Below, in pieces: positions 1-64,000 of a stretch of DNA of 64,000 bases. The notes beneath the pieces are model-generated. The model saw only the letters and a list, made by a program, of their open reading frames with translations. It did no database searches and was not told the origin of the DNA. The position numbers were made by a program, and so were the translations under genes. The stretch is taken from IMG/VR virus record IMGVR_UViG_2579779105_000001; one strand, written 5' to 3'. How positions within the stretch are numbered: the first letter of the stretch is position 1; each line of letters opens with the position of its first letter. The DNA is from a virus. Its lineage: Duplodnaviria > Heunggongvirae > Uroviricota > Caudoviricetes.

Positions 1-1
1 G

Positions 2-763
2 AATAAAGCAGGTAATCAGAGCACTACCGGTAATGCCGCAACCGCAACGAAACTACAGACTGCACGCACTATCAACGGTGTTAAGTTTGATGGTTCTGCA
101 AATATTACTTTAACTGCTGCTAACCTTGGCCTGAGCGATTCAAGCGGATATGTTGGGCGTTTGGTGAATACCCAGGTTTTCACTTCATCAGGTACGTATA
201 CCCCAACCCCAGGAACAAAACGGATCAGGGTCACAATAACGGGCGGCGGTGGCGGAGGGGGCGGCTGCAAGGCATACTCGAACAGCGAGACGTTTTTCGG
301 TGCTGGCGGTGGGGCCGGTGGGACAATAATTTCAATAATGACCCCGACACAGAATAGTTATCCAGTCACTATCGGCGCAGGTGGGGCCGGTGGTGTTAGT
401 GCGACGAACGGCACCAGTGGCGGGAATAGCGTATTCGCATCGTTAATTGCTCCTGGTGGCTCAGGCGGCGGAAAGTCAGGAGTCACAAACACAAACGGTG
501 GTAACGGAGGTGTGCCGAGTACTGGCGATATCCGCATCACTGGTGGATATGGAGGCGACGGTCAGTCCGGAAATATCGGCGTCAGCGGTGAAGGCGGAAC
601 ATCGTACTGGGGCGGCGGTGGACGTGCAGGCGCTGGCGGTGGTGTTATCGGTAAAGCATATGGTTCAGGCGGAGGTGGCGCATACGATGCCGGTTATAGC
701 GGAACCAGTATGACGGGCGGGAAAGGCGCTTCAGGGATTTGTATTATCGAGGAGTTTGCATAA
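2..763 (+). CDS. tail fibre protein, C-terminal part (5' end lies outside window)
   Basis: Frame is open from the window edge; conserved tail-fibre motif KLQTARTINGVKFDGSANITL followed by Gly-rich repeats; stop overlaps the next start (TAATG). Confidence 0.75.
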   Translation, partial: NKAGNQSTTGNAATATKLQTARTINGVKFDGSANITLTAANLGLSDSSGYVGRLVNTQVFTSSGTYTPTPGTKRIRVTITGGGGGGGGCKAYSNSETFFGAGGGAGGTIISIMTPTQNSYPVTIGAGGAGGVSATNGTSGGNSVFASLIAPGGSGGGKSGVTNTNGGNGGVPSTGDIRITGGYGGDGQSGNIGVSGEGGTSYWGGGGRAGAGGGVIGKAYGSGGGGAYDAGYSGTSMTGGKGASGICIIEEFA

Positions 764-1173
764 TGAATACGTCATATGCAGTTATTGAAAATGGGATGGT
801 TGTGAATGTCATTGTCTGGGATGGCGAGGCTGAATTCACAGTGCCGGATAATCAGCAGCTCATTAATATTTCTGATATCAGTGAGCAGCCCGGAATCGGC
901 TGGGTGTATTCAGACGGGGGATTTACTGCGCCACCCACTCCGGAACGTTCTCATGATGAACTGGTAGCTGACGCTGAACAGAAAAAACAGTCGCTGATTG
1001 ATACCGCAATGGCTTCCATTAGTCTTATTCAACTGAAATTACAGGCCGGACGGAATCTTACGCATGCTGAAACCACCCGTCTTAACGCTGTGTTGGATTA
1101 TATCGATGCGGTGACCGCAACGGATACCAGCACTGCACCAGATGTCAATTGGCCAGCGTTCCCGGAGGCGTAG
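763..1173 (+). CDS. tail fibre assembly chaperone (Tfa/U-like)
   Basis: ATG at 763 with GAGGAG 8 nt upstream; size and typical Tfa C-terminus; position directly after the fibre gene. Confidence 0.7.
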   Translation: MNTSYAVIENGMVVNVIVWDGEAEFTVPDNQQLINISDISEQPGIGWVYSDGGFTAPPTPERSHDELVADAEQKKQSLIDTAMASISLIQLKLQAGRNLTHAETTRLNAVLDYIDAVTATDTSTAPDVNWPAFPEA

Positions 1174-1568
1174 TCCATTTAATGAAATATCTGGATCGCT
1201 GGAAGCATCGACTGGTTCCAGTGCATCCAGATAAGATGATTACTGTTCATGCTTCAAGAGCGAGCGCATACTGCATCCAGGCCAATCTAACTTTCATTCG
1301 ACCAGAGTGTCACCTCTCAAAAGCATTTTTTGACTCTGGTCGTTCAGCCTTTTTGCCGCTCGCCTTATCCTCAAAAATTAGCTCACATCCTGCGCTTTCA
1401 AGGGCATTTCGTTGCAAAGCGGTGTTTTGGTCATTTGTTGATATGCGAATGTATCCAATAAGCATATGTCTCCCTTGTATGCTAAGGATACGATTCTAGA
1501 AGATGTCCTGTAAGGAAATAACAAACTGACTAAGTTAGTGGCGCATTAGATGTTATTTCTGGAGGGGT

Positions 1569-1895
1569 ATGTTTGCAGATTATGAAAATCTGGCTGTAGT
1601 AGTCATAACATCCCTACTAAGTGGAACCGGCGTATTCCTTCTCGGAGTCAGAGACGGGCGCATTTCTGCGTCCCTGCTCAATCTTGCGAGTGAATTGTTT
1701 ACTGCGGTAACAGCCGGGCTTGCGGGGTATGGGGTGGCGGTTAGCCAAGAATGGCCTGAAGGTATCATTTTCTGCGTTGTTCTGATTGCCAGTAACAACG
1801 GAAGAGAAATTTTACAGGGCTTGAAGTCCAGAGCTAGTAACGTCTTGAATCTCTTAAGCGTAATAGCGAATGGGGGAAAAGGTGGAGAGAAATAA
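1569..1895 (+). CDS. small membrane protein, holin-like (P1 LydA-like by size and position)
   Basis: 108 aa with hydrophobic helices; GGAGGGG SD; sits after the fibre genes as lydA does in P1 (recalled). Confidence 0.4.
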   Translation: MFADYENLAVVVITSLLSGTGVFLLGVRDGRISASLLNLASELFTAVTAGLAGYGVAVSQEWPEGIIFCVVLIASNNGREILQGLKSRASNVLNLLSVIANGGKGGEK

Positions 1896-2341
1896 TGGGT
1901 AACTTTGGGAATTATTTCATTTTTATCATGGCATTTGTTGCCATCATTGACCGTTTCATTTTTCGTCGCAAGAGTGTTGAGATTTTGAGTATTGGTGACG
2001 CTGTAGTGAAAGAATCCGCTATAGCATTTCCTGTTTCGCTACGTGTTAAGCGAAGCTGGGTCAGCAATGCTCAAATCGAATATTGGTTGCAAGACCTGAA
2101 AAATCCATCTGTGGTTATTTCAGGGAAAACGCGACCAGTTGACGCCTCAAAACGCGGTGAGAGAGAAGAGTATTTGCTCATCGATACGAAATATCTTGAG
2201 CCAACGAAGTGGGATCTGAAAGTCACATTGACTAACGGTAACTGCCGACTGAATCCGCTTTATCGCATTTTCCCTATCAATGACTGCATAGAGCGCCAGT
2301 TTACGATCGAAAAGCGTGAAGGAGACTGGGATGTCAAATAA
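1895..2341 (+). CDS. LydB-like protein (antiholin position)
   Basis: 148 aa; start overlaps upstream stop (TAATG); positional analogy to P1 lydB. Confidence 0.35.
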   Translation: MGNFGNYFIFIMAFVAIIDRFIFRRKSVEILSIGDAVVKESAIAFPVSLRVKRSWVSNAQIEYWLQDLKNPSVVISGKTRPVDASKRGEREEYLLIDTKYLEPTKWDLKVTLTNGNCRLNPLYRIFPINDCIERQFTIEKREGDWDVK

Positions 2342-2951
2342 GAATAATTATGTTCTTCTTAATTATGATGAGTTAAACGAAAAGGGGCTGGCAAAACTCG
2401 TCAAAGAAATCAGCAAAGGTGGTTACAAGATAGCGAGGGTGATCCCTGCAAGTAATGGCAGGAAGAAAGATGGGATCATGACGCGCACGTTTACCCTTAT
2501 TGGTCTTGATGAACAGACAATGGAAGTTCAGGTTAACGATACCGGTGATATATCTGGGATCAAACTGAATGGTAAAACAGTACCGTTCAAGCCAGTAAAA
2601 ACAATGTCGGCTTTGGGGCAATCTCTTGCGGCTTTATTTAATCGCGGAGCAACTTCTTTCCAGAAGTCATTAGCTCGAAAACTTGCTCGTGCAGCAAAAA
2701 ATATTGATGACGAAAATAAGAAGCGGCAGGGAGTTAAATCCAACGCTCAGAAATTAGCTGAAGCGAAAGAATCACGTGATGCACTCCGTGAAGATATCGC
2801 TAATGCTAACGACAAACTGTCTAAACTCCAGAGCAAGTCAGACAAAGTAATGCAAGATACGGGTAACGTTAAAGCTGCCTTGTCTCAGGAAGTAGCTAAG
2901 ACACGTGCTCTTAAAGAAGAAATCGCGCGCCTGGAGGATGAGCATGATTAA
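2331..2951 (+). CDS. coiled-coil protein, Hdf-like (Dar operon position)
   Basis: ATG at 2331 with GGAGA SD; Lys/Glu-rich coiled-coil C-terminus; directly precedes DarA-like gene. Confidence 0.3.
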   Translation: MSNKNNYVLLNYDELNEKGLAKLVKEISKGGYKIARVIPASNGRKKDGIMTRTFTLIGLDEQTMEVQVNDTGDISGIKLNGKTVPFKPVKTMSALGQSLAALFNRGATSFQKSLARKLARAAKNIDDENKKRQGVKSNAQKLAEAKESRDALREDIANANDKLSKLQSKSDKVMQDTGNVKAALSQEVAKTRALKEEIARLEDEHD

Positions 2952-4869
2952 CAATCCTTTACGAATTAATATTCAGTCTACTTTTGCTGATACGATCCCC
3001 GGCTATATGCCAGGTCGCTGGTCTTCAGAAGAATTAAGCGAAGATGACCTGATTTTTGAGGCGGCGACCTTAGAAGATATTGAGCTTGCCTATATGGGCA
3101 ATGAAATTCTGGTTGTGTCTGACGAAGCTATGTTTGAGTCCATAACTACAACCAGAATTCGGTTAGCTCAAACAATGCGAGCTTTCGTCCGTGCGCTGAA
3201 TCGTGGCCTGAATGGTACGAATATTATGGCAGGGACTGATGAAGCCGGGACCGATGAAAATGGACGTAATTGTATTGGTGGTGCGATTATCGGTCGTGTA
3301 CGTCGGGTAGCTAATATCCCTGTTTTGACCGCGCAGATACCGCTTACTGACGGGCAGAGTACAAGCATAATTTTCCACTCTCCAACAGCTGACGGGGCAA
3401 AAATAAAGAGTAACGACGAGCTTGTTGCATTTCAGTTTTTACTTAATAAGCGTAACGTAACTCACGTTGTCGCCCCGATTGGCGGGAGAGATGTTTCTTT
3501 AAGCCAGGTATGCCAGGCGCTATCTAATTTGATTGAGCGTAACAGCGAAAAATTTAAGAAAGCAAAAGAGCGCCAGGACAAAATGAAGGCAGATATTGAG
3601 AGTTATCTCAATGAAGCAGATAAACTGGCAGAAGAACGGTCAATAACAATTGATCAGGTGGACGTTGCGCAACGTGGGCTGACTGAAAAGCGTGCTGCTC
3701 TTACGGAGATGCAAAAAAAACTTGATGCCCAGAAAGCCATCAACGAGGAATTACAAGAAAAACGCGATAAATTGTTGTCTGCTAAAGGTGAAAAAACGAA
3801 GGAGCGAGCGTTTAGTGACCAGCTGCGACATGTAAAACATAATCTTGCCATTGACGGAAAAACAGTGCTGGATAATGGCGCTGAAGTTAATTATGTCACG
3901 TCCGGCAGTGACAATTTCGTTACGATAGTAGCACCTGAAGGTAAATTCAGTATTGATGCCAGTGCTGTCAAAGGAGGCAGTTTGGCAGATGCTGCAACCA
4001 AATTACTTAAAGCCTACCGAGAGCATAACGCAGATAAATATAAAGTTGATGTGTTACCAGGCCAGCAGGAAGACTCCGAACCACCACAGACAGCCCCCGA
4101 GACGAACCCAGTATCACAACCAGAGAGCCAAGATGTAGGTAAATACCACTATGCACTTCAATCTCGCCCGGCTGGTGTTGGTGCTGTGCCGGATGGGAAT
4201 AAAGCCGTGCTTGATCGTCCTGACCAGGCTGATCAGTATTACGGATATGCTCGTCACGGTATCATTACGTATGACCGTAAACTGACAGATGAAGAAGTCA
4301 GCCAGTACGAGTTGCTCTATCTTCCTGATGAAGATGAGCTGAAAGATTTTGCAGGCCAATTGGTTGTGTCCAGCATGTCTAAACATATTGATGGCTATGT
4401 GGACCTGTTTGGCAGTGACCTGAAAACATTCAAGGCGCAAGTGAAAATTCTTTTCCGCAAAGCGTTTCCAAACGTGGCGTATCCACTTGGTGATGGGGAG
4501 AACCTTTTCATTATGGACGTGTATAACGCCCTTCAAAATTATTCAAGCGAAGTAAAAACAGAGCATGTGGTTGAGCCAGAATCACAACCACAACCAGCAC
4601 CAGAACAGGAGCCGGAGCCAGAAGAAGCGGGTGAATCAGCAAGTGAAGCTGATCAGGAGGCAGATAAAGCGCTGGAGTACCTGAAATCCGTGCCGGAGCA
4701 GTTTACATCCCGCGATCTGACGGTCATCAGTACTGAACTTGATCATGTACAGGAAGCAGCAAATGCTCTAATCAGTGCAGGTCGATACGACGAGAACGAA
4801 GCCACTGTGGGTGCAGCAGTTGACTACCTGATCAACATTCTGGCTGAAATTCAGCAGGGAGGTGCTTAA
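2944..4869 (+). CDS. DarA-like virion antirestriction/head-morphogenesis protein
   Basis: 641 aa from ATG 2944 (P1 DarA is about 639 aa, recalled); overlaps upstream stop; acidic C-terminal segments; call is positional, no sequence-level confirmation. Confidence 0.4.
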   Translation: MINNPLRINIQSTFADTIPGYMPGRWSSEELSEDDLIFEAATLEDIELAYMGNEILVVSDEAMFESITTTRIRLAQTMRAFVRALNRGLNGTNIMAGTDEAGTDENGRNCIGGAIIGRVRRVANIPVLTAQIPLTDGQSTSIIFHSPTADGAKIKSNDELVAFQFLLNKRNVTHVVAPIGGRDVSLSQVCQALSNLIERNSEKFKKAKERQDKMKADIESYLNEADKLAEERSITIDQVDVAQRGLTEKRAALTEMQKKLDAQKAINEELQEKRDKLLSAKGEKTKERAFSDQLRHVKHNLAIDGKTVLDNGAEVNYVTSGSDNFVTIVAPEGKFSIDASAVKGGSLADAATKLLKAYREHNADKYKVDVLPGQQEDSEPPQTAPETNPVSQPESQDVGKYHYALQSRPAGVGAVPDGNKAVLDRPDQADQYYGYARHGIITYDRKLTDEEVSQYELLYLPDEDELKDFAGQLVVSSMSKHIDGYVDLFGSDLKTFKAQVKILFRKAFPNVAYPLGDGENLFIMDVYNALQNYSSEVKTEHVVEPESQPQPAPEQEPEPEEAGESASEADQEADKALEYLKSVPEQFTSRDLTVISTELDHVQEAANALISAGRYDENEATVGAAVDYLINILAEIQQGGA

Positions 4870-5237
4870 TGACCATCTCTGTTTTAGACCGCCTGAAATT
4901 AGGTAAAGAGCTATCAGATCTAATGCAGGCGCAGAAAACTGCGCCAGTATTGCAACGCGTCACCATTGGTAAGCAGATTGTTGATGTGATGCTGAAATTG
5001 GGCCTGGGGACTGCCGCGCAACCGGCAGCGGAACCGCAACAACAGACTGATCCTGTTGTAGATGAAGTCCCTAAGATAGTGACTGACTTCCTGGGCGGTG
5101 TGTTCACAAAGTCCACACAAATGGAATTTATTGATGCGCTGCGTGGGATCTCAAACTATGTTGGCGAGTTCCTTACGTTGGAGCAGGCTAAAGTACAGAC
5201 CATAAGCTGGGTGAAAGCCAACGGTTATGCCGGGTAA
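4869..5237 (+). CDS. small protein in DdrA position
   Basis: 122 aa; ATG overlaps DarA-like stop (TAATG). Confidence 0.3.
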   Translation: MTISVLDRLKLGKELSDLMQAQKTAPVLQRVTIGKQIVDVMLKLGLGTAAQPAAEPQQQTDPVVDEVPKIVTDFLGGVFTKSTQMEFIDALRGISNYVGEFLTLEQAKVQTISWVKANGYAG

Positions 5238-5240
5238 TCA

Positions 5241-5270
5241 AAAGGGGGTGAAATCCCCCTTTCACTTCTC
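5241..5270 (+). terminator. hairpin AAAGGGGGTGAAATCCCCCTTT, candidate terminator
   Basis: Perfect 8-bp stem immediately after the 4869..5237 stop; downstream tract only moderately T-rich. Confidence 0.35.
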
Positions 5271-5424
5271 TGTTCTCACATAAATCACACTCTTTTTACA
5301 CTCACAGCTTTCTCTATAGTTGGAGTGTATTTTGAACAAATCAGTTACTTCTGCGCTTTCCGAGGCCGCAGATATTAACAGCGTCATTGCTCTGGTTTCT
5401 TCATTAGAGAGGAAAGAAACACGC

Positions 5425-6717
5425 ATGGGGCGAAGTAGCTACGTAGTCACCAGCAAAGGCGCAGAGGTAAAGACGGCTTTTAAGGTCGTTGATGCCAGCA
5501 GTCTAATCATTTCGAACAACCTTGACGGTACGATTAACCCGGCCTTCCCGGAAGAACTCCAACCACGAGATCGTACCCGGCTATCCAGCAAACTCCAGGT
5601 TAACCGTATTGCCTCCGATTTACGCCCGGCACAATTAACGGATTCCGGTATGAGCAGCCACGGAGCGCCGATAGTTGGTGCGGACAACGTTGTTGAATCC
5701 GGCAACGGAAGGAGTATGGGTATCTGGCGTGCCTATGAGCAAGGACAGGCGGATGAGTATCGCCAGTACCTGATCGACCATGCGAAAGAGTTTGGTCTGA
5801 ATCCTGACGAAATTTCGCAAATGTCTATGCCCGTACTGGTGCGAGAAAGACTCACAGATGTAGACCGCGCTCAATTTGCCCGCGATTCAAACATTAGCGA
5901 TCTGCAAGAGATGGCAGCAAGTGAAAAAGCGTATGCGGATGCGCAATTTCTCACTGAGAGCGTCATGGCGCTATTTAATCCTTCAGATGATGGAAATCTG
6001 CTGGCGCGGTCCAATGATGCGTTTATTCGTGCGTTTTTGCGCGAAATTGGCGATACAGCGACGGCAGGCTTGCTTACTGCCGATGGGCGTCCCACGAAAC
6101 AGCTTATCGATCGCATCCAGAATGCAATTTTTGCCAAAGCGTACAAGGATGAAAGGCTTGTTCGGCTGGTGTCGGAAGAGCCAGATCCGGAAATGCGTAA
6201 TATCCTGACCGCATTAAATACGGCAGCCAGCGATTTTGCGCAAATGCAGTCGCTGTCTGGCGACGCTCACCATGACGCAGTAACAGGCTTAGTGGACGGT
6301 ATAGAGCAGGTTAATGGCCTGGATACACAGGCGATAGCAGCACTCCAGGAAGCAATCAATCTTGTACGTGAAGCCAAAGACAACGGTCAGGCCGTTGAAG
6401 AAGTGATCGCCCAAAGGGGGTTATTCGGTGACAGTACACCGGAAGCTGAGGCATTGGCGCTATTCATCGTAGCAAATAATCGCAGTGCGAAGCGTATGGG
6501 GGCAGCATTCAAAAAAATGGCGCAAAAAATCAACGACGAGCTGACTCATAAACAACAGGCATTGGGCGATATGTTCGGCGGTGGCGATGTTGATCTGCGT
6601 CGTATTTTGTCTGCTGTATCTGATGAAATTGAGGGTGAATTTGGCGAAGGGAAAGGTCTGAACTTTGCTATGTTTGAAAATTCTACAGTTCTAAATAATT
6701 GCCGTATGGGAAACTAA
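5425..6717 (+). CDS. hypothetical protein in Dar/head gene block
   Basis: Track ORF 5320..6717 begins at TTG; the in-frame ATG at 5425 has a GAGAGGAAAG SD; no domain recognised. Confidence 0.5.
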   Translation: MGRSSYVVTSKGAEVKTAFKVVDASSLIISNNLDGTINPAFPEELQPRDRTRLSSKLQVNRIASDLRPAQLTDSGMSSHGAPIVGADNVVESGNGRSMGIWRAYEQGQADEYRQYLIDHAKEFGLNPDEISQMSMPVLVRERLTDVDRAQFARDSNISDLQEMAASEKAYADAQFLTESVMALFNPSDDGNLLARSNDAFIRAFLREIGDTATAGLLTADGRPTKQLIDRIQNAIFAKAYKDERLVRLVSEEPDPEMRNILTALNTAASDFAQMQSLSGDAHHDAVTGLVDGIEQVNGLDTQAIAALQEAINLVREAKDNGQAVEEVIAQRGLFGDSTPEAEALALFIVANNRSAKRMGAAFKKMAQKINDELTHKQQALGDMFGGGDVDLRRILSAVSDEIEGEFGEGKGLNFAMFENSTVLNNCRMGN

Positions 6718-6781
6718 ACCAACCGCTGAAATCACATACTGATTATGCTGCCGCAAAACTGGAAACAATTTGCGGTGATTC

Positions 6782-8464
6782 ATGGCAACGAAAGACAAAA
6801 ATAAAGGCTTTCTGTCAGCATTGAAGAAAGCCTTCAACGGTGGTGATGTTACGCCCGCCGATCCGGTCGTTTTTACGAGCGGACATAGTGTCGTTGCTCG
6901 TTCCGGCCTGTCTGCTTTACGTCCAGGCATCCTGGGGAGCAATAGCGATGGCATGACGAGTGAGGCAGATTCAATTTCTTTATCCGCTGAACTGCCCGGC
7001 GAGCGCCTGCAAAAGTACAACATCCTGGAAACGATGGCTAAAAGCCCGACTATCTCGACGGCTTTAAACATTCACATTGCACATGCGCTTGCGCCTTCAA
7101 AAAAAACCGGACAGGCATTCATCCTTTCGCCAAAGGATGGTTCCGATGCCGAGGCAGTAAGTAGATGTGAAGAGTTAACCGCTGATTTGGGGGCGATGAT
7201 TAATGACGGACTTCCTTCATGGGCCATGATCATGGCGATCTTTGGGGTGTCTTATGTCCGACCTTATGCTGAACAGGGCAGGGGGATAACAGGCATTGAG
7301 TCCAGTTATTACACTCTGCCACATTTCGTCCAGGAATTTTATCGCGGTAGCCAGCTGGTTGGATTCAGTGGTGATTACATCCTGGATACGCATAGTTTGC
7401 GCAGAGTAATAACCGAACCGTGGAATCTGGTTTCCATGAAAAATCCCTATTGGACGCCACAGCATAAAGTTATTCCGGTTAGCTACGGCACAAAAGGGTA
7501 CTCACTGTTAAGTGATCAGGCTGATAAGCCGTTAATGGAGACGCAGAATTACGGAACTTCATTCCTGGAATACAGCTATGAACCTTACCTTAATTTATGT
7601 GCTTCGCTCGCCGCGCTGAAATCAACGCGAAATAATGCAGCCAAAATTGACCGCCTGATTGCTCTTACGACGAACACACTGGACCCGGTTAATGCGGCGA
7701 ACTATACGCGTGGCGTCAGCCAGGCATTGAAGCGTCATAGTGACCTGGTGGCGCAAAGGTCGATTAATGCTAACGCTATTCCGACTGTGCTTAACCATCT
7801 GATACCTGTTATGGGGGACGGGAAGAACGGCATCACCATTGATACGCAATCTATACCCGCAGATATCAGTGGTATCGAAGACGTTATGTTTCACCTCCGG
7901 CAGCTTGCTGCAAGCCTCGGCATTGACGCAACAATGCTTGGCTGGGCGGATCAGATGAGCGGAGGGCTTGGAGAAGGCGGCTGGCAGCAAACTGCTATCC
8001 AGGCTGCATTGCGTGCGAACTGGATCAGACAGGCCGCCCAGCGAACTATTTATCGGCTTCTGGACATTCACCTCGCTTATAAATACGGCAAGGTTTACAC
8101 CGAAACAAACCGCCCTTATGACGTGCAATTCAACTCAATGAACACTGCTATTCAGGAAGAGGAAAACCGGGAACTGGATGCACGCGCTAACTTTGTTGCT
8201 GTCATCTCGCAAATAATGGACCAGATCCAGAACAACCCGAAACTGGCTGGTAGTGACGCGTTTATGCGTTATCTGTTCACCGAGCAGTTGCACATCGACG
8301 ATGACACTCTCAACACCATGATCAAAGAGTTTAAGGCGAATGAATCAGAGCAAAACAACGAGCATGGTATGTACGAATCCGCGCCGTTGTCGTCCGGTGA
8401 CGATCCGGAAAACTGGACGCCAGAACAGTTAATAAACTTTGCAAAATTTGTGATGAGCAATTAA
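6782..8464 (+). CDS. hypothetical structural protein, possibly portal
   Basis: 560 aa, portal-sized, next to a possible protease gene; no motif-level confirmation. Confidence 0.3.
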   Translation: MATKDKNKGFLSALKKAFNGGDVTPADPVVFTSGHSVVARSGLSALRPGILGSNSDGMTSEADSISLSAELPGERLQKYNILETMAKSPTISTALNIHIAHALAPSKKTGQAFILSPKDGSDAEAVSRCEELTADLGAMINDGLPSWAMIMAIFGVSYVRPYAEQGRGITGIESSYYTLPHFVQEFYRGSQLVGFSGDYILDTHSLRRVITEPWNLVSMKNPYWTPQHKVIPVSYGTKGYSLLSDQADKPLMETQNYGTSFLEYSYEPYLNLCASLAALKSTRNNAAKIDRLIALTTNTLDPVNAANYTRGVSQALKRHSDLVAQRSINANAIPTVLNHLIPVMGDGKNGITIDTQSIPADISGIEDVMFHLRQLAASLGIDATMLGWADQMSGGLGEGGWQQTAIQAALRANWIRQAAQRTIYRLLDIHLAYKYGKVYTETNRPYDVQFNSMNTAIQEEENRELDARANFVAVISQIMDQIQNNPKLAGSDAFMRYLFTEQLHIDDDTLNTMIKEFKANESEQNNEHGMYESAPLSSGDDPENWTPEQLINFAKFVMSN

Positions 8465-8477
8465 CCGGAGGGAAATA

Positions 8478-9476
8478 ATGCAATCACTGAATACTGTTAC
8501 GGATCGCTTCTCCCTGGTAGAGAAAATCCGCAAACACACACCGCAGAACAACCGAAATTACGTCATTCAGTCGGTACGAGACACATTCAACTCGCCAGAA
8601 ACAAAAGAGCGTATCGCGCTGGGTGAGATGTATGGTTATTACGGTCATGGTCGCCGGGCGATGCACTATAACAAAACGAAAAGCCTGAACTTGCCGGAAG
8701 TCTCTGTTGTGATGGTAGATGGGAAGGCTGTTGTATTGGAGAACGTGCCGTCAAACAGGACTATCGACATTTCGATTGACGACAACGGCATTGTTACTCA
8801 TACGCAGGAAATACTGGATACAGACACCGGGCGTATTGTTCAGGGCATGATTAATTCTGGTGCTGGTGGTTGGTCGTGGGCTACATCTGGTCCAGATTCA
8901 TCGGTATCCCTGGTAAAGTCTTTCCACGGCTTTGATTACGTAACTGTGCCTAACTATATCAGCCTCGACAAGAAAAGCCTGATGCTTGAAGCAGCAGAAG
9001 AGCGCGATGCGGCTATTCATGCAGCACTTATCGAACAAGGTTTTACCGATAACGCTGCTACGGATCTGGTTCACCACTTTTCAGCAATGAAAAACCAGCA
9101 AGCCATGCTCGAATCTGCACATCGTGAAGCCCTGGAATCAGAATTGATGCTCCTTGAAGTGGAAAACATACAGCTTCGAGATAAGCTGCGCGCTCAAACA
9201 GCGATGATGGAAAGCCAGGGGGAAAATGCAAAGCAATGCCGCCGGATTTTGCGTGACGCTATCCAGGAAATGCCTGTTTTTATCAGCGCAGAACAGCGCC
9301 GGGCGCTCTGCCGTATGCAGTCTGAAGATGATGCCCGCATAGTGGCTGCGATGCTTGAATCTCTTGGGGCAAATGCTACTTATGGCTTACCGGTATCAGG
9401 CAAGAAAGAACCAGAGTTATCACCGAAGGAGAACAAAAACACCACCCCGTTACTCTTCGTTTCGCGACGGGCATAA
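8478..9476 (+). CDS. hypothetical protein, possibly prohead protease/scaffold
   Basis: 332 aa with GGAGGG SD; C-terminal coiled coil; position after the possible portal. Confidence 0.3.
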   Translation: MQSLNTVTDRFSLVEKIRKHTPQNNRNYVIQSVRDTFNSPETKERIALGEMYGYYGHGRRAMHYNKTKSLNLPEVSVVMVDGKAVVLENVPSNRTIDISIDDNGIVTHTQEILDTDTGRIVQGMINSGAGGWSWATSGPDSSVSLVKSFHGFDYVTVPNYISLDKKSLMLEAAEERDAAIHAALIEQGFTDNAATDLVHHFSAMKNQQAMLESAHREALESELMLLEVENIQLRDKLRAQTAMMESQGENAKQCRRILRDAIQEMPVFISAEQRRALCRMQSEDDARIVAAMLESLGANATYGLPVSGKKEPELSPKENKNTTPLLFVSRRA

Positions 9477-9490
9477 CCGTCGAATGAAAT

Positions 9491-9506
9491 CAAATTTCTA
9501 ACATAG
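9491..9506 (+). promoter_or_regulatory. operator-like motif AAATTTCTAACATAG
   Basis: Member of the recurrent TTTCTAACA(T) motif family, upstream of the RepL-like gene. Confidence 0.45.
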
Positions 9507-9593
9507 TGTATTTATATACACTGTTGATTCTGTCCGATGTGATCGAGTAGGATCGCGGTCACTGCTCCGGTAGCGACTGCCAAAAAAAGCAAA

Positions 9594-9616
9594 AGCCGCT
9601 GAGAAGCGGCTTTTTG
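9594..9616 (+). terminator. rho-independent terminator
   Basis: AGCCGCT-GAGA-AGCGGCT hairpin followed by TTTTT. Confidence 0.6.
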
Positions 9617-9676
9617 GTGTATAAATCCACTGGCATAGATTTATACGGTAGATAGATTTTTTCACGGAACTATCTG

Positions 9677-10639
9677 GTGAATATTTTAAATTCAGTTTCA
9701 GTAACTTTCAACACTTCTGAGTATAAAAACAACACTGAATACCACAAAAAAATCAAAGGTCATCAGTTGAGTTTTTTTGCTCGTCATATCGGTCTTCTTT
9801 CCCCTTCACATAGCGCCATTATTGCCGAGTTCGCCAACCTGGCAGGGGCTACCGATGAATACATGATCCGTCGCTCATATGCTGATATGTCCGAGATTAC
9901 AGGACGCAGTATTTCTACTGTACGCCGGGCATTTGCTGAAGCGACGAAGTGCGGAATGCTTGTTAGGCAACATCAGGTAGCGAATAACAATGCCCAGGTG
10001 TGTAACGTATATCGGTTTACGACACAATTTCTCCACTTCATTCATGTAGCAATGGAGATAGGGGGTAAGCAGGGCATCAAATTTGCCAACGCCACAAAAC
10101 TGGTTAAGCAGTTGATTTCAAAGGTTCGTTATTTTTTTGAAACTGGGAACCCCCTGTTCAAATTGAACAAGTCCCCCCATGTTCAAAATGAACAGCCAAT
10201 AGAAAATAAGAGTCACTCTATAGCAAAAAGAAGAGAAAGATCATGCGCGGTTCAGCCAAAGGCTTCACCAGCAGATAGTTCTCAAGCGGATAATGGGGTG
10301 CTGGATAAAAAACCAGTGATCAGGGAAGAACATACCAACCGCTGCCTGGCGGCGGCAAAAGCGAGAGCTGCAAAGCGTCGTTCAGACGAGGGGCACGCAA
10401 AACGGCAGGCTCTGTATCGTACCGCTGAAAAGTTGGCAAAAAAATTTGCATGGATACGTAGTGCCGCTACCGCAGTGAATAAGCCTAAACAATCCAGCGC
10501 CCTGGATTTCTCAATGGATTATTCTGGCTCCCAGGGGTGTGCAACCATTGGTGAAGCCTTTGACCTGATGAAACAGCGTGGCTATCGGTCTGAATTTGAC
10601 CGGGAGGATTGGTCAATCCCTGCGGGATTCAGGGGATGA
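9677..10639 (+). CDS. HTH DNA-binding protein, possible lytic replication initiator (RepL-like)
   Basis: GTG start; HTH-like segment GRSISTVRRAFAEATKCGML; tandem palindromes inside the gene; operator upstream. Confidence 0.3.
   Translation: MNILNSVSVTFNTSEYKNNTEYHKKIKGHQLSFFARHIGLLSPSHSAIIAEFANLAGATDEYMIRRSYADMSEITGRSISTVRRAFAEATKCGMLVRQHQVANNNAQVCNVYRFTTQFLHFIHVAMEIGGKQGIKFANATKLVKQLISKVRYFFETGNPLFKLNKSPHVQNEQPIENKSHSIAKRRERSCAVQPKASPADSSQADNGVLDKKPVIREEHTNRCLAAAKARAAKRRSDEGHAKRQALYRTAEKLAKKFAWIRSAATAVNKPKQSSALDFSMDYSGSQGCATIGEAFDLMKQRGYRSEFDREDWSIPAGFRG
10150..10194. repeat. two tandem copies of C-run + TGTTCA-N3-TGAACA palindrome (origin-like)
   Basis: CCCCTGTTCAAATTGAACA and CCCCATGTTCAAAATGAACA are adjacent inside the RepL-like ORF. 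Confidence 0.45.
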
Positions 10640-10693
10640 CCTGTGTGCCTACAAAACATCCCAATGATCGGCAAATGCTCGCTCGATGATTTG

Positions 10694-10724
10694 TATTAGA
10701 AAATTAATTTGCTGTTTCTAAATC
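10694..10724. promoter_or_regulatory. pair of operator-like motifs (TATTAGAAAAT / TGTTTCTAAATC)
   Basis: Variants of the recurrent motif at the head of the immI-like region. Confidence 0.35.
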
Positions 10725-10929
10725 GGAATGTATGATCTGCATCATCGACTGAAGTCATCCATTGCTGAAATTTTTAGTTGATCTTCCATGTTTTCAGGCT
10801 TATATTCATGCCGTCGTAGCAAATTCTGCGACCAGGTTTGACAGCCTGAATGTTAGTGCGGACAACCGCAGATTTCCGATATTGCGGTATTTTTGTGTCC
10901 GTAAACCGCGTTACGCCCGAATTATGGTG

Positions 10930-10995
10930 GGGCGTGATGGGGAGGCTTCGGCCTGCTGGTTTCACTAACGCCAGTCTGTCAACCCTGTCACGTCC
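10930..10995 (+). ncRNA. candidate c4-like antisense RNA
   Basis: GGCTTCGGCC tetraloop hairpin, then CACTAAC and CTGTCAA, complementary to GTTAGTG and TTGACAG found at 10838-10858 and again at 11006-11041 over the downstream SD; boundaries approximate. Confidence 0.3.
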
Positions 10996-11052
10996 TGCCA
11001 CCTGTTTGACAGCGGGTAGCAGGTTGTTAAACCTGTTAGTGAGGCCGTAACT

Positions 11053-11277
11053 ATGGTTAATGCCAATCCTTGCTCACGTCCAGAATTCATCTGGCGTTTC
11101 CACTCCCTGCAAAAACACTGCGATCACTTCGCAATTGCCGCAACCGAAAAAGAAGCCCGTTCTCTGATCCCTGATCAGCATGGTGTTCTTACTGGTCGTT
11201 TCTCTACTTCCCCACAACCAAACACTAATCCCTGGTATCGCAATATTACCAATCCCAGCATTGCGGAGGCACACTGA
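11053..11277 (+). CDS. small Icd-like protein
   Basis: 74 aa; GAGG SD overlaps the putative antisense target; a paralogous sequence lies near 46470-46640. Confidence 0.4.
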   Translation: MVNANPCSRPEFIWRFHSLQKHCDHFAIAATEKEARSLIPDQHGVLTGRFSTSPQPNTNPWYRNITNPSIAEAH

Positions 11278-11393
11278 TGGATATCTGCCTTCATGAATGC
11301 TTTTAACCGGATGATGTCGGAGGCTGAGCACCGAGGAAAACGCTGGTATCACCCCAAAATGGGGCAATTCCAGGTGATCGGTTGGGGAGGTGA

Positions 11394-11594
11394 GTGATGG
11401 ACATCATGCAGGCGGTAAAAAAAATCAGGGAAGAACAGGCTGAAGTGTGCCGCCGTAAAGCATGGAGTGTTGGTGTATGGGCCTGGCCTGATAATTACTC
11501 TACTACCGGATGGTTTTGTATTAATGGACTCCAGATCCGGGAAGTTGATTTATCGACGGCTGATATAGTCGGTAATGATTGGTTCGTGACTTGA
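11394..11594 (+). CDS. small hypothetical protein
   Basis: 66 aa; GGAGG SD; followed by a terminator. Confidence 0.35.
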   Translation: MMDIMQAVKKIREEQAEVCRRKAWSVGVWAWPDNYSTTGWFCINGLQIREVDLSTADIVGNDWFVT

Positions 11595-11602
11595 AGCGTG
11601 AT

Positions 11603-11628
11603 GCCCCGGCCTGGTCGGGGCTTTTTTC
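11603..11628. terminator. rho-independent terminator (GCCCCG...CGGGGC + TTTTTT)
   Basis: Hairpin with T-run on + strand and A-run on the other side; lies between convergent genes. Confidence 0.6.
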
Positions 11629-12112
11629 ATGCCTCATTAGTTGAGGTTGCTGCGTCTCCGACTGGTAACAGAGCGGTATTGCGTGGTTCGCCAGCAGGCC
11701 AGCGATAGCCAGACACTCTTGATGTTGGGAATGCGCGAATATTAACCGCATCCCCCTGGTTCCCACCCAGGACAAGCAGATCGCCATTGGCGCGGCGTCC
11801 GACAACGAAGCCTACGTGCCCACCGCCTACGCGGGTAAATACAACGATACATCCGTATGCCGGTGTATCTAATTTCTCGCCCCAATCCAGATAGGATTTT
11901 GCCGACTCAAATCTTGTTGAGCGGATGCCTACACGTTCCAGCATTGCACCGACAAATGCTGCGCACCACGGCGTTTCATCGTCTTTAATTCCGCCGCGCT
12001 TGATGTCGCGCCAAAACTGAACGATTTCAGGGTTGTGTTTAGCGCCTTTTATTTCAGTCAGGCCAATGTGCTTACGTGCTTCAATTAGCCAGCGAGGTTC
12101 AATGTTTGCCAT
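11627..12112 (-). CDS. TIGR02594-family putative peptidoglycan hydrolase (NlpC/P60-CHAP-like)
   Basis: 161 aa; conserved core WCAAFVGAML...GGHVGFVVG typical of the phage-associated TIGR02594 family (recalled). Confidence 0.55.
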   Translation of the reverse strand: MANIEPRWLIEARKHIGLTEIKGAKHNPEIVQFWRDIKRGGIKDDETPWCAAFVGAMLERVGIRSTRFESAKSYLDWGEKLDTPAYGCIVVFTRVGGGHVGFVVGRRANGDLLVLGGNQGDAVNIRAFPTSRVSGYRWPAGEPRNTALLPVGDAATSTNEA

Positions 12113-12186
12113 ATTTTTTTCCGGTCATGGGTTAATAAGTAGGCAAACTATGGGGGGTATGTGATTTTGACGGTAGTATCGTCCCC

Positions 12187-15100
12187 GTGAAAATAACATT
12201 CTCCATACCCTCTCAACCGTACCGCATAGCGGATTTTTTACGGTTTAGAGGGGGTAATCCTTTGGATAAACTACTTCATTCAATCAGTGAAGCTTCCAGC
12301 TTAGGCGAACTGATTGAAATTGTTAGTCGGTTGCATAAATTACGTGCTGTTGCGACCTTTGGCGTTAAGAAAGTCGATGGTGTCAGCATTCAAAAAACAC
12401 GGCGGGCAGCAAACAACGCCGCAGTAGAGCTTCTTAATTCCCTTCCGCCCGGCTTCGATGGGGCGAAATTAACTGACGAACAGCGTCAGATTCTTGCCGG
12501 GTATACCGGTGAAGGCGGCCTGACAGATGGTGAGGGCAGCCAATACGAATACTACACGCCACAGTTTATGGCTGAAGGTATATGGGATCTGTTTGCTGAC
12601 TACGGTATTGATGGCGGGCACGTACTGGAACCATCAGCGGGCACAGGTATTTTCCAGGAGACAAAACGACAGGGCATGATAATGACCAGCGCCGAACTGT
12701 CTCCGATTTCCGGTCGAATAAACCAGCTTTTGCACCCGGAAGACGATGTGAATATCGGGGCGTTTGAGGCGCTGGCGGCGAAAGACGCAATGTATGATCA
12801 CGCTGTTGGTAACGTACCGTTTGGTGAAGGGCGTTCCGGTGTCGCCGGGCTTGATCCGGCATATGCAAACGAGAAGAACGTTGGCAATTACTTTGTGCTG
12901 CGCACGATCGACAAGGTTAAGCCTGGTGGGCTTATCGTATTGGTGGTGCCGAATGGCATGACCGATGGTACGAAATATAAAAAATTGCGCGATAAAGTCA
13001 GCCGTAAAGCGGAATTTTTGGGCGCACATCGTATGCCTTCCGGTACGTTCAGCGAATCCGGTACAGATACCGTGGTGGACGTATGGGTATTGCGTAAACA
13101 CCCGGAAACCTTCCTGGAGATGATCCCCGACACGGATGATTCAACACTCAAATCGGCAAACGTCCTTTGGGATACCTTCCTCAAAGGAAAATGGTTTACA
13201 ACCGAAGGGAAGCGATTTGTTTACGGCGACATGGAACGTACCAGCTTCCGCAATACCCTGGTGGTGAAAAAGGACGGTCGTGTATCCAATGAGTCGATGA
13301 AAACCGCGCTATCTCGTCGCTTTGATAGTCGCATCAATTGGGATTTGCTCGGCGTAACTACTCAGGCATGGCAGGGCGCGAAAGTGGGCGATAAACGCCT
13401 AGTAGGCGGCATCTGGCATGAGTTTGATGGCCTGAAATGGGTCAAGGACACGACAACCAAATCCTCCGCGCTTGATGTAAGTCGATATGGTGTTTCGACA
13501 TTCGGTGATCTGCAAACAACGTTCCAATCAACAAACGGCATTCTGGCTCTGTCATGGGGGCAGATATCCGCGATCGCTTCCGACTATCCATCGGTTATCA
13601 GTGATGAAGTAGCGGCAATGATTCGCTTTGCTGGGAAACAACGCGAAAAAGACCGTGAGCGCATTATGCGCGGTGCGCTGATCGGGCAACTTATCAATAA
13701 AGCGCTGGATAAGCGTAACCTTGGTGAAAACGTCGATGATGAACTGGCTGATGCCGCACGTCTGACGGCTGCCGAAGTTGCTAAATATGGCCCACCACAC
13801 GCCATTAAGCTAAACGACATTACCGAAGCGGGCGCGAAGAACTGGCTGACATTCACCGGGAACGTCAATCAGGACGGTGAAGCATCCGATCTGCTGTCCG
13901 GACGGCTTGATGTTAGCAAAGGGGCTGCTGGTATTGATTTCACTCGTCCGGAACAGGTTGTGACACACCTTTTCAGCGATGTTGCCCTTAATCCTATCAA
14001 TCTTGATGACTTCCGCGAGGCGTTTAAAGGCGAACTGCCAGAAGACGACGATCAAGCACTGGAATACCTGGCGAAATTCGACGATATCGCTATTGATGGA
14101 TATGGTTGCCTGCTACCGATGGGCCGTGCCACTAGCGGTGATATTAAATCAAAAGTGGCACTGCTGGTGGGCTGGCGAGACGCGTCCACAGGAGAGCGGA
14201 AGGCCAACTTTGAGCGCCAGCTTTCAAAAATCGAAGAGAAACGCACGTTTACACCGCTGAACAAAGTCACGGTAAACCTTAACGCACGGTGGTTGGATCG
14301 CCGCCTGATAAAAGAGTTCCTGGCAGAGCAGGGCTATGACGAGTTTAAGTATACAGAACCCGACCTTAAGGTTGAGAACGGCATTCTGGTATCCCCGGAC
14401 GATTACGAAGGTAAGGACGGGGTATTTACTGGCTACCAGCTACGAACCGTAAACGGCAAAAACGGGAACGAGTTCAAGAAAGCGAATAACAAAGATGGCT
14501 TCCTGAATCAGCTTGAGAACTACCTGAACGGTGTTAAACCGCGCGGACAGAACGCTAACGAGTACCTGGACAAAATCGCCCAGCTTGAGACGAGTTTTAA
14601 CGACTGGTTAAGAACTCACCCGCAGGCAGACCAGATCGCCCGCGATTATAACGACGCCTTTAACGGTTATATTCCATTTACCCATTCAGACGCACCCCTG
14701 GGGCTTGAAGGCATCAGCGGGAAACGTATACCGCTTTCTTACCAGAACGAAGAAGTTCGTCGTCTGTCGGAAGATGGGCGCGGGATTATGGGATTCGGAA
14801 CTGGTTTGGGTAAAACGACGACCGCGCTGGCACTGGAAGCCTATAACTTTGAAACCGGGCGAACCAAACGTACCTGTATCGTTGTTCCAAAGGCCGTATA
14901 CCAGAACTGGTATCACGAGGCACAGAGCTTCTACAGTGCAGATGCCTTCGCCAATATGATGTTTATCGGTCTGGACGAAGTGCGCGATGGTGACGGAAAT
15001 ATTCAGACTGCCCCAGTGCTCGACCAGGACGGCACCCCGCGACTTGATAACGACGGCAATCCGATCACCCGTAATGTTGTTAAAGAATCCGCCAGTGCCG

Positions 15101-17778
15101 TTATCGCTCAACGCATGAACATGATCCCATCGTCGAACTGGCGAACGGTCATCATGACAAAAGAGCAGTTCGCATCTATCCCGTTGCGCGATGAAACCAT
15201 CGGAGAAAACTCACAGCAGGCTGTCTTTAATGCCGCCGAAATGGGGCGTCTTGACCTGGCGTCAGGCAAGCACCGTGATGCGCAGAAGAAGAACAAGATT
15301 AAGGACCAGGCCGCGAATACCGGTACAGCGAAGAAGCAGAATATCCCGTACTTTGAGGATATGAACTTCGATAGCGTAATTGCCGACGAAGGGCACAACT
15401 ACCGCAACTCCTTTGGTGCCGGGCGTGAAGCGGGGCAACTGGCATATTTACCTAATCCGGCGGTATCCAAAATGGCCCGTGACATGGCTGTAAAAGCTGC
15501 GTACATGATGAAACGTCACAATGGGCGCGGCGTCGTAATGCTGACAGCAACTCCGCTGGTTAATAGCCCTATTGACGCCTTCAACATGCTGTCAACGGTG
15601 ATCCCTCAGCACGAGTGGATGCACATGGGGATTATTACCCCTGACGACTTTGTCCGAGTGTTCGGTAAAACAGCCACTGTTCAGGTCCAGAAAATTTCTG
15701 GCGAAGTGGAAGAGAAACAGGGGCTGGTGGGCTTCCAGAACCTTGATGGTCTGCGTGGCATTTTCCACCGCTGGACAACGCTTAAAACGGCTTCCGATGT
15801 TGGTGCAACGGTAAAAATCCCGGATATCGTCGAAAACACCTTGCAGATCCCAATGACTCCAGAGCAGCAAGCAGCTTATGAAGAGCTTCGTAAACGCGCG
15901 CAGGAGTTAAGTCGTGGTGATGACGTCACTGTCGATGATGAAGGCAATATCACTCGCGGGAAACCGGATGATTTCATTTTCTCTATCATTCGCGACATGG
16001 ATAAGGTCGCTATCGACCCGGATCTTTACGCCAGCGCTATCACATTCCAGTTCCCTGTAGAACTTACTGAACAGGTGAAGTCTATAGCTAATAACCTACC
16101 AAAAGTGGCTGGTGGGAAAGCGGCAGACGATGCAGAAGAAGCAGAGGAGGATGCGACCGGAGGCCTGGTCAGTACCCGTACCAGCAAGGTTGTAGCTACA
16201 ACATTTAGTGAGCATCCAAATCACGTCGAATTGCGTGCCAGCATTGACCTGGAGGCTGAAATACTCAAGGCAATTGCTGATGCAGGCATCGACATGAAAC
16301 AGGTGTCACACCCGATCCCGCCTAAGTATGCCGCACTTATCGAGAACCTTCGTGAAGGGCTTAAGAACGGTAAGCAAATTATCTTTATCGACGAGAAAGC
16401 CCAGCACCAGAAACTACGTCGCATCATTGCCAGTGCGTTGCAAATGCCAGAGCAGGAGATAGGCATTATCAATGCTACGACTGTTAGCCAGGCTGGTGGT
16501 GTTAAGCTGAAAAAGGTCAAAAAACCGACCGAACCGACGCCAAACAAAGACGGTGAATACAAAGAAGGCGCATGGGAAACCTACTACAGTAAACTGGCCC
16601 AATATGAGGATTATCTCTCTGCTAAAAATGATGCTGGCCTTGAGGGGATGGAAGGTATTGCTGCCGACTATAACGAAGGGCGCACGCAAATCATTATCTG
16701 TAACAAGAAAGCCGAAGTAGGTATCAACCTGCATATTGGAACGACCGATATTCACCACCTGACACTACCCTGGACTCCTGCCAGTATCGACCAACGAAAT
16801 GGGCGCGGTGCGCGCGTAGGTTCTCCGCAAGAGAAGGTTAATGTTCACTATTATTGTGGCAAAGGCACATTCGATGACTTCCGTCTGGATACGCTTAAAC
16901 GTAAGAAAGACTGGATCAAGATGGTGATGACCTCCGATATGTCAGAGATCGCCAATGGTGATGCGGATGACGCTGATGAACGCGCCATTATGCTGGCGGC
17001 AAATCCGGAAGAACGACGCGCAATTATGGCTCGTCAGTCGAAAGAACGTGAGGAACGCCTGCGACTTAAAGCGCAACGCGAAGCCAATAATGCTCTCGAT
17101 AACTACCTGAAAGCGGCGAATGCTGCCGGGAAGGATATCGGCATGATGGAGGCAGAACTGAAAAGCGCGATGGAGCAGGCGCAACGATACCAGAGTGATC
17201 TGGATGGACTGATTAAGAGCGGCATCAACAAAAACGGACAGAAATATACGCTTTCAGCACTAAGCAAAGCTAAAAAAAGAGTGCGTGAATTGCGATTTGC
17301 AATCACCAGGGCGAAGGACGCGGATACTGTTATGAAACGCTCTCGTGGTGATGTGGAGCGTGCTATTAAGTCTGGTGTGCTGGATATCAGTATCGATGTT
17401 ATTCAGAACCCGCAGGAGTATATGCGCACTGGCAAGAACATCCTGTTGCATAAAGGTAGTTACTACCGTGCAGTCATTGATGCTGAATACGAGACAACGG
17501 CGATTGTACGCGTGACACAAATTGAGGGCGAAAAAGCGCAATACACCTGCCGCGTCGCCTGGCTGGATAGAGCAAGTCGCAACTCTCGTTCTCCTGGCTC
17601 AACCATGACATTACCGTTTGACTCAGTGGTTGAAGCGGTAACATTTGAAGAGGGGGTGGCTGAATCACGAGAAATAGCGGCACGTGGTGTTCAAAGCCAC
17701 CAGCTTTCAACCTCTCTTTCTCGCGATCAATTCTATGACGCTATTCGTAGCGGTGTTATGCGGGTAACCGCACGCTGA
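12187..17778 (+). CDS. darB: DarB-like large polyvalent protein: N6-adenine methyltransferase + SF2 helicase
   Basis: 1863 aa; MTase motifs EPSAGTG and NVPFG; helicase Walker A GFGTGLGKTT and DEGH box; start (GTG 12187) uncertain. Confidence 0.7.
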   Translation: MKITFSIPSQPYRIADFLRFRGGNPLDKLLHSISEASSLGELIEIVSRLHKLRAVATFGVKKVDGVSIQKTRRAANNAAVELLNSLPPGFDGAKLTDEQRQILAGYTGEGGLTDGEGSQYEYYTPQFMAEGIWDLFADYGIDGGHVLEPSAGTGIFQETKRQGMIMTSAELSPISGRINQLLHPEDDVNIGAFEALAAKDAMYDHAVGNVPFGEGRSGVAGLDPAYANEKNVGNYFVLRTIDKVKPGGLIVLVVPNGMTDGTKYKKLRDKVSRKAEFLGAHRMPSGTFSESGTDTVVDVWVLRKHPETFLEMIPDTDDSTLKSANVLWDTFLKGKWFTTEGKRFVYGDMERTSFRNTLVVKKDGRVSNESMKTALSRRFDSRINWDLLGVTTQAWQGAKVGDKRLVGGIWHEFDGLKWVKDTTTKSSALDVSRYGVSTFGDLQTTFQSTNGILALSWGQISAIASDYPSVISDEVAAMIRFAGKQREKDRERIMRGALIGQLINKALDKRNLGENVDDELADAARLTAAEVAKYGPPHAIKLNDITEAGAKNWLTFTGNVNQDGEASDLLSGRLDVSKGAAGIDFTRPEQVVTHLFSDVALNPINLDDFREAFKGELPEDDDQALEYLAKFDDIAIDGYGCLLPMGRATSGDIKSKVALLVGWRDASTGERKANFERQLSKIEEKRTFTPLNKVTVNLNARWLDRRLIKEFLAEQGYDEFKYTEPDLKVENGILVSPDDYEGKDGVFTGYQLRTVNGKNGNEFKKANNKDGFLNQLENYLNGVKPRGQNANEYLDKIAQLETSFNDWLRTHPQADQIARDYNDAFNGYIPFTHSDAPLGLEGISGKRIPLSYQNEEVRRLSEDGRGIMGFGTGLGKTTTALALEAYNFETGRTKRTCIVVPKAVYQNWYHEAQSFYSADAFANMMFIGLDEVRDGDGNIQTAPVLDQDGTPRLDNDGNPITRNVVKESASAVIAQRMNMIPSSNWRTVIMTKEQFASIPLRDETIGENSQQAVFNAAEMGRLDLASGKHRDAQKKNKIKDQAANTGTAKKQNIPYFEDMNFDSVIADEGHNYRNSFGAGREAGQLAYLPNPAVSKMARDMAVKAAYMMKRHNGRGVVMLTATPLVNSPIDAFNMLSTVIPQHEWMHMGIITPDDFVRVFGKTATVQVQKISGEVEEKQGLVGFQNLDGLRGIFHRWTTLKTASDVGATVKIPDIVENTLQIPMTPEQQAAYEELRKRAQELSRGDDVTVDDEGNITRGKPDDFIFSIIRDMDKVAIDPDLYASAITFQFPVELTEQVKSIANNLPKVAGGKAADDAEEAEEDATGGLVSTRTSKVVATTFSEHPNHVELRASIDLEAEILKAIADAGIDMKQVSHPIPPKYAALIENLREGLKNGKQIIFIDEKAQHQKLRRIIASALQMPEQEIGIINATTVSQAGGVKLKKVKKPTEPTPNKDGEYKEGAWETYYSKLAQYEDYLSAKNDAGLEGMEGIAADYNEGRTQIIICNKKAEVGINLHIGTTDIHHLTLPWTPASIDQRNGRGARVGSPQEKVNVHYYCGKGTFDDFRLDTLKRKKDWIKMVMTSDMSEIANGDADDADERAIMLAANPEERRAIMARQSKEREERLRLKAQREANNALDNYLKAANAAGKDIGMMEAELKSAMEQAQRYQSDLDGLIKSGINKNGQKYTLSALSKAKKRVRELRFAITRAKDADTVMKRSRGDVERAIKSGVLDISIDVIQNPQEYMRTGKNILLHKGSYYRAVIDAEYETTAIVRVTQIEGEKAQYTCRVAWLDRASRNSRSPGSTMTLPFDSVVEAVTFEEGVAESREIAARGVQSHQLSTSLSRDQFYDAIRSGVMRVTAR

Positions 17779-17870
17779 AAAGAGAGCGCCGGGAACTAAA
17801 AGAGCGTTTAACCAGGCTCAATCAGCAATGCATTGATTATCAAGGCGAAGGCGTCACACTGCGTAAAAAG

Positions 17871-18503
17871 TTGGCTACAGCGCAGAGCATTATCGAAACA
17901 TTAAAGCGAGAGTGCTCACAGCTTGGTCACGATCTGAACCGTGCTTGTGGCATGGGACAAAGACCAGAGACATTTCCACTTATGTATGATGGGCGGGATG
18001 CCATTGCCTACATCCATGAGTATCCGCACGGCCTGGTTGCGGAAACTGGGCAGCGTGGCGAAGCACTGCTGACGGCTAATTACCATCAACAAATCAGAAC
18101 CAATCGCCTGTTAACGATGGATGTGATCCCATCGGTGTGGGGAACGCCGCTTTACTATCGCCTGCCGGGCTTCGAAAAGGACTGGAATACCGACATAGAC
18201 GAATGTCTCGCAGATAAAATTATGGCGTACCTGGAGACGGATTTTCCGCGCTTATATCGCCGGATTATGGACTCTAAGGATGCGCCAATCGATGAATTAA
18301 AAATGCGTCCGGAGACGCTGGAGGCAATCAAGCAGACGGAGTTTGATACTGTATTCAGTGTGGCCTGCATTCCAAGCTGTTTCCATGAAAGCATTCCGTT
18401 CATGCAAGGAGATCGTCGTCAGGAAATCATTGACGCTTGCCGGGTATGGGCGAACGAATGGGATAAGAAGAATGGGGGTGTAGAAGATCTTTACGGGAAA
18501 TAA
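17871..18503 (+). CDS. hypothetical protein
   Basis: 210 aa; track start is TTG; frame stays open upstream to 17751 across the darB stop; an in-frame ATG exists at 17952. Confidence 0.4.
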   Translation: MATAQSIIETLKRECSQLGHDLNRACGMGQRPETFPLMYDGRDAIAYIHEYPHGLVAETGQRGEALLTANYHQQIRTNRLLTMDVIPSVWGTPLYYRLPGFEKDWNTDIDECLADKIMAYLETDFPRLYRRIMDSKDAPIDELKMRPETLEAIKQTEFDTVFSVACIPSCFHESIPFMQGDRRQEIIDACRVWANEWDKKNGGVEDLYGK

Positions 18504-18505
18504 TG

Positions 18506-18516
18506 TGTTAGAAATC
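18506..18516 (-). promoter_or_regulatory. operator-like motif (reverse complement AGATTTCTAACAC)
   Basis: Variant of the recurrent motif, directly downstream of the 17871..18503 ORF. Confidence 0.35.
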
Positions 18517-19156
18517 TAAAATTACGATTCGAATGTATTGATTGTGAAGGTAACTTAACATAGAATTTTCCTTGCTGGTGGGCGGCACCCACGTTTCGCT
18601 TGCTGGGCTTGATAGTCACTTATTGGTTATTGTTCGCCCACCAGCATTTAACAAATTAAAGCGTTAGAAAAGTATAGTAACGCAAGAGCACGCTTTGGCA
18701 CCGTGCAGGCCAAAGTTCAGCAGGTTTAGTGCGGAAAGTGGTTTCAGAGAGAGCACTTTGCGGAGTAAACGACAGTACATGTTGAGCCACGGAAGGTCTT
18801 TTTAAGGTGTTCATTGATGATGGTCCGGCAGAGAGTAACGGTACATGCTGCATCTAATCATCAATGCACATCTTCAACATTAAGGAGGCATAGGGATTTT
18901 TGTGGCGGTTACCTTTTGCCCTGAGTCTCCTTAATGTTGCGGTAATGCACCTATGCGGATGTGGCCTTGCATTGTGTCTTGAAAGAATGGGGTAAGGCCG
19001 GGGACATCCCCAGGGGGAGGCACCCCCGCTGCAACGAACAGCCACAGACGGCAGTCGAGTGATGGGAACGTGCAAAGACTTTAAACCTCGTTATGGCTGG
19101 CGTGGCAAACGCGACAACCGAGACAGAGCGGTGACGGGCGGAGAGAGTGCCGCATC

Positions 19157-19278
19157 AAGAAAGAAGCCGACTTGTGATCCCTTTCAGCGGGCATTTGAAA
19201 GTGAATCCAGTTCAGGCAGTCGGCTTCTTTCTTGTGTGAGATGTAGCGTATTTGCCCATCTTCGGGTGGGCTTTTTTA
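19157..19278 (+). ncRNA. candidate small RNA: 16-bp inverted repeat stem-loop plus intrinsic terminator
   Basis: AAGAAAGAAGCCGACT (19157-19172) pairs with AGTCGGCTTCTTTCTT (19218-19233); then GCCCA-TCTTCGGG-TGGGC + TTTTTT at 19254-19278; no convincing ORF. Confidence 0.35.
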
Positions 19279-28053: not shown

Positions 28054-28085
28054 TAACTTTAAATAATGGGGATTATTTAAAGTTA
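28054..28085. other. rox/lox-like recombination site, 14-4-14 (TAACTTTAAATAAT-GGGG-ATTATTTAAAGTTA)
   Basis: Perfect 14-bp inverted arms around a 4-bp asymmetric spacer, 152 bp upstream of the recombinase gene; can also be read as a loxP-like 13-8-13 site at 28053-28086. Confidence 0.65.
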
Positions 28086-28237
28086 GGCTATAATCATGTG
28101 TAGATGAACAGTATTGACATCACTGAAAATACGTGCCTCGAATCAAAGGCTTGTATTTTGAAAATTAACTTATAGCTACCCTGTCATTTTTATATTTTTC
28201 GCGTAGCGTCATATGTATATAGAGGCGAAATAGTTTC

Positions 28238-29266
28238 ATGGGAGAATTAATTATCTCTGGCAGTTCCGGTGGTTTTCTGCGCAACATTGGCAAAGAGTAC
28301 CAGGAAGCCGCAGAAAACTTTATGCGGTTCATGAATGACCAGGGGGCTTATGCGCCGAATACTCTGCGCGACCTCCGGTTGGTGTTTCATTCCTGGGCGC
28401 GCTGGTGTCACGCTCGCCAGCTCGCCTGGTTCCCGATCTCACCAGAAATGGCCCGCGAGTATTTTCTTCAGCTGCATGATGCCGATCTGGCTTCGACCAC
28501 CATTGATAAGCACTACGCCATGCTGAACATGCTGCTTTCGCATTGTGGCCTTCCGCCACTTTCGGATGATAAAAGTGTTTCTCTGGCTATGCGGCGCATC
28601 CGGCGCGAAGCGGCAACTGAAAAAGGCGAACGAACAGGCCAGGCTATACCGCTGCGGTGGGACGATCTGAAACTGCTCGACGTCCTGTTGTCCAGGTCAG
28701 AACGGCTGGTGGACCTGCGCAACCGGGCTTTTCTCTTTGTTGCATACAATACGCTGATGCGTATGTCGGAAATCTCGCGTATTCGTGTAGGAGATCTGGA
28801 CCAAACAGGTGACACTGTCACGCTACATATTTCACACACGAAGACAATAACGACCGCCGCCGGGCTTGATAAGGTGCTTTCCCGTCGCACTACCGCTGTG
28901 CTGAATGACTGGCTGGATGTTTCCGGGCTTCGCGAACATCGTGACGCAGTGCTGTTCCCGCCGATACACCGTAGCAATAAGGCCAGGATCACGACAACGC
29001 CCCTTACTGCACCTGCAATGGAGAAAATATTCAGCGACGCCTGGGTGTTGCTGAATAAAAGAGATGCTACGCCAAACAAAGGGAGATACCGGACGTGGAC
29101 CGGGCATAGTGCACGCGTCGGGGCCGCTATTGATATGGCTGAAAAGCAGGTGTCTATGGTGGAGATCATGCAGGAAGGAACCTGGAAGAAACCGGAAACA
29201 CTTATGCGGTATCTGCGCCGTGGCGGTGTGTCTGTGGGGGCTAATAGCCGCCTGATGGATTCGTAA
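28238..29266 (+). CDS. Cre/Dre-family tyrosine recombinase
   Basis: 342 aa; aligns along its length with P1 Cre as recalled (WFP, LLRIAEIARIRV-like RMSEISRIRVGD, GHSARVGAA); lox-like site upstream. Confidence 0.85.
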   Translation: MGELIISGSSGGFLRNIGKEYQEAAENFMRFMNDQGAYAPNTLRDLRLVFHSWARWCHARQLAWFPISPEMAREYFLQLHDADLASTTIDKHYAMLNMLLSHCGLPPLSDDKSVSLAMRRIRREAATEKGERTGQAIPLRWDDLKLLDVLLSRSERLVDLRNRAFLFVAYNTLMRMSEISRIRVGDLDQTGDTVTLHISHTKTITTAAGLDKVLSRRTTAVLNDWLDVSGLREHRDAVLFPPIHRSNKARITTTPLTAPAMEKIFSDAWVLLNKRDATPNKGRYRTWTGHSARVGAAIDMAEKQVSMVEIMQEGTWKKPETLMRYLRRGGVSVGANSRLMDS

Positions 29267-29270
29267 ATTA

Positions 29271-29284
29271 AATTTCTAACACAT
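29271..29284 (+). promoter_or_regulatory. operator-like motif AATTTCTAACACAT
   Basis: Recurrent motif at the head of the rightward early operon. Confidence 0.45.
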
Positions 29285-29339
29285 CTTTTTAGATTAACGC
29301 CTTTGATGTAAAGTACCCTCGCCTATTTAGGAGGGTGCT

Positions 29340-29684
29340 TTGCAGAGTCAAATCACGGAATCAAGACGCTTCAAGGTGGATGGTTACACCGTAACCTTCG
29401 CTGCTGGTGTTAAGAACAGTCATGCTGTCGTTGTGTTCGGCATCATGACCGGGCTTGAGGCCGTCCCTGTGTTTACCCTCGAAAAAAACTGGCGAAATCT
29501 GGAGGAAGCAGAAAGCTACGTCCGGAAAGTAACCATCATTGCCGCCGAAAAACTCCTGGCCCACTATCAGGAAAATTATCGCACTATGGTCGAGAAGATT
29601 AATCTCGCTTTCACTCGCCCCACTACCGGCTTTATTGCACCGGATACTAATGCAGGTCGCTATCCTGCAAGGGGGCGTCGGTGA
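29340..29684 (+). CDS. hypothetical protein
   Basis: 114 aa; TTG start 5 nt after a GGAGG SD. Confidence 0.4.
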   Translation: MQSQITESRRFKVDGYTVTFAAGVKNSHAVVVFGIMTGLEAVPVFTLEKNWRNLEEAESYVRKVTIIAAEKLLAHYQENYRTMVEKINLAFTRPTTGFIAPDTNAGRYPARGRR

Positions 29685-30157
29685 AAACTTATTACACATC
29701 TCTGAATTGTTACCCGTCTTCCTATCCAGAATTATCCGGGAAGCTGTTAGCTCTATTAGCTAAAGCACCTACGGAATGGTTTAAGCCAGTCGTTATCAAT
29801 CCACACTTCCTGGATTACGGATCTGTTCGCACTCGTAACGAACTCAAAAACCTACTGGCGCATGGATTCATTCGACACCGTGCCGCGAAAGGCTATCAGT
29901 TAGCGATTGCGCCAGAAGAGGCTGTGCGGCTATTCGCATATCGTGACAGCCAGACAAAAGCTCGGGTAATAGCTCAAATACTTCATAACGGCAGCACCTA
30001 TGCCCGCCAGTTTGGCGGCGACACGTCGCAGTTCTTGCGGGCGGTGCGATCGCTGGAGGAGCAAGGAGTTATTGAAAGTTCCTGTCTTCCTGTTCCTACC
30101 GTTCCACATATCAAACGTCGGGTTTACACCTTCACGCAGAGAGCTAAAAAACAATGA
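29681..30157 (+). CDS. hypothetical protein
   Basis: 158 aa; GTG start overlapping upstream stop. Confidence 0.4.
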   Translation: MKTYYTSLNCYPSSYPELSGKLLALLAKAPTEWFKPVVINPHFLDYGSVRTRNELKNLLAHGFIRHRAAKGYQLAIAPEEAVRLFAYRDSQTKARVIAQILHNGSTYARQFGGDTSQFLRAVRSLEEQGVIESSCLPVPTVPHIKRRVYTFTQRAKKQ

Positions 30158-30648
30158 TTTACGTAAAAGTGAAACGCCTACATCCGGCAGCAAAACTTCC
30201 AGCTTATGCCACCTCCGGATCGGCGGCGATGGATTTTGAGGCTGTTGAAATAAAACCATGCGTCGATAGCAATGGTGCAATTTCCTCAAGCTGGTGGGTG
30301 TATACCGGACTGGCTATGGAGATCCCGCCCGGCTGGTGTCTGAAACTCTATCCGCGATCCGGATTGGGCTGCAAAAAACATACTCGCCTGGCTAACTGCG
30401 TAGGAATTATCGACTCCGATTATCGCGGCGAAATCATGGCAAAACTGATTACTGATCCCGGCGGGGAAGGCGTTTGTCTCAAGCCTGGAATGGCTGTCAT
30501 GCAAGGAATTTTTGAACGTGTTGAACAAGTCTCACTAGTCGAGGTTGAGGAACTCAACGAAACGGAACGTGGTGCTGGTGGCTTTGGTAGCACATCGGAA
30601 GGCCACTTTGAAATTAAGCGTTCACCGCTTCAGTACGAAAAGTTATAA
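30154..30648 (+). CDS. dut: dUTPase
   Basis: 164 aa; dUTPase motif III GIIDSDYRGE and flanking conserved blocks. Confidence 0.85.
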   Translation: MIYVKVKRLHPAAKLPAYATSGSAAMDFEAVEIKPCVDSNGAISSSWWVYTGLAMEIPPGWCLKLYPRSGLGCKKHTRLANCVGIIDSDYRGEIMAKLITDPGGEGVCLKPGMAVMQGIFERVEQVSLVEVEELNETERGAGGFGSTSEGHFEIKRSPLQYEKL

Positions 30649-30662
30649 GCAGAGAAAAGACT

Positions 30663-31364
30663 ATGAATAACATGGCAACGAAAGAGCTTTTTAAGTTCCT
30701 TCCCAAATACAAAGCTCACAAAAACGTTAGTGCATCGAAAATCAAAAATGTTGTTATTTTCGGAGTAACTGATGCCCCACTTTGGGGCAGCATCGAACTC
30801 GTTGAACCAAAAGGGGCAACAGTTTGTGTTGACGCAATGTTTTTACAAAAACACCGACCAAAAACTGGCGGGTATCTGATCGTTTATGAAAACGGTTATC
30901 TGTTCTATGCCCCGGAGAAACCATTTGAGGAACGCTATGGCCTGGTTAACGACGTCTCCAAAAATGGAACCACGGTCATCATTACGGATGACAACGGCGA
31001 GATGATTAATCTTACCGGGAGCGTAACTATTTCTGCTGGTGGCATCACCACCCAGCAAGAAGAAATCGACCTTGAAGCAGCCGACTTTTCTGACGCGCTG
31101 ATGTGGCTGAAGGATGGCAAGAAAGTTGCCCGGCGCGGGTGGAACGGCGAAAACCAATTCTGCTGGCTGGTTCCAGACAAACACGGCGCTTCAAGACTAA
31201 CCCCTATAAAACATGCCATCAATGGAGAGCTTGAAATCAATTTCGACTCTCCTCTTGCTCCTTATGGTACGCATTTCGCTTTGAAAAATGCACAAGGTGT
31301 AGTTGTTCCGTGGGTGCCTTCTGTAGGCGACTTACTGGCATGTGACTGGTTTGTAGTGGAGTGA
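30663..31364 (+). CDS. two-domain protein with C-terminal DUF2829 (Tad2-like) domain
   Basis: C-terminal 95 aa ALMWLKDGKKVARRGWNGENQFCWLV ... DLLACDWFVVE matches DUF2829; N-terminal 130 aa unassigned. Confidence 0.55.
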   Translation: MNNMATKELFKFLPKYKAHKNVSASKIKNVVIFGVTDAPLWGSIELVEPKGATVCVDAMFLQKHRPKTGGYLIVYENGYLFYAPEKPFEERYGLVNDVSKNGTTVIITDDNGEMINLTGSVTISAGGITTQQEEIDLEAADFSDALMWLKDGKKVARRGWNGENQFCWLVPDKHGASRLTPIKHAINGELEINFDSPLAPYGTHFALKNAQGVVVPWVPSVGDLLACDWFVVE

Positions 31365-31370
31365 TTTAAC

Positions 31371-32171
31371 GTGGAAAATACTAAAGCAATTCAATACCGC
31401 TTGCGTAATGGCCTGCTGGTGGCTGTTAACGCCGACATGTCACTGCCGTTTGACACGATTGAACGTACTATCATGACGTATCTCGGCTTTAATGAAGAGC
31501 TGAATGAAGAGCATGGCGTAGCTATATGGAGTGATGCAGGAAGCGGCGTTCATCGTTACATCACCGCCAGGGGCAAAGACTACTCTCTGGAAGAACTGTT
31601 TACCCTTGCACAGTCTTTCGAATGTGTAGCATTAGACATGTTTAATGATCCTGCTATAGCGCAACGACTTATACGCGAGCTTGGGCTATCCGTTACACCA
31701 ATTATCTTTAAGAATGGCAGCCTGACTGGCACATGGCGCGTAGAACGCATCTCAAACTACCTTCCATATAACCGACAGTTAAATGGAGTAATCTCCGGCG
31801 TTAATCAGCCCGTAGCGTGTGAAAATGTAAACCTGGTTGCCGCTGTTTTGGCAACCGCATGTCGTGTTATCGGTTTGGCTAAACAGGCTTTTATTCATTT
31901 CCCAAATGGTGCAGAAGGTAGCGCAGAGATTATCGCGTGTGATTTCGAATTTACCTGGATGCTACGCGAATATCTGGACCAAACAGTGTTCCGCGCCGAA
32001 GAACTGGATATGTATATCACGTCAACGATTCCTGATGATGTACGTGCTGAAGCAATCGCCACAGCAAGGGCCAAATGCCGTGCGGCGATTGCAGAGCAGG
32101 CCAAAGAAGAACCGTCCGATGAAGCCGTGGCTGATGTTGAAGCAGAGGTAGCGGAGGATGCTGACGCCTAA
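31371..32171 (+). CDS. hypothetical protein (acidic C-terminus)
   Basis: 266 aa; GTG start; last gene of the rightward operon. Confidence 0.4.
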   Translation: MENTKAIQYRLRNGLLVAVNADMSLPFDTIERTIMTYLGFNEELNEEHGVAIWSDAGSGVHRYITARGKDYSLEELFTLAQSFECVALDMFNDPAIAQRLIRELGLSVTPIIFKNGSLTGTWRVERISNYLPYNRQLNGVISGVNQPVACENVNLVAAVLATACRVIGLAKQAFIHFPNGAEGSAEIIACDFEFTWMLREYLDQTVFRAEELDMYITSTIPDDVRAEAIATARAKCRAAIAEQAKEEPSDEAVADVEAEVAEDADA

Positions 32172-32254
32172 AAACATCACCGAATTAGCTGGCTGACAGC
32201 AGAAAAAATCATTGAGTGATAGTAGGAAGCCCGCCTGGTTGAGCGGGCTTCTTT

Positions 32255-32635
32255 TCAAATATTGGGACCAAATAATTCACGTAGTTTTTCCGCTACTGAA
32301 GATACGGGGATTTCACCAGTTGCGGCCCCCACCGCTAGTTCCACCAGCACGGGAGAATCATATACCTGTATGCCGTTACGGCGTAGAAATAGCAGCGCAC
32401 TGTTTAGCGCGGTACGCTTATTGGCATCATTGAATATATGCCCTCTCGCCGTAGCTACCAGGTAGGTGGCGGAGACTTCGAAAAGGTCGGTGATCTCTTC
32501 GTAGGCAACTCTGGCCTGAACTCTACCGATAATGGCCTCTGCCCTACCCGGATCTGACATTCCCGGCAGGCCGCCGTAGCGGCTTATATTCGCATCATGA
32601 AGCGCAATAAGTTCTTCCGGTGATATATGCCTCAT
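32255..32635 (-). CDS. doc: Doc toxin (Fic-fold kinase)
   Basis: 126 aa; near-identical over most of its length to P1 Doc as recalled. Confidence 0.9.
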
Positions 32636-32856
32636 TATCGGTTAACCAGTTCCTTGTTGGTGGAGTCCAGGGTGTCAAACAGGGATGCAAATTCAGCATC
32701 CAGCGCCGCTTTTTTGTAGGCTTCAAAAGTAGCCTTGCTGACAATTACTGCTGGCTCTCGGCCTCTGCGGGTGATTTCAACCTCTTCCCCGGCTTCAACA
32801 TTGTTGAGCACTTCAGAAAGGTTGCCGCGCGCGGTACGGAAGTTAATGGATTGCAT
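32635..32856 (-). CDS. phd: Phd antitoxin
   Basis: 73 aa from ATG 32856 ([40 protein letters not shown]...), matches P1 Phd as recalled; overlaps doc. Confidence 0.9.
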
Positions 32857-32928
32857 AAACACCTCATGTACTCGTTATGTGTACACAACTATAAACTTCA
32901 CAGGTATAAAGCACCAGCACTTTGCAGC

Positions 32929-33318
32929 TTAAATCACCGGACAATCGTCAAATTCCCCACTTCGGACATCATTGATGACATGAGTGATCACACCAAAAAC
33001 AGCATTACTCCCCGTGCATCCATCGTCATCCACTGGTAACGCCTCTTTCCTCCCGGTGCTTAAATCCTCCAGGTGCTGGCGCGGATACTTCCTGTATCTC
33101 TTTATGCGATATTCACCCTCCATAGCGCACACAAGCAGAGAACCATCAACCGGAGTAAGCGAGGAATCAACCACCAGCAAAGCACCCTGCAATATTCCCT
33201 CACGGTGATGGCTATCAGCTGCCCGCATGAAGTAGGTTGCTGATGGATGCCTGATTAGTTGCTGATCAAGAGAAATTCGGCTTTCAACATAATCCGCCGC
33301 AGGAGAAGGGAAGCCCAT
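32929..33318 (-). CDS. humD: HumD (UmuD' homologue)
   Basis: 129 aa; UmuD/LexA-type peptidase fold signature; located upstream of phd-doc as in P1. Confidence 0.75.
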   Translation of the reverse strand: MGFPSPAADYVESRISLDQQLIRHPSATYFMRAADSHHREGILQGALLVVDSSLTPVDGSLLVCAMEGEYRIKRYRKYPRQHLEDLSTGRKEALPVDDDGCTGSNAVFGVITHVINDVRSGEFDDCPVI

Positions 33319-33416
33319 AGCGTTTTACCTCAATGATACTGTTTATTCATACAGTATACATTAAAGATGCTTGAAGTGTGCAATAGCGCGATGCTTTGCG
33401 CTCGCCTGGTGGTGCG

Positions 33417-33668
33417 TTATTTTTTGGCTATATCTTCTTTCTGATACACCGGATCGCTCCCTTTTGGCAACTGGAGGCTTAACTGCCGGTAGTGCCGTAG
33501 CCGTTCCATGAAATAGGCGCGCAGGTTTTCCGGTTGCTCACGGGCCACCTGCTCTGCAATCACAGGTATATTCAGCCGTTCTTTGTAAGCAACGCCGCTG
33601 GCGGCAAGGTCTACGTTCACCTTGTCTCGCTCTTCCTGGCTTTTAGCTGCTATATTTCGATCTGACAC
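33417..33668 (-). CDS. hypothetical protein
   Basis: 83 aa ORF upstream of humD. Confidence 0.35.
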
Positions 33669-33700
33669 AAGAAACCTCCAGGAGTTAGTGGATCAGGCAC

Positions 33701-34051
33701 ATGCACAACAACGTTCTCAATGTTAGCCGTTCAATTCAGACAATCAGAGACTGCACCAGTGTGGTGGCATCAATCCCATTGCGAAACAGCATAGACGAAC
33801 TGCAAATTCGTGTATTGAATCTGAATCAGGCTAATAAGCAATTGCGCTTTATTTTGACGCTGAAAAGTGAAACAGAGGGGATAAAGCACAGCGTAAAAGT
33901 ATTTTCTGAGGCCATTCTGCTTAATGAGAAGCTCCGGCATCTGGTAAGGCCAGAACGTCAATATCCTGACGTCCTGGCGCGTGAAAAAGACCTTCTTTCT
34001 GAAGTTCAGGATAGGGTGATCGATTTCGTCAAATGCTATCCCCTGCATTGA
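33701..34051 (+). CDS. hypothetical protein
   Basis: 116 aa; the + strand ORF looks more protein-like than the overlapping minus-strand ORF. Confidence 0.3.
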   Translation: MHNNVLNVSRSIQTIRDCTSVVASIPLRNSIDELQIRVLNLNQANKQLRFILTLKSETEGIKHSVKVFSEAILLNEKLRHLVRPERQYPDVLAREKDLLSEVQDRVIDFVKCYPLH

Positions 34052-34320
34052 GGGCAGGTGTTCCCTTCCGCAAAGTAGGGAAAACTGCTATCAAGTTCAT
34101 CACACCATCTGCGATGGTCGTAGCACCAAAACGCCTCCCACGGTGCACGGAAATACTTCATCCACCAGGACACTCGATCAGGTATATCTGCTGGTGGCAG
34201 TTCTTCTGGCAATAATTTGCCTGATAATTCCCTTTCCGCCCGCGACAGCATTTTTTTGAGGCTCGCGTTCTCTTTTTCAAGCTCATCTACGCGCACCTGT
34301 AATTCAGCTTTCGTTGGCAT
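34036..34320 (-). CDS. coiled-coil protein with Cys-rich C-terminus
   Basis: 94 aa from ATG 34320, which overlaps the upstream stop (ATGCCAACGAAAGCTGA); ends CPQCRG. Confidence 0.4.
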   Translation of the reverse strand: MPTKAELQVRVDELEKENASLKKMLSRAERELSGKLLPEELPPADIPDRVSWWMKYFRAPWEAFWCYDHRRWCDELDSSFPYFAEGNTCPQCRG

Positions 34321-35242
34321 GGCCCGCCTCATGCTTTTCAGCCACCAGCGGCAATAAAGCCCTGGCCATCTTATGAACCAATAGTGCATCAATAATGCCA
34401 AGCGTATGCCCCGGCTTAATGTTTAATGCCGCCTCAAGGTGACACCTTTCCAGGCCACTTTTCTCGGCTTGTTTATGATGATCTGGTGTAATAACGTCGC
34501 CCAAAACACGGCTAATTCTTTCTCGTAATTGCTGGGTGCCAGCACACTTGATCGCTGTATCGTGGAGACGGTTAACCAGTTCGCGATAAACATGCGGCTT
34601 AATTCGGATACGTTCACCGGTGACGCCCTTTCCTGGCGCTGGCACCGAACTATCCGGAATATCCGGATAGTTGCCAGCCTCGTAAGCTACCCGCAGCCAG
34701 TGCATGAATGTTTCAGTGGACACACAACCACAGTCCACATCGATTTTCCCGCGTTGCTGTTCCAGCCATTGCCCAAAATCCAACCTGTAAGTCTTACTTT
34801 CAAGTTCATCACCATTGAACTCGACTTTCTGCGACGCTATGAGAGCTGATTCGTATTGTTCGCGAGTGACAACTGACTGGTATTCATCGCTATCAAGGTC
34901 ACCAATTGGAAGCTCAATCTCACAACAAAAATTGCGCCCAAAGAAAGTGTCTTTTTTGTGGTCTGAGCCAAAAGCAAAAGTCGCGCATGGTGCCATTAAA
35001 TTGACACTGGGTAGGTAACAATAACTCATTCCATCAGGCCACCCGCCGCACTTAGGCAGCTCCTTCACTAACAAGTCGATAAGCTTCATTTTTTTATCAT
35101 CTTTGCAAGCCGCCAAAGCCATTTGGGCAAGTGCCAATACTTCATCTGCCGTATATCCAGCACCGTGACCATACATTTCGATACGGGAAATAATCTCTGA
35201 TATACGCTCTTCAGTGATTCTGGTCATTTCTTTTTGCGCCAT
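34304..35242 (-). CDS. hypothetical protein sharing a C-terminal module with 44383..45021
   Basis: 312 aa; segment HVYRELVNRLHDTAIKCAGTQQLRERISRVLGDVI parallels the same segment in the 212-aa protein. Confidence 0.45.
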   Translation of the reverse strand: MAQKEMTRITEERISEIISRIEMYGHGAGYTADEVLALAQMALAACKDDKKMKLIDLLVKELPKCGGWPDGMSYCYLPSVNLMAPCATFAFGSDHKKDTFFGRNFCCEIELPIGDLDSDEYQSVVTREQYESALIASQKVEFNGDELESKTYRLDFGQWLEQQRGKIDVDCGCVSTETFMHWLRVAYEAGNYPDIPDSSVPAPGKGVTGERIRIKPHVYRELVNRLHDTAIKCAGTQQLRERISRVLGDVITPDHHKQAEKSGLERCHLEAALNIKPGHTLGIIDALLVHKMARALLPLVAEKHEAGHANES

Positions 35243-35598
35243 TTCTTTTCACATTCCTTAGTCCATTTTTCAATGTTCATTTTGGCAATATCAGTCATTC
35301 CATCACCTAAGAAATACTTTCTCCGGTATGTCTTGCACTTAAACCACACTACAACAGCCACCAGCCAGAAAATAAAAGGCCATACAGCAATACCAACGAC
35401 AGCCGCGATAAAGCCCAATATCCATAAATGAAGCTCTCCAACTTCTGTTTCCGGCAATATTCTTAAAGAATTAAACAGCAGGCTGAACGAATGGTCGTAT
35501 GCATTGGCAGTATAAGACATGCAATCCATATAATTAAAGTCATAGCCTGCGGCTGCCGCCCCTAATGGGGGGGCAAGAAAAAGTTTTTGTGTCATCAT
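35224..35598 (-). CDS. membrane protein
   Basis: 124 aa; hydrophobic helix; Lys-rich tail. Confidence 0.4.
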   Translation of the reverse strand: MMTQKLFLAPPLGAAAAGYDFNYMDCMSYTANAYDHSFSLLFNSLRILPETEVGELHLWILGFIAAVVGIAVWPFIFWLVAVVVWFKCKTYRRKYFLGDGMTDIAKMNIEKWTKECEKKWRKKK

Positions 35599-35604
35599 AT
35601 TAAT

Positions 35605-35994
35605 TTAAGGTTCAGACCAGTTATCTTCAATAGCAATGCTTAATCTTTGTAGCCATTCTGCTAATTTCAGCATTGCTTCTCTTTCGCTTAAACCACGAGG
35701 AAAATCATCAAGCGATATTGTTGGCTTGAAGCCCCCGTAATTATCCATTTCAACGGTCAGATTTTGCTCCAGTACGGTATTCCTTACGCGGCTATTGTGG
35801 CGAAGCAAATATACTGAACGTGATTTATTGGTTTTGTGGTCGAGCTGATGTTCGGTAAGTATCATCTGGCTTTTGCCATGACTATTACCTCTCCACATAC
35901 TTACCTCACTTAATAAAACAACTCCATACGTAGTTGATGATTTTTTCCCACGTAATATAAATCTGCACTCCGGCAGTAAAACCAAAGCCAACAA
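35605..35994 (-). CDS. hypothetical protein
   Basis: 129 aa ORF in the leftward cluster. Confidence 0.35.
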   Translation of the reverse strand: MLALVLLPECRFILRGKKSSTTYGVVLLSEVSMWRGNSHGKSQMILTEHQLDHKTNKSRSVYLLRHNSRVRNTVLEQNLTVEMDNYGGFKPTISLDDFPRGLSEREAMLKLAEWLQRLSIAIEDNWSEP

Positions 35995-36076
35995 TTGCTG
36001 AAAAAATCAAAACATTTACTTTTGACATTATAAATTTTCTCTCGGTGTCGTAGGTGATAGCACCATAATTGATAAT

Positions 36077-36328
36077 TTAGTGAGTTAGCAGTTCCATTTT
36101 TTGGATGATTTCCGCATGAGCATCATCGTTATCAACACTTAACTCGTTTAATGCCTCTCGCACCACATCAACTTCTTCTGGTTGGAAGAAATCATCTCGG
36201 TAGTCACCAAATAGAACCGAAACAAGCCTGCCACCAGCAACATCAAGATTGGCGCTAACAGGTGGCTCTTTACCATCCTCAAATTCGACTACAAAAGTTA
36301 TTTTTCCCATCGTTACCACCAGCGACAA
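36077..36328 (-). CDS. hypothetical protein
   Basis: 83 aa, acidic. Confidence 0.35.
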   Translation of the reverse strand: MSLVVTMGKITFVVEFEDGKEPPVSANLDVAGGRLVSVLFGDYRDDFFQPEEVDVVREALNELSVDNDDAHAEIIQKMELLTH

Positions 36329-36392
36329 ATTGAATACAAACCCAGTGCTGCCGCCATCACAATTCCTACCGTGGTGAATGCTTCAGGCCAGC

Positions 36393-37235
36393 TCATTGAT
36401 TCACCTCCTGCGGCGGTTCTGGTAGCGGCATCCAGTGGGTTACCTCTTTGAGATGCAGGTCTTCGCCGTCGCCGTCATCCCACGTTGGATTGCCATCATC
36501 AAACCAGTCGCCATATACGCCAACCTGAGTGTTTGGTATGTTGGGCCAATAGTTATTTTTGAAATCAGCAGCTAATACATAGCGCTGCTTTTCACCCATT
36601 TCCGGCATCCGCTCGCTTACCGGAATCCATTTACCCGGCACGGTAGCGGGTTCACTGCCGGGTAGTTGCGGCGCGGCTGCGAGCATGGCCTCGGTTTCCG
36701 CAATCAGGTTGTGAGGTAGTTGGCATCCTGCATTTTGCATGCCGTGGCCAAATGCCAGCCAGCGCCGAAGCATGTCCGCTGAACCATCCGGAATTACCGG
36801 AGAGTTGCCAGCCAGCGCGTTCAACTTGTAAGCCTGGCTTACAGGTTCGGCACTATGAAGCATGGCAGCTCGGCAGGCGTTCCAGCCAGATGTTCGCCCA
36901 AGCGCGTAAACTTCAGATGGCTCAAGATAATCAATGTCATGCCCGTCCTCATCGTCGTTCTCAGGTAATGCAGCAGGTACTACCGGTACTGGCGGGGCGG
37001 CATAAACAGGAATAACGTCCGATTGCTCTTTATTGCTTTCATCCGTTAAAGCCCAGAATAATTTTCCAGCCGGATGTTTGAAAATATAAGCAACTGGTTC
37101 TGCTTCCAGCGATGCCAGAGCAATTCGTGCCAGTTCTTCCGCTTCTTCTGCTGGCAGTACAACGTTGCTACCAGGTCCGTATGTTTCGCGCCACTGCTTG
37201 ATTGTCAGCAGTCGCTCTTTGGTAATAGTGGTCAT
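36393..37235 (-). CDS. DUF551-domain prophage protein
   Basis: C-terminus KWIPVSERMPE ... VTHWMPLPEPP is typical of DUF551 (recalled). Confidence 0.5.
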   Translation of the reverse strand: MTTITKERLLTIKQWRETYGPGSNVVLPAEEAEELARIALASLEAEPVAYIFKHPAGKLFWALTDESNKEQSDVIPVYAAPPVPVVPAALPENDDEDGHDIDYLEPSEVYALGRTSGWNACRAAMLHSAEPVSQAYKLNALAGNSPVIPDGSADMLRRWLAFGHGMQNAGCQLPHNLIAETEAMLAAAPQLPGSEPATVPGKWIPVSERMPEMGEKQRYVLAADFKNNYWPNIPNTQVGVYGDWFDDGNPTWDDGDGEDLHLKEVTHWMPLPEPPQEVNQ

Positions 37236-37441
37236 TTGTTAATCCTCAAAACTTTATGCCCGGGCGCAAAAGCACGCGTTTTGTCTTTGCTTATTCGCCA
37301 GCCATCCTTGCGCGCCTCTTTTGCACAGCCAGCCCATGACGTACCTATATACTCACCGAAGTCTGGCGACTTATATTTGCCATCTGTACACTGGAGGCAG
37401 TCACAATAGAGATGCATGGTGTAACTTGCGGCAATAGCCAT
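37232..37441 (-). CDS. small Cys-rich protein
   Basis: 69 aa from the internal ATG (37441) preceded by AAGGAGAG; track ORF is longer because of an in-frame upstream start. Confidence 0.35.
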   Translation of the reverse strand: MAIAASYTMHLYCDCLQCTDGKYKSPDFGEYIGTSWAGCAKEARKDGWRISKDKTRAFAPGHKVLRINK

Positions 37442-37804
37442 ATCACTCTCCTTTAGTGCGCAAATGGTTTTTTCCAGCGGTTTTGCGCCGCGCTGGGCTT
37501 TTTGCAAAAACCACAATCCATCATCCCGTAATATTTCATCAACCCCATCCGTCGGTTGCTGAGTCTCACCCACTGCCAGACGCCAGGAGCGTTTCTACGA
37601 ACTAACAGAATCTTTGCTTTACGGTTTTTCATCGCTTTGCTCTCCTGCGTCTCTTTGCTGCTCGTCGTGCCGCTGCAATACCGGTATGGCGGCGCTTTGG
37701 TGCCGGGATGATGTTGTCAGCCATCAGGACATGTGGCTTTGCAATTAGCGCAGAAGCCCAAAAACGAGTCGGGTACGGTAACAAGCCGATACATGCCACA
37801 CGCA

Positions 37805-38062
37805 TTACTCACCTCCTTTAATGCGAATGCCAGCGGCGCGGATGGCGTCAGCGCAATAATCGATAGCGCAGTTGTGTCCTTTGCCGAAATCATCCTCAGC
37901 CATCACTTTGTCATCGAGTTTTATCTCGATAGCTGCGCGAGATGCCTGCCATGCCCTCCATGCCATTTCCGTGGATGAATAAACATACCCGCAATCACCA
38001 TATACAAGGCTTAAATTTTGCTTTTTCGCGAACTCCAAAAACTGCTTTCTTGATTCGTCCAT
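37805..38062 (-). CDS. small protein ending GIRIKGGE
   Basis: Likely starts at ATG 38062 (MDESRKQ...); shares the C-terminal module with two other genes. Confidence 0.4.
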   Translation of the reverse strand: MDESRKQFLEFAKKQNLSLVYGDCGYVYSSTEMAWRAWQASRAAIEIKLDDKVMAEDDFGKGHNCAIDYCADAIRAAGIRIKGGE

Positions 38063-38063
38063 A

Positions 38064-38966
38064 TCACTCTCCTTTGATGCGAATACCAGCAAGCCAGTTT
38101 CTTATGCCGATATATTCAGCATTCCTGAAACCGCTTTTTACATATATAAATGGCAAGCGAAGATTGTGACCATTGGCTGCCAGGTAGTCTTTACAACCCT
38201 GTTCGGTGAAACAGCAGGTAACGAATTCATCAATATCTTTCACAGCAACGCGCCGCCATTTTTCTGGTGGCTCTCGAAAGTTTTCGTGAAGTAGTTCGAG
38301 ACGACGACTTTGGCGTTTATTGGCTTCATTGCCATCTTCATCAACCCAGACAATCCGGTCATAGTCATAATCAGCATCAACAACGATTTCGCGCTTTTGA
38401 TACACACAAAACATAGGGTCTGACGTTATTCGATTATCCTGTGTTCGAATATTTTCACCGATGATGCCAAACGAATCTGGTGCAGATTTTGTCTGCAACT
38501 CTTCGATACGTTCAGCCATCGCAGCACACTCTTCAAAGTTGCTTAATGCTTTTCGCTCCGATTCAGCGCATTGTTTTTCCAGTTCTGCTATGCGCTTACC
38601 TCCATCCGCGATTACTCCCTCGTAATGCTCGCGCTGCTCGTTGAGTTTTGATTTTGCCGACTCCAGTTGTTTTGTTAGTTCCACAATACGGCAAACATCG
38701 TTGATACGCGTTTCCTCTAATGCGTTGATCTCATCCAGTAGTGCCAGTGCAACTTTTGGTGGGATAGCCGCGATATAACGGGCATTGGCACTAGCGTTCC
38801 TCTGTCCATCAATGCCAGGCCAGTCAATAAAGTATCCGCAATGCCTACCCTCAGACGTGCGCGCAGGATAAATGCCGTTATGTCCCGGCAAAATATATGC
38901 TACCCATTCATCTTGCGTTGCCTGCTCCGCTGCCTCGCGCAACTCCTGATAGTTAGTTTCACTCAC
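38064..38966 (-). CDS. prophage accessory protein (Ea22-like family, tentative), ends GIRIKGE
   Basis: 300 aa; N-terminus MSETNYQELREAAEQA parallels 43088..43573; central coiled coil. Confidence 0.4.
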   Translation of the reverse strand: MSETNYQELREAAEQATQDEWVAYILPGHNGIYPARTSEGRHCGYFIDWPGIDGQRNASANARYIAAIPPKVALALLDEINALEETRINDVCRIVELTKQLESAKSKLNEQREHYEGVIADGGKRIAELEKQCAESERKALSNFEECAAMAERIEELQTKSAPDSFGIIGENIRTQDNRITSDPMFCVYQKREIVVDADYDYDRIVWVDEDGNEANKRQSRRLELLHENFREPPEKWRRVAVKDIDEFVTCCFTEQGCKDYLAANGHNLRLPFIYVKSGFRNAEYIGIRNWLAGIRIKGE

Positions 38967-39153
38967 TATCTGCTCCTTCCGCTTTCTCTGCTTTATCCGC
39001 CATGATTTCCAGCTTTTGTGCTGCTGATGCCGCTAACATTTGAAATTCTTCATCTGTTTCAACTGGAATTGGTACAAACCTGACTCCAATTTGAGCAAGG
39101 CTATGCGCCATCTCTAGACTTGCTCTTAACTCTGCTGGTGAGGCTTTATTCAT
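38959..39153 (-). CDS. small hypothetical protein
   Basis: 64 aa, coupled to the downstream gene. Confidence 0.3.
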   Translation of the reverse strand: MNKASPAELRASLEMAHSLAQIGVRFVPIPVETDEEFQMLAASAAQKLEIMADKAEKAEGADSE

Positions 39154-39249
39154 TTGGCTTCCTCCTTCCGATACATCATGATTGCCAGACCTCCCTTTGT
39201 AGTAATGCGGATGGTGCTGCCTGGCTCCATGCTCATGCCTTTATCCCAA

Positions 39250-40245
39250 TCAGTTATTAAACGTGATTACTCCGCGCTCGATGGCGAAGTCAAAAAGCTG
39301 GTTAGCGGCTACGTAAAGGCGTATGCCATGTGCTTTTTCCCATGCCCGGACATCGTTTTCTGCGCTTCTGGCGCAGTCATCGCAAAGAGGAACAGCCCAG
39401 CGGTCGTGTTCGTTTAACGAGCGGGCGCGGTACATGAACGGGTGGTTAACTTTGCCACCGCATCCGATGCACGGACGAGAAACCACAAACCGGAGATAAG
39501 CCGGGCTTTTACCGAGGACCGCTTTTGGTCGGCGCATATAAAGCAGGCCGGAATCCTCATCTACAGACAGGTTGACGATCTGCTCTGCGGTTATGTCCAC
39601 CAGCTCGCGGGTACTGTGCTCCCAGGTGATATCTGATTCTTTCAGCGTACCGGTAGGGATTTCAGTTTTTGGCTGACAAAATGCAATGCGACCGGCTTCA
39701 TCTGGCAGCTCATCTTTCAGATTCCGGCGAATGGCCCAAAAAGTGAGTTCAACCATACTCAGATCGCGTTCTGGCGGTAGTTTTAACTCGCTCGCAGCCC
39801 AGTTCATAACCCAGTTGGCACGATTCAGGGATAACTGGTCGTCCAGCTTGCTGTACCCCTTCATCATGTATTCCGCATCATGCTTCCAGCACAGGCGAAC
39901 GGCAGAGCCGTTATAGAAATGAGTGGTTAGCTGGTGGCTGCAATCGCGCTTATCGTGCGCCTGGCAATCGTGGATATTGGAACTTACCCAATGAACAAGC
40001 GAATCTTCACCGCCCAACGCGTTAAATACGCGCTCGCTTTGAAAAAACGGTTTCAGAGACTGGTTGGCAACCAGCGAATAATTCAGATCCACTACGCCAT
40101 CTGGAGTGTTTTCAGCCTGTTCACGCGGAAGTGGGGAGATAATGAAACGGCGACCTGCGCCAATGTAGTTACTGGTGGGCTTGTCTACCGGAAAGACAGC
40201 CACACCAGCTCCGTTTACGAAATGAGGTGTGATTATTGCACTCAT
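39250..40245 (-). CDS. hypothetical protein with Cys-rich HNH/zinc-ribbon-like C-terminus
   Basis: 331 aa; CIGCGG ... H ... LCDDC cluster near the C-terminus. Confidence 0.35.
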   Translation of the reverse strand: MSAIITPHFVNGAGVAVFPVDKPTSNYIGAGRRFIISPLPREQAENTPDGVVDLNYSLVANQSLKPFFQSERVFNALGGEDSLVHWVSSNIHDCQAHDKRDCSHQLTTHFYNGSAVRLCWKHDAEYMMKGYSKLDDQLSLNRANWVMNWAASELKLPPERDLSMVELTFWAIRRNLKDELPDEAGRIAFCQPKTEIPTGTLKESDITWEHSTRELVDITAEQIVNLSVDEDSGLLYMRRPKAVLGKSPAYLRFVVSRPCIGCGGKVNHPFMYRARSLNEHDRWAVPLCDDCARSAENDVRAWEKAHGIRLYVAANQLFDFAIERGVITFNN

Positions 40246-40286
40246 AATGTATACCGACTCTGTTTTGTTCCGAGCGGTAAAATAAT

Positions 40287-40300
40287 ATGTTAGAAAACTA
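40287..40300 (-). promoter_or_regulatory. operator (reverse complement = TAGTTTTCTAACAT)
   Basis: Exact 14-mer, intergenic between two leftward genes; weaker half-site at 40308-40318. Confidence 0.5.
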
Positions 40301-40343
40301 AAATCAACGTTCTAACGTAATTTTGAGTGCGTAAATGATTTGA

Positions 40344-41036
40344 TCAGACTTTAAGCTGCCCTCCCTTCACCTGCATTAGCGTCAGATTTCCGCAAAAAAC
40401 CGCGCCCGTGTCTATGTAGTGCTGATTCCAGTATGCTTTTGGTCTTCGTACCGGTGTGTGCCCAAAGATAAAGCGATCTGCGCCTGTGATTTCTCCACCA
40501 ATGCCATCTATCGAATCACCGACGCGACTGCGCGACCAGACAACATCAAAAAGCGACACATCCTTACCGAACTGGTACTCTCCACCTGGATAGTCGGCAT
40601 GGGCTATAACGATAGTTTCATGCCCGGTGTTCAGCTCAATGATATAGGGCAGACGCTTTACCAGCTCCACCAGCGCCCAGGCTAATATTTCCTGATCAGT
40701 GTCCAGCATGAAGAACCATTGTCCGCCATTCATTAGCCAGTTATTCACGTTGCCATCAGGACTTAACGCATCAAGCATCAACCGCTCATGGTTCCCCATT
40801 ACTGCCCTGAACCAGGGCATCTGCAATAGTTCCAGACATTCGACATTTTCAGTACCGCGATCGATAAGGTCGCCAACCGATATCAGTAAATCCTGCGCCG
40901 GGTCAAAATCCACACGATGGAGTTCGGACATCAGTCTGGTGTAGCAACCATGCAGATCACCAACAACCCATATGTTTCTATAGCCAGAACCATCAATACG
41001 GCTATATAAATTCACTTCATGCAGAGCCTGGGTCAT
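40344..41036 (-). CDS. serine/threonine protein phosphatase (lambda PPase/PrpA-like metallophosphatase)
   Basis: Motifs GDLHG, GDLIDRG, GNHE. Confidence 0.8.
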
Positions 41037-41344
41037 GCGGCAACCTTCTCACGCAGCCAGATACAAACCGGACCATCTTCAGTGTCATGAATAGAGCCAA
41101 CAAACCAGCCTTCACCCTCTGGTCGCTCCGGTTCCCAGGCGGCAATATCGGGACCAGCTGCGTCCAGATCAAAATCATCTTCATCCATACTGCGAATAGT
41201 CCACTGAAGATTATTTTCCTTCATCCAGGCGTCAAATTCCTCAGTGGAAATATATTCACGGCCTGCGCAAAACTTTTCATACTCCGGATGTGTCCAGCAG
41301 CCATATTCATCACGTTCTACCGGCATTTCTTTAATTGTGCTCAC
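41033..41344 (-). CDS. hypothetical protein
   Basis: 103 aa, acidic, coupled. Confidence 0.35.
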
Positions 41345-41565
41345 TCTTCATCCTCCAAGTCGGCAACGGCCTCCATCACATCAGAACCGCGAATAAACTC
41401 AAAAGCACGGCAAGCCATTTCAAACACCTGTTGTTCTTGCGGATGCGGTGACTCCCAATACTTAAAACCAGGTCGATGCTCGTAACCCATCATGGAATAA
41501 AAATCGCCAGCAAGTTCAATCGCGGCATCAACAAGTTCGCGATTTGTCATCGTTTGTTCTGTCAT
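41341..41565 (-). CDS. hypothetical protein
   Basis: 74 aa. Confidence 0.35.
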   Translation of the reverse strand: MTEQTMTNRELVDAAIELAGDFYSMMGYEHRPGFKYWESPHPQEQQVFEMACRAFEFIRGSDVMEAVADLEDEE

Positions 41566-41870
41566 TTTGTTTTCTCCTGTCTGAACATCACTATCATCAG
41601 GTCGCCTTTTGTCGCTATCCTCGCTGTTGTGCCTGGTTCAATGCTGCCAAGTTCAAATGCGTCATAGAACGCTTCTAATGCCTTCTGGCGTAGTTCCTGT
41701 TTGCGCCGTTTTTTCCACTGTTTCAGGAAAATGGAACCCAGCCATCGCCATGTACGGGACATGATGAAAAACCAACCGAGAAGTGCCAGACCGGTATTCA
41801 GGAGCGTATCGATCGTTATTGTCGTGTCGATATTCACTGGCTGCTTCCGTTGCGAATCTGTTCCGCCCAT
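41562..41870 (-). CDS. small membrane protein
   Basis: 102 aa with hydrophobic helices. Confidence 0.35.
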   Translation of the reverse strand: MGGTDSQRKQPVNIDTTITIDTLLNTGLALLGWFFIMSRTWRWLGSIFLKQWKKRRKQELRQKALEAFYDAFELGSIEPGTTARIATKGDLMIVMFRQEKTK

Positions 41871-42817
41871 TCTTCAAGGGATTTCTCCGCATATTCACCG
41901 GACAGGCCATCAAGCGGATGCGGTTCATTAGCCAACTCTTCTTTCGCTGACAAAATCATGCGTGTAACGTCGAAAACTTCACGCAAAGACTTATTGATAA
42001 ATCCGTGATTGAACGCAGCAGCAAGACGGCTTGCGGTGTAGTTAATCCCCTCGTTGCGTGCCTCCGCACGTACTTCAGCCAGGAAAGCGTCGGTTGCTGG
42101 GGTGTCGATATTAGGCAGAAGCGCATAATCGCAAATCGTATCGATCGCAGGATCACAACAGTCATCCTCGTTGCGTGGTCGTTCGCCAACCTTCGTTGAC
42201 GATTGCATGATGATTCCCCAGCAAATACTATCGACCTCTTCGCTCCATCCATCGCAAGCATCACCGCGATAGTCGTCGATTGCAGCCTCAGCCGATTCGA
42301 TAGCTTCCTCAGCAGTTTTGTGCCATTCGAAATTATGCTCAGAGCCATATGAGAAATATGAATGTCCCGCCTTCAGCCCCGCATTCTCCGCCGCCAGCGC
42401 CGCGCAATTACCCTCCAGCTCTGCAATGCGCTGTTTTGCGGCATCAAGTTCAATCGATAATTTTTCCAACTGCTCTTTATGCTTCTTGTATTCCTGATAT
42501 GCGTGCCAGGACTGACCTTTGCGCACACTATCAGTAATATCAGTAATCTGTTCTGGTGTTAGCGTGGTCAGTGGCTGTGCTGGGAAAATCAGCACTTTCC
42601 CGGAATCCCAATCAAAACCAGCGTGAATTGACTGAACCTCAACTGAAGGTGTTGAACCAATGCTGCCAGGCGAATGAACAACGATCGTTACATCCATATC
42701 GCGACGATGGCTGTGGTTGTTGGACAAAATACGATTCACCAACTCAGAAAATTTGGAAAATTTCATGCTGATTCCCTTTGATCTTCCTGGATAATGTTGT
42801 TGCAATCTTTCACGCAC
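41834..42817 (-). CDS. prophage accessory protein, paralogue of 43570..44079
   Basis: C-terminal region [20 protein letters not shown] ... matches the paralogue; coiled coil [12 protein letters not shown]. Confidence 0.4.
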
Positions 42818-43086
42818 TCGTTGCAGATGAAAGCGTTGTCCCCAGCAATTAACTTTTTAACGGTGTGCTGGGATTTGTTGCAGAAGCTGCAATAAAGCGT
42901 TGGACTGGCTGATACGGATGGTGCGCCAGATGTCAGCCGCGCGATGTCGTTCTTGCGACGCAATATCACACGGCTGCACTCAACCAGCATCTCCGGGGAT
43001 ATACCCTCCTCCGTGGCGAGCGCCTCCAGACGTTCGAGCAAGCGAAATACTTTTTCCTGGGTGATTGCATAATGCGATGTGGTCAT
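42763..43086 (-). CDS. stand-alone ClpX-type C4 zinc-finger domain protein
   Basis: 107 aa from ATG 43086; C-terminus [38 protein letters not shown] parallels the ClpX N-terminal zinc-binding domain (recalled). Confidence 0.6.
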
Positions 43087-43087
43087 C

Positions 43088-43573
43088 TCACTCTCCTTTG
43101 ATGCGAATGCCTGTTGCAATGCTGTTTATGATGCTGTCAGTGCATGGGGTAGAAAGCTGGGCATCTCCAGCAATTTTCATGACATCAACATCTGCATATC
43201 GAATACCGAGGTGTATCAGACCGGCTATACCTGACTTAAGCCGAGCATTTTCCATAAACAGATCCTTTGCCCGCTGTTTTTCTGCCTCAAGCTCAACGCG
43301 CAACTTCCCTACCGTTAGCGCAATATCCTCGTTCTCCTGGTCGCGGCGTTTGATGTACTGCTGGTTTCTTTCCCGTTCATCCAGTAGTGCCAGCACGGTT
43401 TCTGGTCCGGCCAGAAATTTGAAGGCGTTGAGCGCATCAATATCCACACCGTAATCTTTAAGTTCCTGTTCACTTAACAAATCATCATCAGCTGGCAACA
43501 TTAACAGGCGTTCCATTGCTGGAATTGCACGTTCCGCCGCCTCACGCAGTGCCTGATAATCAATCTTGCTCAT
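43088..43573 (-). CDS. prophage accessory protein (Ea22-like family, tentative), ends GIRIKGE
   Basis: 161 aa; N-terminus [16 protein letters not shown]; stop TGA sits 1 nt before the next ATG. Confidence 0.4.
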
Positions 43574-44079
43574 TGGATGACTCCTTTACGAAGCTGTTCG
43601 GCGATATCTTCGAGAACGCCATCAGAGAATGAGCGGTCAAAATCGCCTTCCGGCGCATTAGCCATAAACTCAGTAGAGGTAAGAATCATCCGGGCAATAT
43701 CCGCGGCGTTCTTCGCAGTATCATCAATAAAACCAGCTACCCAGGCAGCCAGCATTCTGTTCGCCACAAAGTAAGCGCCCTCCTTGCGTGCTTCAGTCTT
43801 CACTTCATCCAGGAAAGTGTCGGTCGCAGGAGTAGTTTTTTGTGGTGATAGGGCGATACGAATTGTTTCAAGAGCTGGATCTATTTCCACTGTTGGCACC
43901 TTGATAAAACCAAGCTGCACGCCATTCATAATGAACGTGCGGCGATCCTCACATATCGCCTTCAGTCTCGCATTCTCCGCAGCCAGCGCCGCGCGCTCTT
44001 TCTCAAGTCGGGAAATTTCCGTTACATACTCAGCGTTACGCTCTGCCAGTTGTGCGGGCGTTAAACCTTCAGACTTCAT
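43570..44079 (-). CDS. prophage accessory protein, paralogue of 41834..42817
   Basis: Shared C-terminal domain and coiled coil [14 protein letters not shown]. Confidence 0.4.
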   Translation of the reverse strand: MKSEGLTPAQLAERNAEYVTEISRLEKERAALAAENARLKAICEDRRTFIMNGVQLGFIKVPTVEIDPALETIRIALSPQKTTPATDTFLDEVKTEARKEGAYFVANRMLAAWVAGFIDDTAKNAADIARMILTSTEFMANAPEGDFDRSFSDGVLEDIAEQLRKGVIQ

Positions 44080-44386
44080 ACACTCTCCTTTCGAAATAAA
44101 CGTACTGATTAATCATGCCCAGGGGCATTTCGAGTTTTTCTGCGATCTCACGGCGGGGAACACCACACCGATGAAGCTGCCGTGCCAGTTCTATATCGCC
44201 CTGCCGGTATTTGGCTGACGGGTGAAAGTCTCCTTTCAGAATCATGCAGATCCGCAGTTGCCGCGCTTTGGTTCTGACAGCACTACCGGTACGCCCGATC
44301 AGCCTCCCAATACTCTCGACTGTCATAGTCCCGGCGCACTGGCGGAGTATCATGATTTCTGCCCTTCCCCATCCCCGCCAGCTCAC
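44069..44386 (-). CDS. small HTH-like regulator
   Basis: 105 aa, basic, helix-turn-helix-like segment. Confidence 0.3.
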   Translation of the reverse strand: MSWRGWGRAEIMILRQCAGTMTVESIGRLIGRTGSAVRTKARQLRICMILKGDFHPSAKYRQGDIELARQLHRCGVPRREIAEKLEMPLGMINQYVYFERRVYEV

Positions 44387-45021
44387 ACAGAACTCCTTCT
44401 AACCAAAAGAACGCCATCTTCAGAAACAACGTTGCAGGACTTCAGGTAATTCATTGCCTCTTTCGGTAATGGATTCTTTGGATCGGCGTTTGCCAGGGAT
44501 TTCGATAACCTCATGATAAATTTGATCATTACCTTCTGGCGGAGCTTGTGCTCATGAGATAAAGACAGGTAATAGGAAATGGTATGGGCTAAACGCTCAC
44601 GAAGCTGTTCTGTGCCGTGATATACAGCAGCGATATCACGCAGTGCATTGACCAGTTCCCGGTAAATATGCGGAGCAACCTGGCATTCAATGTTGGTTGG
44701 TGACTCATAAATTACATTCAGCCCCAGCTTTTTAGCCAGCTCGTGCTCTGCACGAGCGCCAACTGATTCCTCCCACCCCTTGAGCAAATAGACCGCATTA
44801 GCCGAACGCACCATTGCAAGGCAAATATCCATGTATTCGCTCTGGCAGAGGCCAGCAGGTAACAGCGCCGGATTCATAACAATATGCCCTACCTCCATCA
44901 GCTCTTTTGCTTTCGAAAAAAACGCTGTGCGGTTGTAGTCGGGATAACCAGTCATCGGACCCGCGATGTAAATTTTCATAATGCGTTTTGACATCAAAGT
45001 TTCCCCAGGAACGTTACGCAA
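44383..45021 (-). CDS. nucleoside 2-deoxyribosyltransferase-like (DUF4406-like) protein with shared C-terminal module
   Basis: N-terminus MKIYIAGPMTGYPDYN...; C-terminal HIYRELVNALRDIAAVYHGTEQLRERLAHTI shared with 34304..35242. Confidence 0.4.
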   Translation of the reverse strand: MRNVPGETLMSKRIMKIYIAGPMTGYPDYNRTAFFSKAKELMEVGHIVMNPALLPAGLCQSEYMDICLAMVRSANAVYLLKGWEESVGARAEHELAKKLGLNVIYESPTNIECQVAPHIYRELVNALRDIAAVYHGTEQLRERLAHTISYYLSLSHEHKLRQKVMIKFIMRLSKSLANADPKNPLPKEAMNYLKSCNVVSEDGVLLVRRSSV

Positions 45022-45189
45022 AAGTTGATGAGAGCAAAGAGTTCAATGCCCAGCTCAAACAACGCCAGGACAGTGAAAAACAGGACATATAGCAACCCAA
45101 TTTCTGTATCGGATTGCTGGTGGATTGCACTAATTGCGACAAGCATCATGACCTCCTGATATAGCGTCTGAAAAAAGTATCTTCATTTT

Positions 45190-45222
45190 GTGTTAGAAAA
45201 TCAATTTTGATTTTCTAACATG
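45190..45222. promoter_or_regulatory. palindromic double operator TGTTAGAAAATCAA-TT-TTGATTTTCTAACA
   Basis: Perfect 14-bp inverted repeat made of the recurrent motif, between the divergent ref-like gene and the leftward accessory cluster. Confidence 0.6.
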
Positions 45223-45265
45223 TTTGATCAACCATAGCGGCTATGTAGACAAACCGGGTATTTCT

Positions 45266-45841
45266 ATGAAGCAAAGCTATTGGGAGAAACAGACACAAAA
45301 AGCCCTGCAAAAACTGGCTGATCCGAAATGGCGGGAGGAACAAAGGGCAAAGCGTCTTCAGCAAGCTCAACGCCAGCAGCAGCGTGCGCGAGAAAAAGCC
45401 GCATCGCCTGAATATCGGCAAAAGAAAATTGAAAAAGCGAAGCAATATGAACAGCGAAGAAAAGAGAAGGCCGCTTCTGCTCCTGTCAAAAAAACTCGCG
45501 CGTCACGCGGCCTGAAAGGCAGAACACTCACAGCAGATGAGCGCCGGATACAAACTGCCATCGGTGCTCTCCCCTGCATTGCCTGCCATATGCACGGACA
45601 GCATAGCCCTGTGGTATCCCTGCACCACATCTTCGGAAGAACAGCAGAGAACGCGCATAAATACGTCCTCCCTTTGTGTAAATGGCACCATCAACACGCA
45701 GCGCCAGCAGAGATCCGCGAGCAATACCCCTGGTTGGTTCCTGTTCATGCTGATGGAAAAATAGGCGGTAAAGCAGATTTCAGGCGGCACAATGCTGATG
45801 AAATGACGTTGTATCAGATGGCGATTGAATTGACGAATTAG
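45266..45841 (+). CDS. ref: Ref-like RecA-dependent HNH nuclease
   Basis: Basic low-complexity N-terminus then a Cys/His HNH-like core (CIACHMHGQH ... LCKWHH); operator upstream as for P1 ref (recalled); track start at 45224 is TTG. Confidence 0.55.
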   Translation: MKQSYWEKQTQKALQKLADPKWREEQRAKRLQQAQRQQQRAREKAASPEYRQKKIEKAKQYEQRRKEKAASAPVKKTRASRGLKGRTLTADERRIQTAIGALPCIACHMHGQHSPVVSLHHIFGRTAENAHKYVLPLCKWHHQHAAPAEIREQYPWLVPVHADGKIGGKADFRRHNADEMTLYQMAIELTN

Positions 45842-45852
45842 TTTTCTAACAT
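45839..45852 (+). promoter_or_regulatory. operator TAGTTTTCTAACAT
   Basis: Exact 14-mer overlapping the ref-like stop. Confidence 0.5.
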
Positions 45853-46173
45853 TTTAAGTTGAATTATAAATTTCTCCGATGTACATTCACTACCGATTGG
45901 CACACCGGTCAACTTTTTGAGACAAACTGTATAGTTTTTCGTATTATTGCCGCCGCCATACCTATGGCGGTGCAATATAGGTGGCTGAAAAGCCCCCGTT
46001 GACTCACGGTGTTCCAGCCTTTATTGCGCCGCCACCAGACCGTGGAACAGTCGATGGCGGCTCCGAAAGCAAGGAGTCACTACACTATGAACAGCTACTG
46101 TCTTTTCCCGTCACTCGTTGTCCGCCACTCACGCGATAATCTGCATTCTTTACTCGCGCTGGGGGTGTCAAAA

Positions 46174-46340
46174 TGACCGTTCGCTACCTCAACTTTCAAA
46201 TCCAGAACATCACTGGCGGTTGCTATGACTGGTTTGTCACTCTCGGAAAAGAAGTGATCACCGGGAAGCTGGATGAAGTGAAAGCTAAAGCAATGGCCTA
46301 CGCCTGCAAGCAAGCCCGGAAGAAATCCGCCAAAGCATAA
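46174..46340 (+). CDS. small hypothetical protein (55 aa)
   Basis: ATG with GGGGG upstream; below the ORF-track cutoff; read manually. Confidence 0.3.
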
Positions 46341-46727
46341 AATACTGACTTTTGCGCCCTGGCATTATCGTGGGGTATATTTCTACGGCACCTTAGAAAA
46401 ACGGGTGCCGGGATTGGAACCTCACGCGGTAGCTCCTTAACTTAGTCAAAGGAGGCTGCCAATATCGCTACTATCCCCACCCCAACTCATTCTGAATTTA
46501 TCTGGCGTTTCTATTCCTGCCAAAAACACCTGTATATCTGCGTCATGGCTGCAACCGAAGCAGAAGCTCGTTCATACCTTCCCCTGGCGGAACGGGGCGT
46601 AATTGGTGATAAACAGATACTGGGAAACAGTGGAACTACATGAGGCGGGAGTAATTCGTGACCTGATGGAGAATTCCGTTCCCCGCCGCTATCGTGCAGG
46701 GAACGGCATCTCCGTGGTTAAAGGTGT

Positions 46728-47120
46728 TTAAAGCTCACCTGCGCGCTGTTTTTCAAGCACAGATTTAACATTTGGCGCTTTCCCTTTAAAAGAATGGAAA
46801 GTGCCACATTTTTCTGTTTTAACCTCGCGCAGAGCTTCGCCGTCGGCGTTCTGCCATTGATGGGATAATGTCATATCACCGCGAGAAGGAACATCCAGCG
46901 AGTACAGCGTGTAAGTTCCCCCCATCTCCGCATACTCCTGGAACACATAGCTCATTACGTCAGATTCAGTTTTTCGGTGTGCGTTATCAACCTTATTCCC
47001 ATTCAGAAATATGGCATCTGGATAGATTTTTATATCAAACCGACCGCACTTAACTTGTAAATCTCCGGCGCTCGCGATCAAAGGGAAAGACGCCAGTAAA
47101 GCAATAGCCAATCTTTTCAA
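46728..47120 (-). CDS. secreted/periplasmic protein
   Basis: 130 aa with Sec-type signal peptide MKRLAIALLASFPLIASA. Confidence 0.5.
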   Translation of the reverse strand: MKRLAIALLASFPLIASAGDLQVKCGRFDIKIYPDAIFLNGNKVDNAHRKTESDVMSYVFQEYAEMGGTYTLYSLDVPSRGDMTLSHQWQNADGEALREVKTEKCGTFHSFKGKAPNVKSVLEKQRAGEL

Positions 47121-47140
47121 TTCTGCCTCCGCTGCGTAAC

Positions 47141-47764
47141 TTATTGCCCGTATTTTTTACACCATTGCTCTGCCATTTGTTTGGCTAAAGGCCCGGCTAC
47201 TGCACTGTATTCTGCTGTTTTACTTTGCACACATGAAGCAGATGGTTTTTTATTTCGCTGCTCGGTTAGTTTGCGCTCATAAGCCATCATGCTATCGAAC
47301 CCGGCAATATCACTTTGGCGAAGCATTCCCTTTTTAACCAAAAATTGCTGCCCCTCTGGCACCAACGCAAGCATAAAAAGAGGTTGCAATAACTCACCTA
47401 ATCCTTGCTGGCGATACACTTCGAATTGCTGCCATCCCTGACTTAATCTGGAAAGAGTATCTTTGGTTGAATAACCTGTTTTTGTTATAGCTTTGTCCGT
47501 CAGATATGCTGTATATGCAAAAACGCAAAAGTCAGTTTTACCAATAAACTGAGTTCCAACAGGCCGTAATGGAATGCCCTCCCTCTTGCAAAAGTCCATA
47601 ATGGCCGCTTGTGAATGAACTCCACCAGCGTTATTCATAACCTGCTGCCCTGCCCTGAATTGTGCAGGTAACGCAGTTGCATTGGCAGTATTAGCAGATA
47701 CGCATCCCAACATAGCCGCGAGCGCGGCCCCTAAAGCCCTTAACTTCACTACACCATCCTTCAT
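47141..47764 (-). CDS. putative lipoprotein
   Basis: 207 aa; signal peptide with lipobox-like LGC. Confidence 0.5.
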   Translation of the reverse strand: MKDGVVKLRALGAALAAMLGCVSANTANATALPAQFRAGQQVMNNAGGVHSQAAIMDFCKREGIPLRPVGTQFIGKTDFCVFAYTAYLTDKAITKTGYSTKDTLSRLSQGWQQFEVYRQQGLGELLQPLFMLALVPEGQQFLVKKGMLRQSDIAGFDSMMAYERKLTEQRNKKPSASCVQSKTAEYSAVAGPLAKQMAEQWCKKYGQ

Positions 47765-47981
47765 GCAAACAAAATGAAGTTTTATGTTATAAAAACAATT
47801 AACTACATAAACATGATTTAGGCCAAATTTCGGTTAAAAAATAAAATCCACCAAAAGTGGTTGACACTATTTTGGAAATCACAAACTGCACATAATCCAT
47901 CGCGCTAACGGCTCCCGTTGAAGGTTCTTTTGACGATTAACTTTCAGCCGAAGCGCGGTAGGGAGTCATAACGCCAAAGCA

Positions 47982-48005
47982 GGCCGCCATGTGCGGCCTT
48001 TTTTT
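47982..48005 (+). terminator. hairpin GGCCGC-CATGT-GCGGCC + TTTTTTT (leader terminator/attenuator)
   Basis: Lies 28 nt upstream of the likely start (48033) of the next gene. Confidence 0.45.
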
Positions 48006-48032
48006 GTATCCGTCATCCGTGGAGGAAGGACA

Positions 48033-48686
48033 ATGGAAAAGATCGCAATATTCAGCCTGACCACCAGCAAGCCTCAAATGCTCACTGCAATACTGAAAGA
48101 CGGTGCTCTCATTATTAACGAAGTAAAACCCCTTCCCGCGTCAGCATTGGAGCAAAAGCAAAAAATTCCTCCAGCTATAGCAGCCCTGCGGAAAAGCAAA
48201 TTTAAGGTACTGGTAGACGAAATTACGCCAACGATCTCCGCTGGCACCGGAGCAAGCCAGGTGACTCTCAAGACCCGTCATGCCGATGGCAGAGCAGCAA
48301 TCATCGTCGGGATGGAAAGATACAGAGAGTTAAAACTCCAGAAGCTATTATCCCTGCCGCAAAATAACAAAGGTGCTTTCGAAATCCCTGACTCCATCGT
48401 TGACACCGAATACAACGGTAACGGAGAAGAAGTCTACCGGGTGAACTGGCAGGATATCAGGCCGGAGCATATTTTGATGATCCTGTGTTGCTACGCGACC
48501 GTATACCACAATGTAGCCAGTGCGGATTACGTAGAGCAGATGACCGGTACAGTCGAGAAAGAGCAAAAAACAGGCATACTCGCTTCGTTCCTGTCCATTA
48601 TTGGGCATGAAAAAGTTAAAGCAGGCACCTCCCAGCCAAAGGCACTGACTGGGAAAGAAGTTGATGAAGATACCGTGATACTTTGA
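48033..48686 (+). CDS. hypothetical protein
   Basis: Start placed at ATG 48033 (GGAGGAAGGACA SD); the track start at 47991 lies inside the hairpin. Confidence 0.45.
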   Translation: MEKIAIFSLTTSKPQMLTAILKDGALIINEVKPLPASALEQKQKIPPAIAALRKSKFKVLVDEITPTISAGTGASQVTLKTRHADGRAAIIVGMERYRELKLQKLLSLPQNNKGAFEIPDSIVDTEYNGNGEEVYRVNWQDIRPEHILMILCCYATVYHNVASADYVEQMTGTVEKEQKTGILASFLSIIGHEKVKAGTSQPKALTGKEVDEDTVIL

Positions 48687-49014
48687 TCACATTAGTAGCT
48701 TTGTTAACTCCCTCAATACCAGGTAGAAGAGTAACAAAAATATTGACGCCAGTATTTGCGTGGTCAATGAAGCGTTCATAAACAGATCAATTAGCATTAA
48801 TAATTCGAAGATAACATCCATGTCATTCACTCCGTTTAATTTTTAATCTAATGCCAGCAAATGAAGCTGGCCCCCGCATAAAGATTAATGAAAGTCACTT
48901 GTCACCAGTGAGGGGATTTATGAACCACATCCCCCTGAACTGGTGTCCTGTCTGTTTCTCGCATTTCACACCCTGCATACAGTTTCCCCCAGGTTATGAC
49001 TGAGAGGCTTTGTT

Positions 49015-49344
49015 ATGGGCTATAGCAGACTCGACGATAGGTACATTGAAGACGATATTTTTCGTGCGCTGTTTCACCAGGAAATGATTAAGCGGGTATC
49101 GGAGTATCACTCTGATAATTTCCAGTACACGATAAAGATTGATGAAGTATATCGTTCAGACCTTGCAGCCTACAGGGCGTATGGCAATGCAGATTTGCGC
49201 TGGGTATTCCGGGTGCTGGTGGGCCATGAGTCAGAAATGGAAGAAATGCCCGCCGGGACCACGTTAACTCTTCCTGATGTGGCATGGCTGAGGAACAAGA
49301 TCCGTGATTACGCGAGCGCGGAACCGGAGATAGAAAATGCCTGA
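49015..49344 (+). CDS. hypothetical protein
   Basis: 109 aa; overlaps the next gene by 8 nt. Confidence 0.4.
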   Translation: MGYSRLDDRYIEDDIFRALFHQEMIKRVSEYHSDNFQYTIKIDEVYRSDLAAYRAYGNADLRWVFRVLVGHESEMEEMPAGTTLTLPDVAWLRNKIRDYASAEPEIENA

Positions 49345-50530
49345 TTTCCTGAAAAAACAGGACGGGCGCTATATCACTGACGGCCTGTCCTCTAAGGACT
49401 TCACGCGTTTATTCGAGATTATCAGGAAAGAACAAACCCGTAAGCGCCGACAAGCTCACCGGACGCTGACGCCAGGTAGACTGAGGAACAAATCCGCCGA
49501 AGATATTCTCAAGTTAGGGAAGAAAAAAGGCGGCACGTTCTTCACGCGAGACGACCTGAAAGGTTTCGAAAAGCTACGGAGTAAAACGCGCGAAAAATAT
49601 GACAGCAAGACGGCTGGCATCACATACGCCCAGCTGGTGGCATCCAGCCAGGCAATCGATATTAAGCGTGCAAATAACGCCGTGGATGACGGATCTGGTA
49701 TCAAAAGAGCTACCCCCGTATCTCTTCGCCACAATGTGATTAATATCCGCGTAGAAGCATCGGATATATCCGTCCACCAGCACCATATCGTCCGGATACG
49801 CTTTGAAGAATGGGATCAGATGGTTGATGACATCGCAGAAGACGATAAATCAGCTCTCAAAATCACTAAATCACTGTGCGCCGGGCGAGTGTCTTTCGAT
49901 TGTGACTGTGGTCGTCATCAATACTGGTATCGTTACATCGCCACTGCGGGTAACTTTGCCCTGGCACCGCCAAAAGAATACGCCTATCCAAAAGTTCGCA
50001 ACCCGAACCTGCAAGGCGTCGCCTGTAAACACGTGATCCACTCAATGACGCGGTTACAGTCCGCCAGTTGGCAAATGAGTATTGCTCGTGCGCTACAAAA
50101 GGCTGCAACGCAAATTGCATTTGGTGACGATCGCCGCCGTACAACCAAACACTTCTCAAAAGAAGACGAGAAGGAGTTTAATCGCAATCGTAGCAGTAAA
50201 ACGAACGTTGAAGCCGCCAAACGCGAATGGAGACTCTATCAGAAGCGCCAGGCAGCTTTAAGTTCAAAACTGGCAAAGGACAACGGCAAGATCGACAAGC
50301 TACGTGACCAATTGACCAGGGCCAGAAAGTTGTCAGACGCACAGAAAAAACGGGCGGCTGCAAAAGAAGCGGCCTTGCAACGAGAGAAGCAGAAAAACAA
50401 GGAGCTTCAGCAACGCCTTGCCGATCAGTTCGCACTGAAGAAGCAGGCGTTCATTGATGCGCTTGTCATGGCAGGAACGTCACCTGAGCAAGCTGAAAAA
50501 ATGTTTATAGAGTACGTGAAAAAAGCATAA
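49337..50530 (+). CDS. SWIM zinc-finger protein with basic coiled-coil C-terminus
   Basis: CDCGRHQYWY ... CKH fits the SWIM CxCxnCxH pattern; Lys/Arg/Gln-rich C-terminal 130 aa. Confidence 0.45.
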   Translation: MPDFLKKQDGRYITDGLSSKDFTRLFEIIRKEQTRKRRQAHRTLTPGRLRNKSAEDILKLGKKKGGTFFTRDDLKGFEKLRSKTREKYDSKTAGITYAQLVASSQAIDIKRANNAVDDGSGIKRATPVSLRHNVINIRVEASDISVHQHHIVRIRFEEWDQMVDDIAEDDKSALKITKSLCAGRVSFDCDCGRHQYWYRYIATAGNFALAPPKEYAYPKVRNPNLQGVACKHVIHSMTRLQSASWQMSIARALQKAATQIAFGDDRRRTTKHFSKEDEKEFNRNRSSKTNVEAAKREWRLYQKRQAALSSKLAKDNGKIDKLRDQLTRARKLSDAQKKRAAAKEAALQREKQKNKELQQRLADQFALKKQAFIDALVMAGTSPEQAEKMFIEYVKKA

Positions 50531-50563
50531 ACCACACATAGCCTAGTAGTTTATGCTGGGCTT

Positions 50564-51292
50564 TCATTTTTTTGAAAGATCAATTCCAGTATTATCAAAT
50601 AAACTGGAAATATCAGACACCAATTTATTAAAATGCTTGTCATCATTATAGAATGATGTGCTTTTTATAGCGACTATAAAATCACATAAATCTTGCGGAG
50701 ATTCAATGCTAACACCCTTATTTTTATATAGTTCAATAATACTGCCAACATCAGTATGCAATAGTTTTATCGCACCACAAATTTCTCGCTGTTTCGTAGC
50801 TAGGTCATTAAGTTTATTTTCATTTTCATCTAATATTTGTTTTGAATATTTAGCGTCATTGGTTGCTTGATTTAACTTTGTTTTCTTTCTTTGCAATTCT
50901 ATTCTTTTATCATAATCAGCAACTTCATCTAAATATCTTATTTCAGTGTATAATTTACTTGTTAGCTTAGATATCGTCAGTGTGAGAATAGGAGCTAATA
51001 CAGATGCAAATACTCCATAAATAAATGGGATTACAACGTGACAAACCCACGGGGGTACAATCCAATTATCAAAGAACGGTACATTACCACCAACAAAAAC
51101 AATAGATAATGTATATAGGATGTCGTCCTTTGACTTTAATATAATTAAAATATCCTTCCAGTTAAGGATTAGAAAAGAAATGACAACATATGCAAAAACC
51201 TTGTTAAATATTTTATCTTTTATTATTTCAGAAAATGATTTTAGTTCTGTTTCATTTATAGACGGATTATCTTTAACTTTTTCTGACATCAT
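50564..51292 (-). CDS. membrane protein with cytoplasmic coiled coil, in an AT-rich island
   Basis: 242 aa; AGGA SD; several hydrophobic helices; visibly lower GC than its flanks. Confidence 0.5.
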   Translation of the reverse strand: MMSEKVKDNPSINETELKSFSEIIKDKIFNKVFAYVVISFLILNWKDILIILKSKDDILYTLSIVFVGGNVPFFDNWIVPPWVCHVVIPFIYGVFASVLAPILTLTISKLTSKLYTEIRYLDEVADYDKRIELQRKKTKLNQATNDAKYSKQILDENENKLNDLATKQREICGAIKLLHTDVGSIIELYKNKGVSIESPQDLCDFIVAIKSTSFYNDDKHFNKLVSDISSLFDNTGIDLSKK

Positions 51293-51313
51293 AGCTTATC
51301 CTGATTACTTTTA

Positions 51314-51514
51314 TTATGGATAGTTAAAAGATTCAACAGGTGATGGTGGCTGAATTGGGTAATGTTTCTTCTCGTACTCCTCAATGAGAAGACTCATAAC
51401 CTCAAAGAAATCACCTTCCGGAGTATTCATTTCCGGTTCGTTATCGAACATCGGTTCGACCGCACGCAGTGCGGCCTCATAATCTTGTTCTGTACGGATA
51501 GGTTTAATGTTCAT
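51314..51514 (-). CDS. small antitoxin-like helical protein
   Basis: 66 aa; PIRTEQDYEAAL ... TPEGDFFEVMSLLIEEYEKKHYPI resembles the N-terminal helical module of some antitoxin/XRE proteins; weak SD. Confidence 0.3.
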   Translation of the reverse strand: MNIKPIRTEQDYEAALRAVEPMFDNEPEMNTPEGDFFEVMSLLIEEYEKKHYPIQPPSPVESFNYP

Positions 51515-51527
51515 TAATTACAAAGGA

Positions 51528-51553
51528 AAGCCCACTTGCTAAGTGGGCTTTTT
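51528..51553. terminator. hairpin AAAGCCCACTT-GCTA-AGTGGGCTTT
   Basis: Immediately downstream of higA; strong T-run on the + strand, weaker T-rich tract on the minus strand. Confidence 0.4.
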
Positions 51554-51570
51554 GTATGTGTTTTACTATA

Positions 51571-51909
51571 TCAGGCTGCTTTTTTATTCATGTTCCGCTG
51601 AGAAATAAATTTTTCAGCAGTATTGATACGACTTAACTCTTCCTGAACGCGCATATCATTTTCGACTTCCCACAGATCTACTGCGGTCTGAAGATTAATC
51701 CAAAAATCTACAGAAGTATCGAATGCTTTTGCCAGGCGATATGCCATATCCATCGTTAGCTTACGATTATTATTAACAAGAGCACTTACGGTGTTACGAT
51801 GAACATGAAGTATTTCTGCTAACTCGTTGATCTTCAGCTCTAACGGCTCCAGGTATTCGTACAGCAGGATATCACCTACGGTCGTCGGTTTTCTGGTTGC
51901 CTGTTTCAT
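51571..51909 (-). CDS. higA: HigA antitoxin (XRE-family HTH)
   Basis: HTH segment ELAEILHVHRNTVSALVNNNRKLTMDMAYRLAKAF; located downstream of higB. Confidence 0.8.
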   Translation of the reverse strand: MKQATRKPTTVGDILLYEYLEPLELKINELAEILHVHRNTVSALVNNNRKLTMDMAYRLAKAFDTSVDFWINLQTAVDLWEVENDMRVQEELSRINTAEKFISQRNMNKKAA

Positions 51910-51980
51910 TTTTTTGCCCTTACTAGCGTGCGTATTAAGTGGACTCTGGTCAGAACCCGGTCCGTAACCGGGTATCTGTT

Positions 51981-52283
51981 TTAGTATTTGTGAGGGTCGA
52001 GATACAAGTCCTCGGCCTTTCCGTTAACCCACTTAAAAATTAACCTATATTGCTTATTCACCCTTACTGATGAATAGCCATTTAGCTTCCCTGACAGTTC
52101 CTCATACCGATTACCTGGTGGTGATCTTAAATCCTTACAGGTAGTTGCGGCATTGATAATGTCCAACTTCCGTGACAATGTCATATGAATATCAGGAGGT
52201 ATCTTTCTATGTGGTGTTGAAAATTCAAAAAAATCATCAAGCCACGCATCCCTGAAATCCTTTATGTTAATTTTTTTGGTCAT
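51981..52283 (-). CDS. higB: HigB toxin (RelE/ParE superfamily)
   Basis: 100 aa; C-terminal YRLIFKWVNGKAEDLYLDPHKY signature of HigB killer proteins. Confidence 0.8.
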   Translation of the reverse strand: MTKKINIKDFRDAWLDDFFEFSTPHRKIPPDIHMTLSRKLDIINAATTCKDLRSPPGNRYEELSGKLNGYSSVRVNKQYRLIFKWVNGKAEDLYLDPHKY

Positions 52284-52433
52284 TAGTCATTTGATCCTCC
52301 GTGATGATTACCGAATGCCATAACTATAGCGCACCGTTGCACTGTGCGCAAGTGCATTTTATGAATTCCCCCTCCTTCATCCAAAATCACAATCTCCCGA
52401 AAATCTTCCTTTCGATACCTGACAGATCGACCT

Positions 52434-53237
52434 TTGAGGATGCTTATGGGCCGTTTTGACGAATGGTTTGCTGACGATGCAAACCTGGCAAGTAAGGAGT
52501 CAGAACATGACAGCACGCAGAGAGAAACGCCAGCGCCGATTGAAGCGAATGCAGGAGGCGCGCCGGAACATGGCAATACCGGTTCGGATTCATTCAGCAT
52601 TCTGGAAGAGCAACCCGCCGCCAAAGCTGATAGCCATGATAATTTTGCTGATAGCAACGGTGGCCTTACTCCGGATGCTGGCGAATCAGATATAGCCATA
52701 CTTCCACCTTCCCTGGCTGGCAGAGAACCAACTCCACAGCTAAAAGCACGCTATAACGGGCATAAAGCCTTTAACGACCAAATCCGCGCAGACTGGATGC
52801 TGATTATTGAATCCAGCCCAGACGCGTTTCAGGCTCTCTTATATCGACCAGATGTTGGCACATATGGGGTAGTCAGCGACGAAACAGGAGAAGAGTCATT
52901 CACTGAACTGGATAACAACCAACGCGAACTGACTTACCAGGAACCTGAAATCGTTTATGTGCTGGATAACCCTGACGGACGTGACTCTTTCCATGCGATT
53001 GACGCAGACGGTGAGCAGGATGGCTTAACCGATGATGTTCTGATTCTGCGTATTGCAGCAAATAACGTCCCCGTCGGCTCAATTCTTGAATGGAATGAAG
53101 AGATGGTAAACGGCGTAGCCCGCCGCTGGTGGTACGTGCACCGTATTTTTAGCTACGGCACACAGCATGTTGGTTCGCTTTACTACTGCATACCTGCCAG
53201 GAATTTTGATACGACTCAAAACGGAGTGATCGAATGA
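52434..53237 (+). CDS. hypothetical acidic protein
   Basis: 267 aa; first gene of the operon ending with hrdC-dmt. Confidence 0.4.
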   Translation: MRMLMGRFDEWFADDANLASKESEHDSTQRETPAPIEANAGGAPEHGNTGSDSFSILEEQPAAKADSHDNFADSNGGLTPDAGESDIAILPPSLAGREPTPQLKARYNGHKAFNDQIRADWMLIIESSPDAFQALLYRPDVGTYGVVSDETGEESFTELDNNQRELTYQEPEIVYVLDNPDGRDSFHAIDADGEQDGLTDDVLILRIAANNVPVGSILEWNEEMVNGVARRWWYVHRIFSYGTQHVGSLYYCIPARNFDTTQNGVIE

Positions 53238-54001
53238 CTTCAAATAAAACCCTCCTGGCGCGAACAGGTGAATGGCAAACCTCACGCACAGGAAAATTCC
53301 AGACCACGGGCTTTGAAAACGTGGATAACGCGTTTGCGACGCTAATCAGCAACATTTTTTCTGATATCTTACTGGTGGCCCCCGCGCCGGAAGAAAAACG
53401 CTTTGCGTCATTCCTGAATCGTCCACCAGCAGAGCGTGTCTATGTGGCCCGTTTCGACAATGCGATCGAGTTTCTTAAAGCAGTTCGTCGCGCAAATGCC
53501 GGGCAAGGGAGAAAACCTGAAAACCAGAACATTAACCGGGATGCTCTCCCCCTGGTCAATATCTCACGCACTATGGATATCAATTATATCAACGATGATC
53601 AGCAGATTGACCGCAAAAAAGTAGCCAGTTTTTGCGAACCAGATACCGGAATGCCTTTAGCAGAACTGGAATACACCCAGGCCATTCTGACGTATGACGT
53701 TACGTTAATGGCAACTGATAAAGCGACCATGAGTCTGATGTGTAATTCGCTGGGCGCACGGCTTCGCCTGATGACAGGTACACAATTTGAAGCAACCACT
53801 CACCTTGTTCGTGTCCCGGTCCCGCTGATTTGCTCGATACAGGATGCCAAAGAAGTCGGCTTTACGGATGTTTCAGCACCAATTGGAGAAGAGCGTATTT
53901 ATGCCACACAAGCGCCGATAAGTGTGATTGCAGACGTGATCACAGCATGGGAGTTGGACGCAAAACGTATTATTACCGAAACCTCGATATCTATGGGGTG
54001 A
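53234..54001 (+). CDS. hypothetical protein
   Basis: 255 aa, coupled. Confidence 0.4.
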   Translation: MTSNKTLLARTGEWQTSRTGKFQTTGFENVDNAFATLISNIFSDILLVAPAPEEKRFASFLNRPPAERVYVARFDNAIEFLKAVRRANAGQGRKPENQNINRDALPLVNISRTMDINYINDDQQIDRKKVASFCEPDTGMPLAELEYTQAILTYDVTLMATDKATMSLMCNSLGARLRLMTGTQFEATTHLVRVPVPLICSIQDAKEVGFTDVSAPIGEERIYATQAPISVIADVITAWELDAKRIITETSISMG

Positions 54002-54004
54002 TAA

Positions 54005-54985
54005 GTGGCCCAGGAGTTACAACAATATTTTCTACAGTCAGTGCTCATTAACGATAACAAAGTGCCACGAGACTGGATTTTTACCGCAGTATATGTAGAA
54101 AAAACCAGCCTCAAAGCCCCTTTGCTAAAACTGGAAATTCATGACGCTACCGGCACCGTAATTGATGACTGGAAAGCCAAATACGGTGCATCGCTGGTGG
54201 CTGAAATGGGCGATCCAAACGGTAATGCAGGCACTTTTAAAACAGATTTCTTTGTTACGTCTGCAATGCTGGCTGGTGATGTTGTTACCGTTATTGCTGT
54301 CAGTGAAGACGTGCGCAGGTTTAAGATCCCCTCCCCGCGCACAAATTTACATACCAACAAAACACCAGACGCTATATTCAAGGCATATTCCGGCAAACTT
54401 AAAATTACCAGCAGCGTGCTAAAACGCGCAGTTACATATCATCTGAATGCTGGTGACAAACCGTCAAAAATGCTTTCGGAGATAGCGCGAGACAAAGGTG
54501 CATTGTGTTGGGTATGTCGGGGGGAATTTAACTTTTACACCCTGGCTGATCTGATGAAGCAAACGCCATCATTTACCTACGAGGGGAATAACCCTAAAGC
54601 AGAATACACTTTGTCCAAAATGCGCCTACTCCAACAGGAACATGCGACAACAGCAAAGAATCAATATCGTTTTGTTGGGTATTCCATGACCGATGGCTAC
54701 GTCGAATATGGCGATAGCTCACTCCCAGTGCGTTATATATCCGACTCTGATATGGAAACTCTTCGCAATATGCAGCTGTCTCTCGTCCCCAAAATGGATA
54801 TAGAAGTCGCAGGCAATCCTGATATAAAACCGGGGATGGTAATAGAGATTATCGTATACCGCTATGACCAGGAAAACCGCATTGATGAATCAATGCCCCG
54901 TAAGCTGATAGTAAAAAATGTTGCGCACTTTGAGGACCGCGTAGGCTACACAACACGAATGATATTGGGAGTGCCTAACAAATGA
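54005..54985 (+). CDS. hypothetical protein
   Basis: 326 aa. Confidence 0.4.
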   Translation: MAQELQQYFLQSVLINDNKVPRDWIFTAVYVEKTSLKAPLLKLEIHDATGTVIDDWKAKYGASLVAEMGDPNGNAGTFKTDFFVTSAMLAGDVVTVIAVSEDVRRFKIPSPRTNLHTNKTPDAIFKAYSGKLKITSSVLKRAVTYHLNAGDKPSKMLSEIARDKGALCWVCRGEFNFYTLADLMKQTPSFTYEGNNPKAEYTLSKMRLLQQEHATTAKNQYRFVGYSMTDGYVEYGDSSLPVRYISDSDMETLRNMQLSLVPKMDIEVAGNPDIKPGMVIEIIVYRYDQENRIDESMPRKLIVKNVAHFEDRVGYTTRMILGVPNK

Positions 54986-55635
54986 AGCGTAGAGCGCAAA
55001 TTGTTGGAACTGTGCACCCGGCAGGGCTTATGCGTGCTCAAGTCCGTGTTTTACCTGACTGGAATGGCGTTCCTGATGACGATCTACCCTGGGCGGAATA
55101 CCAGTTACCCATCGGGAACGCTTTTGTACCTACAGTCAAAGGTGACCTGGTCTGGGTAGAGTTTCCTTATTTAGATGTTAACGGTCGAATAGACACCAGA
55201 CGCCCAATGATAGTTGGTGCCGCTCAGGATGCGCCAGGCGGAGTTCCAAACGTCGCGCCGGAGGCGTCAGGCAATGGTAGCGGCTGGACGCCGCCTGAAG
55301 TAGACGGAGCGCCTCCCCGCCCGCAATTTTCGGCGACAAAAGATTTCGTTATTCACCGCAATAATGTGCTAGAAGTGCGAACGGCTGGCGGTGGATATGA
55401 AATAGCCAATACGGCAGCAGGTTCAAGGATTGGCATGAATGAGTCCGGGCAGATATATATCATTGGTCCGGCTGATGTAATCGTGAATGCAGGAGGGAGT
55501 GTTAACGTCAAATCAGCCAACAACATCAATGTTAATGGGGAAAATATTGCTGTCACCGCTAACGGGGACATAGCTTTCAAGGCAGGGGGAACCTTTCAGG
55601 CCACTGCTGGCAACTTCGATTTCAAGAAAGGATAG
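54982..55635 (+). CDS. hypothetical protein, possible baseplate spike (gpV-like N-terminus)
   Basis: 217 aa; the N-terminal OB-fold-like pattern is only suggestive. Confidence 0.25.
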   Translation: MKRRAQIVGTVHPAGLMRAQVRVLPDWNGVPDDDLPWAEYQLPIGNAFVPTVKGDLVWVEFPYLDVNGRIDTRRPMIVGAAQDAPGGVPNVAPEASGNGSGWTPPEVDGAPPRPQFSATKDFVIHRNNVLEVRTAGGGYEIANTAAGSRIGMNESGQIYIIGPADVIVNAGGSVNVKSANNINVNGENIAVTANGDIAFKAGGTFQATAGNFDFKKG

Positions 55636-55650
55636 AAAATGCACCCATTT

Positions 55651-55682
55651 GTGTTAGATAATTAACGCGTATTTTCTAACAT
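55651..55682. promoter_or_regulatory. pair of operator-like motifs (GTGTTAGATAA ... GTATTTTCTAACATAAA)
   Basis: Inverted pair of the recurrent motif directly upstream of hrdC. Confidence 0.5.
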
Positions 55683-55694
55683 AAATGGTGAGAA

Positions 55695-56600
55695 ATGAGA
55701 TCAGTCGCTTTCAAAAATATCTTCATCTATCGTCTTTCACGCGAAGTTAACTGGGATACCGCAGAAGTAAATGCAGCCCTTAGCAAGTTTGTGTTTACCC
55801 CATGCGGTTCTCAGGATATGGCTAAAGCTGGTTGGACCCCAATTCTTGGCGACAACCTCACCCATGAATACCAGGGTTTTCTTCTGATGCAGCATAAACG
55901 AGAGGAAAAAATCCTGCCTTCTCAAGTACTCAAAGAAGAGTTACAGAAAAAAATCCTGAAACTTGAAGAAGAGCAAGACAGAAAGCTGAAGAAGACCGAA
56001 AAAGATTCGCTGAAGGATGAAGTGCTTCACTCTCTTCTTCCTCGCGCTTTCACGAGAAAATCAGTCGCTAAAATCCTGATAGACCGAAGCAATCATCTGG
56101 TTTTTGTCGAGGCCAGCAGTGCTAAAAAAGCAGAGGATCAGCTGGCTTTGTTACGGAAATCGCTTGGCAGCTTGCCCGTTGTCCCCTTCTCTCCGAAAGA
56201 CCCATTAGAACTGACCATCACTGGCTGGATTAAAGATGGCTTCCCGAACGGTTTCCGTGCTGGTGAGGAAGCGACTTTAAAAGCATTGCTTGATGATGGC
56301 GGCGCGGTCCGCTGCAAAAAAGTGGACCTGCTATCCGACGAGATCATGAGTCATATAGAAGCTGGTAAGGTTGCAACCACAGTTGCGGTTAACTGGCAAG
56401 ACCGTGCATTTTTCAGACTGAATGACGATATGAGTATCAAGGCTTTGTCGTTCAGCGACGAATTGTACGACCAAAACGACGATATTGATCGAGAGGATGT
56501 AGCGCAACGATTTGACGCTGACTTTATCCTGTTTACTGCTGAATTATCAGCCATGTTCACTTCGCTAGTGGAGGCCGTTGGTGGTGAAGCAGAACGTTAA
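55695..56600 (+). CDS. hrdC: RdgC-like recombination-associated protein (P1 HrdC-like)
   Basis: N-terminus [10 protein letters not shown] ... [14 protein letters not shown] matches RdgC as recalled. Confidence 0.75.
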
Positions 56601-58872
56601 CCTTAGATATGGTTCTGTTTGCAGTGGAATTGAAGCAGCGAGCATTGCCTGGGAACCGTTGGGTATGCGTCCGGCGTGGTTTGCTGAAATCGAGCCTTTT
56701 CCATCTGCCGTTCTTGCGCACCGCTGGCCCCATGTCGCCAACCTTGGCGATATGACAAAACTTGCCAAAAAAGTCCTGGCTGGGGAAATCGAATCCCCTG
56801 ATGTGCTCGTCGGGGGAACACCTTGTCAGGCATTCAGTATCGCGGGATTACGTGGTGGGCTTGATGATGAGCGTGGCGCGCTAACTTTAAAGTATGTGGA
56901 GCTTGCAAATGCAATTGACGACAAACGGGCTGAGTCATTTCTCAAACCAGCCGTTATCGTCTGGGAAAATGTCCCAGGAGTCTTGTCATCGGCAGATAAC
57001 GCCTTCGGATGTTTCCTTGCCGGATTGGCTGGAGAAGATGCGCCATTCGAACCAGGTGCTCGACCTGAATCACGAAAAAGTAACGCGTTCTGGCGGTGGG
57101 ATGTCAAAACCAGTTGCCATGCTCCAAAGTGGCCGCAGTGTGGTTGTATTTATGGACCGCAGCGAAAAGTGGCCTGGAGAATCCTTGATGCCCAATACTT
57201 CGGAGTGGCACAACGACGCCGACGCGTGTTTGTTGTCGCAAGTGCTCGAACAGACCTCGATCCCGCAACGATACTTTTTGAGTTCGAAGGCGTGCGCCGG
57301 AATATTGCGCCGAGCCGAAAAAAGAAGGAAATCGCTTCCGCCATTATTGCAAATGGCGCTGCAATCAGTGGCGAAAGTCTAAATCCATGCCTACACGCTG
57401 ACATGCCCCCCGGTATGAAATCGACGAAAGCCGTAAACGCTTTCAGGATGGCGGCATTTGGGGAATATATTGACGATGAAACCGCATCGACAGTAAAGGC
57501 AAGAGACTTTAAAGATGCCACTGACCTTGCCGTTTTTAGCAGCACAGGAGCAGGTTTTTGGTCAGAGGGGCATGGTACATTGCGGGCGCGTGAGCAAGAA
57601 AGCCATGAGCATCTTGTTACATTAGCTTTTCCTGAGCATATGAGCGGTACACAACATGCTGCAACTAAGAATACTTCACCATCTCTAATGGCTCAAAATC
57701 CAACAGCCGTTTGCTATGAAGCAAGAAACGCAAAAGTAGCTGTTCGCCGTCTTACCCCTGTCGAATGTGAAAGGCTGCAAGGTTTTCCTGATGGGCATAC
57801 GTTGATCCCTACGGAAAAGCGTAAAACAATTTCCTCAGATGAACTGGCATACCTTCGCAATCACTATCCAGATTTAAGCGAAGAAGAGGCCGCGATGCTC
57901 GCTGCTGACGGGCCGCGTTACAAAGCGATTGGCAACAGCATGGCAGTTCCTGTTATGCAATGGATTGGGTGTTGCATTCTTGCGACTGTGGAAGCTAAAC
58001 AGCCAAAAACAATAAATACCATTACCTACACAAGAATACTCCGGACTCCGGATGAATATGAGCGTCCGATCTTCAAATGGGTAGGAGGTAAATTCTCAGA
58101 GTTACCTACAGTGCTTGAGCATCTACCACACGGCAAGCGGTTAATAGAACCATTCGTTGGTGGCGGTTCCGTATTTACGAATGCAGGATTTCGCCACAAC
58201 CTGCTTAATGATATTAACGGTGACCTGATTAACTTCTATCAGACATTGCAGCGAGAAGGACATTCGCTCGTCACGCTGTCATATAGTTTTTTCCAAAATT
58301 ACAACAACGCTGACGCTTACCTCGAAGTGCGTGAGGCATTTAACAGAGGAAAGTATGACCAGCTACATCATGCTGCCGCCTTTTTGTACCTTAATCGGCA
58401 CTGTTTTAATGGCGTAACGCGGTACAACCAAAATGGCGAGTTCAACGTGGGGTATGGCAAATACAAAGCGCCCTACTTCCCACATGCAGAGATGGAGGCA
58501 TTTTTGGCTGATGACGTACTCAAAAACACGTCCTTTGTATCAGGTGACTTTGCTGGCGTCATCGAGGCGGCTGGTGAAGGCGATGTGATTTTTTGCGATC
58601 CGCCGTATGAACCGCTGCCGGATACAGAAGGGTTTACCAGTTATTCAGGAAATAGCTTCCGTTTCGACGAACAGAAACGGCTGGTATCTCTATTGGTGGA
58701 AGCCCACCAGCGCGGCGCTAAGGTAGTGATTACAAATAGTGGTGCGCCAAACATCCGTGAACTATATGAAGGAAACGGGTTTAAAGTACATCATATGGCA
58801 GCCAGACGGTCGGTTTCCTGCAAGGCGTCAACACGTGTAGTTGCTAACGATATAATTGCAATAATGAAGTAA
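56578..58872 (+). CDS. dmt: bifunctional DNA methyltransferase: N-terminal C5-cytosine MTase + C-terminal Dam-like N6-adenine MTase
   Basis: C5 motifs [26 protein letters not shown]; Dam-like motifs KWVGGK and DPPY; start codon (TTG/GTG at 56578-56584) uncertain. Confidence 0.8.
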
Positions 58873-58874
58873 AA

Positions 58875-58904
58875 AACGCCGCAGTAGCGGCGTTTACTTT
58901 TTTA
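58875..58904. terminator. bidirectional rho-independent terminator
   Basis: AACGCCGC-AGTA-GCGGCGTT hairpin with A-run upstream and T-run downstream, between convergent dmt and glnS. Confidence 0.65.
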
Positions 58905-58920
58905 TGTGGCGAAATACCTA

Positions 58921-60582
58921 TTAACCTAACTTCGCCCAGGTATCACGCAGCCCAACGGTGCGGTTAAATACCGGTTTTTCCGCCGTAGAATGGCGGCTGT
59001 CGAGGCAGAAATAACCTTCACGCTCAAACTGGAATGCTTTACCAGCTACCGCTTCTTTCAGCGACGGTTCAGCAAAGCCCTGTTTGATCACCAGCGATTC
59101 CGGGTTAATCACCGACAGAAAATCATCCGCAGCACCTGGGTTCGGTACACTGAACAGACGGTCGTACAGGCGAATTTCAACCGGCAGCGCATGGGCCGCG
59201 CTTACCCAGTGGATAACGCCTTTCACTTTACGACCATCTGCCGGATCTTTGCTTAAAGTATCGGCATCGTAGGTACAGAAGATGGTGGTGATATTGCCTT
59301 CGGCATCTTTCTCCACGCGTTCAGCCTTAATGACGTAAGCATTACGCAGACGCACTTCTTTACCCAGCACCAGACGTTTGTACTGCTTGTTAGCTTCTTC
59401 GCGGAAATCGGCGCGGTCGATCCAAATCTCACCGCTAAACGGCACCTGACGGCTACCCATTTCCGGTTTGTTCGGATGGTTCGGCATGGTGACCATTTCG
59501 CCTTCGCCCTGGTAGTTTTCGATAACCAGTTTCACCGGATCGATAACCGCCATTGCGCGCGGCGCATTTTCGTTGAGATCTTCACGGATGCAGGATTCCA
59601 GCGACGCCATCTCAATGGTGTTGTCCTGCTTGGTCACGCCGATGCGTTTGCAGAACTCACGAATAGAAGCCGCAGTGTAACCACGACGACGCAGACCGGA
59701 AATGGTCGGCATACGCGGGTCATCCCAGCCTTCAACGTGCTTGTCGGTCACCAGCAGGTTCAGCTTACGCTTGGACATCACAGTGTATTCCAGATTCAGG
59801 CGCGAGAATTCGTACTGGCGCGGGTGAACAGGAATGGTGATGTTGTCCAGCACCCAGTCGTACAGGCGACGGTTGTCCTGGAACTCAAGCGTACACAGAG
59901 AGTGCGTAATACCTTCCAGCGCATCGCTGATGCAGTGGGTGAAGTCGTACATCGGGTAGATGCACCACTTGTTGCCAGTCTGGTGGTGTTCAGCAAACTT
60001 AATGCGGTACAGCACCGGATCGCGCATCACGATAAACGGCGACGCCATGTCGATTTTCGCACGCAGGCAGGCTTTACCTTCTTCAAAACCACCGGCACGC
60101 ATTTTTTCGAACAGCGCCAGGTTCTCTTCAACGCTGCGATCGCGGTACGGGCTGTTTTTACCCGGCTGCGTCAGGGTGCCGCGGTATTCGCGGATCTGTT
60201 CCGGCGTCAGTTCGTCAACATACGCCAGGCCTTTGTTGATCAGTTCAACAGCATAGGCGTGGAGCTGATCAAAATAATCGGAGGAGTAACGGACGTTACC
60301 AGACCAGTGAAAACCTAACCATTCAACGTCGTTTTTAATCGACTCGACGTACTCGATATCTTCTTTTACCGGGTTAGTGTCGTCGAAACGCAGGTTGCAC
60401 TGGCCTTTATAGTCCTGGGCGATCCCGAAGTTCAGGCAGATAGATTTCGCATGACCAATATGCAGATAGCCATTCGGTTCCGGCGGGAAACGGGTATGTA
60501 CTGTGGTGTGCTTACCACTTGCCAGATCTTCATCGATGATCTGACGAATAAAGTTAGTCGGGCGGGCTTCTGCCTCACTCAT
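58921..60582 (-). CDS. glnS: glutaminyl-tRNA synthetase
   Basis: 553 aa, essentially collinear and near-identical to E. coli GlnS as recalled, including HIGH (HIGH at residues 40-43) and VMSKR. Confidence 0.9.
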
Positions 60583-60850
60583 TGTGGATTCCTCAAAGCG
60601 TAAAAAACGTATAACAGCGTATGATCTTATAAGCCGAATAGGCTGACAACCACTAGTTGATTAGAAATTGCTTTCTATCGTTATTTCAATAATGAGCTTT
60701 TTCATGAAGCCCACTTTTGCGCATAAGTAAATTAATGACAAATGGTACACAATTGGAACCAAAAAGGATGTAAAGGTGCACCAAATTAGTGGTGTATTGG
60801 TGCATCTTTGGTTCAAGATTTTTTAAGTTCTAAAACCACCCTGAAAGACT

Positions 60851-61138
60851 TTATTTTGCTTCCTCAGACTCCGCTAACATGAGGATAGCATGGCGGATCA
60901 TATTCAATTTGCTGCGATTATGCTTTTTACTTAACGCATCAAGTACCTGGTACTCGTATTCATTGAAACCAACACGAATAGATTTAAAATCACGTGGAGC
61001 GTCCTTATCGAGCACTTTGTTGTCTTCTGGTTGCTCACCCGGCACCAAATCAGCCTTACTTGCAAAATCCTCAATTCGGCGTTCAAGATCGGGGTCTTTT
61101 ACTTCGGGGGCTTTTACCGATTTACGAGGTTTAATCAC
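60851..61138 (-). CDS. ParG-like ribbon-helix-helix partition protein
   Basis: 95 aa; C-terminal RHH-like KSIRVGFNEYEYQVLDALSKKH; overlaps the ParA-like gene. Confidence 0.5.
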   Translation of the reverse strand: MIKPRKSVKAPEVKDPDLERRIEDFASKADLVPGEQPEDNKVLDKDAPRDFKSIRVGFNEYEYQVLDALSKKHNRSKLNMIRHAILMLAESEEAK

Positions 61139-61772
61139 TTAATAACTCCTTAACCAACATCTGGATTTCACCTTTAGCTTTCCCGTTGTCCATCTCAACA
61201 ACGCCCTTCCCTTCAGCCATGCAATCGCGGTAAACCTTACGATCACGAATGATGGTTTTCAGCAACTTCAGTTGCGGATATTCAGCCAGGTACTCTTTGG
61301 CCTCATTGGTTTCATTCACAACCGGATTGGATGGGGCCATTGTTAAGACTGCGAACGCCTTAATGCTAGGATTAGGCATCAGGTCCAAAGCCTCTTCAAA
61401 CACTTCAACAAAGTGTGCCAGCGTGTCTAAATCTGGTTGAGATGGTCTGAATGGGACCAACACAATATCTGCAGCGGTTATGCCTGTACGCATCTCTTTG
61501 CTATCGCGCCCGGCTGTATCAACAACTACAAATTCATAACGCTTATCCAGATCGAGAAGTGTTTCTCGAATATTACCAAACTTCTGGACACAATGAATTA
61601 CAGGAGAAACCTCTGCCGTGTTACGGTCAGCGGCCCAGCGGGCAGCTGTTCCTTGCTTGTCTGCATCTAGTAACACTACATCCTTATTTTCGCGGGCAAG
61701 CTCCGCACAGATGTTTACGCTTGTGGTTGATTTTCCACAGCCACCTTTTTGGCTGACTACCAATATAATCAT
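61131..61772 (-). CDS. parA: ParA/ParF-family partition ATPase (type Ib)
   Basis: 213 aa; deviant Walker A KGGCGKST. Confidence 0.8.
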   Translation of the reverse strand: MIILVVSQKGGCGKSTTSVNICAELARENKDVVLLDADKQGTAARWAADRNTAEVSPVIHCVQKFGNIRETLLDLDKRYEFVVVDTAGRDSKEMRTGITAADIVLVPFRPSQPDLDTLAHFVEVFEEALDLMPNPSIKAFAVLTMAPSNPVVNETNEAKEYLAEYPQLKLLKTIIRDRKVYRDCMAEGKGVVEMDNGKAKGEIQMLVKELLSD

Positions 61773-61794
61773 ATCCGTTCCTCGGTGTTATTTT

Positions 61795-62050
61795 GGTATC
61801 AAACTGGTTCCAAACAGAAGCCTTATTGATGCAGTTTTGGCTCTATAGTGGAGTCATTATGCTTTGCAAAAGTATAACACTAATCATTCTAAATTTGCCC
61901 TCTGTTGCATCCTGTTTAACACGAAATCAGCCCTAAATTGGAACCAGATACAAAACTGCACCATAACAGCACCTAACCGGTGCCAGATTAACACCAATTA
62001 GGCACCATTAAGGCATAAAAAAGGCTGCAATTTGCAGCCTTAAACCAGCA
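61795..62050. repeat. centromere-like repeat region (GCACCA / TGGAACCA / TGGTTCCA motifs)
   Basis: Several short direct and inverted repeats upstream of the parA-like gene; similar motifs at 60760-60820. Confidence 0.35.
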
Positions 62051-62059
62051 CATCTTCTG

Positions 62060-62404
62060 TCAATCAGGTAGAGAGTCAGCCAGATTGCGCGCCGACGCGC
62101 TTTTGGCAACAACTTGCTCCTTCACTGGCTCAATGGAGGCAGGGCGCTCCTCAACCGCAGCTGGTAGTTCCAGGAAGGATGCCAGCATTTTTCGGATCAG
62201 CTCCGGATTATTATCTTCGGTCAGCAGGGAAGCCAGTAATCCTGGAAGCCTGCTATCGACTTCTCCCAGCGCAAGCCCTGCCAACAATGCGGTTCTTGCC
62301 ATATCGCTATGTTTTTTTATCTTCTCGCTCGCCGCCTTTTCATTGGCATAAGCCTCTGGGCGAAGATAAATCATCACTTTCTTACGTTCCTGAGACATGG
62401 ACAT
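62060..62404 (-). CDS. parR: ParR/StbB-like partition adaptor
   Basis: 114 aa directly downstream of the actin-like ATPase gene. Confidence 0.5.
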   Translation of the reverse strand: MSMSQERKKVMIYLRPEAYANEKAASEKIKKHSDMARTALLAGLALGEVDSRLPGLLASLLTEDNNPELIRKMLASFLELPAAVEERPASIEPVKEQVVAKSASARNLADSLPD

Positions 62405-62411
62405 TACCTCG

Positions 62412-63368
62412 TTAACCGATTGCTTTCAGGCCATGAACAAGAGCAAGTTGCGGGTCATCCGCCACGAAGAAACGGTCATCACGAATATTAACTTGCTCGC
62501 GAATTGCATCTGCCACCAGCGGTGCGCCACCACCGATCACCATGACATGCGTATATCCTTTAAAGTCGCCAATCACATCAAGAACGCGGGTACGCAGACG
62601 GTCAATGCTTGCGGCAATGGCCTTTTTCACATCACCAATCGCTGATGGGTCATTGATATTGTCGTTCAGATAATCTTCATCGTGGCGGTTAATAATGAGC
62701 TGATCGACATTGTAATTTGACGTTTCGGTATTGGCCCTTGCAAGTGCTTGCCTTACTTCCCTGGTGACCAGTGATACACCAAGATTCGAATCGCCAAAAA
62801 CACGGGAAACTGCCGTCATTTGCCCGGCGACCATTGAAACATCAAGGGTAGTTCCACCCAAATCGACGATAAGAACAGAATGGGCAGGGTTCAGATTGTC
62901 GCACAGGCCAATTCCTGCCGGAATAGACTCCGGTCGTACCGTAACTTTCTTAATCGTGAACACATTGCCTTTATTCAGCGTGACGGGGCGCATAAGACTG
63001 GCTTTCTTGCGCTCGATGTTATCGAGATTGTATTGCGCGTCGTCGTCGTAAAACTCCGCCAGAGGCAGCGTGACCACAATTTCTACTTCCTGCGGCTCAA
63101 TGCCACTTGTCAGCAGGGCATGGTGAACAGCCAGGACGTTAAGCGGGCTGTATTGCCATTCCACGTTATTCGTCGGCAGAACATCTGGCGAGATCAAATC
63201 ATACGAATACTTTTCGTCGTCAATGACATAGTTAAACGGCTTGCCCGCACCAAATGTTGCTGACCATCCGCGCTTAAAGCTGTTAGGGCTGATGTGAGTG
63301 CGAGTTTCCCCGTCGTGCTCCCACAGCATTTTGATATTGGTTGAACCATCATCGATAAAAATGCGCAT
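62412..63368 (-). CDS. parM: ParM/StbA actin-like segregation ATPase (type II)
   Basis: N-terminus MRIFIDDGSTNIK matches ParM/StbA as recalled; start placed at ATG 63368 (GGAG SD), not the track start. Confidence 0.8.
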   Translation of the reverse strand: MRIFIDDGSTNIKMLWEHDGETRTHISPNSFKRGWSATFGAGKPFNYVIDDEKYSYDLISPDVLPTNNVEWQYSPLNVLAVHHALLTSGIEPQEVEIVVTLPLAEFYDDDAQYNLDNIERKKASLMRPVTLNKGNVFTIKKVTVRPESIPAGIGLCDNLNPAHSVLIVDLGGTTLDVSMVAGQMTAVSRVFGDSNLGVSLVTREVRQALARANTETSNYNVDQLIINRHDEDYLNDNINDPSAIGDVKKAIAASIDRLRTRVLDVIGDFKGYTHVMVIGGGAPLVADAIREQVNIRDDRFFVADDPQLALVHGLKAIG

Positions 63369-63393
63369 CTTCTTGCTCCACTTCTGAGACACA

Positions 63394-63550
63394 TTTGAGA
63401 ATCATAATGCAATTTTAAAAGAGAAGCCCCCAAAAATCCACACCAAAAGAGATAAAAAAAGAGTGATTATTGAGTTCATTTTGAGAATACCTTAATCACC
63501 CAATGAATTATGGTCTGACAGTGAGATTTATTTGAGAATGAAGTGAGAAT
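63394..63550. repeat. parC-like iterons (TTGAGAAT x3-4)
   Basis: TTTGAGAAT at 63394, 63479 and 63531, plus GTGAGAAT at 63543, upstream of parM. Confidence 0.4.
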
Positions 63551-63635
63551 ACAGAAATATTCCGAAATTTAACTCTCAGTTTGAATGATGAAATAACAAA
63601 GTGATGACAATAGGAGGATAACCCGGAGGTGAAGA

Positions 63636-63920
63636 ATGAGCGCAATAGCCACCAGCGACACCCTTTGTTCTGGTCACGGAGGATTTCCGCCGCGACTGGT
63701 AGCTGAAACTGTTCCCTGGTTCACCGTTAACGGTAAGCCAATTGTTGTAGATGGTGCCATGTTTCCCAGTCACACTGACGGTAACAGTGCACATCCAGGG
63801 GCAGCTGTATCGACGCGAGTATGGTTTTCGATAGGTGGAAAGGGAGTTGTCTGTGTAGGCGATCCGCTTTCTTGTGGTTCTGTTATCGCCAACGGCGAGG
63901 ATATTTTTCAGGTTGCATAA
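63636..63920 (+). CDS. PAAR-like spike-tip protein
   Basis: 94 aa, Gly/Pro-rich with conserved Cys/His pattern reminiscent of PAAR-like domains; GGAGG SD. Confidence 0.4.
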   Translation: MSAIATSDTLCSGHGGFPPRLVAETVPWFTVNGKPIVVDGAMFPSHTDGNSAHPGAAVSTRVWFSIGGKGVVCVGDPLSCGSVIANGEDIFQVA

Positions 63921-64000
63921 TGCTTGATTCAATAGGTGAAGTTAAAGCCTTCAAAATTCTGTCAGATGCCGGTATCTCTACACCAGAATCTATAACCATA
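63919..64000 (+). CDS. hypothetical protein, 5' fragment (continues beyond window)
   Basis: ATG overlaps the PAAR-like stop (TAATG); frame is open to the window end. Confidence 0.3.

Follow-up and report, generated by a model that had tools for sequence, protein, structure and literature searches.

In phage P1, the C1 repressor binds 22 dispersed operators, for which the consensus is the asymmetric 17-bp sequence ATTGCTCTAATAAATTT; it acts jointly with Coi, Lxc, Ant and c4 (PMC8546580). In the P1 GenBank record, C1 operators are annotated at ref, at the end of ref (Omat), at c4, at kilA/repL, after repL, at uhr-hrdC-dmt, at the ban/tRNA operon, at lpa and at c1. The C1 repressor and operators of P1 and P7 belong to the immC-immI-immT immunity system. 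P1 C1 binds its asymmetric site as a monomer, which is also how Tus binds Ter, although Tus arrests replication forks, is no transcriptional repressor and has no sequence similarity to C1. Another case of one repressor serving many asymmetric sites genome-wide is that of the gp71 'stoperators' of mycobacteriophage L5, but gp71 is an unrelated helix-turn-helix protein and its sites lie mostly within transcription units and are orientation-dependent. D6 is classically regarded as heteroimmune to P1 in vivo, and D6-like and P1-like phage-plasmids, often found in E. coli, Salmonella and Shigella, have been discussed as vehicles of resistance genes.

Here we analyzed a stretch of viral DNA of 64,000 nucleotides (IMGVR_UViG_2579779105_000001), referred to below as the window. 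It represents a D6-type plasmid-prophage in which a repeated motif is very probably the operator of a C1-family master repressor. This dispersed design would be the one expected of the P1-related phage group and not a new type of system.

A D6-type element and its C1 homologue

Over most of its length, the window shares about 97% identity with Escherichia phage D6 (records MF356679 and AY753669), and by sequence the element is a P1-like plasmid-prophage of the type of D6, itself a distant relative of P1. Neither D6 record carries operator annotation. D6 has counterparts to all of the sites described below and two further sites of its own, one at 10319 in the pmgR-pmgS interval and one at 54205 in the interval that separates gene 23 from orf52. 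Compared with D6, both antirepressor genes of the window are truncated or missing, a loss that an earlier note on this DNA had missed, and a 3.8-kb darB-pmgS segment is gone. The c1 region by itself had matches in 126 plasmid records. A full-text literature search for the motif strings and for D6 operators, repressor or heteroimmunity found nothing relevant, and an earlier description may exist.

The earlier note had proposed a 345-aa gene as the candidate repressor, and homology agrees with this choice. Its product is 97% identical to D6_1 'prophage repressor' (annotated in D6 as similar to P1 C1) and belongs to phrog_1678 (E = 1.4e-167), the PHROG that also contains P1 C1 (E = 2.6e-140), while PF27008 (Phage_P7_repressor_C1) is on record for homologues that are 31-97% identical to it; P1 and the window therefore have homologous repressors of the same PHROG and Pfam family. 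BLASTP against P1 C1 gave 20% identity over 242 aa (E = 5e-8), and the model NF041318 (phage_rep_C1) scored 25.3 bits over residues 7-240, below its equivalog cut-off of 500 bits. As judged from these comparisons, the product is a distant member of the P1 C1 family and not an equivalog. It is 62 residues longer than P1 C1, mostly owing to a helical C-terminal extension. The family is small and accounts for about 100 clusters in a set of 1.8 billion representative proteins.

A repeated intergenic motif and its loci

The 14-mer TAGTTTTCTAACAT had been reported to occur exactly three times, and it does, at 27856(+), 40287(-) and 45839(+), against 0.00 copies expected from 100 dinucleotide-preserving shuffles; with up to three mismatches there were 17 matches against 5.7 expected (shuffle maximum 13). 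The close variants listed alongside it were all recovered within 1-3 bases of the positions given (9491, 10693/10711, 18505, 23422, 29269, 45190/45208 and 55651/55669), and all of them are intergenic, as claimed, on the gene map transferred from the D6 annotation by which we judged intergenic status. Independently of these sites, an unbiased 8-mer count over the whole window (7.1 kb intergenic, 56 kb coding) returned GTTAGAAA (10 intergenic, 0 coding), TGTTAGAA (9 and 0) and TTAGAAAA (11 and 1) as the top three intergenic-specific 8-mers. The motif is not equally common in coding DNA, since 11 of the 12 copies of the core TTCTAAC are intergenic (binomial P = 6e-10). A 21-bp weight matrix located 13 sites of at least 19 bits at 11 loci, every one of them intergenic, and at 14 bits the comparison with shuffled sequence that had been proposed gave 14 matches against 0.76 in Markov-1 shuffles. 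The 14-base repeat is genuine; its consensus is aaATTwrwTTTCTAACAyaaa, with conservation spanning about 21 bp. Beyond the sites previously listed, we found a second site at 18661, a half-site at 27942 that is weak but conserved and, at 18523, 23404 and 40305, weaker partners in register.

Table 1. The c1 gene, candidate operators (assigned from sequence) and associated RNA elements of the window.
Feature	Coordinates	Strand	Score or basis
O-repL, single operator between pro and repL (lytic replicon)	9487..9507	+	24.7 bits, intergenic
O-c4(1), bipartite operator heading immI copy 1	10690..10727	both	29.3 bits
c4-a1b1 target element and C4 antisense RNA, immI copy 1	10800..11005	+	Rfam
O-tRNA-a, directly after the pmgS stop codon	18502..18539	both	28.7 and 6.7 bits
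O-tRNA-b, second, weaker site in the same leader as O-tRNA-a	18658..18678	-	19.5 bits
O-lpa, bipartite operator	23401..23438	both	13.1 and 28.1 bits
c1, 345-aa D6-type C1 repressor, candidate operator-binding protein	26803..27840	-	homology
O-c1, single strong operator	27852..27872	+	29.1 bits; exact 14-mer 27856-27869
Weak half-site TTTCTAAAG, upstream of c1	27942..27955	-	3 mismatches to 14-mer
O-post-dre, single operator after the dre stop codon	29265..29285	+	27.9 bits
O-pdcB, bipartite operator between ppp and pdcB	40284..40321	both	30.1 and 14.3 bits
O-ref/orf88, symmetric bipartite operator	45187..45224	both	29.4 and 25.8 bits
O-c4(2), single operator at the head of immI copy 2, overlaps the ref stop codon	45835..45855	+	27.6 bits
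Two weak matches, doubtful members	47784..47844	-	13.2 and 11.0 bits
O-hrdC, bipartite operator between gene 5 and hrdC-dmt	55648..55685	both	24.8 and 19.6 bits

Six of the 11 loci are head-to-head site pairs whose cores lie exactly 21 bp, or two helical turns, apart. A TTAGA-to-TCTAA distance of 21 bp occurs five times in the window and four times each in D6 and in the relative pEF-4, and is found neither in P1 nor in the Leclercia plasmid pE1_003, whose sites, when searched for inverted partners, were all single. That most loci are phased inverted pairs had been missed in the earlier note, with the exception of a perfect palindromic pair at O-ref/orf88, which we found as 14-bp inverted arms around TT (45190-45221) in the 120 bp that separate the divergent genes orf88 (-) and ref (+). 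The two halves of this pair fall within the spacers of two TTGATT-17-N6 promoter candidates that read in opposite directions, and the block is kept in D6 and pEF-4. O-pdcB combines an exact 14-mer (40287-40300, -) with a partner at 40305-40318 (+) inside the spacer of a candidate promoter, TTGATT-17-TATTTT, that reads into pdcB, and it too is kept in pEF-4. At O-lpa, a weak half (23404-23417, -) and a strong half (23422-23435, +) stand in an 18-bp register 75 bp upstream of lpa, which encodes the late-gene activator; pEF-4 has both cores at equal spacing with a changed spacer sequence. Similarly, the two halves of O-hrdC are kept in D6 and pEF-4 around a variable spacer.

The 18-bp register recurs at O-c4(1), where the strong half (10693-10706, -) is oriented away from the gene and the weak partner (10711-10724, +) overlaps a candidate promoter, TTGCTG-16-TATGAT (10709-10736). 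It is followed on its 3' side by c4-a1b1 (10800-10852), C4 RNA (10920-11005) and icd1 (11053-11277), with Rfam scores at this module of 54.4 bits (RF03163) and 68.8 bits (RF01695), both of which exceed the gathering scores. O-tRNA-a pairs a strong site (18505-18518, -) with a degenerate partner (18523-18536), and 3' of it are the best promoter candidate of the whole set, TTGATT-17-TAGAAT (18538-18566), and plus-strand tRNA genes at 19738, 19816, 20357 and 21907. O-tRNA-b has a leave-one-out score of 10.9, and its D6 copy is better (8914, 22.8 bits).

Among the single sites, O-c1 lies 16 bp upstream of the c1 start codon, is oriented away from c1, overlaps a candidate leftward promoter (TTGTCA-17-AAAACT) at its spacer and -10, and is kept in D6 and pEF-4 despite diverged flanks; at the weak half-site further upstream, the TTAGAAAA block is kept in pEF-4 and the adjoining bases are changed. 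O-repL is likewise kept in D6 and pEF-4. Between this site and repL stands a terminator-like hairpin (9585-9620), which puts direct control of repL in doubt. O-post-dre, between dre (a Cre-like recombinase) and orf117-orf116-dut-isaA, is kept in D6, pEF-4 and the more diverged relative L090, and Leclercia pE1_003 has its own motif type at this place. Downstream of O-c4(2) are a C4-like RNA (45960-46039), whose 40.2 bits (E = 7e-6) do not reach the gathering score of 45, and then orf86, orf85 and a truncated icd2. The two weak matches lie upstream of an ORF at 47141-47764 and have a change in the otherwise invariant C of TCTAA. Three sites adjoin or contain the stop codon of the gene before them (ref, dre and pmgS).

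In our own weighted scan, plausible but unproven promoters overlapped most sites, while several sites had no convincing -35/-10 arrangement. A consensus promoter scan of the window showed no enrichment (17 promoter-like sites against 24.8 in shuffles).

Comparison with P1 and with other C1 clades

Sites at ref, the end of ref, repL, c4/icd, lpa, hrdC-dmt, the tRNA operon and c1 are common to P1 and the window, and the claim that the sites stand at the heads of operons controlled by C1 in P1 thus agrees with the GenBank record. The P1 counterparts are OrepL (formerly Op53) for O-repL, Obanab at the head of the tRNA/ban operon for O-tRNA-a, Olpa for O-lpa, Oref for O-ref/orf88, Omat for O-c4(2) and Odmt (formerly Op68) for O-hrdC; the P1 operators were defined experimentally, whereas their window equivalents are known from sequence and position. 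Overlooked in the earlier note, the tRNA operon, pdcB and the post-dre operon are further members of the candidate regulon. In both systems the sites are many, dispersed and asymmetric (about 17-21 bp) with a TCTAA core, and often lie directly 3' of the preceding gene's stop codon. However, the flanking bases differ and only TCTAA is shared. The earlier note had given the P1 consensus correctly, as distinct from the window motif: it is absent from the window, and a P1 matrix reached at most 11.6 bits there against 22 matches of at least 12 bits in the P1 genome. Conversely, the D6-type matrix reached at most 13.6 bits in P1, and at 14 bits or more it had 0 matches in P1, 0 in Leclercia pE1_003 and 14-15 in the window, D6 and pEF-4. 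The architecture also differs, since Obanab of P1 is an overlapping tail-to-tail bivalent operator, whereas the pairs in the window are head-to-head. Homologues of Coi, Lxc, Ant1/2, KilA, Ban and Ssb of P1 are absent from the window (tblastn for Coi, Lxc, Ant1 and KilA gave no match), while C4 RNA and icd are present, in two immI modules, unlike P1. Lacking Coi and Lxc, the circuit does not simply reproduce that of P1.

Across 78 related IMG/VR loci, the motif type tracked the C1 clade: GCTCTAAT with P1-type C1, TTTCTAAC with D6-type C1 and ATTCTAAG with the 31%-identity clade, the TCTAA core being common to all three. The densities of the D6-, P1- and Leclercia-type cores per 10 kb (chance about 0.3) were 2.43, 0.32 and 0.11 in loci with D6-type C1, 0.43, 4.71 and 0.04 in loci with P1-type C1, and 0.48, 0.48 and 2.38 in the single locus with a 32%-identity C1. 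In the Leclercia plasmid (C1 31% identical), ATTCTAAG was itself the top intergenic 8-mer (9 intergenic, 0 coding), at ref, at c1, after cre, after pmgS and next to pro. In pEF-4 (C1 70.6% identical) and L090 (C1 52% identical), the cores form conserved islands in diverged intergenic DNA.

This covariation is between phage lineage and motif, and any lineage-specific regulator would co-vary in the same way, so the assignment to C1 rests on the homology with P1 and the shared TCTAA core. The sites could accordingly be operators of another phage-encoded regulator, such as an unannotated Cro- or Coi-like protein or the product of a small early ORF, in a circuit that lacks the P1 accessory factors Coi and Lxc. 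We consider this unlikely, because the core is that of the experimentally defined P1 C1 operator, the sites occupy the same gene junctions, and every element with a D6-type C1 (52-100% identity) has retained the D6-type motif despite differences in the accessory early genes.

An alternative of slightly lower probability still is that the motif is a promoter element, either an early -10/-35 arrangement or an Lpa-dependent late box. TAACAT does resemble a -10 hexamer and TTGATT/TTAGTT a -35 hexamer, and most strong sites are co-oriented with the downstream gene, but about 21 bp are conserved, six loci have two inverted sites at a fixed 21-bp phase, and both O-c1 and the strong half of O-c4(1) point away from their genes. 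Moreover, the position of the motif relative to the best promoter candidates varies between the -35, the spacer, the -10 and upstream. The P1 late box, AAGTGACTT-N-TAnnnT, is unrelated, and the operons that follow the sites are early ones, not late ones; the one good match to AAGTGACTT in the window, at 48882, lies away from the motif. An artefact of composition is highly improbable: the motif and the intergenic DNA are both AT-rich, yet none of the 100 shuffles contained three exact copies, P1 and the Leclercia plasmid have similar composition and 0 matches of at least 14 bits, and the motif is kept in diverged relatives.

Under the C1 reading, a single C1 would repress many separate early and lytic units on or beside sigma-70 promoters, as in P1. 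These would comprise the repL lytic replicon, the two immI modules (C4 RNA and icd), lpa, hrdC-dmt, ref, the divergent orf88-ppp operon, pdcB, the tRNA operon and the post-dre operon, with c1 under its own repressor. C1 binding, promoter occlusion, cooperativity and heteroimmunity are what we infer from this arrangement. Since the TCTAA core is kept and its flanks are changed, P1 C1 and D6-type C1 should not cross-repress.

A possible mode of operator recognition

The 21-bp phase suggests that two repressor molecules would sit on one face of the DNA, and they may be joined by the helical C-terminal extension of roughly 100 residues, which is absent from P1 C1. Sequence searches for solved structures of D6-type C1 and P1 C1 found none. 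Among solved structures, the predicted C1 fold matched only Tus, at a TM-score of just 0.33-0.38, and we treat this match as a lead and not a result. Alignment of C1 profiles to Tus (TIGR02648/PF05472) with hhalign gave probabilities of 0.2-0.3%, that is, no signal; there were no Pfam or NCBIfam cross-matches between C1 and Tus, and a BFVD fold search with C1 gave no significant match. It is conceivable, with somewhat less than an even chance, that the C1 family combines a Tus-like clamp without a helix-turn-helix, specificity re-coded round TCTAA and a cooperative D6-type branch. Such a DNA-clamping fold would explain how P1 C1 recognizes asymmetric sites as a monomer and, if confirmed, would be the first structural explanation of this mode of recognition. 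The same reading would imply at least three specificity classes (GCTCTAAT, TTTCTAAC and ATTCTAAG) round an invariant core, and the helical C-terminal domain and two-turn phasing of the D6 type would imply a cooperative mode that is absent from P1. Immunity groups of phage-plasmids, which often carry resistance genes, would then be predictable from sequence.

Knowing the operator for each C1 clade would allow the mutual exclusion or tolerance of elements to be predicted and C1-controlled early genes to be identified from sequence, and would make non-inducible elements recognizable, for example that of the window, which is without antirepressor. The operator and repressor would also form an orthogonal pair beside the Dre/rox recombinase already in use.

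Intergenic operator-like sites in the D6-type element

The D6-type element carries a conserved, lineage-specific family of intergenic sites of about 21 bp at the heads of early and lytic units, and it also encodes a homologue of C1. An earlier note had recognized the family from a 14-mer present in three exact copies; shuffled sequences contained none, and 17 matches with at most 3 mismatches were found, compared to 5.7 expected. The positions listed for the individual sites were all correct to within a few bases. Using a gene map made by transferring the D6 proteins, we counted all 8-mers in the intergenic (7.1 kb) and coding (56 kb) DNA of the window without preselecting any sites. The three most intergenic-specific 8-mers were GTTAGAAA (10 intergenic and 0 coding copies), TGTTAGAA (9 and 0) and TTAGAAAA (11 and 1). 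The core TTCTAAC was intergenic in 11 of its 12 copies (P = 6e-10), and the information in 13 aligned sites spans ~21 bp, with the consensus aaATTwrwTTTCTAACAyaaa. In the weight-matrix scan that the earlier note had proposed, 13 sites reached 19 bits or more, every one of them intergenic, and stood clear of the background; at 14 bits there were 14 matches against 0.76 expected.

At six of the eleven loci a strong site is paired with an inverted partner, the two 14-mers beginning exactly 18 bp apart. A spacing of 21 bp from TTAGA core to TCTAA core is seen in the window five times, four times in D6 and four times in the diverged relative pEF-4 but never in P1 or the Leclercia relative pE1_003; the two 5-bp cores have only 27 and 39 copies in the window. 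Since 21 bp corresponds to two helical turns, both half-sites lie on the same face of the DNA.

Putative operators and associated features, in window coordinates
Feature	Position	Inverted partner	Type or strand
Site	9491		single
Site	10693	10711	inverted pair
Site	18505	18523	inverted pair, degenerate
Site	18661		single
Site	23404	23422	inverted pair
Site	27856		single
Site	29269		single
Site	40287	40305	inverted pair
Site	45190	45208	inverted pair
Site	45839		single
Site	55651	55669	inverted pair
Weak half-site	27942
Terminator-like hairpin	9585-9620
repL start	9677
a1b1 target element (Rfam)	10800-10852
C4 antisense RNA (Rfam)	10920-11005
Lost antirepressor genes	11277-11400, 46464-47764
darB-pmgS junction	~17760 (region 12262-18503)
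tRNA genes (Asn, Thr, Ser, Met/Ile-CAT)	19738-21982		+
SPFH/Band 7 gene	20925-21752
Candidate repressor gene c1	26803..27840		-
Short ORF	27924-27983		+
Replacement ORFs	46728-47120, 47141-47764		leftward
dmt	56578-58872

Genes headed by the sites and comparison with P1

The Rfam a1b1 target element and C4 antisense RNA lie just downstream of the 10693 pair and are followed by icd, and downstream of the 45839 site lies a second RNA, C4-like but under the gathering score. Two immI-type modules are thus present, as previously noted in D6-like plasmids (PMC6799933). With all four tRNA genes on the + strand, the sites at 18505 and 18661 head a tRNA operon, just as the C1-controlled ban operon of P1 begins with tRNA genes. 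The D6 record (7145-7850) also gives its tRNAs on the + strand, although the window runs as the reverse complement of D6, so the strand given there is probably wrong. The remaining sites precede repL, lpa, the post-dre operon, pdcB, ref with the divergent orf88-ppp operon, hrdC-dmt, and c1.

In a weighted promoter scan, the pdcB, orf88 and ref operators fell in the spacer of predicted TTGATT-17-N6 candidates, the c4 operator covered the -35 and spacer of a predicted promoter, TTGCTG-16-TATGAT, and some others covered a -10; a consensus promoter scan of the window gave no enrichment. The 9491 site is directly followed by the palindrome GTGTATTTATATACAC, and a strong terminator-like hairpin (GCCGCTGAGAAGCGGC then a T run), kept in D6 and pEF-4, separates it from repL, so that the target of this site may be a short leader or read-through and not a simple promoter. 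An ORF of 19 codons that has a good ribosome-binding site runs divergently from c1 and overlaps the weak half-site; pEF-4 has a 17-codon ORF of different peptide sequence in its place.

A single C1 repressor with many scattered, asymmetric operators, together with an immI module that contains a C4 RNA, is classical P1 biology. The C1 operators in the P1 RefSeq record are Oref, Omat (end of ref), Ossb, Oc4, OrepL, Orlf (right after repL), Odmt (before uhr-hrdC-dmt), Obanab (before the tRNA/ban operon), O26, Oppp, OpmgRa/b, OpmgT and Olpa. The proposal that the window sites occupy units that are C1-controlled in P1 was borne out at 8 of the 11 loci, which have a positional counterpart in this record, and both phages tend to place an operator directly after a stop codon. 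P1 is described as having the consensus ATTGCTCTAATAAATTT and 22 dispersed operators, plus Coi, Lxc, Ant and c4 (PMC8546580); our extraction of the P1 operators recovered this consensus and three further sites near c1. When aligned on TCTAA, the exact copy at 27856 (AGTTTTCTAACATAAAA) is identical to the P1 consensus at 10 of 17 positions. The two motifs are nevertheless distinct, as had been suggested: no window sequence scored above 11.6 bits with the P1 matrix and no P1 sequence above 13.6 bits with the D6-type matrix, while either matrix recovers 13-22 sites in the genome it belongs to.

The C1 homologue and the distribution of motif types

In a whole-genome comparison the window corresponded to D6 56509..91159 and then 1..31795, reverse-complemented, with 88-98% identity and a few replaced blocks; the D6 annotation is that of a P1 relative, gene by gene. 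About 75 plasmids of E. coli, Salmonella and Shigella matched a 4-kb probe around c1 at 97-99% identity, and Escherichia phage D6 matched it at 97%. The 345-aa candidate repressor named in the earlier note is indeed D6_1, annotated 'prophage repressor, similar to P1 gene C1'; neither D6 GenBank record annotates operators. Its gene lies between pacB and the rox/dre recombination module, just as P1 c1 lies between pacB and lox/cre. The window and P1 proteins share 20% identity over 242 residues (pairwise E = 5e-8) and both match phrog_1678 end to end, and homologues of the window C1 carry PF27008 (Phage_P7_repressor_C1). Against the NCBIfam P1 C1 equivalog model the window protein scored 25 bits with a cut-off of 500, indicating a member of the C1 family that is not an equivalog. 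An exhaustive profile search of 1.84 billion representatives gave only 102 clusters of C1 homologues, divided between a long form (~345-380 residues) and a short, P1-like form (~250-290 residues); for the additional 100 residues at the C-terminus of the long form, only helices are predicted.

The C1 proteins of pEF-4 and of contig L090 are 70.6% and 52% identical to the window C1, and both elements have diverged intergenic regions; nonetheless, TTTCTAACA cores are kept at the same junctions and the pairs retain the 21-bp phase. In pE1_003, whose C1 is 31% identical, the D6-type motif is absent and the top intergenic-specific 8-mer is ATTCTAAG (9 intergenic, 0 coding). Its consensus, GATAGwrATTCTAAGG, defines a third operator class, which in pE1_003 and locus L037 accompanies a C1 clade about 31% identical to the window C1 and occurs solely as single sites; in pE1_003 there is one before ref, two before c1, and others beside pro and after pmgS and a cre-like gene. 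A Tn5403-family transposon interrupts pacB in this plasmid. Core densities were determined in 78 IMG/VR loci fetched with a C1 alignment, many of which are close relatives and thus represent fewer than 78 independent events.

Core density per 10 kb by C1 type (chance ~0.3)
C1 type	Loci	D6-type	P1-type	Leclercia-type
D6-type	26	2.43	0.32	0.11
P1-type	51	0.43	4.71	0.04
32% identity	1	0.48	0.48	2.38

Motif type covaries with phage lineage as such, not with c1 uniquely. In combination with the TCTAA core common to both operators and the syntenic placement of proven P1 operators, this covariation still makes C1 the obvious candidate for the binding protein. It is very probable that C1 would bind the predicted operators and occlude the adjacent promoters, its own included, and that, since the core flanks differ from those of P1, the window and P1 repressors would not cross-react. 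More tentatively, two C1 molecules may bind the phased pairs cooperatively through the helical C-terminal extension. Added here are the D6-type operator with all its sites listed, their phased bipartite arrangement and a TCTAA code of three classes over the C1 clades. The GenBank records and the literature searched describe none of these; an earlier description, for instance in the D6 genome paper, is possible.

Gene losses and minor sequence features

Both D6 immI antirepressor genes are gone from the window, as a 572-bp deletion leaves only the last 38 codons of orf18 and the icd2-3'/orf82/pmgF/orf80/simB block is replaced by two unrelated leftward ORFs with no Pfam match. Homologues of Coi, Lxc, Ant1, KilA, C8, Ban and Ssb are not encoded in the window; the loss of both antirepressors and the lack of Coi suggest that the element may be non-inducible. 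Compared with D6, 3.8 kb (D6 9827-13623) are deleted, which joins a truncated darB to the final 245 codons of pmgS and takes away pmgR, orf11, pmgM, orf13, ulx and the operator that lies between pmgR and pmgS in D6. This prophage is probably defective. The dmt gene encodes a single 764-aa fusion of C5-cytosine and N6-adenine methyltransferases, as in P1, whereas D6 has two genes, and among the tRNA genes the SPFH/Band 7 gene stands in place of D6 tciA/tciB.

The Ter core is TATGTTGTAACTAAAG. On the reverse strand at 27852-27872, the exact copies (TATGTTAGAAAACTAAAT) resemble it save for a 2-base gap, probably by coincidence, since the ACTAA part is missing from the other sites. The Chi sequence GCTGGTGG is remarkably common in the window, in loci L006/L007 and in the Leclercia plasmid (L008/L009), which has 86 copies of it. 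There are 28 copies of CACCAGCA in the window, and no 9-mer is commoner in pEF-4 than CCACCAGCA.

Follow-up and report, generated by a model that had tools for sequence, protein, structure and literature searches.

A candidate P1-type lytic replication origin inside the repL gene of a D6-like phage-plasmid

The window (the whole stretch of viral DNA analysed here, 64,000 nt) carries inside its gene repL, between positions 10150 and 10264, what is probably the oriL (lytic origin) core of a D6-type phage-plasmid, a reading to which a probability of roughly 0.7 was assigned. RepL dimers would bind two adjacent palindromes, the A-rich stretch next to them would melt, and the replisome would be loaded there; accessory flanks of this core probably begin at about position 10093. 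For the D6 type, homology of the gene to P1 repL, a layout collinear with that of P1, constraint acting on the DNA, and covariation of the palindromic half-sites were observed. Taken together, the sequence comparisons support the view that the feature is an intragenic lytic origin of the P1 type, with a variant half-site, no DnaA box, and units that are out of frame with each other (Table 1).

Table 1. Features of the repL region, with positions numbered from the first nucleotide of the window.
Feature	Position	Strand	Remarks
Operator-like motif AAATTTCTAACATA, candidate D6-type C1 repressor site	9492–9505	+	Upstream of repL; multi-copy motif match
Possible repL promoter	9524–9553	+	TTGATT-N18-TAGGAT; hexamers kept in L004, spacer diverged
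Candidate antisense RNA unit	9581–9711	-	Promoter-like TTGAAA-17-TAAAAT (9711 to 9683); terminator hairpin 9614–9591 with T-run
repL, lytic replication initiator gene	9677–10639	+	320 aa, GTG start, homology to P1 RepL
Left flank, P1 AT1/IHF counterpart	10093–10149		AT-rich; T7 run; IHF consensus match 10105–10117 (- strand)
Unit 1, candidate RepL box distal to the unwinding element	10150–10169		CCCCC-TGTTCA-AAT-TGAACA; C-run 10150–10154, perfect dyad 10155–10169
Unit 2, candidate RepL box adjoining the unwinding element	10173–10194		CCCCCC-A-TGTTCA-AAA-TGAACA; C-run 10173–10178, then A, perfect dyad 10180–10194
A/purine-rich stretch, candidate DNA-unwinding element, P1 AT2 counterpart	10195–10243		Ends in GATC (10239–10242)
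GC-rich dyad	10254–10264		AGCC-AAA-GGCT; within 19-nt block 10248–10266
Second operator-like motif	10692–10705	-	Just 3′ of the repL stop codon; 2 mismatches

The repL gene and the elements within it

The gene corresponds to D6_20 of Escherichia phage D6, a P1-like plasmid prophage (97.8% nucleotide identity for the gene, and likewise 97.8% for the region 9450–10700). D6_20, flanked by the head protease gene on one side and the immI region on the other, is annotated as 'lytic replication protein, similar to P1 repL'. By tblastn, the window's product matched P1 RepL with 27% identity over aa 28–320 (92% of the query; E 7e-15), and the Pfam family PF26868 (Phage_P1_RepL) is annotated on its close relatives. 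Both conserved parts of RepL, the N-terminal helix-turn-helix (HTH) and the C-terminal W-x-IP-x-GFRG end, are present, and a weak HTH_36 match covers aa 41–93; an NCBIfam search with the protein gave no match. Judged by these matches, the window is a D6-like phage-plasmid of the P1 family, and its repL is a true homologue of that of P1. The family is small, with 29 representatives at 50% identity among 1.8 billion proteins. Kinship with the RepL of Firmicute plasmids was rejected, as the corresponding model (PF05732) did not match at E ≤ 1; the name is shared by coincidence.

A confident N-terminal winged-helix domain was predicted by AlphaFold (aa ∼20–157, pLDDT about 80–88; the input alignment was shallow, comprising 9 sequences), followed by a stretch predicted to be disordered (aa 159–214, pLDDT below 50) and a long helix (aa 217–265). 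A PDB sequence search with RepL returned only artefactual matches to designed repeat proteins and a weak DeoR HTH, and Foldseek against the PDB returned nothing below E 0.005, only generic winged-helix/MarR matches. An earlier, sequence-only reading of this DNA had described a RepL-like gene for a 320-aa HTH protein; the tblastn match, the Pfam assignment of relatives, and the winged-helix model all bear this out. The low-pLDDT stretch coincides with the two palindromic units, the A-rich stretch, and the GC-rich dyad, so that the putative origin elements probably fall where the protein is under the least constraint.

The same reading had pointed to two adjacent copies of a C-run followed by TGTTCA-N3-TGAACA inside the gene, which were read directly in the sequence and recovered by a repeat search as a 20-nt direct repeat, 90% identical, with a spacing of 25 nt. 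The exact palindrome occurs at these 2 sites in 64 kb; when at most one mismatch was allowed, 3 matches were found against 0.19 expected, a number reached in 0 of 100 shuffles. The units span codons 159–173 and, in the D6 lineage, lie in different reading frames, encoding the peptides PLFKLNK and PHVQNEQ.

The composition changes on the 3′ side of the units: the 48 nt following unit 2 are 67% AT and 71% purine, compared with 54% for both in the whole gene, and 10199–10238 is the least stable 40-mer of the gene body (-44.6, against a window mean of -54.5 with a standard deviation of 3.9). Beyond it, the 19-nt block holding the GC-rich dyad is identical in a relative whose protein is 63% identical, and GC-rich dyads occupy the matching position, past the A-rich stretch, in several other lineages, including P1 (TCCGGC-GGT-GCCGGA). 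On the other side, the IHF consensus match is one of only 5 in 64 kb, positions 10113–10130 are identical in the related sequence L004, and the left flank is probably accessory to the origin. DnaA boxes were searched for in and near the window's repL and none was found; hence, the box of P1 is not conserved.

Alignment with the P1 lytic origin and the proposed mechanism

That the lytic origin of P1 lies inside repL, as stated in the sequence-only reading, is agreed on by the P1 record, in which the whole gene is marked 'region containing oriL', and by published work (Huan et al. 2023, PMC9948254). There, RepL and an 87-bp P1 fragment (T5) sufficed for plasmid amplification in trans in E. coli without P1, and promoter-less truncated fragments were active in trans as long as they kept AT2, a 43-bp A/T-rich stretch in which eleven synonymous changes abolished RepL-driven amplification. 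Mutation of the IHF/AT1 site, or of two DnaA boxes, had no effect on amplification; the C/G-rich sequence before AT2 was noted but left unmutated, and the RepL binding site could not be stated (Huan et al. 2023, PMC9948254). A literature search for papers from 2023 onward mapping RepL binding found none.

T5, the smallest active P1 fragment, was placed at repL nt 471–557 from the primer table of PMC9948254. It contains CCCCTCCCCC-TGTCA-GGA-TGACG, AT2 ending in GATC, and most of the P1 GC-rich dyad. A first unit, CCCCC-A-TGTCA-AAA-TGATA, lies just 5′ of T5 and abuts a perfect DnaA box (TTATCCACA); with this unit upstream and the other inside T5, the arrangement in P1 is a two-unit array like that of the window, and the T5 result makes the first unit dispensable in P1. 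The comparison with P1 repL/oriL that the sequence-only reading had proposed showed the window to be collinear with the 87-bp core (10172–10266 in the nucleotide alignment). Over 10172–10270, four elements align in order with the T5-containing stretch, though the proteins are only 27% identical: a C-run; a dyad; CAATA..AATAAG.AGTCAC...AAAAAG...AAAGATCA; and the GC-rich dyad. Unit 2 of the window is the one that aligns with the P1 unit kept in T5. As T5 consists of a unit, AT2, and a GC dyad, and the window aligns with it collinearly, the segment is best read as the equivalent origin core. Collinearity and the homologous gene thus support the suggestion that the window's repL contains the counterpart of the P1 origin. 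The different initiator-site sequence also suggested there is a lineage variant of a shared C-run + NNNCA-N3-TGNNN rather than an unrelated site.

A conserved block within a gene might also serve in cis in another way, for instance as an internal promoter or regulatory site, with the origin of the D6 type located elsewhere. GC skew across the window, which mostly tracks gene orientation, has no inflection near 10.2 kb, and this speaks for such a reading. However, the block is collinear with a core that was functionally mapped in P1, and a promoter scan found no promoter-like site on the + strand inside repL; an origin elsewhere is therefore considered very improbable.

If the segment is the oriL core, replication would begin when repression is lifted and repL is transcribed and translated. 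RepL dimers would then bind both dyads via the N-terminal winged-helix domain, the C-runs probably being part of the recognised unit. The bound complex would melt the 49 nt of A-rich DNA beside it, with the GC-rich dyad as the probable limit of the opening, and a host or phage helicase and the replisome would be loaded for theta replication. We infer, for the D6 type, that RepL contacts the dyads and does so as a dimer, that melting follows, and that a helicase is loaded; the sufficiency of RepL with its fragment and the need for the A-rich stretch were demonstrated in P1.

Conservation and covariation of the units

Whether the layout extends beyond D6 and P1 was assessed with 13 RepL genes (the window, P1, and eleven further genes whose products share 19–63% identity with the window's RepL). 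Nine of the eleven lie directly 3′ of a gene of ∼330–340 aa that occupies the place taken by the head protease gene in D6. A search for related loci with P0016 yielded nothing in viral contigs. All 13 genes contain two units 23–25 nt apart, each led by a C-run or, in the Enterobacter group, by CGGTC/CGGAC, and CA-N3-TG is invariant in the dyads. The 48 nt 3′ of unit 2 are 60–75% AT and 58–75% purine on the coding strand, and GATC follows unit 2 after 41–44 nt in 6 of the 13.

The outer bases of the half-sites vary. The dyad of unit 2, TGTTCA-N3-TGAACA in the D6 type, is TGCTCA-N3-TGAACA in L007, TGATCA-N3-TGATCG in the Enterobacter group (L003 and L005), TGGTCA-AAG-TGACCA in L010, GATCA-N3-TGATC in L012 and L013, GTCA-N3-TGAC in P1, L006, L008, and L009, and ACGCCA-AAA-TGGCGT in L011. 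Complementarity between the halves of the 13 dyads was 66 of 78 positions, as opposed to 52.1 ± 3.2 when the right halves were permuted among lineages, and none of 20,000 permutations scored as high; at pair four from the spacer, T:A, G:C, and A:T occur among the lineages. Complementarity above the permuted level indicates that both half-sites change together. This is what would be expected of a site read by a co-evolving symmetric dimer, and it would be equally expected of a hairpin.

The dyads could accordingly act as hairpins, either in the translation or stability of repL mRNA or as a priming or loading signal on unwound single-stranded DNA. The two-sided covariation fits a stem just as well, and both dyads are paired in an RNA fold of 10105–10275, whose z-score (-2.14) is mild. 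Arms of the P1 type, in contrast, comprise only 4 bp with a 3-nt loop, too weak for a stable stem, P1 T5 is active without a promoter, and a hairpin leaves unexplained why the asymmetric C-run leader is conserved together with the unit. This explanation was judged unlikely.

Another possibility is that the segment is indeed an origin but that the dyads are bound by a host factor or by another phage protein, with RepL acting on the A-rich stretch or elsewhere. In P1, the only mutations shown to matter are those in AT2, and Dam/SeqA could act through GATC in the TGATCA lineages, the units of the Enterobacter group holding four GATC sites. Yet the half-sites differ among lineages whose hosts are all Enterobacterales, which argues for a co-evolving partner encoded by the phage, and repL is the only gene physically locked to the sites. 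Furthermore, T5 is amplified in E. coli without P1 when RepL alone is supplied, and the most divergent recognition helix (RTASRH, in P0019) is paired with the most divergent site (CGCCA). Recognition of the dyads by a protein other than RepL is thus improbable.

A spacing of 24 nt keeps the units in frame in most lineages, where they encode a PPxQxD peptide repeat (PPCQND/SPCQDD in P1), so that selection on the protein is possible in those lineages, and the palindromes might be a by-product of a repeated peptide in a Pro/Gln-rich linker. In the D6 lineage, however, the units are 25 nt apart and out of frame; although the encoded peptides are unrelated, the DNA repeat is still kept. The C-runs of both units are built on CCC, the only two CCC codons in repL, a codon that is rare in three neighbouring genes (10% of Pro codons). 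Synonymous sites are, moreover, frozen. Between the window and a relative from E. fergusonii (63% protein and 70% nucleotide identity), the codons of conserved residues are identical at 27 of 30 positions in the core versus 84 of 166 elsewhere (Fisher p = 3.6e-5; p between 1e-6 and 0.015 for five other gene pairs), the core boundaries in these tests having been picked after the motifs were seen. For this reason, an unbiased scan with blocks of 25 conserved codons was run as well; the tightest block was 10151–10264, with 24 of 25 codons identical (permutation p = 0.00035). The P1 fragment is, in addition, active as non-coding DNA, the region is predicted to be disordered, and synonymous recoding of the adjacent AT2 of P1 is already known to inactivate the origin without impairing RepL provided in trans. 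A peptide repeat as the cause of the palindromes is hardly credible on this evidence.

Within the D6 lineage, the pattern of variation likewise indicates that selection on the core acts on the DNA and not on the protein. The half-site bases are invariant in 21 distinct sequences; where the core does change, it is in the spacer of unit 1, the base between the units, the leader, or the middle of the A-rich stretch. Although conserved, the core varies more than 9704–9783, where variation across the gene is lowest in this lineage. Among 111 D6-like plasmids, 66 records match a 154-nt core at 99% identity or more, and none does so for an adjacent 154-nt control segment. Plasmid pSa1423-90k was considered as an intermediate variant and dropped, its repL being broken by indels in the core and thus uninformative.

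For the family as a whole, we put at even odds the wider proposal that the C-run + dyad units are the recognition sites of RepL, embedded in the codons of its own disordered linker, and that lineages with TGTTCA, TGTCA, TGATCA, TGGTCA, and CGCCA sites represent mutually orthogonal RepL/oriL pairs. If true, initiator and binding site would co-evolve within the same ∼45 nt, the target of RepL in the classical P1 lytic replicon would be settled, and a set of orthogonal inducible amplification modules would be gained. The P1 lytic replicon has been part of P1-derived cloning vectors since about 1990 and has lately served as an inducible signal amplifier. Its RepL site, left undetermined by Huan et al. 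2023 (PMC9948254), is predicted by the family comparison, which also defines a three-part core (two dyad units, A-rich stretch, and GC dyad) common to the family; natural half-site variants would ease testing of the predicted site and might also serve as orthogonal parts. As regards the window, the finding is an ordinary one: it places the putative lytic origin of a common type of D6-like phage-plasmid found in E. coli and Salmonella.

Regulatory surroundings and comparison with known systems

As to the operator upstream of repL named in the sequence-only reading, a match to a multi-copy motif makes 9492–9505 a candidate, and the dyad GTATAAATC-N10-GATTTATAC (9619–9646) is at least as likely the stem of an antisense RNA. 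The motif, AATTTTCTAACATA, has 19 sites in the window at ≤3 mismatches (7.65 ± 2.68 expected), among them three inverted pairs 20 nt apart that resemble the bivalent operators of P1. According to the P1 record, C1 operators lie before the lytic replicon and 3 nt after the repL stop; the C1 operator consensus of P1 (ATTGCTCTAATAAATTT) has no match in the window at ≤3 mismatches. As further multi-copy operator candidates, AGTGKATTTATAYAC and GTATAAATCCAC were dropped for lack of enrichment or marginal enrichment, and GTATAAAT because it occurs only at the repL locus. The promoter scan revealed no clear promoter for repL, the possible one in Table 1 scoring 8/12, below the threshold of the scan.

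The candidate antisense unit has both its promoter-like site and its terminator in L004 as well. The predicted RNA (∼96 nt) folds to -31 kcal/mol (z = -6.1), with the dyad at 9619–9646 as its middle stem. Since the P1 lytic replicon is partly controlled by an antisense promoter (P1 record), this unit may be the D6-type counterpart of that control.

The closest known system is the lytic replicon of P1. Its initiator is homologous (PF26868), with the C-terminal IPxGFRG conserved, and its origin lies inside the gene at the matching aligned position. There, too, a pair of C-run + dyad units is followed by an A-rich stretch, whose terminal GATC comes about 42–44 nt past unit 2, and by a GC dyad. 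In both replicons, the gene has repressor-operator-like sites on either side, and P1 has an antisense promoter for which the window has a candidate. The window differs in its half-site (TGTTCA in a perfect 6-3-6 dyad, compared with TGTCA, 4-3-4, in P1), in the spacing of the units (25 nt and out of frame, compared with 24 nt), and in the absence of both a DnaA box and kilA. Its repL lies 3′ of the head protease gene, whereas that of P1 lies 3′ of the immI region, and its operator consensus departs from that of P1; the RepL proteins are only 27% identical.

Bacteriophage lambda offers a functional parallel. As with RepL, the origin lies within the initiator gene, between the N-terminal DNA-binding domain and the C-terminal part of O, a placement that resembles that of the window's core in the predicted disordered linker of RepL. 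Ori-lambda has four dyad repeats (TCCCTC-AAAAC-GAGGGA, with a 20–24 nt period and an A-rich centre) compared with two in the window, followed by ACAAAAGACACTATTACAAAAGAAAAAAGAAAAGATTA, a ∼40-nt A/G-rich stretch very like that of the RepL family, beyond which a palindrome is reported. The helicase is brought by lambda P, for which the RepL system has no recognised counterpart. Homology between RepL and O was not detected (hhalign probability 0.2%; no match to TIGR01610/Phage_rep_O in NCBIfam or Pfam), and the PHROG family 'O-like' phrog_391 matched the window's RepL weakly (E 1.8e-7). RepL/oriL thus appears to work like O/ori-lambda, membership of the O family not being supported.

Iteron-type plasmid replicons, such as P1 oriR with RepA, likewise combine a winged-helix initiator with repeated sites beside an AT-rich unwinding element. 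Their iterons are direct repeats located outside the rep gene, usually in five or more copies, and initiation is usually dependent on DnaA. The window shares the winged-helix initiator and the AT-rich element with these replicons, but it has two dyads, and these lie inside the gene; P1 oriL also departs from them in that its DnaA boxes are dispensable (PMC9948254).

A broken repL gene and the dyad at the 3′ end

In the D6-like Salmonella plasmid pSa1423-90k (locus L015; NZ_MK356557.1), indels in homopolymer runs between positions 670 and 870 split repL into fragments; the first of the two candidate RepL boxes in the core of the gene (unit 1) is destroyed, and the second (unit 2) is damaged. 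Either the lytic replicon of this plasmid has decayed or the assembly is of low quality. Short RepL fragments that are N-only or C-only also occur in databases (phrog_8046 and phrog_7057; proteins P0005, P0014 and P0017), suggesting that frameshifts arise readily in the C, A and T runs of the core. The gene closes with a perfect dyad at its 3′ end, AATCCC-TGC-GGGATT, encoding the conserved IPAGFRG end of RepL. Similar dyads are carried by two loci of other lineages (L005 and L007); the dyad may be a mere consequence of the conserved peptide.

The immI region and an operator-like motif

The immI region follows next after repL (see the table below). When phage D6 and ∼100 D6-like plasmids are compared with the window, ∼570–590 bp of D6_18, the Rha/Roi-like antirepressor gene, are missing from the window. 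An Rfam scan of the window also returned three tRNA genes.

The 14-nt motif A(A/G)TTTTCTAACA(T/C)A is enriched in the window, with 19 sites versus 7.65 expected, and several of these form inverted pairs with a separation of 20 nt. The P1 operator consensus was not found when the window was scanned. The 14-nt motif is probably the operator of a D6-type C1 repressor.

Features in and around repL and elsewhere in the window
Feature	Position	Strand	Remark
14-nt motif sites	9492–9505, 10692–10705, 40286–40319, 45189–45222, 55650–55683 and others		by motif match
Candidate antisense RNA	9581–9711	−	spans repL start and leader
Invariant stretch	9704–9783		80 nt
Imperfect inverted repeat	9719–9743 / 9758–9782		25 nt
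3′-end dyad	10615–10629		
immI region	10800–11297		
c4-a1b1 targets	10800–10852		part of immI region
C4 antisense RNA	10920–11005		part of immI region
icd-like ORF	11053–11277		part of immI region
Junction at the missing antirepressor segment	11282–11297		
tRNA genes	19738–19810, 19816–19888, 21907–21979	+	

A candidate antisense RNA at the start of repL

A comparison of 21 distinct D6-lineage sequences shows that the longest invariant stretch of repL lies close to the 5′ end of the gene, directly downstream of a candidate antisense promoter, and includes an imperfect inverted repeat. The promoter-like sequence (TTGAAA-17-TAAAAT; 10 of 12 matches) would drive a candidate antisense RNA, the unit being closed by a terminator on the minus strand. 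The predicted transcript of ∼96 nt has an MFE of −31 kcal/mol (z = −6.1) and forms three stem-loops. Both promoter and terminator are kept in a relative that shares 63% protein identity. The candidate antisense RNA over the D6-type repL start resembles the situation in P1, where the lytic replicon is under antisense control.

Follow-up and report, generated by a model that had tools for sequence, protein, structure and literature searches.

Features of the locus

The locus described here lies in a 64,000-nucleotide stretch of viral DNA, which was analysed as a whole and is referred to below as the window. Its features are collected in Table 1. On the + strand, a promoter is followed by a leader with a first pair of target boxes, a C4 antisense RNA, a second pair of boxes, an icd gene, the wreck of an antirepressor gene (ant), the small gene orf17 and a terminator. 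A hydrolase gene on the opposite strand converges on this operon.

Table 1. Features of the immI locus and its borders, in window coordinates
Feature	Position	Strand	Basis and remarks
Operator-like 17-mer TGTATTAGAAAATTAAT	10692..10708	+	Repeated motif; upstream of the immI promoter
Sigma-70 promoter TTGATC-17-TATATT, homologue of P1c4 (formerly P51b)	10778..10806	+	Promoter scan
Leader with the first target copy	10800..10858	+	Rfam RF03163, c4-a1b1
a1 box TTGACAG and b1 box GTTAGTG	10838-10844, 10852-10858	+	First target copy; a1 lies in a hairpin loop
Terminator-like hairpin CCGCAG...GCGG with U-run	10866..10894	+	Between b1 and c4; invariant in P1, P7 and D6
C4 antisense RNA, 77 nt	10926..11002	+	Rfam RF01695; annotated P1 c4 misc_RNA
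Second target copy: a2 TTGACAG, b2 GTTAGTG, Shine-Dalgarno GAGG	11006-11012, 11035-11041, 11041-11044	+	Box positions; P1 annotation
icd, 74-aa Icd-like inhibitor of host cell division	11053..11277	+	NCBIfam NF033153
Wreck of a D6-type ant	11277..11397	+	Alignment to D6 and pF374-2
orf17, last operon gene, 65 aa from ATG 11397 (66 aa from GTG 11394)	11397..11594	+	D6 orf17 homologue
Intrinsic terminator, 8-bp GC-rich stem and T-run	11603..11630	+	Terminator scan; closes the operon
CHAP-domain hydrolase gene, convergent with the operon	11627-12112	-	CHAP domain

The C4 antisense RNA and its two target copies

The first-pass annotation of this DNA had proposed an immI-like locus in which a c4-type antisense RNA with duplicated a/b targets controls an icd-like gene, in the arrangement of phage P1 c4, and had suggested a covariance-model search as a check. 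That search was run with the Rfam models. The C4 model (RF01695) matched 10920-11005 over model positions 1-87 of 87; it reached 68.8 bits, where the gathering score is 45, with E-values of 2.8e-11 over the whole window and 1.4e-13 in a local search. The c4-a1b1 model (RF03163) matched 10800-10852 with 54.4 bits against 46.7. With both models above their gathering scores, the proposal was supported.

The likeness to P1 was also borne out base by base. The RNA was identical to the annotated P1 c4 at 77 of 77 positions, and the segment 10793-11164 showed 93% DNA identity to the immI region of phage P1 (Megablast). When the annotation of P1 (GenBank NC_005856) was transferred to the window (window coordinate = locus L003 coordinate + 7792), a1, b1, c4, a2, b2, the icd start and the P1c4 promoter corresponded one-to-one with features of the window. 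The P1 record labels the bases equivalent to the first copy 'putative a1/b1 target site for C4 RNA' and those equivalent to the second 'target site a2/b2 ... repression of icd ant translation'.

The predicted structure of the C4 RNA is closed by a stem of 17 bp and contains two hairpins, of which hairpin I has a UUCG loop (10944-10953, GGCTTCGGCC). In this predicted fold, the b' sequence CACTAAC (10963-10969) belongs to hairpin II and is unpaired within its 9-nt loop, while the a' sequence CTGTCAA (10976-10982) forms a 7-nt unpaired stretch adjoining hairpin II. The minimum free energy was -42 kcal/mol (z = -4.55), and the centroid structure was the same as the minimum-free-energy structure. 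Because C4 and the bases flanking it show sequence identity to P1, the operon transcript here is likely processed to a mature RNA of about 77 nt. Hartmann et al. are said to have reported RNase P processing of P1 C4 from the operon transcript in 1995.

The short elements were each found where the first-pass annotation had put them: TTGACAG at 10838 and 11006, GTTAGTG at 10852 and 11035, the tetraloop hairpin at 10944, CACTAAC at 10963 and CTGTCAA at 10976. It had also stated that the second copy overlaps the GAGG Shine-Dalgarno of the 74-aa ORF, and this was confirmed, as the last base of b2 (11041) is the first base of GAGG. The overlap thus falls at the icd ribosome-binding site, with GAGG 8 nt ahead of the icd ATG at 11053.

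Since each box is only 7 nt long, the complementarity might be a coincidence, and the region a plain untranslated icd leader without an antisense regulator; apart from the shortness of the boxes, there is no other support for this reading. Several results speak against it. The pattern TTGACAG-N(5-30)-GTTAGTG occurred exactly three times on both strands of the window, namely in the two target copies and as the reverse complement within c4, whereas 0.00 occurrences were expected from 100 dinucleotide-preserving shuffles. In addition, two Rfam covariance models exceeded their gathering thresholds, and the C4 of P1, which has been characterised by experiment, has exactly the same sequence as this RNA. 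Together with the covariation described below, the Rfam scores and the P1 identity refute a coincidental match, whose probability we consider practically nil.

Covariation of the boxes across related loci

The invariant hairpin core of C4 retrieved about 120 loci from IMG/VR, and the pairing count was restricted to the 101 related loci in which all six boxes were readable. The variation of the boxes among these loci served as a natural compensatory-mutation test. Six b-types (CACTAAC, CACAATC, CGTAAGT, CATTCGT, CATGTAC and CACAAGT) and two a-types (CTGTCAA and CTGCTAA) were found, and 10 of the 12 possible combinations were seen. The b' sequence was exactly complementary to both b1 and b2, and the a' sequence to both a1 and a2, in 101 of 101 loci, which are phylogenetically non-independent. 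This perfect three-way covariation speaks against chance pairing. Each b-type needs a concerted change at three sites.

The cognate loop-box duplexes had energies of -11.7 kcal/mol (b) and -9.2 kcal/mol (a). The C4 of the window paired far more weakly with the b boxes of D6 or P7 (-0.9 to -4.9 kcal/mol). Full-length RNAduplex calculations of C4 against the target leaders were set aside in favour of these loop-versus-box values, because they ignore intramolecular structure and their energies were uninformative.

The box combination of the window is that of P1, and its predicted immI specificity is therefore P1-type. D6 differs in b (b' CGTAAGT, with ACTTACG at b1 and b2), which predicts heteroimmunity to the window at immI. 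P7, whose immI has the same architecture as the window, differs in both a and b: its C4 departs from that of the window at 5 of 77 positions, with a' CTGCTAA and b' CACAATC and matching changes in a1, a2, b1 and b2. Such a/b box differences are the classical basis of P1/P7 heteroimmunity.

The promoter and an operator-like motif

The promoter at 10778-10806 coincides exactly with the -35 and -10 elements annotated for P1c4 in P1, as determined by coordinate transfer. The sequence upstream of it is unrelated to that of P1; where P1 has the C1 operator Oc4/Op51, the window has a different 17-mer (10692-10708). This 17-mer belongs to a motif family, TGTRTTAGAAAAYYAAT, with nine copies in the window at two or fewer mismatches against 0.09 expected, for a motif that was defined post hoc. 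An identical copy of TGTATTAGAAAATTAAT lies at 23420-23436 on the - strand, and a further family member (27854-27870) lies directly upstream of a C1 homologue.

The C1 homologue (345 aa; 26803-27840, - strand) lies behind the pac genes, in synteny with P1. It is distant, with 20% identity to P1 C1 over 242 aa (pairwise E = 4e-8). Judging from its recurrence, the 17-mer upstream of the immI promoter is a candidate site for this diverged C1-type repressor of the element. P1-type operators were discarded as the control sites of this immI copy, because the P1 C1-operator consensus ATTGCTCTAATAAATTT had no match at three or fewer mismatches in the whole window. The missing P1 operator is consistent with the strong divergence of the C1 homologue. 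The operator-like motifs mentioned in the first-pass annotation are thus real in the sense of a recurrent 17-mer (nine copies against 0.09), but they do not correspond to the P1 C1-operator consensus.

The host element and the genes of the operon

The best matches to the whole locus were pF374-2 (98.8%) and phage D6 (96.7%), ahead of P1, and the window is colinear with pF374-2. By these matches, the host element is a D6-like, P1-related phage-plasmid. D6 (NC_050154; orf19 icd - orf18 ant - orf17) and the D6-like plasmid prophages pF374-2 and pYU39_89 (PMC6799933) share the backbone and gene order of the window, in which repL, immI, the CHAP hydrolase gene and a darB-like gene follow one another. 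They also share its icd type, orf17 type and operator-like motif. The neighbours in P1 differ, as the window has repL upstream of immI and no kilA-repL downstream. The operon c4-icd-ant-orf17, with an Ant of 235 aa, was present in D6 and in 108 D6-like plasmids. In D6 and pF374-2, the stop and start codons of icd (74 aa), ant (235 aa) and orf17 (65 aa) overlap.

The 74-aa ORF, which had been called icd-like from the letters, was confirmed by its match to the NCBIfam model NF033153 (phage_ICD_like; 40.4 bits against a cutoff of 25). It also matched phrog_1426, and a tblastn search of the window with P1 Icd gave 61% identity over 61 aa. The gene is chimeric: its 5' part is P1-like (93% DNA identity until about 11164) and its 3' part is D6-type, so that the 3' half differs from that of P1 icd. 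The D6 and pF374-2 counterparts are annotated as Icd-like.

The first-pass annotation had noted that only a 35-aa and a 66-aa ORF follow icd and that a large antirepressor gene is absent. Both statements hold. The first ORF (34 aa, 11293-11397) is the in-frame C-terminus of Ant, and the second (65 or 66 aa, from 11397 or 11394 to 11594) is D6 orf17. Only Ant residues 198-235 were detected in the window by tblastn. A Pfam search of the 34-aa remnant gave 0 matches. The intact Ant of pF374-2 carries the Pfam domain Phage_pRha (PF09669) at residues 11-98 and matches phrog_63 ('anti-repressor Ant'); this domain has been deleted from the ant of the window. The D6-type Ant (235 aa, Rha-family) is unrelated to Ant1/2 of P1. 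The effector of P1 is thus Ant1/Ant2, whereas the ancestral effector in the lineage of the window is a 235-aa Rha/Roi-type antirepressor, which is now deleted.

The last gene, orf17, encodes a conserved small protein with homologues in D6 (orf17) and pF374-2 (WP_001344836) and matches phrog_7385 (function unknown). It had no match in Pfam even at E = 10 and 0 matches among PDB sequences. A single-sequence AlphaFold model of the protein (pLDDT 67.5) gave no Foldseek match in the PDB with an E-value below 0.4. A resemblance to DUF2829-type proteins was not significant (BLASTP E = 2.2) and was rejected. The gene retains its own GGAGG Shine-Dalgarno; being uncoupled from ant, it may escape C4 control.

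A 587-bp deletion has destroyed ant

In the alignment with D6 and pF374-2, 587 bp of ant are absent from the window (positions 2189-2775 of the pF374-2 locus, L002), with the deletion junction at 11282-11287. Of the 708-bp gene, which D6 and the 108 PLSDB relatives keep, the window retains 121 bp. The loss shifts the reading frame, as 587 cannot be divided by three, and reduces ant to a stub of nine codons, from ATG 11277 to TAA 11304-11306 (MDICLHECF-stop). The breakpoints lie inside an imperfect direct repeat with 13 of 16 positions matching (TATCTGCATTCTTGAA / TATCTCCCTTCATGAA). We also searched the window by tblastn with P1 Ant1, KilA, Coi and the D6-type Ant, and no substitute antirepressor was detected besides the Ant remnant; this search covered the 64-kb window, and about 28 kb of the element, where a second antirepressor could sit, lies outside it.

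The position of the breakpoints in a direct repeat could point to an artefact of sequencing or assembly, in which the two short repeats collapsed while the true molecule is intact. The same concern could be raised by the database searches, as the junction was found in none of the 108 D6-like PLSDB plasmids, none of the 95 complete E. coli genomes carrying the region, none of the GTDB species representatives and nowhere in IMG/VR. However, an imperfect repeat of 16 nt is too short for assembly collapse, and an exact-protein look-up of the orf17 allele of the window, which retrieved 22 contigs, showed that the junction recurs. Among these contigs, the identical junction was present in nine of the nine places listed, representing at least nine independent assemblies: one NCBI isolate assembly (GCA_009824745.1), six Logan assemblies of separate, unrelated runs and two ENA metagenomes. 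One Logan contig (SRR1186771) was identical to the window at 5198 of 5198 positions. Other junction-carrying contigs differed from the window at 4 to 57 positions in the flanks, which also argues against an artefact. Because the same junction occurs in independent assemblies, the allele is genuine and circulating, though rare, and an artefact is extremely improbable. Within the locus, the variants differed only at one base of the C4 tetraloop and two bases of icd. A look-up with the 1863-aa DarB-like protein retrieved nothing, and the CHAP protein, with over 11,000 blocks listed for it, is too widespread to be of use here.

Loss of ant also occurs outside this lineage. The gene was intact in D6, pF374-2, all 108 D6-like PLSDB plasmids and 84 of the 90 complete loci surveyed, and truncated or missing in the other six. 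A separate deletion of 834 bp removes ant, together with part of orf17, in another D6-like contig (L025). In P1-like plasmids, immI has been noted as a region where modifications concentrate (PMC6906374).

The first-pass annotation had suggested that the controlled output may differ from that of P1. This stands insofar as this operon encodes no intact antirepressor, but the cause is a frameshifting deletion and not a different designed output. As judged from the alignments, the ant-less output is a lesion of the immI operon and not a new design.

We also considered whether the ant-less state is not decay but a selected cassette for immunity only, consisting of C4 with Icd and Orf17. Such a cassette would still silence phages of P1 specificity, while the plasmid-prophage itself would no longer be derepressed by an antirepressor. 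The spread of the allele could be read in this way: it occurs in at least nine independent assemblies whose backgrounds are up to 46 substitutions apart in the flanking 5 kb, and C4, the four target boxes, icd and orf17 are intact throughout, with one tetraloop base changed in two assemblies. The independent ant deletion in L025 and the 6 of 90 complete loci with a truncated or missing ant point in the same direction. The structure of the deletion points in the other, as an out-of-frame deletion between short imperfect repeats is typical of accidental slippage or illegitimate recombination. The lineage is also rare (22 contigs, against a CHAP protein found in more than 11,000 blocks), ant is kept in 108 of 108 PLSDB relatives, and there is no common retained design, since the L025 deletion takes part of orf17. 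Moreover, the conservation of the remainder may simply reflect a young allele. On balance, we find it quite unlikely that the ant-less state is a selected cassette, and equally so that it combines continued silencing of P1-specificity phages with freedom from antirepressor-driven derepression. That the allele is a stably transmitted selected state, in which the prophage is refractory to antirepressor-driven induction while C4 control of Icd and Orf17 is kept, is a doubtful proposition. If it were true, an ant-less immI devoted to immunity would represent one stage of domestication, in which a phage-plasmid moves closer to being a plasmid.

Our preferred reading, which we hold to be very probable, is an immI operon belonging to a D6-like phage-plasmid, in which C4 is the same as that of P1 and ant has been destroyed by the 587-bp deletion. 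The anatomy of the locus, its family, the identity to P1 C4, the covarying complementarity, the deletion and its spread were all established in the present analysis. In all tested respects save the effector, the operon belongs to the P1/P7/D6 immI family; it is defective by deletion and not of a new kind.

A model of immI control in the ant-less lineage

The immI operon of P1 (c4 - icd - ant1/ant2) resembles that of the window in C4, in a1/b1/a2/b2, in the P1c4 promoter and in the icd start. Both share the operon logic in which C4 is made from the transcript that it represses. Summaries of the P1 mechanism are given by PMC8201110 and PMC6906374, and the primary studies (Citron & Schuster 1990; Riedel et al. 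1993; Heisig et al. 1989) are taken here as relayed by PMC8201110. RNA processing, translational repression, downstream polarity and trans-immunity in the model below are inferred from this P1 literature.

The constitutive sigma-70 promoter (10778-10806), probably controlled by the C1-type repressor, would transcribe the whole operon, so that the transcript would carry a1/b1, C4, a2/b2, icd, the remains of ant, orf17 and the terminator (11603-11630), in that order. As established for P1, the 77-nt C4 would be cut from its own operon transcript. Its b' loop and a' single strand would then base-pair with the b2 and a2 boxes of further transcript molecules and occlude the icd ribosome-binding site. 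The block of icd translation would in turn silence the translationally coupled genes downstream. Rho-dependent polarity is a feature of the P1 immI operon.

In intact D6-like elements, the effector under C4 control would be the 235-aa Rha-family antirepressor. Since ant is destroyed in the lineage of the window, C4 can gate only icd and orf17 there. Given that this C4 has the sequence of P1 C4, it should still silence the immI of a superinfecting phage in trans, with P1 specificity only; trans-silencing should not be expected against phages of P7 or D6 specificity.

The importance of the locus is limited, as this is a textbook antisense-RNA immunity system whose RNA is the same as the characterised C4 of P1. 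The system is already known, and only the ant-less allele, with its spread, is new. A D6-like immI with c4, icd and an antirepressor has already been noted (PMC6799933). A reading of the letters alone had nevertheless recognised the C4 immunity system correctly. The C4/target module is 93% identical across the P1 and D6 lineages, although their C1 proteins share about 20% identity and their antirepressors are unrelated; C4 therefore appears as a portable RNA switch, which can gate different effectors. The circulating ant-deleted lineage is a natural experiment on the role of the antirepressor in the maintenance and induction of phage-plasmids.

A further likeness concerns the leader. The full model of IsrK, an Hfq-binding sRNA of the Salmonella Gifsy-1 prophage (RF01394), aligned to the a1/b1 leader and the hairpin behind it (10813-10894). 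At 43.5 bits, this match falls short of the gathering threshold (50), and we treated the segment as related and did not file it as IsrK. IsrK activates the translation of an antiterminator operon in trans (PMC4825925). In its predicted layout, a1/b1 followed by a terminator-like hairpin, the leader resembles this short sRNA.

Combinatorial C4 recognition specificities

We compared the boxes of the window (10838-11041) with those of the c4 regions of IMG/VR loci L005-L124. The C4 specificities were combinatorial: at least six b-types and two a-types were distinguished, and 10 of the 12 combinations occurred. They were spread over antirepressor backbones of the P1, 'MRTSL' and D6/Rha types. Because the boxes are interleaved in the DNA (a1 b1 ... 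b' a' ... a2 b2), the re-assortment of a- and b-types would take several crossovers, or else concerted triple changes that happened more than once. A single locus, L045 (IMGVR_UViG_2565956613_000015), broke the pairing rule, combining b' CATTCGT and b1 ACGAATG with a b2 of the P1 type, GTTAGTG; its a2 box was unreadable with the anchor used. L045 may have arisen by recombination, and its icd/ant would then be free of control by its own C4 at the b site.

Mosaicism of icd and loss of ant

The icd gene (11053-11277) is itself a mosaic: it closely matches P1 as far as about 11164 (residue ~37) and less well beyond, and the C-terminus of Icd, which is of the D6 type, overlaps the start of the D6-type ant. 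The point at which the shared RNA-switch module was joined by recombination to the lineage-specific effector therefore falls within icd.

Loss or truncation of ant was also seen in other loci. L025 (IMGVR_UViG_2529292985_000014), another D6-like element, carries an independent 834-bp deletion (2178-3011 of the pF374-2 locus L002) that takes the whole of ant and extends into the 5' part of orf17, and P1-type ant genes are truncated in L032, L044 and L047. In the window, orf17 (11397-11594; phrog_7385) is conserved, and in intact relatives it is translationally coupled to ant. The termini of its product resemble those of the element's DUF2829 protein (RRxxW ... DxxxxDWFV), a match that was not significant (E = 2.2).

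Leader segment and operator-like motifs

The a1/b1 leader segment (10813-10894), which does not vary in sequence among P1, P7 and D6, aligns with the entire IsrK sRNA model at 43.5 bits, under the gathering score of 50. Its 3' part is a terminator-like hairpin with a U-run, and a short a1/b1 RNA with its end at this point could serve as a decoy for C4 or as its competitor.

The 17-mer family TGTRTTAGAAAAYYAAT has nine sites in the window at two mismatches or fewer. Some of them form overlapping inverted pairs, for example at 45187-45207 and 55648-55686. On the strength of this recurrence, the 17-mers are probably operators of the D6-type C1 repressor. Their core, TCTAATA, also occurs in the P1 operator consensus, and the remainder differs.

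Features of the operator-like, leader, second C4-type and tRNA regions of the window
Feature	Position	Strand	Remark
17-mer sites	10692, 18504, 23420, 27854, 29267, 40286, 45189, 45837, 55650		
Terminator-like hairpin and U-run	10866-10894		3' part of a1/b1 leader segment
Operator-like motifs	45189-45205 and 45837-45853		near second module
Imperfect a1/b1-like copies	45899 and 45918		upstream in second module
TGGAACA	46044		second module; complement of UGUUCCA
GAGTCA	about 46075		complement of UGACUC; overlaps AAGGAG SD of 29-aa ORF
29-aa ORF	46087-46176		second module; overlaps 55-aa ORF
55-aa ORF	46173-46340		second module
Three tRNA genes	19738-19888 and 21907-21979	+	Rfam tRNA, 64.7-74.9 bits

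A second C4-type module

Another C4-type module, divergent from the first, was observed at 45837-46640. In a 3-kb search, 45960-46039 matched the Rfam C4 model at 40.2 bits (E = 1.6e-5), under the gathering score of 45. The RNA has a C4-like fold (-36.2 kcal/mol, z = -5.15) with a loop, UGACUC, and a single strand, UGUUCCA, and the complements of both are located downstream. Farther downstream, an Icd-like frame at about 46464-46640 (NF033153, 35.1 bits) appears from its sequence to lack an ATG. About 180 bp of pF374-2, a D6-like plasmid prophage, are absent here, its 'ash' gene among them. A second c4/icd region has been mentioned for pYU39_89, also a D6-like plasmid prophage (PMC6799933).

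DarB-like gene and tRNA genes

The DarB-like SNF2/helicase-methylase ORF (12187-17778) encodes 1863 aa, whereas its counterparts in D6, pF374-2 and the sister contigs sharing the ant deletion encode 2278-2280 aa. About 3.8 kb of pF374-2 (record 89284-93095), comprising the 3' end of the DarB-like gene and five small genes, is absent from the window, and the DarB-like region is only 88% identical to that of pF374-2. The window also carries three tRNA genes, which are expected in P1/D6-like phage-plasmids.

Follow-up and report, generated by a model that had tools for sequence, protein, structure and literature searches.

A truncated darB gene in a D6-like plasmid prophage of Escherichia coli, probably disabled recently

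The large open reading frame described here is the homologue of the darB gene of phages D6 and P1, an anti-restriction gene that was already annotated; very probably it persists as a truncated copy in a recently disabled D6-like plasmid prophage, in which its product would no longer be a delivered anti-restriction factor and its divergent neighbour, the orf16 homologue, would be of the endolysin type. The window analysed, a 64-kb stretch entered as a viral record in IMG/VR, comprises the opening 64 kb of contig JJLX01000053.1 from E. coli 1-182-04_S1_C3. Judging from its sequence, it is most of a P1-related plasmid prophage, collinear from 1265 to 64000 with phage D6, itself a relative of P1. 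The two divergent frames reported in the initial annotation are both present, one of 1863 codons counted mechanically from a GTG (12187..17778, plus strand) and a small one on the minus strand (11627..12112). P1 DarB is a capsid-packaged methyltransferase-helicase that shields injected DNA from type I restriction of the EcoK/EcoB type. What seemed to be a short class of DarB is a truncated copy of the annotated gene, an ordinary damaged prophage gene and not a new variant, and it should neither seed a new family nor be the yardstick for the length or architecture of DarB.

The identification of the large protein as a DarB homologue combining a methyltransferase with an SF2/SNF2 helicase, and devoid of a nuclease, was borne out by Pfam domains and by motifs identical to those of P1. 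The EcoKI/TaqI-like N6-adenine methyltransferase core (12628..13107, plus strand) carries motifs I (EPSAGTG) and IV (NVPFG) and matches Eco57I as well as N6_Mtase, the latter at the borderline (20.3 bits against a cut-off of 20.4, E = 3.8e-4). C-terminal to it, the helicase (14737..16821, plus strand) contains motifs I, II, III and VI (GTGLGKTT, DEGH, TATP and QRNGRGAR) and matches SNF2-rel_dom (49 bits), ResIII and Helicase_C, all above their thresholds; no nuclease domain was detected in the frame with Pfam. All the motifs quoted initially (EPSAGTG, NVPFG, GFGTGLGKTT and DEGH, the last as ADEGH) occur in the translation, and these, together with TATP and QRNGRGAR, are the same in P1 DarB (YP_006479.1), whose 2255 aa on record agree with the length of about 2255 aa given initially. 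The NCBIfam assignments to DrmD, DpdE and ZorD (18-45 bits against cut-offs of 500-1500) were rejected as generic SNF2 similarity. The protein is 44% identical to P1 DarB residues 1-1844, collinear from residue 1, 92% identical to D6 DarB residues 1-1836 and 98.2% identical over 1838 aa to the allele of pHX138.33gt_1, the gene being a mosaic of the D6 and pHX138 alleles with a switch near 13,500. It also matches the DarB-like PHROGs 11801 and 10089, while the PHROG 1685 profile is covered only at positions 1-1855 of 2278. Both D6 orf15 (2278 aa; ASR76325.1, labelled ‘similar to P1 gene darB’) and the pHX138 allele (2280 aa; WP_238059270.1) occupy the same locus beside the same hydrolase gene; the window copy, however, is cut after codon 1836.

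The position of the start codon matters because in P1 the N-terminal ~30 residues of DarB constitute a capsid-targeting signal, a function demonstrated for P1 only (PMC9024508). The start had been described as unclear, a GTG without a Shine-Dalgarno (SD) sequence, and that GTG at 12187 is spurious. A conserved TTG at 12262 corresponds to Met1 of P1 DarB and follows a strong SD (GAGGGGG), and from there on the two N-termini align residue for residue (MDKLLHSISEASSLGELIEIV versus MNKLSMGVFRCSSVSEILKYI). From this comparison the true start is the TTG, which fixes the start of D6-type darB, and the product therefore has 1838 aa instead of 1863. Exactly this 1838-aa protein is on public record as gene call EZJ98315.1, and look-up of the 1863-aa product from the GTG returned no exact match. 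D6 and pHX138, like four further relatives, have in-frame stops within the 75 nt upstream of the TTG, and positions 12187-12261, counted as coding in the mechanical frame, are non-coding. They belong to the divergent intergenic region and darB leader (12113..12261), in which a promoter scan predicted a sigma-70-like promoter on the plus strand (TTGACG-16-GAAAAT, 12167-12194). A leader hairpin is also predicted on the plus strand (12202..12266; MFE −28.7 kcal/mol, z = −5.3), where CCCUCUC would pair with the SD GAGGGGG and UCCA with the UGGA overlapping the TTG; it is kept in D6 and, with one compensatory pair, in the divergent pHX138 leader, whereas the P1 darB leader has no hairpin sequestering the SD.

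The initial annotation had also remarked that the protein is about 400 aa shorter than P1 DarB. The shortfall is real, but its cause is a deletion private to this isolate and not a natural length. On the plus strand the truncated gene (12262..17778) consists of 1836 native codons, followed by Ala-Arg from the junction and a stop, and the ~400 missing residues are explained by the loss of ~3.8 kb relative to D6 and pHX138 (blastn coordinates) at a 4-bp TAAC microhomology (17765..17768), where darB codon 1836 is fused to the interior of pmgS. The junction was resolved base by base on both its darB and its pmgS side, with the darB stop lying three codons on. Accordingly, the proposed domain-resolved alignment is not collinear over the full length of P1 DarB: it stops at the position matching P1 residue 1844 (residue 1836 in D6 and pHX138), and P1 residues ~1845-2255 have no counterpart. 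The deleted block, which in D6 and pHX138 lies downstream of darB, takes in the C-terminal ~442-444 aa of DarB together with ulx, orf13, pmgM, orf11, pmgR and PmgS residues 1-162. None of these gave a tblastn match in the window with the D6 proteins as queries, nor did P1 queries for the genes of the block, Ulx included. What remains of pmgS (17766..18503, plus strand) encodes D6 PmgS residues 163-407 at 98.8% identity by tblastn, out of frame with darB, without a native start and with its upstream frame closed; it matches the PmgS-like PHROG 1660 at profile positions 235-404 of 405, and within it 17982-18503 is entered in the public record as an ORF of 173 aa.

This junction is private to E. 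coli 1-182-04_S1_C3, no match spanning it being found in 5,426 complete E. coli genomes or in 72,556 plasmids. Among the D6-type relatives examined, DarB is full-length (2278-2280 aa) with ulx next to it: in a 406-member 90% cluster, 14 of the 14 other members among those listed have 2280 aa, and eight further contexts all show a DarB of 2278-2279 aa followed by ulx (8/8). Conservation within the DarB family is lowest in the C-terminal region that is missing here; this region yielded no named domain in Pfam or PHROGs beyond the DarB family profile itself and no match in a PDB sequence search.

We propose that illegitimate recombination at the TAAC repeat removed the ~3.8 kb in this one isolate, so that the darB frame would run two codons into DNA derived from pmgS and then stop, giving the 1838-aa product. 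The window retains intact catalytic motifs, an intact DarB N-terminus and intact Dar partner genes. In P1, Ulx aids the localization and packaging of DarB, and deletion of pmgR leaves heads and tails unjoined (PMC9024508, PMC10695390, PMC12810830); this essentiality of pmgR rests on deletion analysis, a CRISPRi screen having missed the gene (PMC10695390). The D6 Ulx and PmgR proteins are homologous to their P1 counterparts, PmgR with 31% identity. Because P1 needs pmgR and its Ulx promotes the packaging of DarB, this element is likely to be defective and unable to deliver its DarB: by analogy with P1 genetics, the protein would be packaged poorly or not at all in the absence of Ulx, and probably also of the C-terminal region, and without PmgR heads and tails would not give complete virions, the element persisting as a plasmid-maintained, recently disabled prophage. 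The earlier view of a capsid-delivered factor is thus unlikely to apply to this copy, given the broken frame and the loss of ulx and pmgR with the deletion. Loss of the fast-evolving C-terminal region by itself might leave DarB active, and a displaced or additional ulx or pmgR may lie outside the 64-kb window, in the last 15 kb of the source contig or on other contigs of the assembly, such as those of a P1-like plasmid in the same cell.

We consider it very improbable that the frame encodes an intact, naturally shorter DarB-like protein of ~1840-1860 aa, packaged and delivered like that of P1, as the initial annotation implied. In its favour, the gene keeps an intact promoter region, SD and N-terminus, the last being the part aligned with the capsid signal, along with every methyltransferase and helicase motif; hdf, darA, ddrA and ddrB are intact too, and the part lost is the family's least conserved one. 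Against this, the frame stops three codons past a junction with the interior of pmgS that is known from one isolate only, the relatives examined all have 2255-2280 aa, and both pmgR and the packaging aid ulx are missing. An assembly or chimeric-read artefact, with the real plasmid carrying full darB, ulx, pmgM, pmgR and pmgS, is hardly to be expected either. The contig does come from a draft assembly of short reads, and the junction has been seen nowhere else, but a 4-bp overlap cannot give rise to a k-mer mis-join, both sides of the junction are single-copy and 3.8 kb apart, and an independent assembler, Logan, gave the identical junction from SRR1186468 with 0 mismatches over 18.3 kb, although the two assemblies probably share the same underlying reads. 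Moreover, the same element carries a second private deletion, in ant, 6 kb from the first.

Another reading would hold that the 1838-aa core, released from Ulx and from the fast-evolving C-terminal module, is a stable, active enzyme kept in a plasmid now non-inducible, with its antirepressor deleted and head completion lost, and acting inside the resident cell instead of being delivered by the capsid; we give little credence to such a retained enzyme, and just as little to the resident-cell activity that forms part of this reading, for instance modification of DNA or interference with the restriction of incoming DNA by type I systems. If it held, the gene would be a natural separation-of-function allele and the DarB C-terminus a dispensable delivery or specificity module. 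Under the preferred interpretation of a damaged prophage gene, the isolate still supplies a natural C-terminal truncation allele that bears on the role of this hypervariable region.

The divergent gene (11627..12112, minus strand) encodes a 161-aa protein that had been described as a putative hydrolase of the TIGR02594 type, and the profiles agree: it scores 143.3 bits with NCBIfam TIGR02594 (cut-off 70.55) and 31.4 bits with Pfam CHAP (cut-off 26). It is the same protein as D6 orf16 (ASR76417.1), and its sequence characterizes it as a conserved cell-wall hydrolase of the cysteine-peptidase/amidase type, with Cys50 (PWCAAF) and His99 (GGHVGF) as candidate catalytic residues of a papain-like fold. 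It had no sequence relative in the PDB, and the AlphaFold model built from its sequence alone was too poor to use (pLDDT 40); a literature search retrieved no biochemical or genetic characterization of D6 orf16. Identical copies are found in more than 11,000 collection blocks, being very common in D6-like plasmids of Enterobacteriaceae, and adjoin a full-length DarB in 8/8 of the places listed. In P1 the divergent neighbour of darB is prt instead. In several relatives IS200/IS605 elements separate darB from the hydrolase gene, inserted at ~12176-12190 in window coordinates, so the pairing of the two genes pointed out in the initial annotation appears not to be a functional one.

LydA is a holin and LydB an antiholin, and P1 Lyz is a SAR endolysin. 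The genes lydA and lydB lie at 1569-2338, ~10 kb from the hydrolase gene, and no homologue of P1 Lyz was found in D6 or in the window (tblastn best E = 0.34), so that the hydrolase is more likely an endolysin than an ejection enzyme. The absence of alternatives suggests that the orf16 protein is most likely the endolysin working with the LydA/LydB pair, and in D6-type phages a CHAP/TIGR02594 enzyme thus appears to stand in for Lyz. A role at ejection, as suggested initially, has no specific support, and that the protein is virion-associated and opens the cell wall at this step seems to us unlikely. Its best PHROG match is phrog_1259 (E = 8e-47), ‘baseplate hub subunit and tail lysozyme’, a name that RefSeq gives to D6 orf16; the match falls at the C-terminal end of the 1179-position profile, which indicates that other phages carry this domain as a fusion with a large tail protein. 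The window protein, by contrast, is free-standing, D6-type phages already have the tail transglycosylase Sit, apart from which no other muralytic enzyme is annotated in D6 to accompany LydA and LydB, and the gene has been assigned to the lysis module (PMC6799933).

As had been noted at the outset, darB sits apart from the genes resembling hdf and darA: in D6, in the window and in P1 alike its operon is separate from hdf-darA-ddrA-ddrB. In the window these Dar partner genes (2331..6690, plus strand) lie ~5.5 kb away and are intact, with full-length tblastn matches to D6 proteins at 92-98.5% identity and Pfam matches to DarA_N, DarA_C and ddrB-ParB. P1 regulatory motifs do not transfer to the window: a late-promoter pattern built from P1 LPpro and LPlyz (AAGTGA-N7-TANNNT) gave one match where 0.58 were expected and none near the darB locus, and the P1 C1-operator consensus gave 0 matches with up to three mismatches allowed.

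Relative to D6, simB, orf80, ant82, orf23/24 and tciA/B are absent; we rejected decay as the reason in favour of segment replacement, typical of the mosaic D6-like group. A truncation of pmgU was likewise rejected, since the window carries an intact 312-aa ORF that has only its C-terminal 124 aa in common with D6 PmgU, which points to a mosaic allele and not to a deletion. The ImmI antirepressor gene (ant, D6 orf18) is a remnant (11277..11394, plus strand) made up of a nine-codon stub (MDICLHECF and a stop) and an out-of-frame C-terminal piece with residues 198-235, left by the loss of 571 bp between imperfect direct repeats of 16 bp; full-length ant is kept in 10/10 of the best-matching plasmids. 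A comparable case is pSO21_75 of Salmonella Typhimurium ST213, likewise a D6-like plasmid that persists after deletion of morphogenesis and anti-restriction genes (PMC6799933), although there the loss is of 15 kb and covers the tail, lysis and anti-restriction modules, whereas the present element lost 3.8 kb, with the DarB C-terminus, ulx, pmgM, pmgR and the 5′ part of pmgS, plus 0.57 kb in ant.

The large open reading frame of the window (12187..17778, plus strand; 1863 codons counted from a GTG) is the darB gene of the P1/D6 family in a truncated state, and no new variant of it. The initial annotation had located both this frame and its divergent neighbour (11627..12112, minus strand, 161 aa) correctly, and its recognition of a DarB homologue was borne out: the translation contains the motifs EPSAGTG, NVPFG, GFGTGLGKTT and ADEGH, and a Pfam search returned SNF2-rel_dom, ResIII and Helicase_C over threshold, N6_Mtase as a borderline match and no nuclease domain. 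Assignments to DrmD, DpdE or ZorD were rejected, their NCBIfam scores lying far under the cut-offs and reflecting generic SNF2 similarity. The gene is already known and carries the darB annotation in D6 as well as hundreds of plasmids; the copy studied here has the enzymatic core of the family but, because of a deletion, neither its full length nor the accompanying ulx gene.

In megablast searches against phages, the sole full-length relative of the window was the P1-like plasmid prophage Escherichia phage D6, and window positions 1265-64000 are collinear with the D6 reverse complement, apart from segment swaps of the kind usual in the D6-like group. An exact protein match identified the source of the darB product as contig JJLX01000053.1 (79,222 bp) of assembly GCA_000627795.1, from Escherichia coli 1-182-04_S1_C3, on which gene coordinates equal those of the window and an 1838-aa product is on record (EZJ98315.1 / WP_251981782.1). 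This shorter length is the correct one. Although the frame opening at GTG 12187 does exist, the product starts at TTG 12262, since this start is conserved and the upstream extension is non-coding in relatives. The TTG matches Met1 of P1 DarB in alignment (MDKL… versus MNKL…) as well as the annotated starts of D6 and of plasmid pHX138.33gt_1 (NZ_CP091837; hereafter pHX138), and a candidate Shine-Dalgarno (SD) sequence, GAGGGGG, lies 6 nt 5' of it. Within the 75-nt stretch between both codons, a 1-nt difference in a T-run brings stop codons into the upstream frame in D6 and four other D6-like loci, and in pHX138 a stop lies 5 codons upstream of the darB start. The choice of start matters, as the first 30 residues of P1 DarB constitute its capsid-targeting signal (PMC9024508).

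The initial annotation had described the protein as some 400 aa shorter than P1 DarB, which implied a compact DarB; its shortness is instead the result of a deletion. DarB comprises 2278 aa in D6 (orf15, 'similar to P1 gene darB') and 2255 aa in P1, and the window protein aligns with residues 1-1836 of D6 DarB at 92% identity. In nucleotide alignments, positions 11282-17760 of the window correspond to 6869-13346 of the D6 locus (L001) and positions 17762-20673 to 17144-20055, so that ∼3.8 kb of D6 is missing from the window. In pHX138, darB is full-length (2280 aa), and downstream of it lie ulx, orf13, a VRR-NUC gene (pmgM) and homologues of pmgR and pmgS. Read base by base, the junction in the window is …GGTGTTATGCGGG-TAAC-CGCACGCTGA…, with the TAAC at 17765-17768. 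The DNA 5' of this tetranucleotide is darB, which in pHX138 goes on as …TAAC-TGGGAAAGAT…, and the DNA 3' of it is the interior of pmgS, which in D6 reads …AAGGA-TAAC-CGCACGCTGA…. Past the junction the darB frame continues as Ala-Arg-stop. The pmgS remnant corresponds to residues 163-407 of D6 PmgS (98.8% identity), in a frame that differs from that of darB, with stops upstream. When D6 and P1 proteins were used as tblastn queries, no match to ulx, orf13, pmgM, orf11, pmgR, the DarB C-terminus or PmgS residues 1-162 was detected in the 64 kb.

When a 701-nt junction probe was searched against 5,426 complete E. coli genomes and 72,556 plasmids, no match reached 80% coverage of the probe; each half of it matches on its own. 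The exact 1838-aa protein is recorded only on the NCBI contig and in the Logan assembly of run SRR1186468, whose contig carries the junction and agrees with the window base for base across 18.3 kb, both assemblies probably deriving from common reads. In the 90%-identity cluster of this protein (406 members), all 14 other members listed have 2280 aa. Likewise, the exact hydrolase sequence, present in over 11,000 collection blocks, adjoins a DarB of 2278-2279 aa, followed by ulx, in all eight contexts listed. Since a 4-bp overlap cannot produce an assembler mis-join, we take the deletion, as judged from these sequence comparisons, to be genuine and private to one isolate or clone.

The deletion removed the C-terminal 442-444 aa of DarB, for which no Pfam domain or PDB relative was found and which match only positions 1859-2278 of the DarB PHROG. 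No other part of the protein evolves as fast: P1 and pHX138 share 10-27% identity there versus 50-75% over the enzymatic cores, while D6 and pHX138 share 61-67% in the C-terminal part. Retained are a predicted sigma-70-like promoter and the SD, the DarB N-terminus, all methyltransferase and helicase motifs in a form identical to P1, and the Dar partner genes hdf, darA, ddrA and ddrB. Gone with the C-terminus are ulx and pmgR. In P1, Ulx 'aids DarB localization' and its loss leads to EcoB/EcoK sensitivity (PMC9024508, PMC12810830, PMC10695390), while deletion of pmgR leaves heads and tails unjoined, with no virions formed (PMC9024508), an effect missed for PmgR by a CRISPRi screen (PMC10695390). 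The D6 proteins are homologous to their P1 counterparts (Ulx, 46% identity, E = 5e-44; PmgR, 31% identity, E = 3e-5). A truncated DarB may still be produced but most likely could not be delivered.

Another private lesion, 6 kb from the darB-pmgS deletion, affects the gene for the Rha/Roi-like antirepressor ImmI (D6 orf18): 571 bp were deleted between imperfect 16-bp direct repeats, so that at 11277-11394 (plus strand) the gene consists of a stub of 9 codons and a C-terminal remnant in another frame. The full gene is present in all ten best-matching plasmids. Taken together, both deletions suggest a prophage becoming locked in as a plasmid. The damage appears recent, because the other backbone genes tested are all full-length and 92-100% identical to D6. 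Hence, we infer that the element is most likely a recently disabled prophage kept as a plasmid; D6-like plasmids made defective by deletions have already been documented (PMC6799933).

The divergent neighbour was rightly described as a TIGR02594-type hydrolase: it scores 143 bits against this NCBIfam model (cut-off 70.55), also passes the CHAP threshold, and is the homologue of D6 orf16, annotated as 'putative peptidoglycan hydrolase'. A role at ejection, as first proposed, is not supported and seems improbable. Among PHROGs, the protein best matches the C-terminal end of a large profile named 'baseplate hub subunit and tail lysozyme', so that in other phages this type of domain is used on virions; however, D6 already encodes Sit, a tail transglycosylase that serves entry. 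Moreover, D6 encodes LydA and LydB, tblastn with the P1 endolysin Lyz detected no homologue either in the window or across the complete D6 genome (best E = 0.34), and a study of D6-like Salmonella plasmids assigns the gene to the lysis module (PMC6799933). We therefore rate a putative endolysin, a somewhat probable function, above an ejection enzyme. The divergent layout is conserved in the D6 clade, whereas P1 darB has prt as its divergent neighbour; because of this difference and of IS200/IS605 insertions between both genes, we see no evidence for a functional hydrolase-darB pair. These elements, which encode either both TnpA and TnpB or just TnpB, occur in the intergenic region of several relatives, at 1977-3666 of the pHX138 locus (L003) and at 8716-9885 in the loci of two others (L013 and L014), the insertion point corresponding to about window 12176-12190, a position that separates −35 from −10 in the predicted darB promoter.

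The darB leader is predicted to fold into a hairpin (12202-12266, plus strand; −28.7 kcal/mol, z = −5.3), in which an anti-SD CCCUCUC would pair with the SD GAGGGGG and occlude the TTG start. D6 shares this hairpin, as does the divergent pHX138 leader, where one pair is compensatory (C-G to U-A); no such hairpin was found in the P1 darB leader. This predicted fold may repress darB translation in the D6 clade. The gene is also an allelic mosaic with a switch at ∼13,500: before it, identity to D6 is 95-99.6% per 250-nt bin, and over 13500-17760 it is 73-96% to D6 and ∼98% to the allele of pHX138, E. fergusonii and Shigella dysenteriae (98% amino-acid identity to pHX138). Family-wide, divergence of the C-terminal ∼600 aa of DarB greatly outpaces that of the enzymatic cores, a pattern that would be consistent with diversifying pressure on a specificity or target-interaction module.

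Further segments differ from D6. D6 tciA/tciB are replaced at 20673-21765 by a 275-aa SPFH/Band_7 protein (20925-21752, plus strand; Pfam 108 bits), and the second icd/antirepressor region (orf80, pmgF, orf82) is replaced at 46583-47764 by two minus-strand ORFs with signal-peptide-like N-termini (46728-47120, 130 aa; 47141-47764, 207 aa); simB is absent from the window. The pmgU homologue (34304-35242, minus strand) has only its C-terminal 124 aa in common with D6 PmgU, and the adjoining 2.5 kb (34679-37232), including a DUF551 protein (36393-37235), is unlike D6; decay of pmgU was rejected in favour of mosaic replacement, as the 312-aa ORF is intact. ARAGORN called tRNA-Asn(GTT), tRNA-Thr(TGT) and tRNA-Ser(TGA) on the plus strand at 19738-20443, whereas GenBank and RefSeq give the D6 features at this place (MF356679, 7145-7850) the opposite orientation; the strand assignment in the D6 record therefore looks wrong. 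Finally, the homologue of D6 orf6 (22437-23012, plus strand) contains a Thoeris anti-defence Tad2-like domain (PF11195, 38.5 bits) and its pHX138 copy is named 'Thoeris anti-defense Tad2 family protein' by PGAP, so that a second, putative anti-defence gene would lie within a few kb of darB.

Follow-up and report, generated by a model that had tools for sequence, protein, structure and literature searches.

The window analyzed in this work is a 64-kb stretch of viral DNA, in which a short palindrome resides upstream of a gene encoding a tyrosine recombinase. The question raised by this locus is whether palindrome and enzyme make up a recombination system of their own, or belong to one already known. 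Dre/rox is a standard genome-engineering tool used alongside Cre/lox, and the Dre/rox system of phage D6 was reportedly the subject of work by Sauer and McDermott in 2004. A sequence-only reading of the window had claimed a GGGG-centred palindrome at 28054-28085, and the element is indeed there, reading TAACTTTAAATAAT-GGGG-ATTATTTAAAGTTA, that is, TAACTTTAAATAATGGGGATTATTTAAAGTTA. The feature is a minor allele of the well-known Dre/rox, and not a new recombinase/site pair. In the reading favored here, to which we assign a probability of about 0.8, the palindrome is rox of a D6-family plasmid prophage in a rare natural GGGG form, the adjoining gene encodes Dre itself, and the two function in the P1-like manner proposed below. 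The parts of the site are as follows.

28054-28085, no strand assigned: rox, GGGG-spacer allele, 32 bp, base-for-base identical to D6 rox except at spacer positions 1 and 4
28054-28067, plus strand: left 14-bp arm TAACTTTAAATAAT, Dre binding element, with the same bases as in D6 rox and 100% complementary to the right arm
28068-28071, plus strand: 4-bp asymmetric centre GGGG, canonical TGGC, by direct reading
28072-28085, plus strand: right 14-bp arm ATTATTTAAAGTTA, by direct reading, pairing with the left arm
28066-28073, plus strand: presumed 8-bp crossover region ATGGGGAT, canonical ATTGGCAT, by analogy with loxP and from mutagenesis (PMC4777119)

The arms are perfect 14-bp inverted repeats around the 4-bp GGGG centre. 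A pattern search for the arms, allowing any 4-bp spacer and up to 3 mismatches, found one rox-type site in the 64-kb window, against 0 expected from 100 shuffles. The D6 record AY753669 annotates, between c1 and dre, a 'region of crossover (rox) site for Dre recombinase', which reads TAACTTTAAATAAT-TGGC-ATTATTTAAAGTTA in the dre orientation, and GCCA at the centre of the other strand. The sequence-only reading had correctly given a rox spacer TGGC/GCCA between the same arms. All arm bases (28/28) are identical to those of annotated D6 rox, and comparison with published roxP, TAACTTTAAATAATGCCAATTATTTAAAGTTA (PMC4777119), whose spacer is TGGC and not GGGG, confirms that the site differs from rox in the spacer alone. 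The differences are two transversions, T>G at spacer position 1 and C>G at position 4, corresponding to positions 6 and 3, respectively, in the numbering of PMC4777119. The centre keeps the length and the asymmetry of the published TGGC/GCCA, but not its sequence. Judged by its bases, the site is an allele of rox distinct from published roxP; the exact variant sequences had no match in a literature search. A sequencing or assembly artefact was considered and rejected, as GGGG recurs in several independent assemblies (loci L016, L042 and L081-L086).

The surroundings of the site are those expected for a relative of D6.

23902-26774, plus strand: pacA and pacB (terminase) genes, open reading frames in the P1/D6-type pac-c1-site-recombinase arrangement
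26803-27840, minus strand: c1 phage repressor gene, divergent from dre, an open reading frame matching PF27008 and annotated as c1 in D6 and relatives
28238-29266, plus strand: dre, tyrosine recombinase, 342 aa, S2G and P235R relative to D6 Dre, 340/342 residues matching AAV84949

The gene order pacA-pacB-c1-rox-dre-orf2-orf3-dut is that of D6, with orf2 and orf3 being small, and rox lies 152 bp upstream of dre, as in D6 and in about 70 other loci. The region 27800-29400 is 96.8% identical to the D6 immC record AY753669; its identity reaches 98.9% among about 116 E. coli, Salmonella and Shigella plasmids that are non-mobilizable and ~90 kb long. Because of this gene order and of the 96.8-98.9% DNA identity, the window is recognized as a D6-like plasmid prophage. 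Homologues of pacA and pacB in the plasmid of strain 205 are annotated as 'DNA pacase A subunit' and 'terminase'. No cluster of TGATCA/G hexamers, the hallmark sought for a P1-type pac site, was found in the window. Just upstream of c1 resides a 12-nt inverted repeat, TTAGTTTTCTAA / TTAGAAAACCAA, at 27855-27866 and 27945-27956 (92% complementary, 78 nt apart), and 'TTTTCTAA' is kept across aligned lineages; the two repeats may be C1 operator half-sites.

The recombinase of the window matches D6 Dre (AAV84949) at 340/342 residues (99.4% identity). As the sequence-only reading had stated, it aligns with Cre as well (residues 22-341, E about 1e-67). The protein matches PF00589, and the catalytic residues R175, H290, R293, W316 and Y325, listed for Dre in PMC4777119, are all kept; a search of the PDB returned no Dre structure. 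The changes S2G and P235R might have been adaptations of the enzyme to the GGGG spacer. This hypothesis was rejected, as in strain 205 and PEC399 the Dre encoded next to GGGG has S2 and P235, and the two substitutions are for this reason unlinked to the spacer. In PEC399, the Dre protein beside GGGG is 100% identical to D6 Dre. What had been guessed from the sequence alone holds in part. The site is of the rox type, differs only in the spacer, and adjoins a Cre/Dre-family recombinase. The further idea of a new orthogonal enzyme/site pair fails, since the enzyme, identical at 340/342 residues, is Dre itself, and GGGG adjoins wild-type D6 Dre in PEC399.

The frequency of the allele has been monitored in four collections. 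One type of scan looked for exact arms around any centre, with counts given in the dre orientation, and retrieved 23 contigs from IMG/VR (21 TGGC, one GGGG, one TAGC) and 15 from metagenomes (11 TGGC, three TAGT, one TAGC). When Dre homologues were gathered irrespective of the site sequence, GGGG was found at 1/36 IMG/VR Dre loci. A flank-independent search with the bare 32-mer identified 152 rox-bearing records among 5,426 complete E. coli genomes. GGGG occurs in 3/152 of these rox-bearing plasmid records (about 2%): the exact site in one, plasmid pCR-0543_3 of strain 205, and GGGG along with an A9G change in the left arm in two, PEC399 and 23CRST022. In PLSDB, GGGG resides in 1/184 rox plasmids (pLAO8, again with A9G), the exact site in 0/184. 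The exact Dre allele of the window is found on at least 10 public contigs, with GGGG at all three places shown. The single-step intermediates TGGG and GGGC were found in none of the collections searched; one-mismatch matches taken for such intermediates were discarded, having proved to be GGGG combined with the common left-arm A9G polymorphism. The GGGG allele is real, but its share is low (about 0.5-3%, varying between collections), a rarity which would fit a mild cost.

Searches of complete E. coli genomes also returned a few rox-type matches on the chromosome, in 4 places with a 45-mer query and in 7 with the palindromic 32-mer. A match in the Clostridia MAG OZ007016.1 (L003, 6381-6412) was set aside, as its centre is TAAT and the 8 kb fetched contain no Dre homologue. 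Both rox arms are exact there, the TAAT centre makes a longer AT palindrome, and the chromosome is AT-rich; most simply, this is a chance AT-rich hairpin.

The carriers of GGGG are not one clone. The allele has been found on at least four flank/enzyme backgrounds. Between L016 and the window there are 4 SNPs in 13.7 kb; the plasmid of strain 205 is only 97.7% identical to the window locally and mosaic elsewhere; PEC399 has a left flank completely unlike that of the window; in 23CRST022 and pLAO8 both flanks differ, and the Dre homologues are about 89-90% identical to D6 Dre. Across strain 205, PEC399, 23CRST022 and pLAO8, Dre is 89-100% identical to D6 Dre, and all ORFs are intact. Flank types were defined by clustering 100 bp on each side of the site. 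GGGG resides on flank types L0/R0, L2/R0 and L4/R3, TGGC on the same left and the same right types. When the core is paired with the left flank, with the right flank or with arm position 9, all four gametes are present each time. Between left-flank types, identity is only about 55%, right up to the site boundary. As all four combinations exist, rox emerges as a mosaic junction, at which the core has been reassorted against both flanks. The pattern could stem from at-site exchange between elements with unlike cores, or from homologous recombination that stopped at the limit of homology; a double transversion that arose more than once is the least likely source. The GGGG allele is inherited and maintained.

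Variation around the site extends further. Right-flank types are about 70% identical, and several left-right combinations occur, L2-R0 and L2-R3 as examples. In the window (27841-28237) and the aligned loci, flank divergence begins at the very edges of the 32-bp site. The A9G polymorphism (TAACTTTAGATAAT, rox position 9, window position 28062) makes the arms unequal, and has been identified with TGGC, GGGG and TGGA-G centres on several flank types (L047, L051, L053, L060-L062, L064, L071, L073 and L084-L086).

How the site would work can be outlined from the known relatives. Two Dre monomers would sit on the 14-bp arms and cleave at the edges of a crossover region of roughly 6-8 bp, which mutagenesis extends at least 1 base into each arm (PMC4777119), and strands would be exchanged with a second, identical rox copy. 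Plasmid-prophage dimers would be resolved in this way, and terminally redundant phage DNA possibly circularized after infection. We infer these roles from the P1 Cre/lox paradigm and the gene order, and circularization from gene order alone. Since the copies of one element share the spacer, its own reactions are homotypic and should be unaffected; the core change need not impair function, because both partners carry the same core. The GGGG centre is still asymmetric, and directionality would be kept. Dre works on other centres, as observed for the rox4R library (about 0.9; PMC4777119) and for pox x pox (PMC4957104). That the GGGG site persists on several backgrounds beside an intact dre gives indirect support to its recombination by Dre.

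Natural rox cores are not limited to TGGC and GGGG. Homologues about 89% identical to Dre adjoin the centre TAGT (L028, L034, L040), and a 69%-identical homologue resides beside rox-identical arms with the centre TAGC (L009/L029/L076; Ga0105251_10000084 = IMGVR_UViG_3300009011_000012). As 69-89% identical homologues adjoin rox-identical arms with differing centres, recognition of the arms is conserved far beyond the D6 Dre sequence. Another natural allele, TAACTTTA(A/G)ATAAT-TGGA-GTTATTTAAAGTTA, has been identified in the E. coli JS316 plasmid NZ_CP058619.1 (L043, 1535-1566) and in IMGVR_UViG_2908543018_000007 (L072), on two unrelated flank backgrounds, L0/R0 and L4/R3. This TGGA-G allele alters the first base of the right arm, position 2 in the numbering of Chuang et al. 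(T>C), a position experimentally tied to roxP incompatibility. On published criteria, TGGA-G is for this reason a better natural heterospecific rox candidate than GGGG. More distant homologues, 55-56% identical to Dre, reside beside a related palindrome, TAACTTTATATAA-TGTCAG-TTATATAAAGTTA, about 151 bp upstream of the recombinase gene, with no TATAAT after the site (L078 and L079; IMGVR_UViG_3300013827_000026 and IMGVR_UViG_3300025735_000294). Palindrome and recombinase possibly make up a distinct Dre/Panto-like system.

Some elements in rox, and between rox and dre, bear on what the core change may do, and are listed here.

28067-28072, plus strand: position of a -35 hexamer, TTGGCA in the canonical site and TGGGGA here (3/6), from a promoter consensus scan
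28089-28094, plus strand: TATAAT, candidate -10, 3 nt after the site, from consensus and conservation
28114-28143, plus strand: second promoter-like element TTGACA-18-TCGAAT, upstream of dre, 10/12 match

The dre leader (28095-28237) shows strong conservation, for instance in the blocks ACTTATAGCTACCCTGTCATTTT and TTTTTCGCGTAGCGTCA, the latter recognizable even in the 56% Dre lineage, and includes an imperfect hairpin (28126-28159). In an Rfam scan, the c1-dre intergenic region returned only a chance-level match, far below threshold.

What the GGGG core changes can be seen in different ways. The sequence-only reading proposed that GGGG-rox may be naturally heterospecific. Such a site would recombine with itself but not with TGGC-rox; D6-like elements bearing it would be cut off from Dre-mediated co-integration or exchange with the others, and it could serve as one more heterotypic rox site. 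We hold this to be unlikely, though not far-fetched. GGGG and TGGC have two mismatches in the presumed 6-bp overlap, one per half, at positions 3 and 6. All rox pairs that recombined in B. subtilis had an uninterrupted 4-bp half in common, and pairs with mismatches in both halves of the 8-bp region fail to recombine, among which rox12 (AgGCCtgT) x rox62 (AcGCCcgT), with one mismatch per half at positions 2 and 6; according to the primer table, the variants of that study all retain GCC at positions 3-5 (PMC12331466). Similarly, Dre gave no rox x pox co-integration, which the authors blame on spacer incompatibility (PMC4957104), and the lack of TGGG and GGGC in every collection searched points in the same direction. 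Against isolation, a pooled library randomised at these four positions recombined with roxP at ~0.9, about the wild-type level, in E. coli, and Chuang et al. traced incompatibility to two arm positions, 2 and 7, libraries including which did not reach this level (PMC4777119). In that numbering the wild type is ATGCCAAT and the window allele ATCCCCAT; positions 3 and 6 differ, and positions 2 (T) and 7 (A), those conferring incompatibility in E. coli, are unchanged. In addition, GGGG and TGGC reside on the same unrelated flank types. Heterospecificity is disfavored because all four gametes are hard to obtain without exchange, unless the double transversion arose several times, and natural reassortment leans against strict isolation. 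Published evidence conflicts, and strict heterospecificity of GGGG-rox versus TGGC-rox seems to us improbable. Recombination between GGGG and canonical rox is probably reduced rather than abolished, and on this ground GGGG would be no strict isolation barrier; a lower GGGG x TGGC rate is likely at physiological Dre levels. The one-perfect-half rule of B. subtilis predicts no such recombination at all, against this estimate. The low frequency of GGGG would also fit a site that recombines poorly or not at all, crippled by a slightly deleterious mutation in a prophage undergoing decay or domestication. This is very improbable: the arms are both perfect, every carrier has an undamaged dre ORF encoding the catalytic residues, GGGG resides on several diverged backgrounds and in many isolates, and Dre accepts many central sequences.

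Alternatively, the variant may be mainly regulatory, the rox centre being the -35 box of a dre promoter, perhaps Dre-repressed, and GGGG a promoter-down change lowering or derepressing Dre expression. We regard this as possible, though on balance doubtful. In D6, the spacer and the arm base on either side of it (T on the left, A on the right) spell TTGGCA, and TTGGCA-16-TATAAT is an 11/12 consensus match facing dre, the sole promoter-like match in the c1-dre intergenic region. Of the simulated regions, 3.5% contain a match of at least 11/12; the 64-kb window contains none, and with TGGGGA in place of TTGGCA no match passes the scan there. The offset of TATAAT is invariant in all loci with a Dre homologue at least 69% identical, despite variation in the preceding 3 nt and the following bases, and retention of TGGC in lineages with otherwise unalignable flanks suggests a constraint on the spacer. 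The canonical presumed 6-bp overlap TTGGCA would thus double as the -35 of a promoter reading toward dre, and the canonical core may serve as a -35 box that Dre could occlude. GGGG changes two of the six -35 bases and probably weakens this candidate promoter, which would leave dre to the second downstream element. In turn, the natural alleles TAGT and TGGA-G degrade the -35 likewise, what identifies the promoter is a consensus match along with conservation, the second promoter-like element is nearer to dre and conserved (TATTGACA and TTCGAATCAA are kept in lineages down to 89% Dre identity), and none of the annotated cre promoters of P1 overlaps loxP. A loxP-overlapping promoter in P1 was considered as an analogue and discarded, being absent from the annotated record. 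The searchable literature yielded no report of a rox promoter. A broader picture, in which the natural cores TGGC, GGGG, TAGT, TAGC and TGGA-G define partly incompatible groups among D6-like prophages, GGGG is a ready heterotypic site for unmodified Dre at physiological levels, and the core doubles as the dre -35, coupling specificity to autoregulated expression, is a long shot.

A rare natural rox allele beside an ordinary Dre, with function plausibly retained, is the reading we keep. The occurrence of a natural spacer allele beside wild-type Dre suggests that in nature the enzyme works with more than one core. GGGG-rox is a candidate extra rox variant, and the practical gain is small because engineered heterotypic rox sites exist, and the positions changed are those least important in the E. 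coli compatibility screen; its value as a tool would be small even if it were heterospecific. Two modest leads for phage biology arise: the reassortment of flanks, arm polymorphism and core alleles at rox, a mosaic junction, and the coincidence of the canonical core with a -35 box close to consensus and oriented toward dre. Neither turned up in the literature searched. The -35 overlap is a side observation, perhaps new, and is tempered by the fact that other natural alleles also weaken the -35 match.

Among known systems, the closest is Dre/rox of D6 (AY753669, MF356679), which shares with the window the arms (28/28), the 14-4-14 layout, the 152 bp to dre, the c1-rox-dre-orf2-orf3-dut order and an enzyme 99.4% identical. 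D6 differs in having the spacer TGGC instead of GGGG; the window has S2G and P235R in Dre, and lacks the -35-like TTGGCA.

Cre/loxP of P1 has a homologous enzyme in a homologous genome position, pac-c1-site-recombinase, and presumably the same roles in dimer resolution and circularization. In contrast to rox, loxP is of the 13-8-13 type with other arms. The loxP and rox systems are not known to cross-react. In P1, loxP is about 415 bp from cre, whereas rox in the window is 152 bp from dre, and the annotated cre promoters pR1-pR3 are all downstream of loxP, without overlap. A perfect loxP (34/34) was also noticed in the Lactococcus phage Q33 (JX564242.1, 17548-17581), inside the annotated portal protein gene; unexpected in a natural Gram-positive phage, it may come from engineered or contaminated sequence.

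Engineered heterotypic sites, namely rox7, 8, 12, 61 and 85 (PMC4777119), and rox9, 13, 14, 62 and 63 (PMC12331466), are altered, like the window allele, within the central 8 bp, and are recombined by Dre. In contrast to GGGG-rox, which is changed at positions 3 and 6, the engineered incompatible sites change positions 2 and/or 7, the first arm bases, and keep GCC at 3-5. Panto/pox involves a rox-like site, different at one arm base and at four/eight spacer positions, and Dre recombines pox x pox (PMC4957104). Panto is another enzyme, 52% identical to Dre and from another host (Karimova et al. 2016, PMC4957104), whereas the enzyme of the window is Dre.
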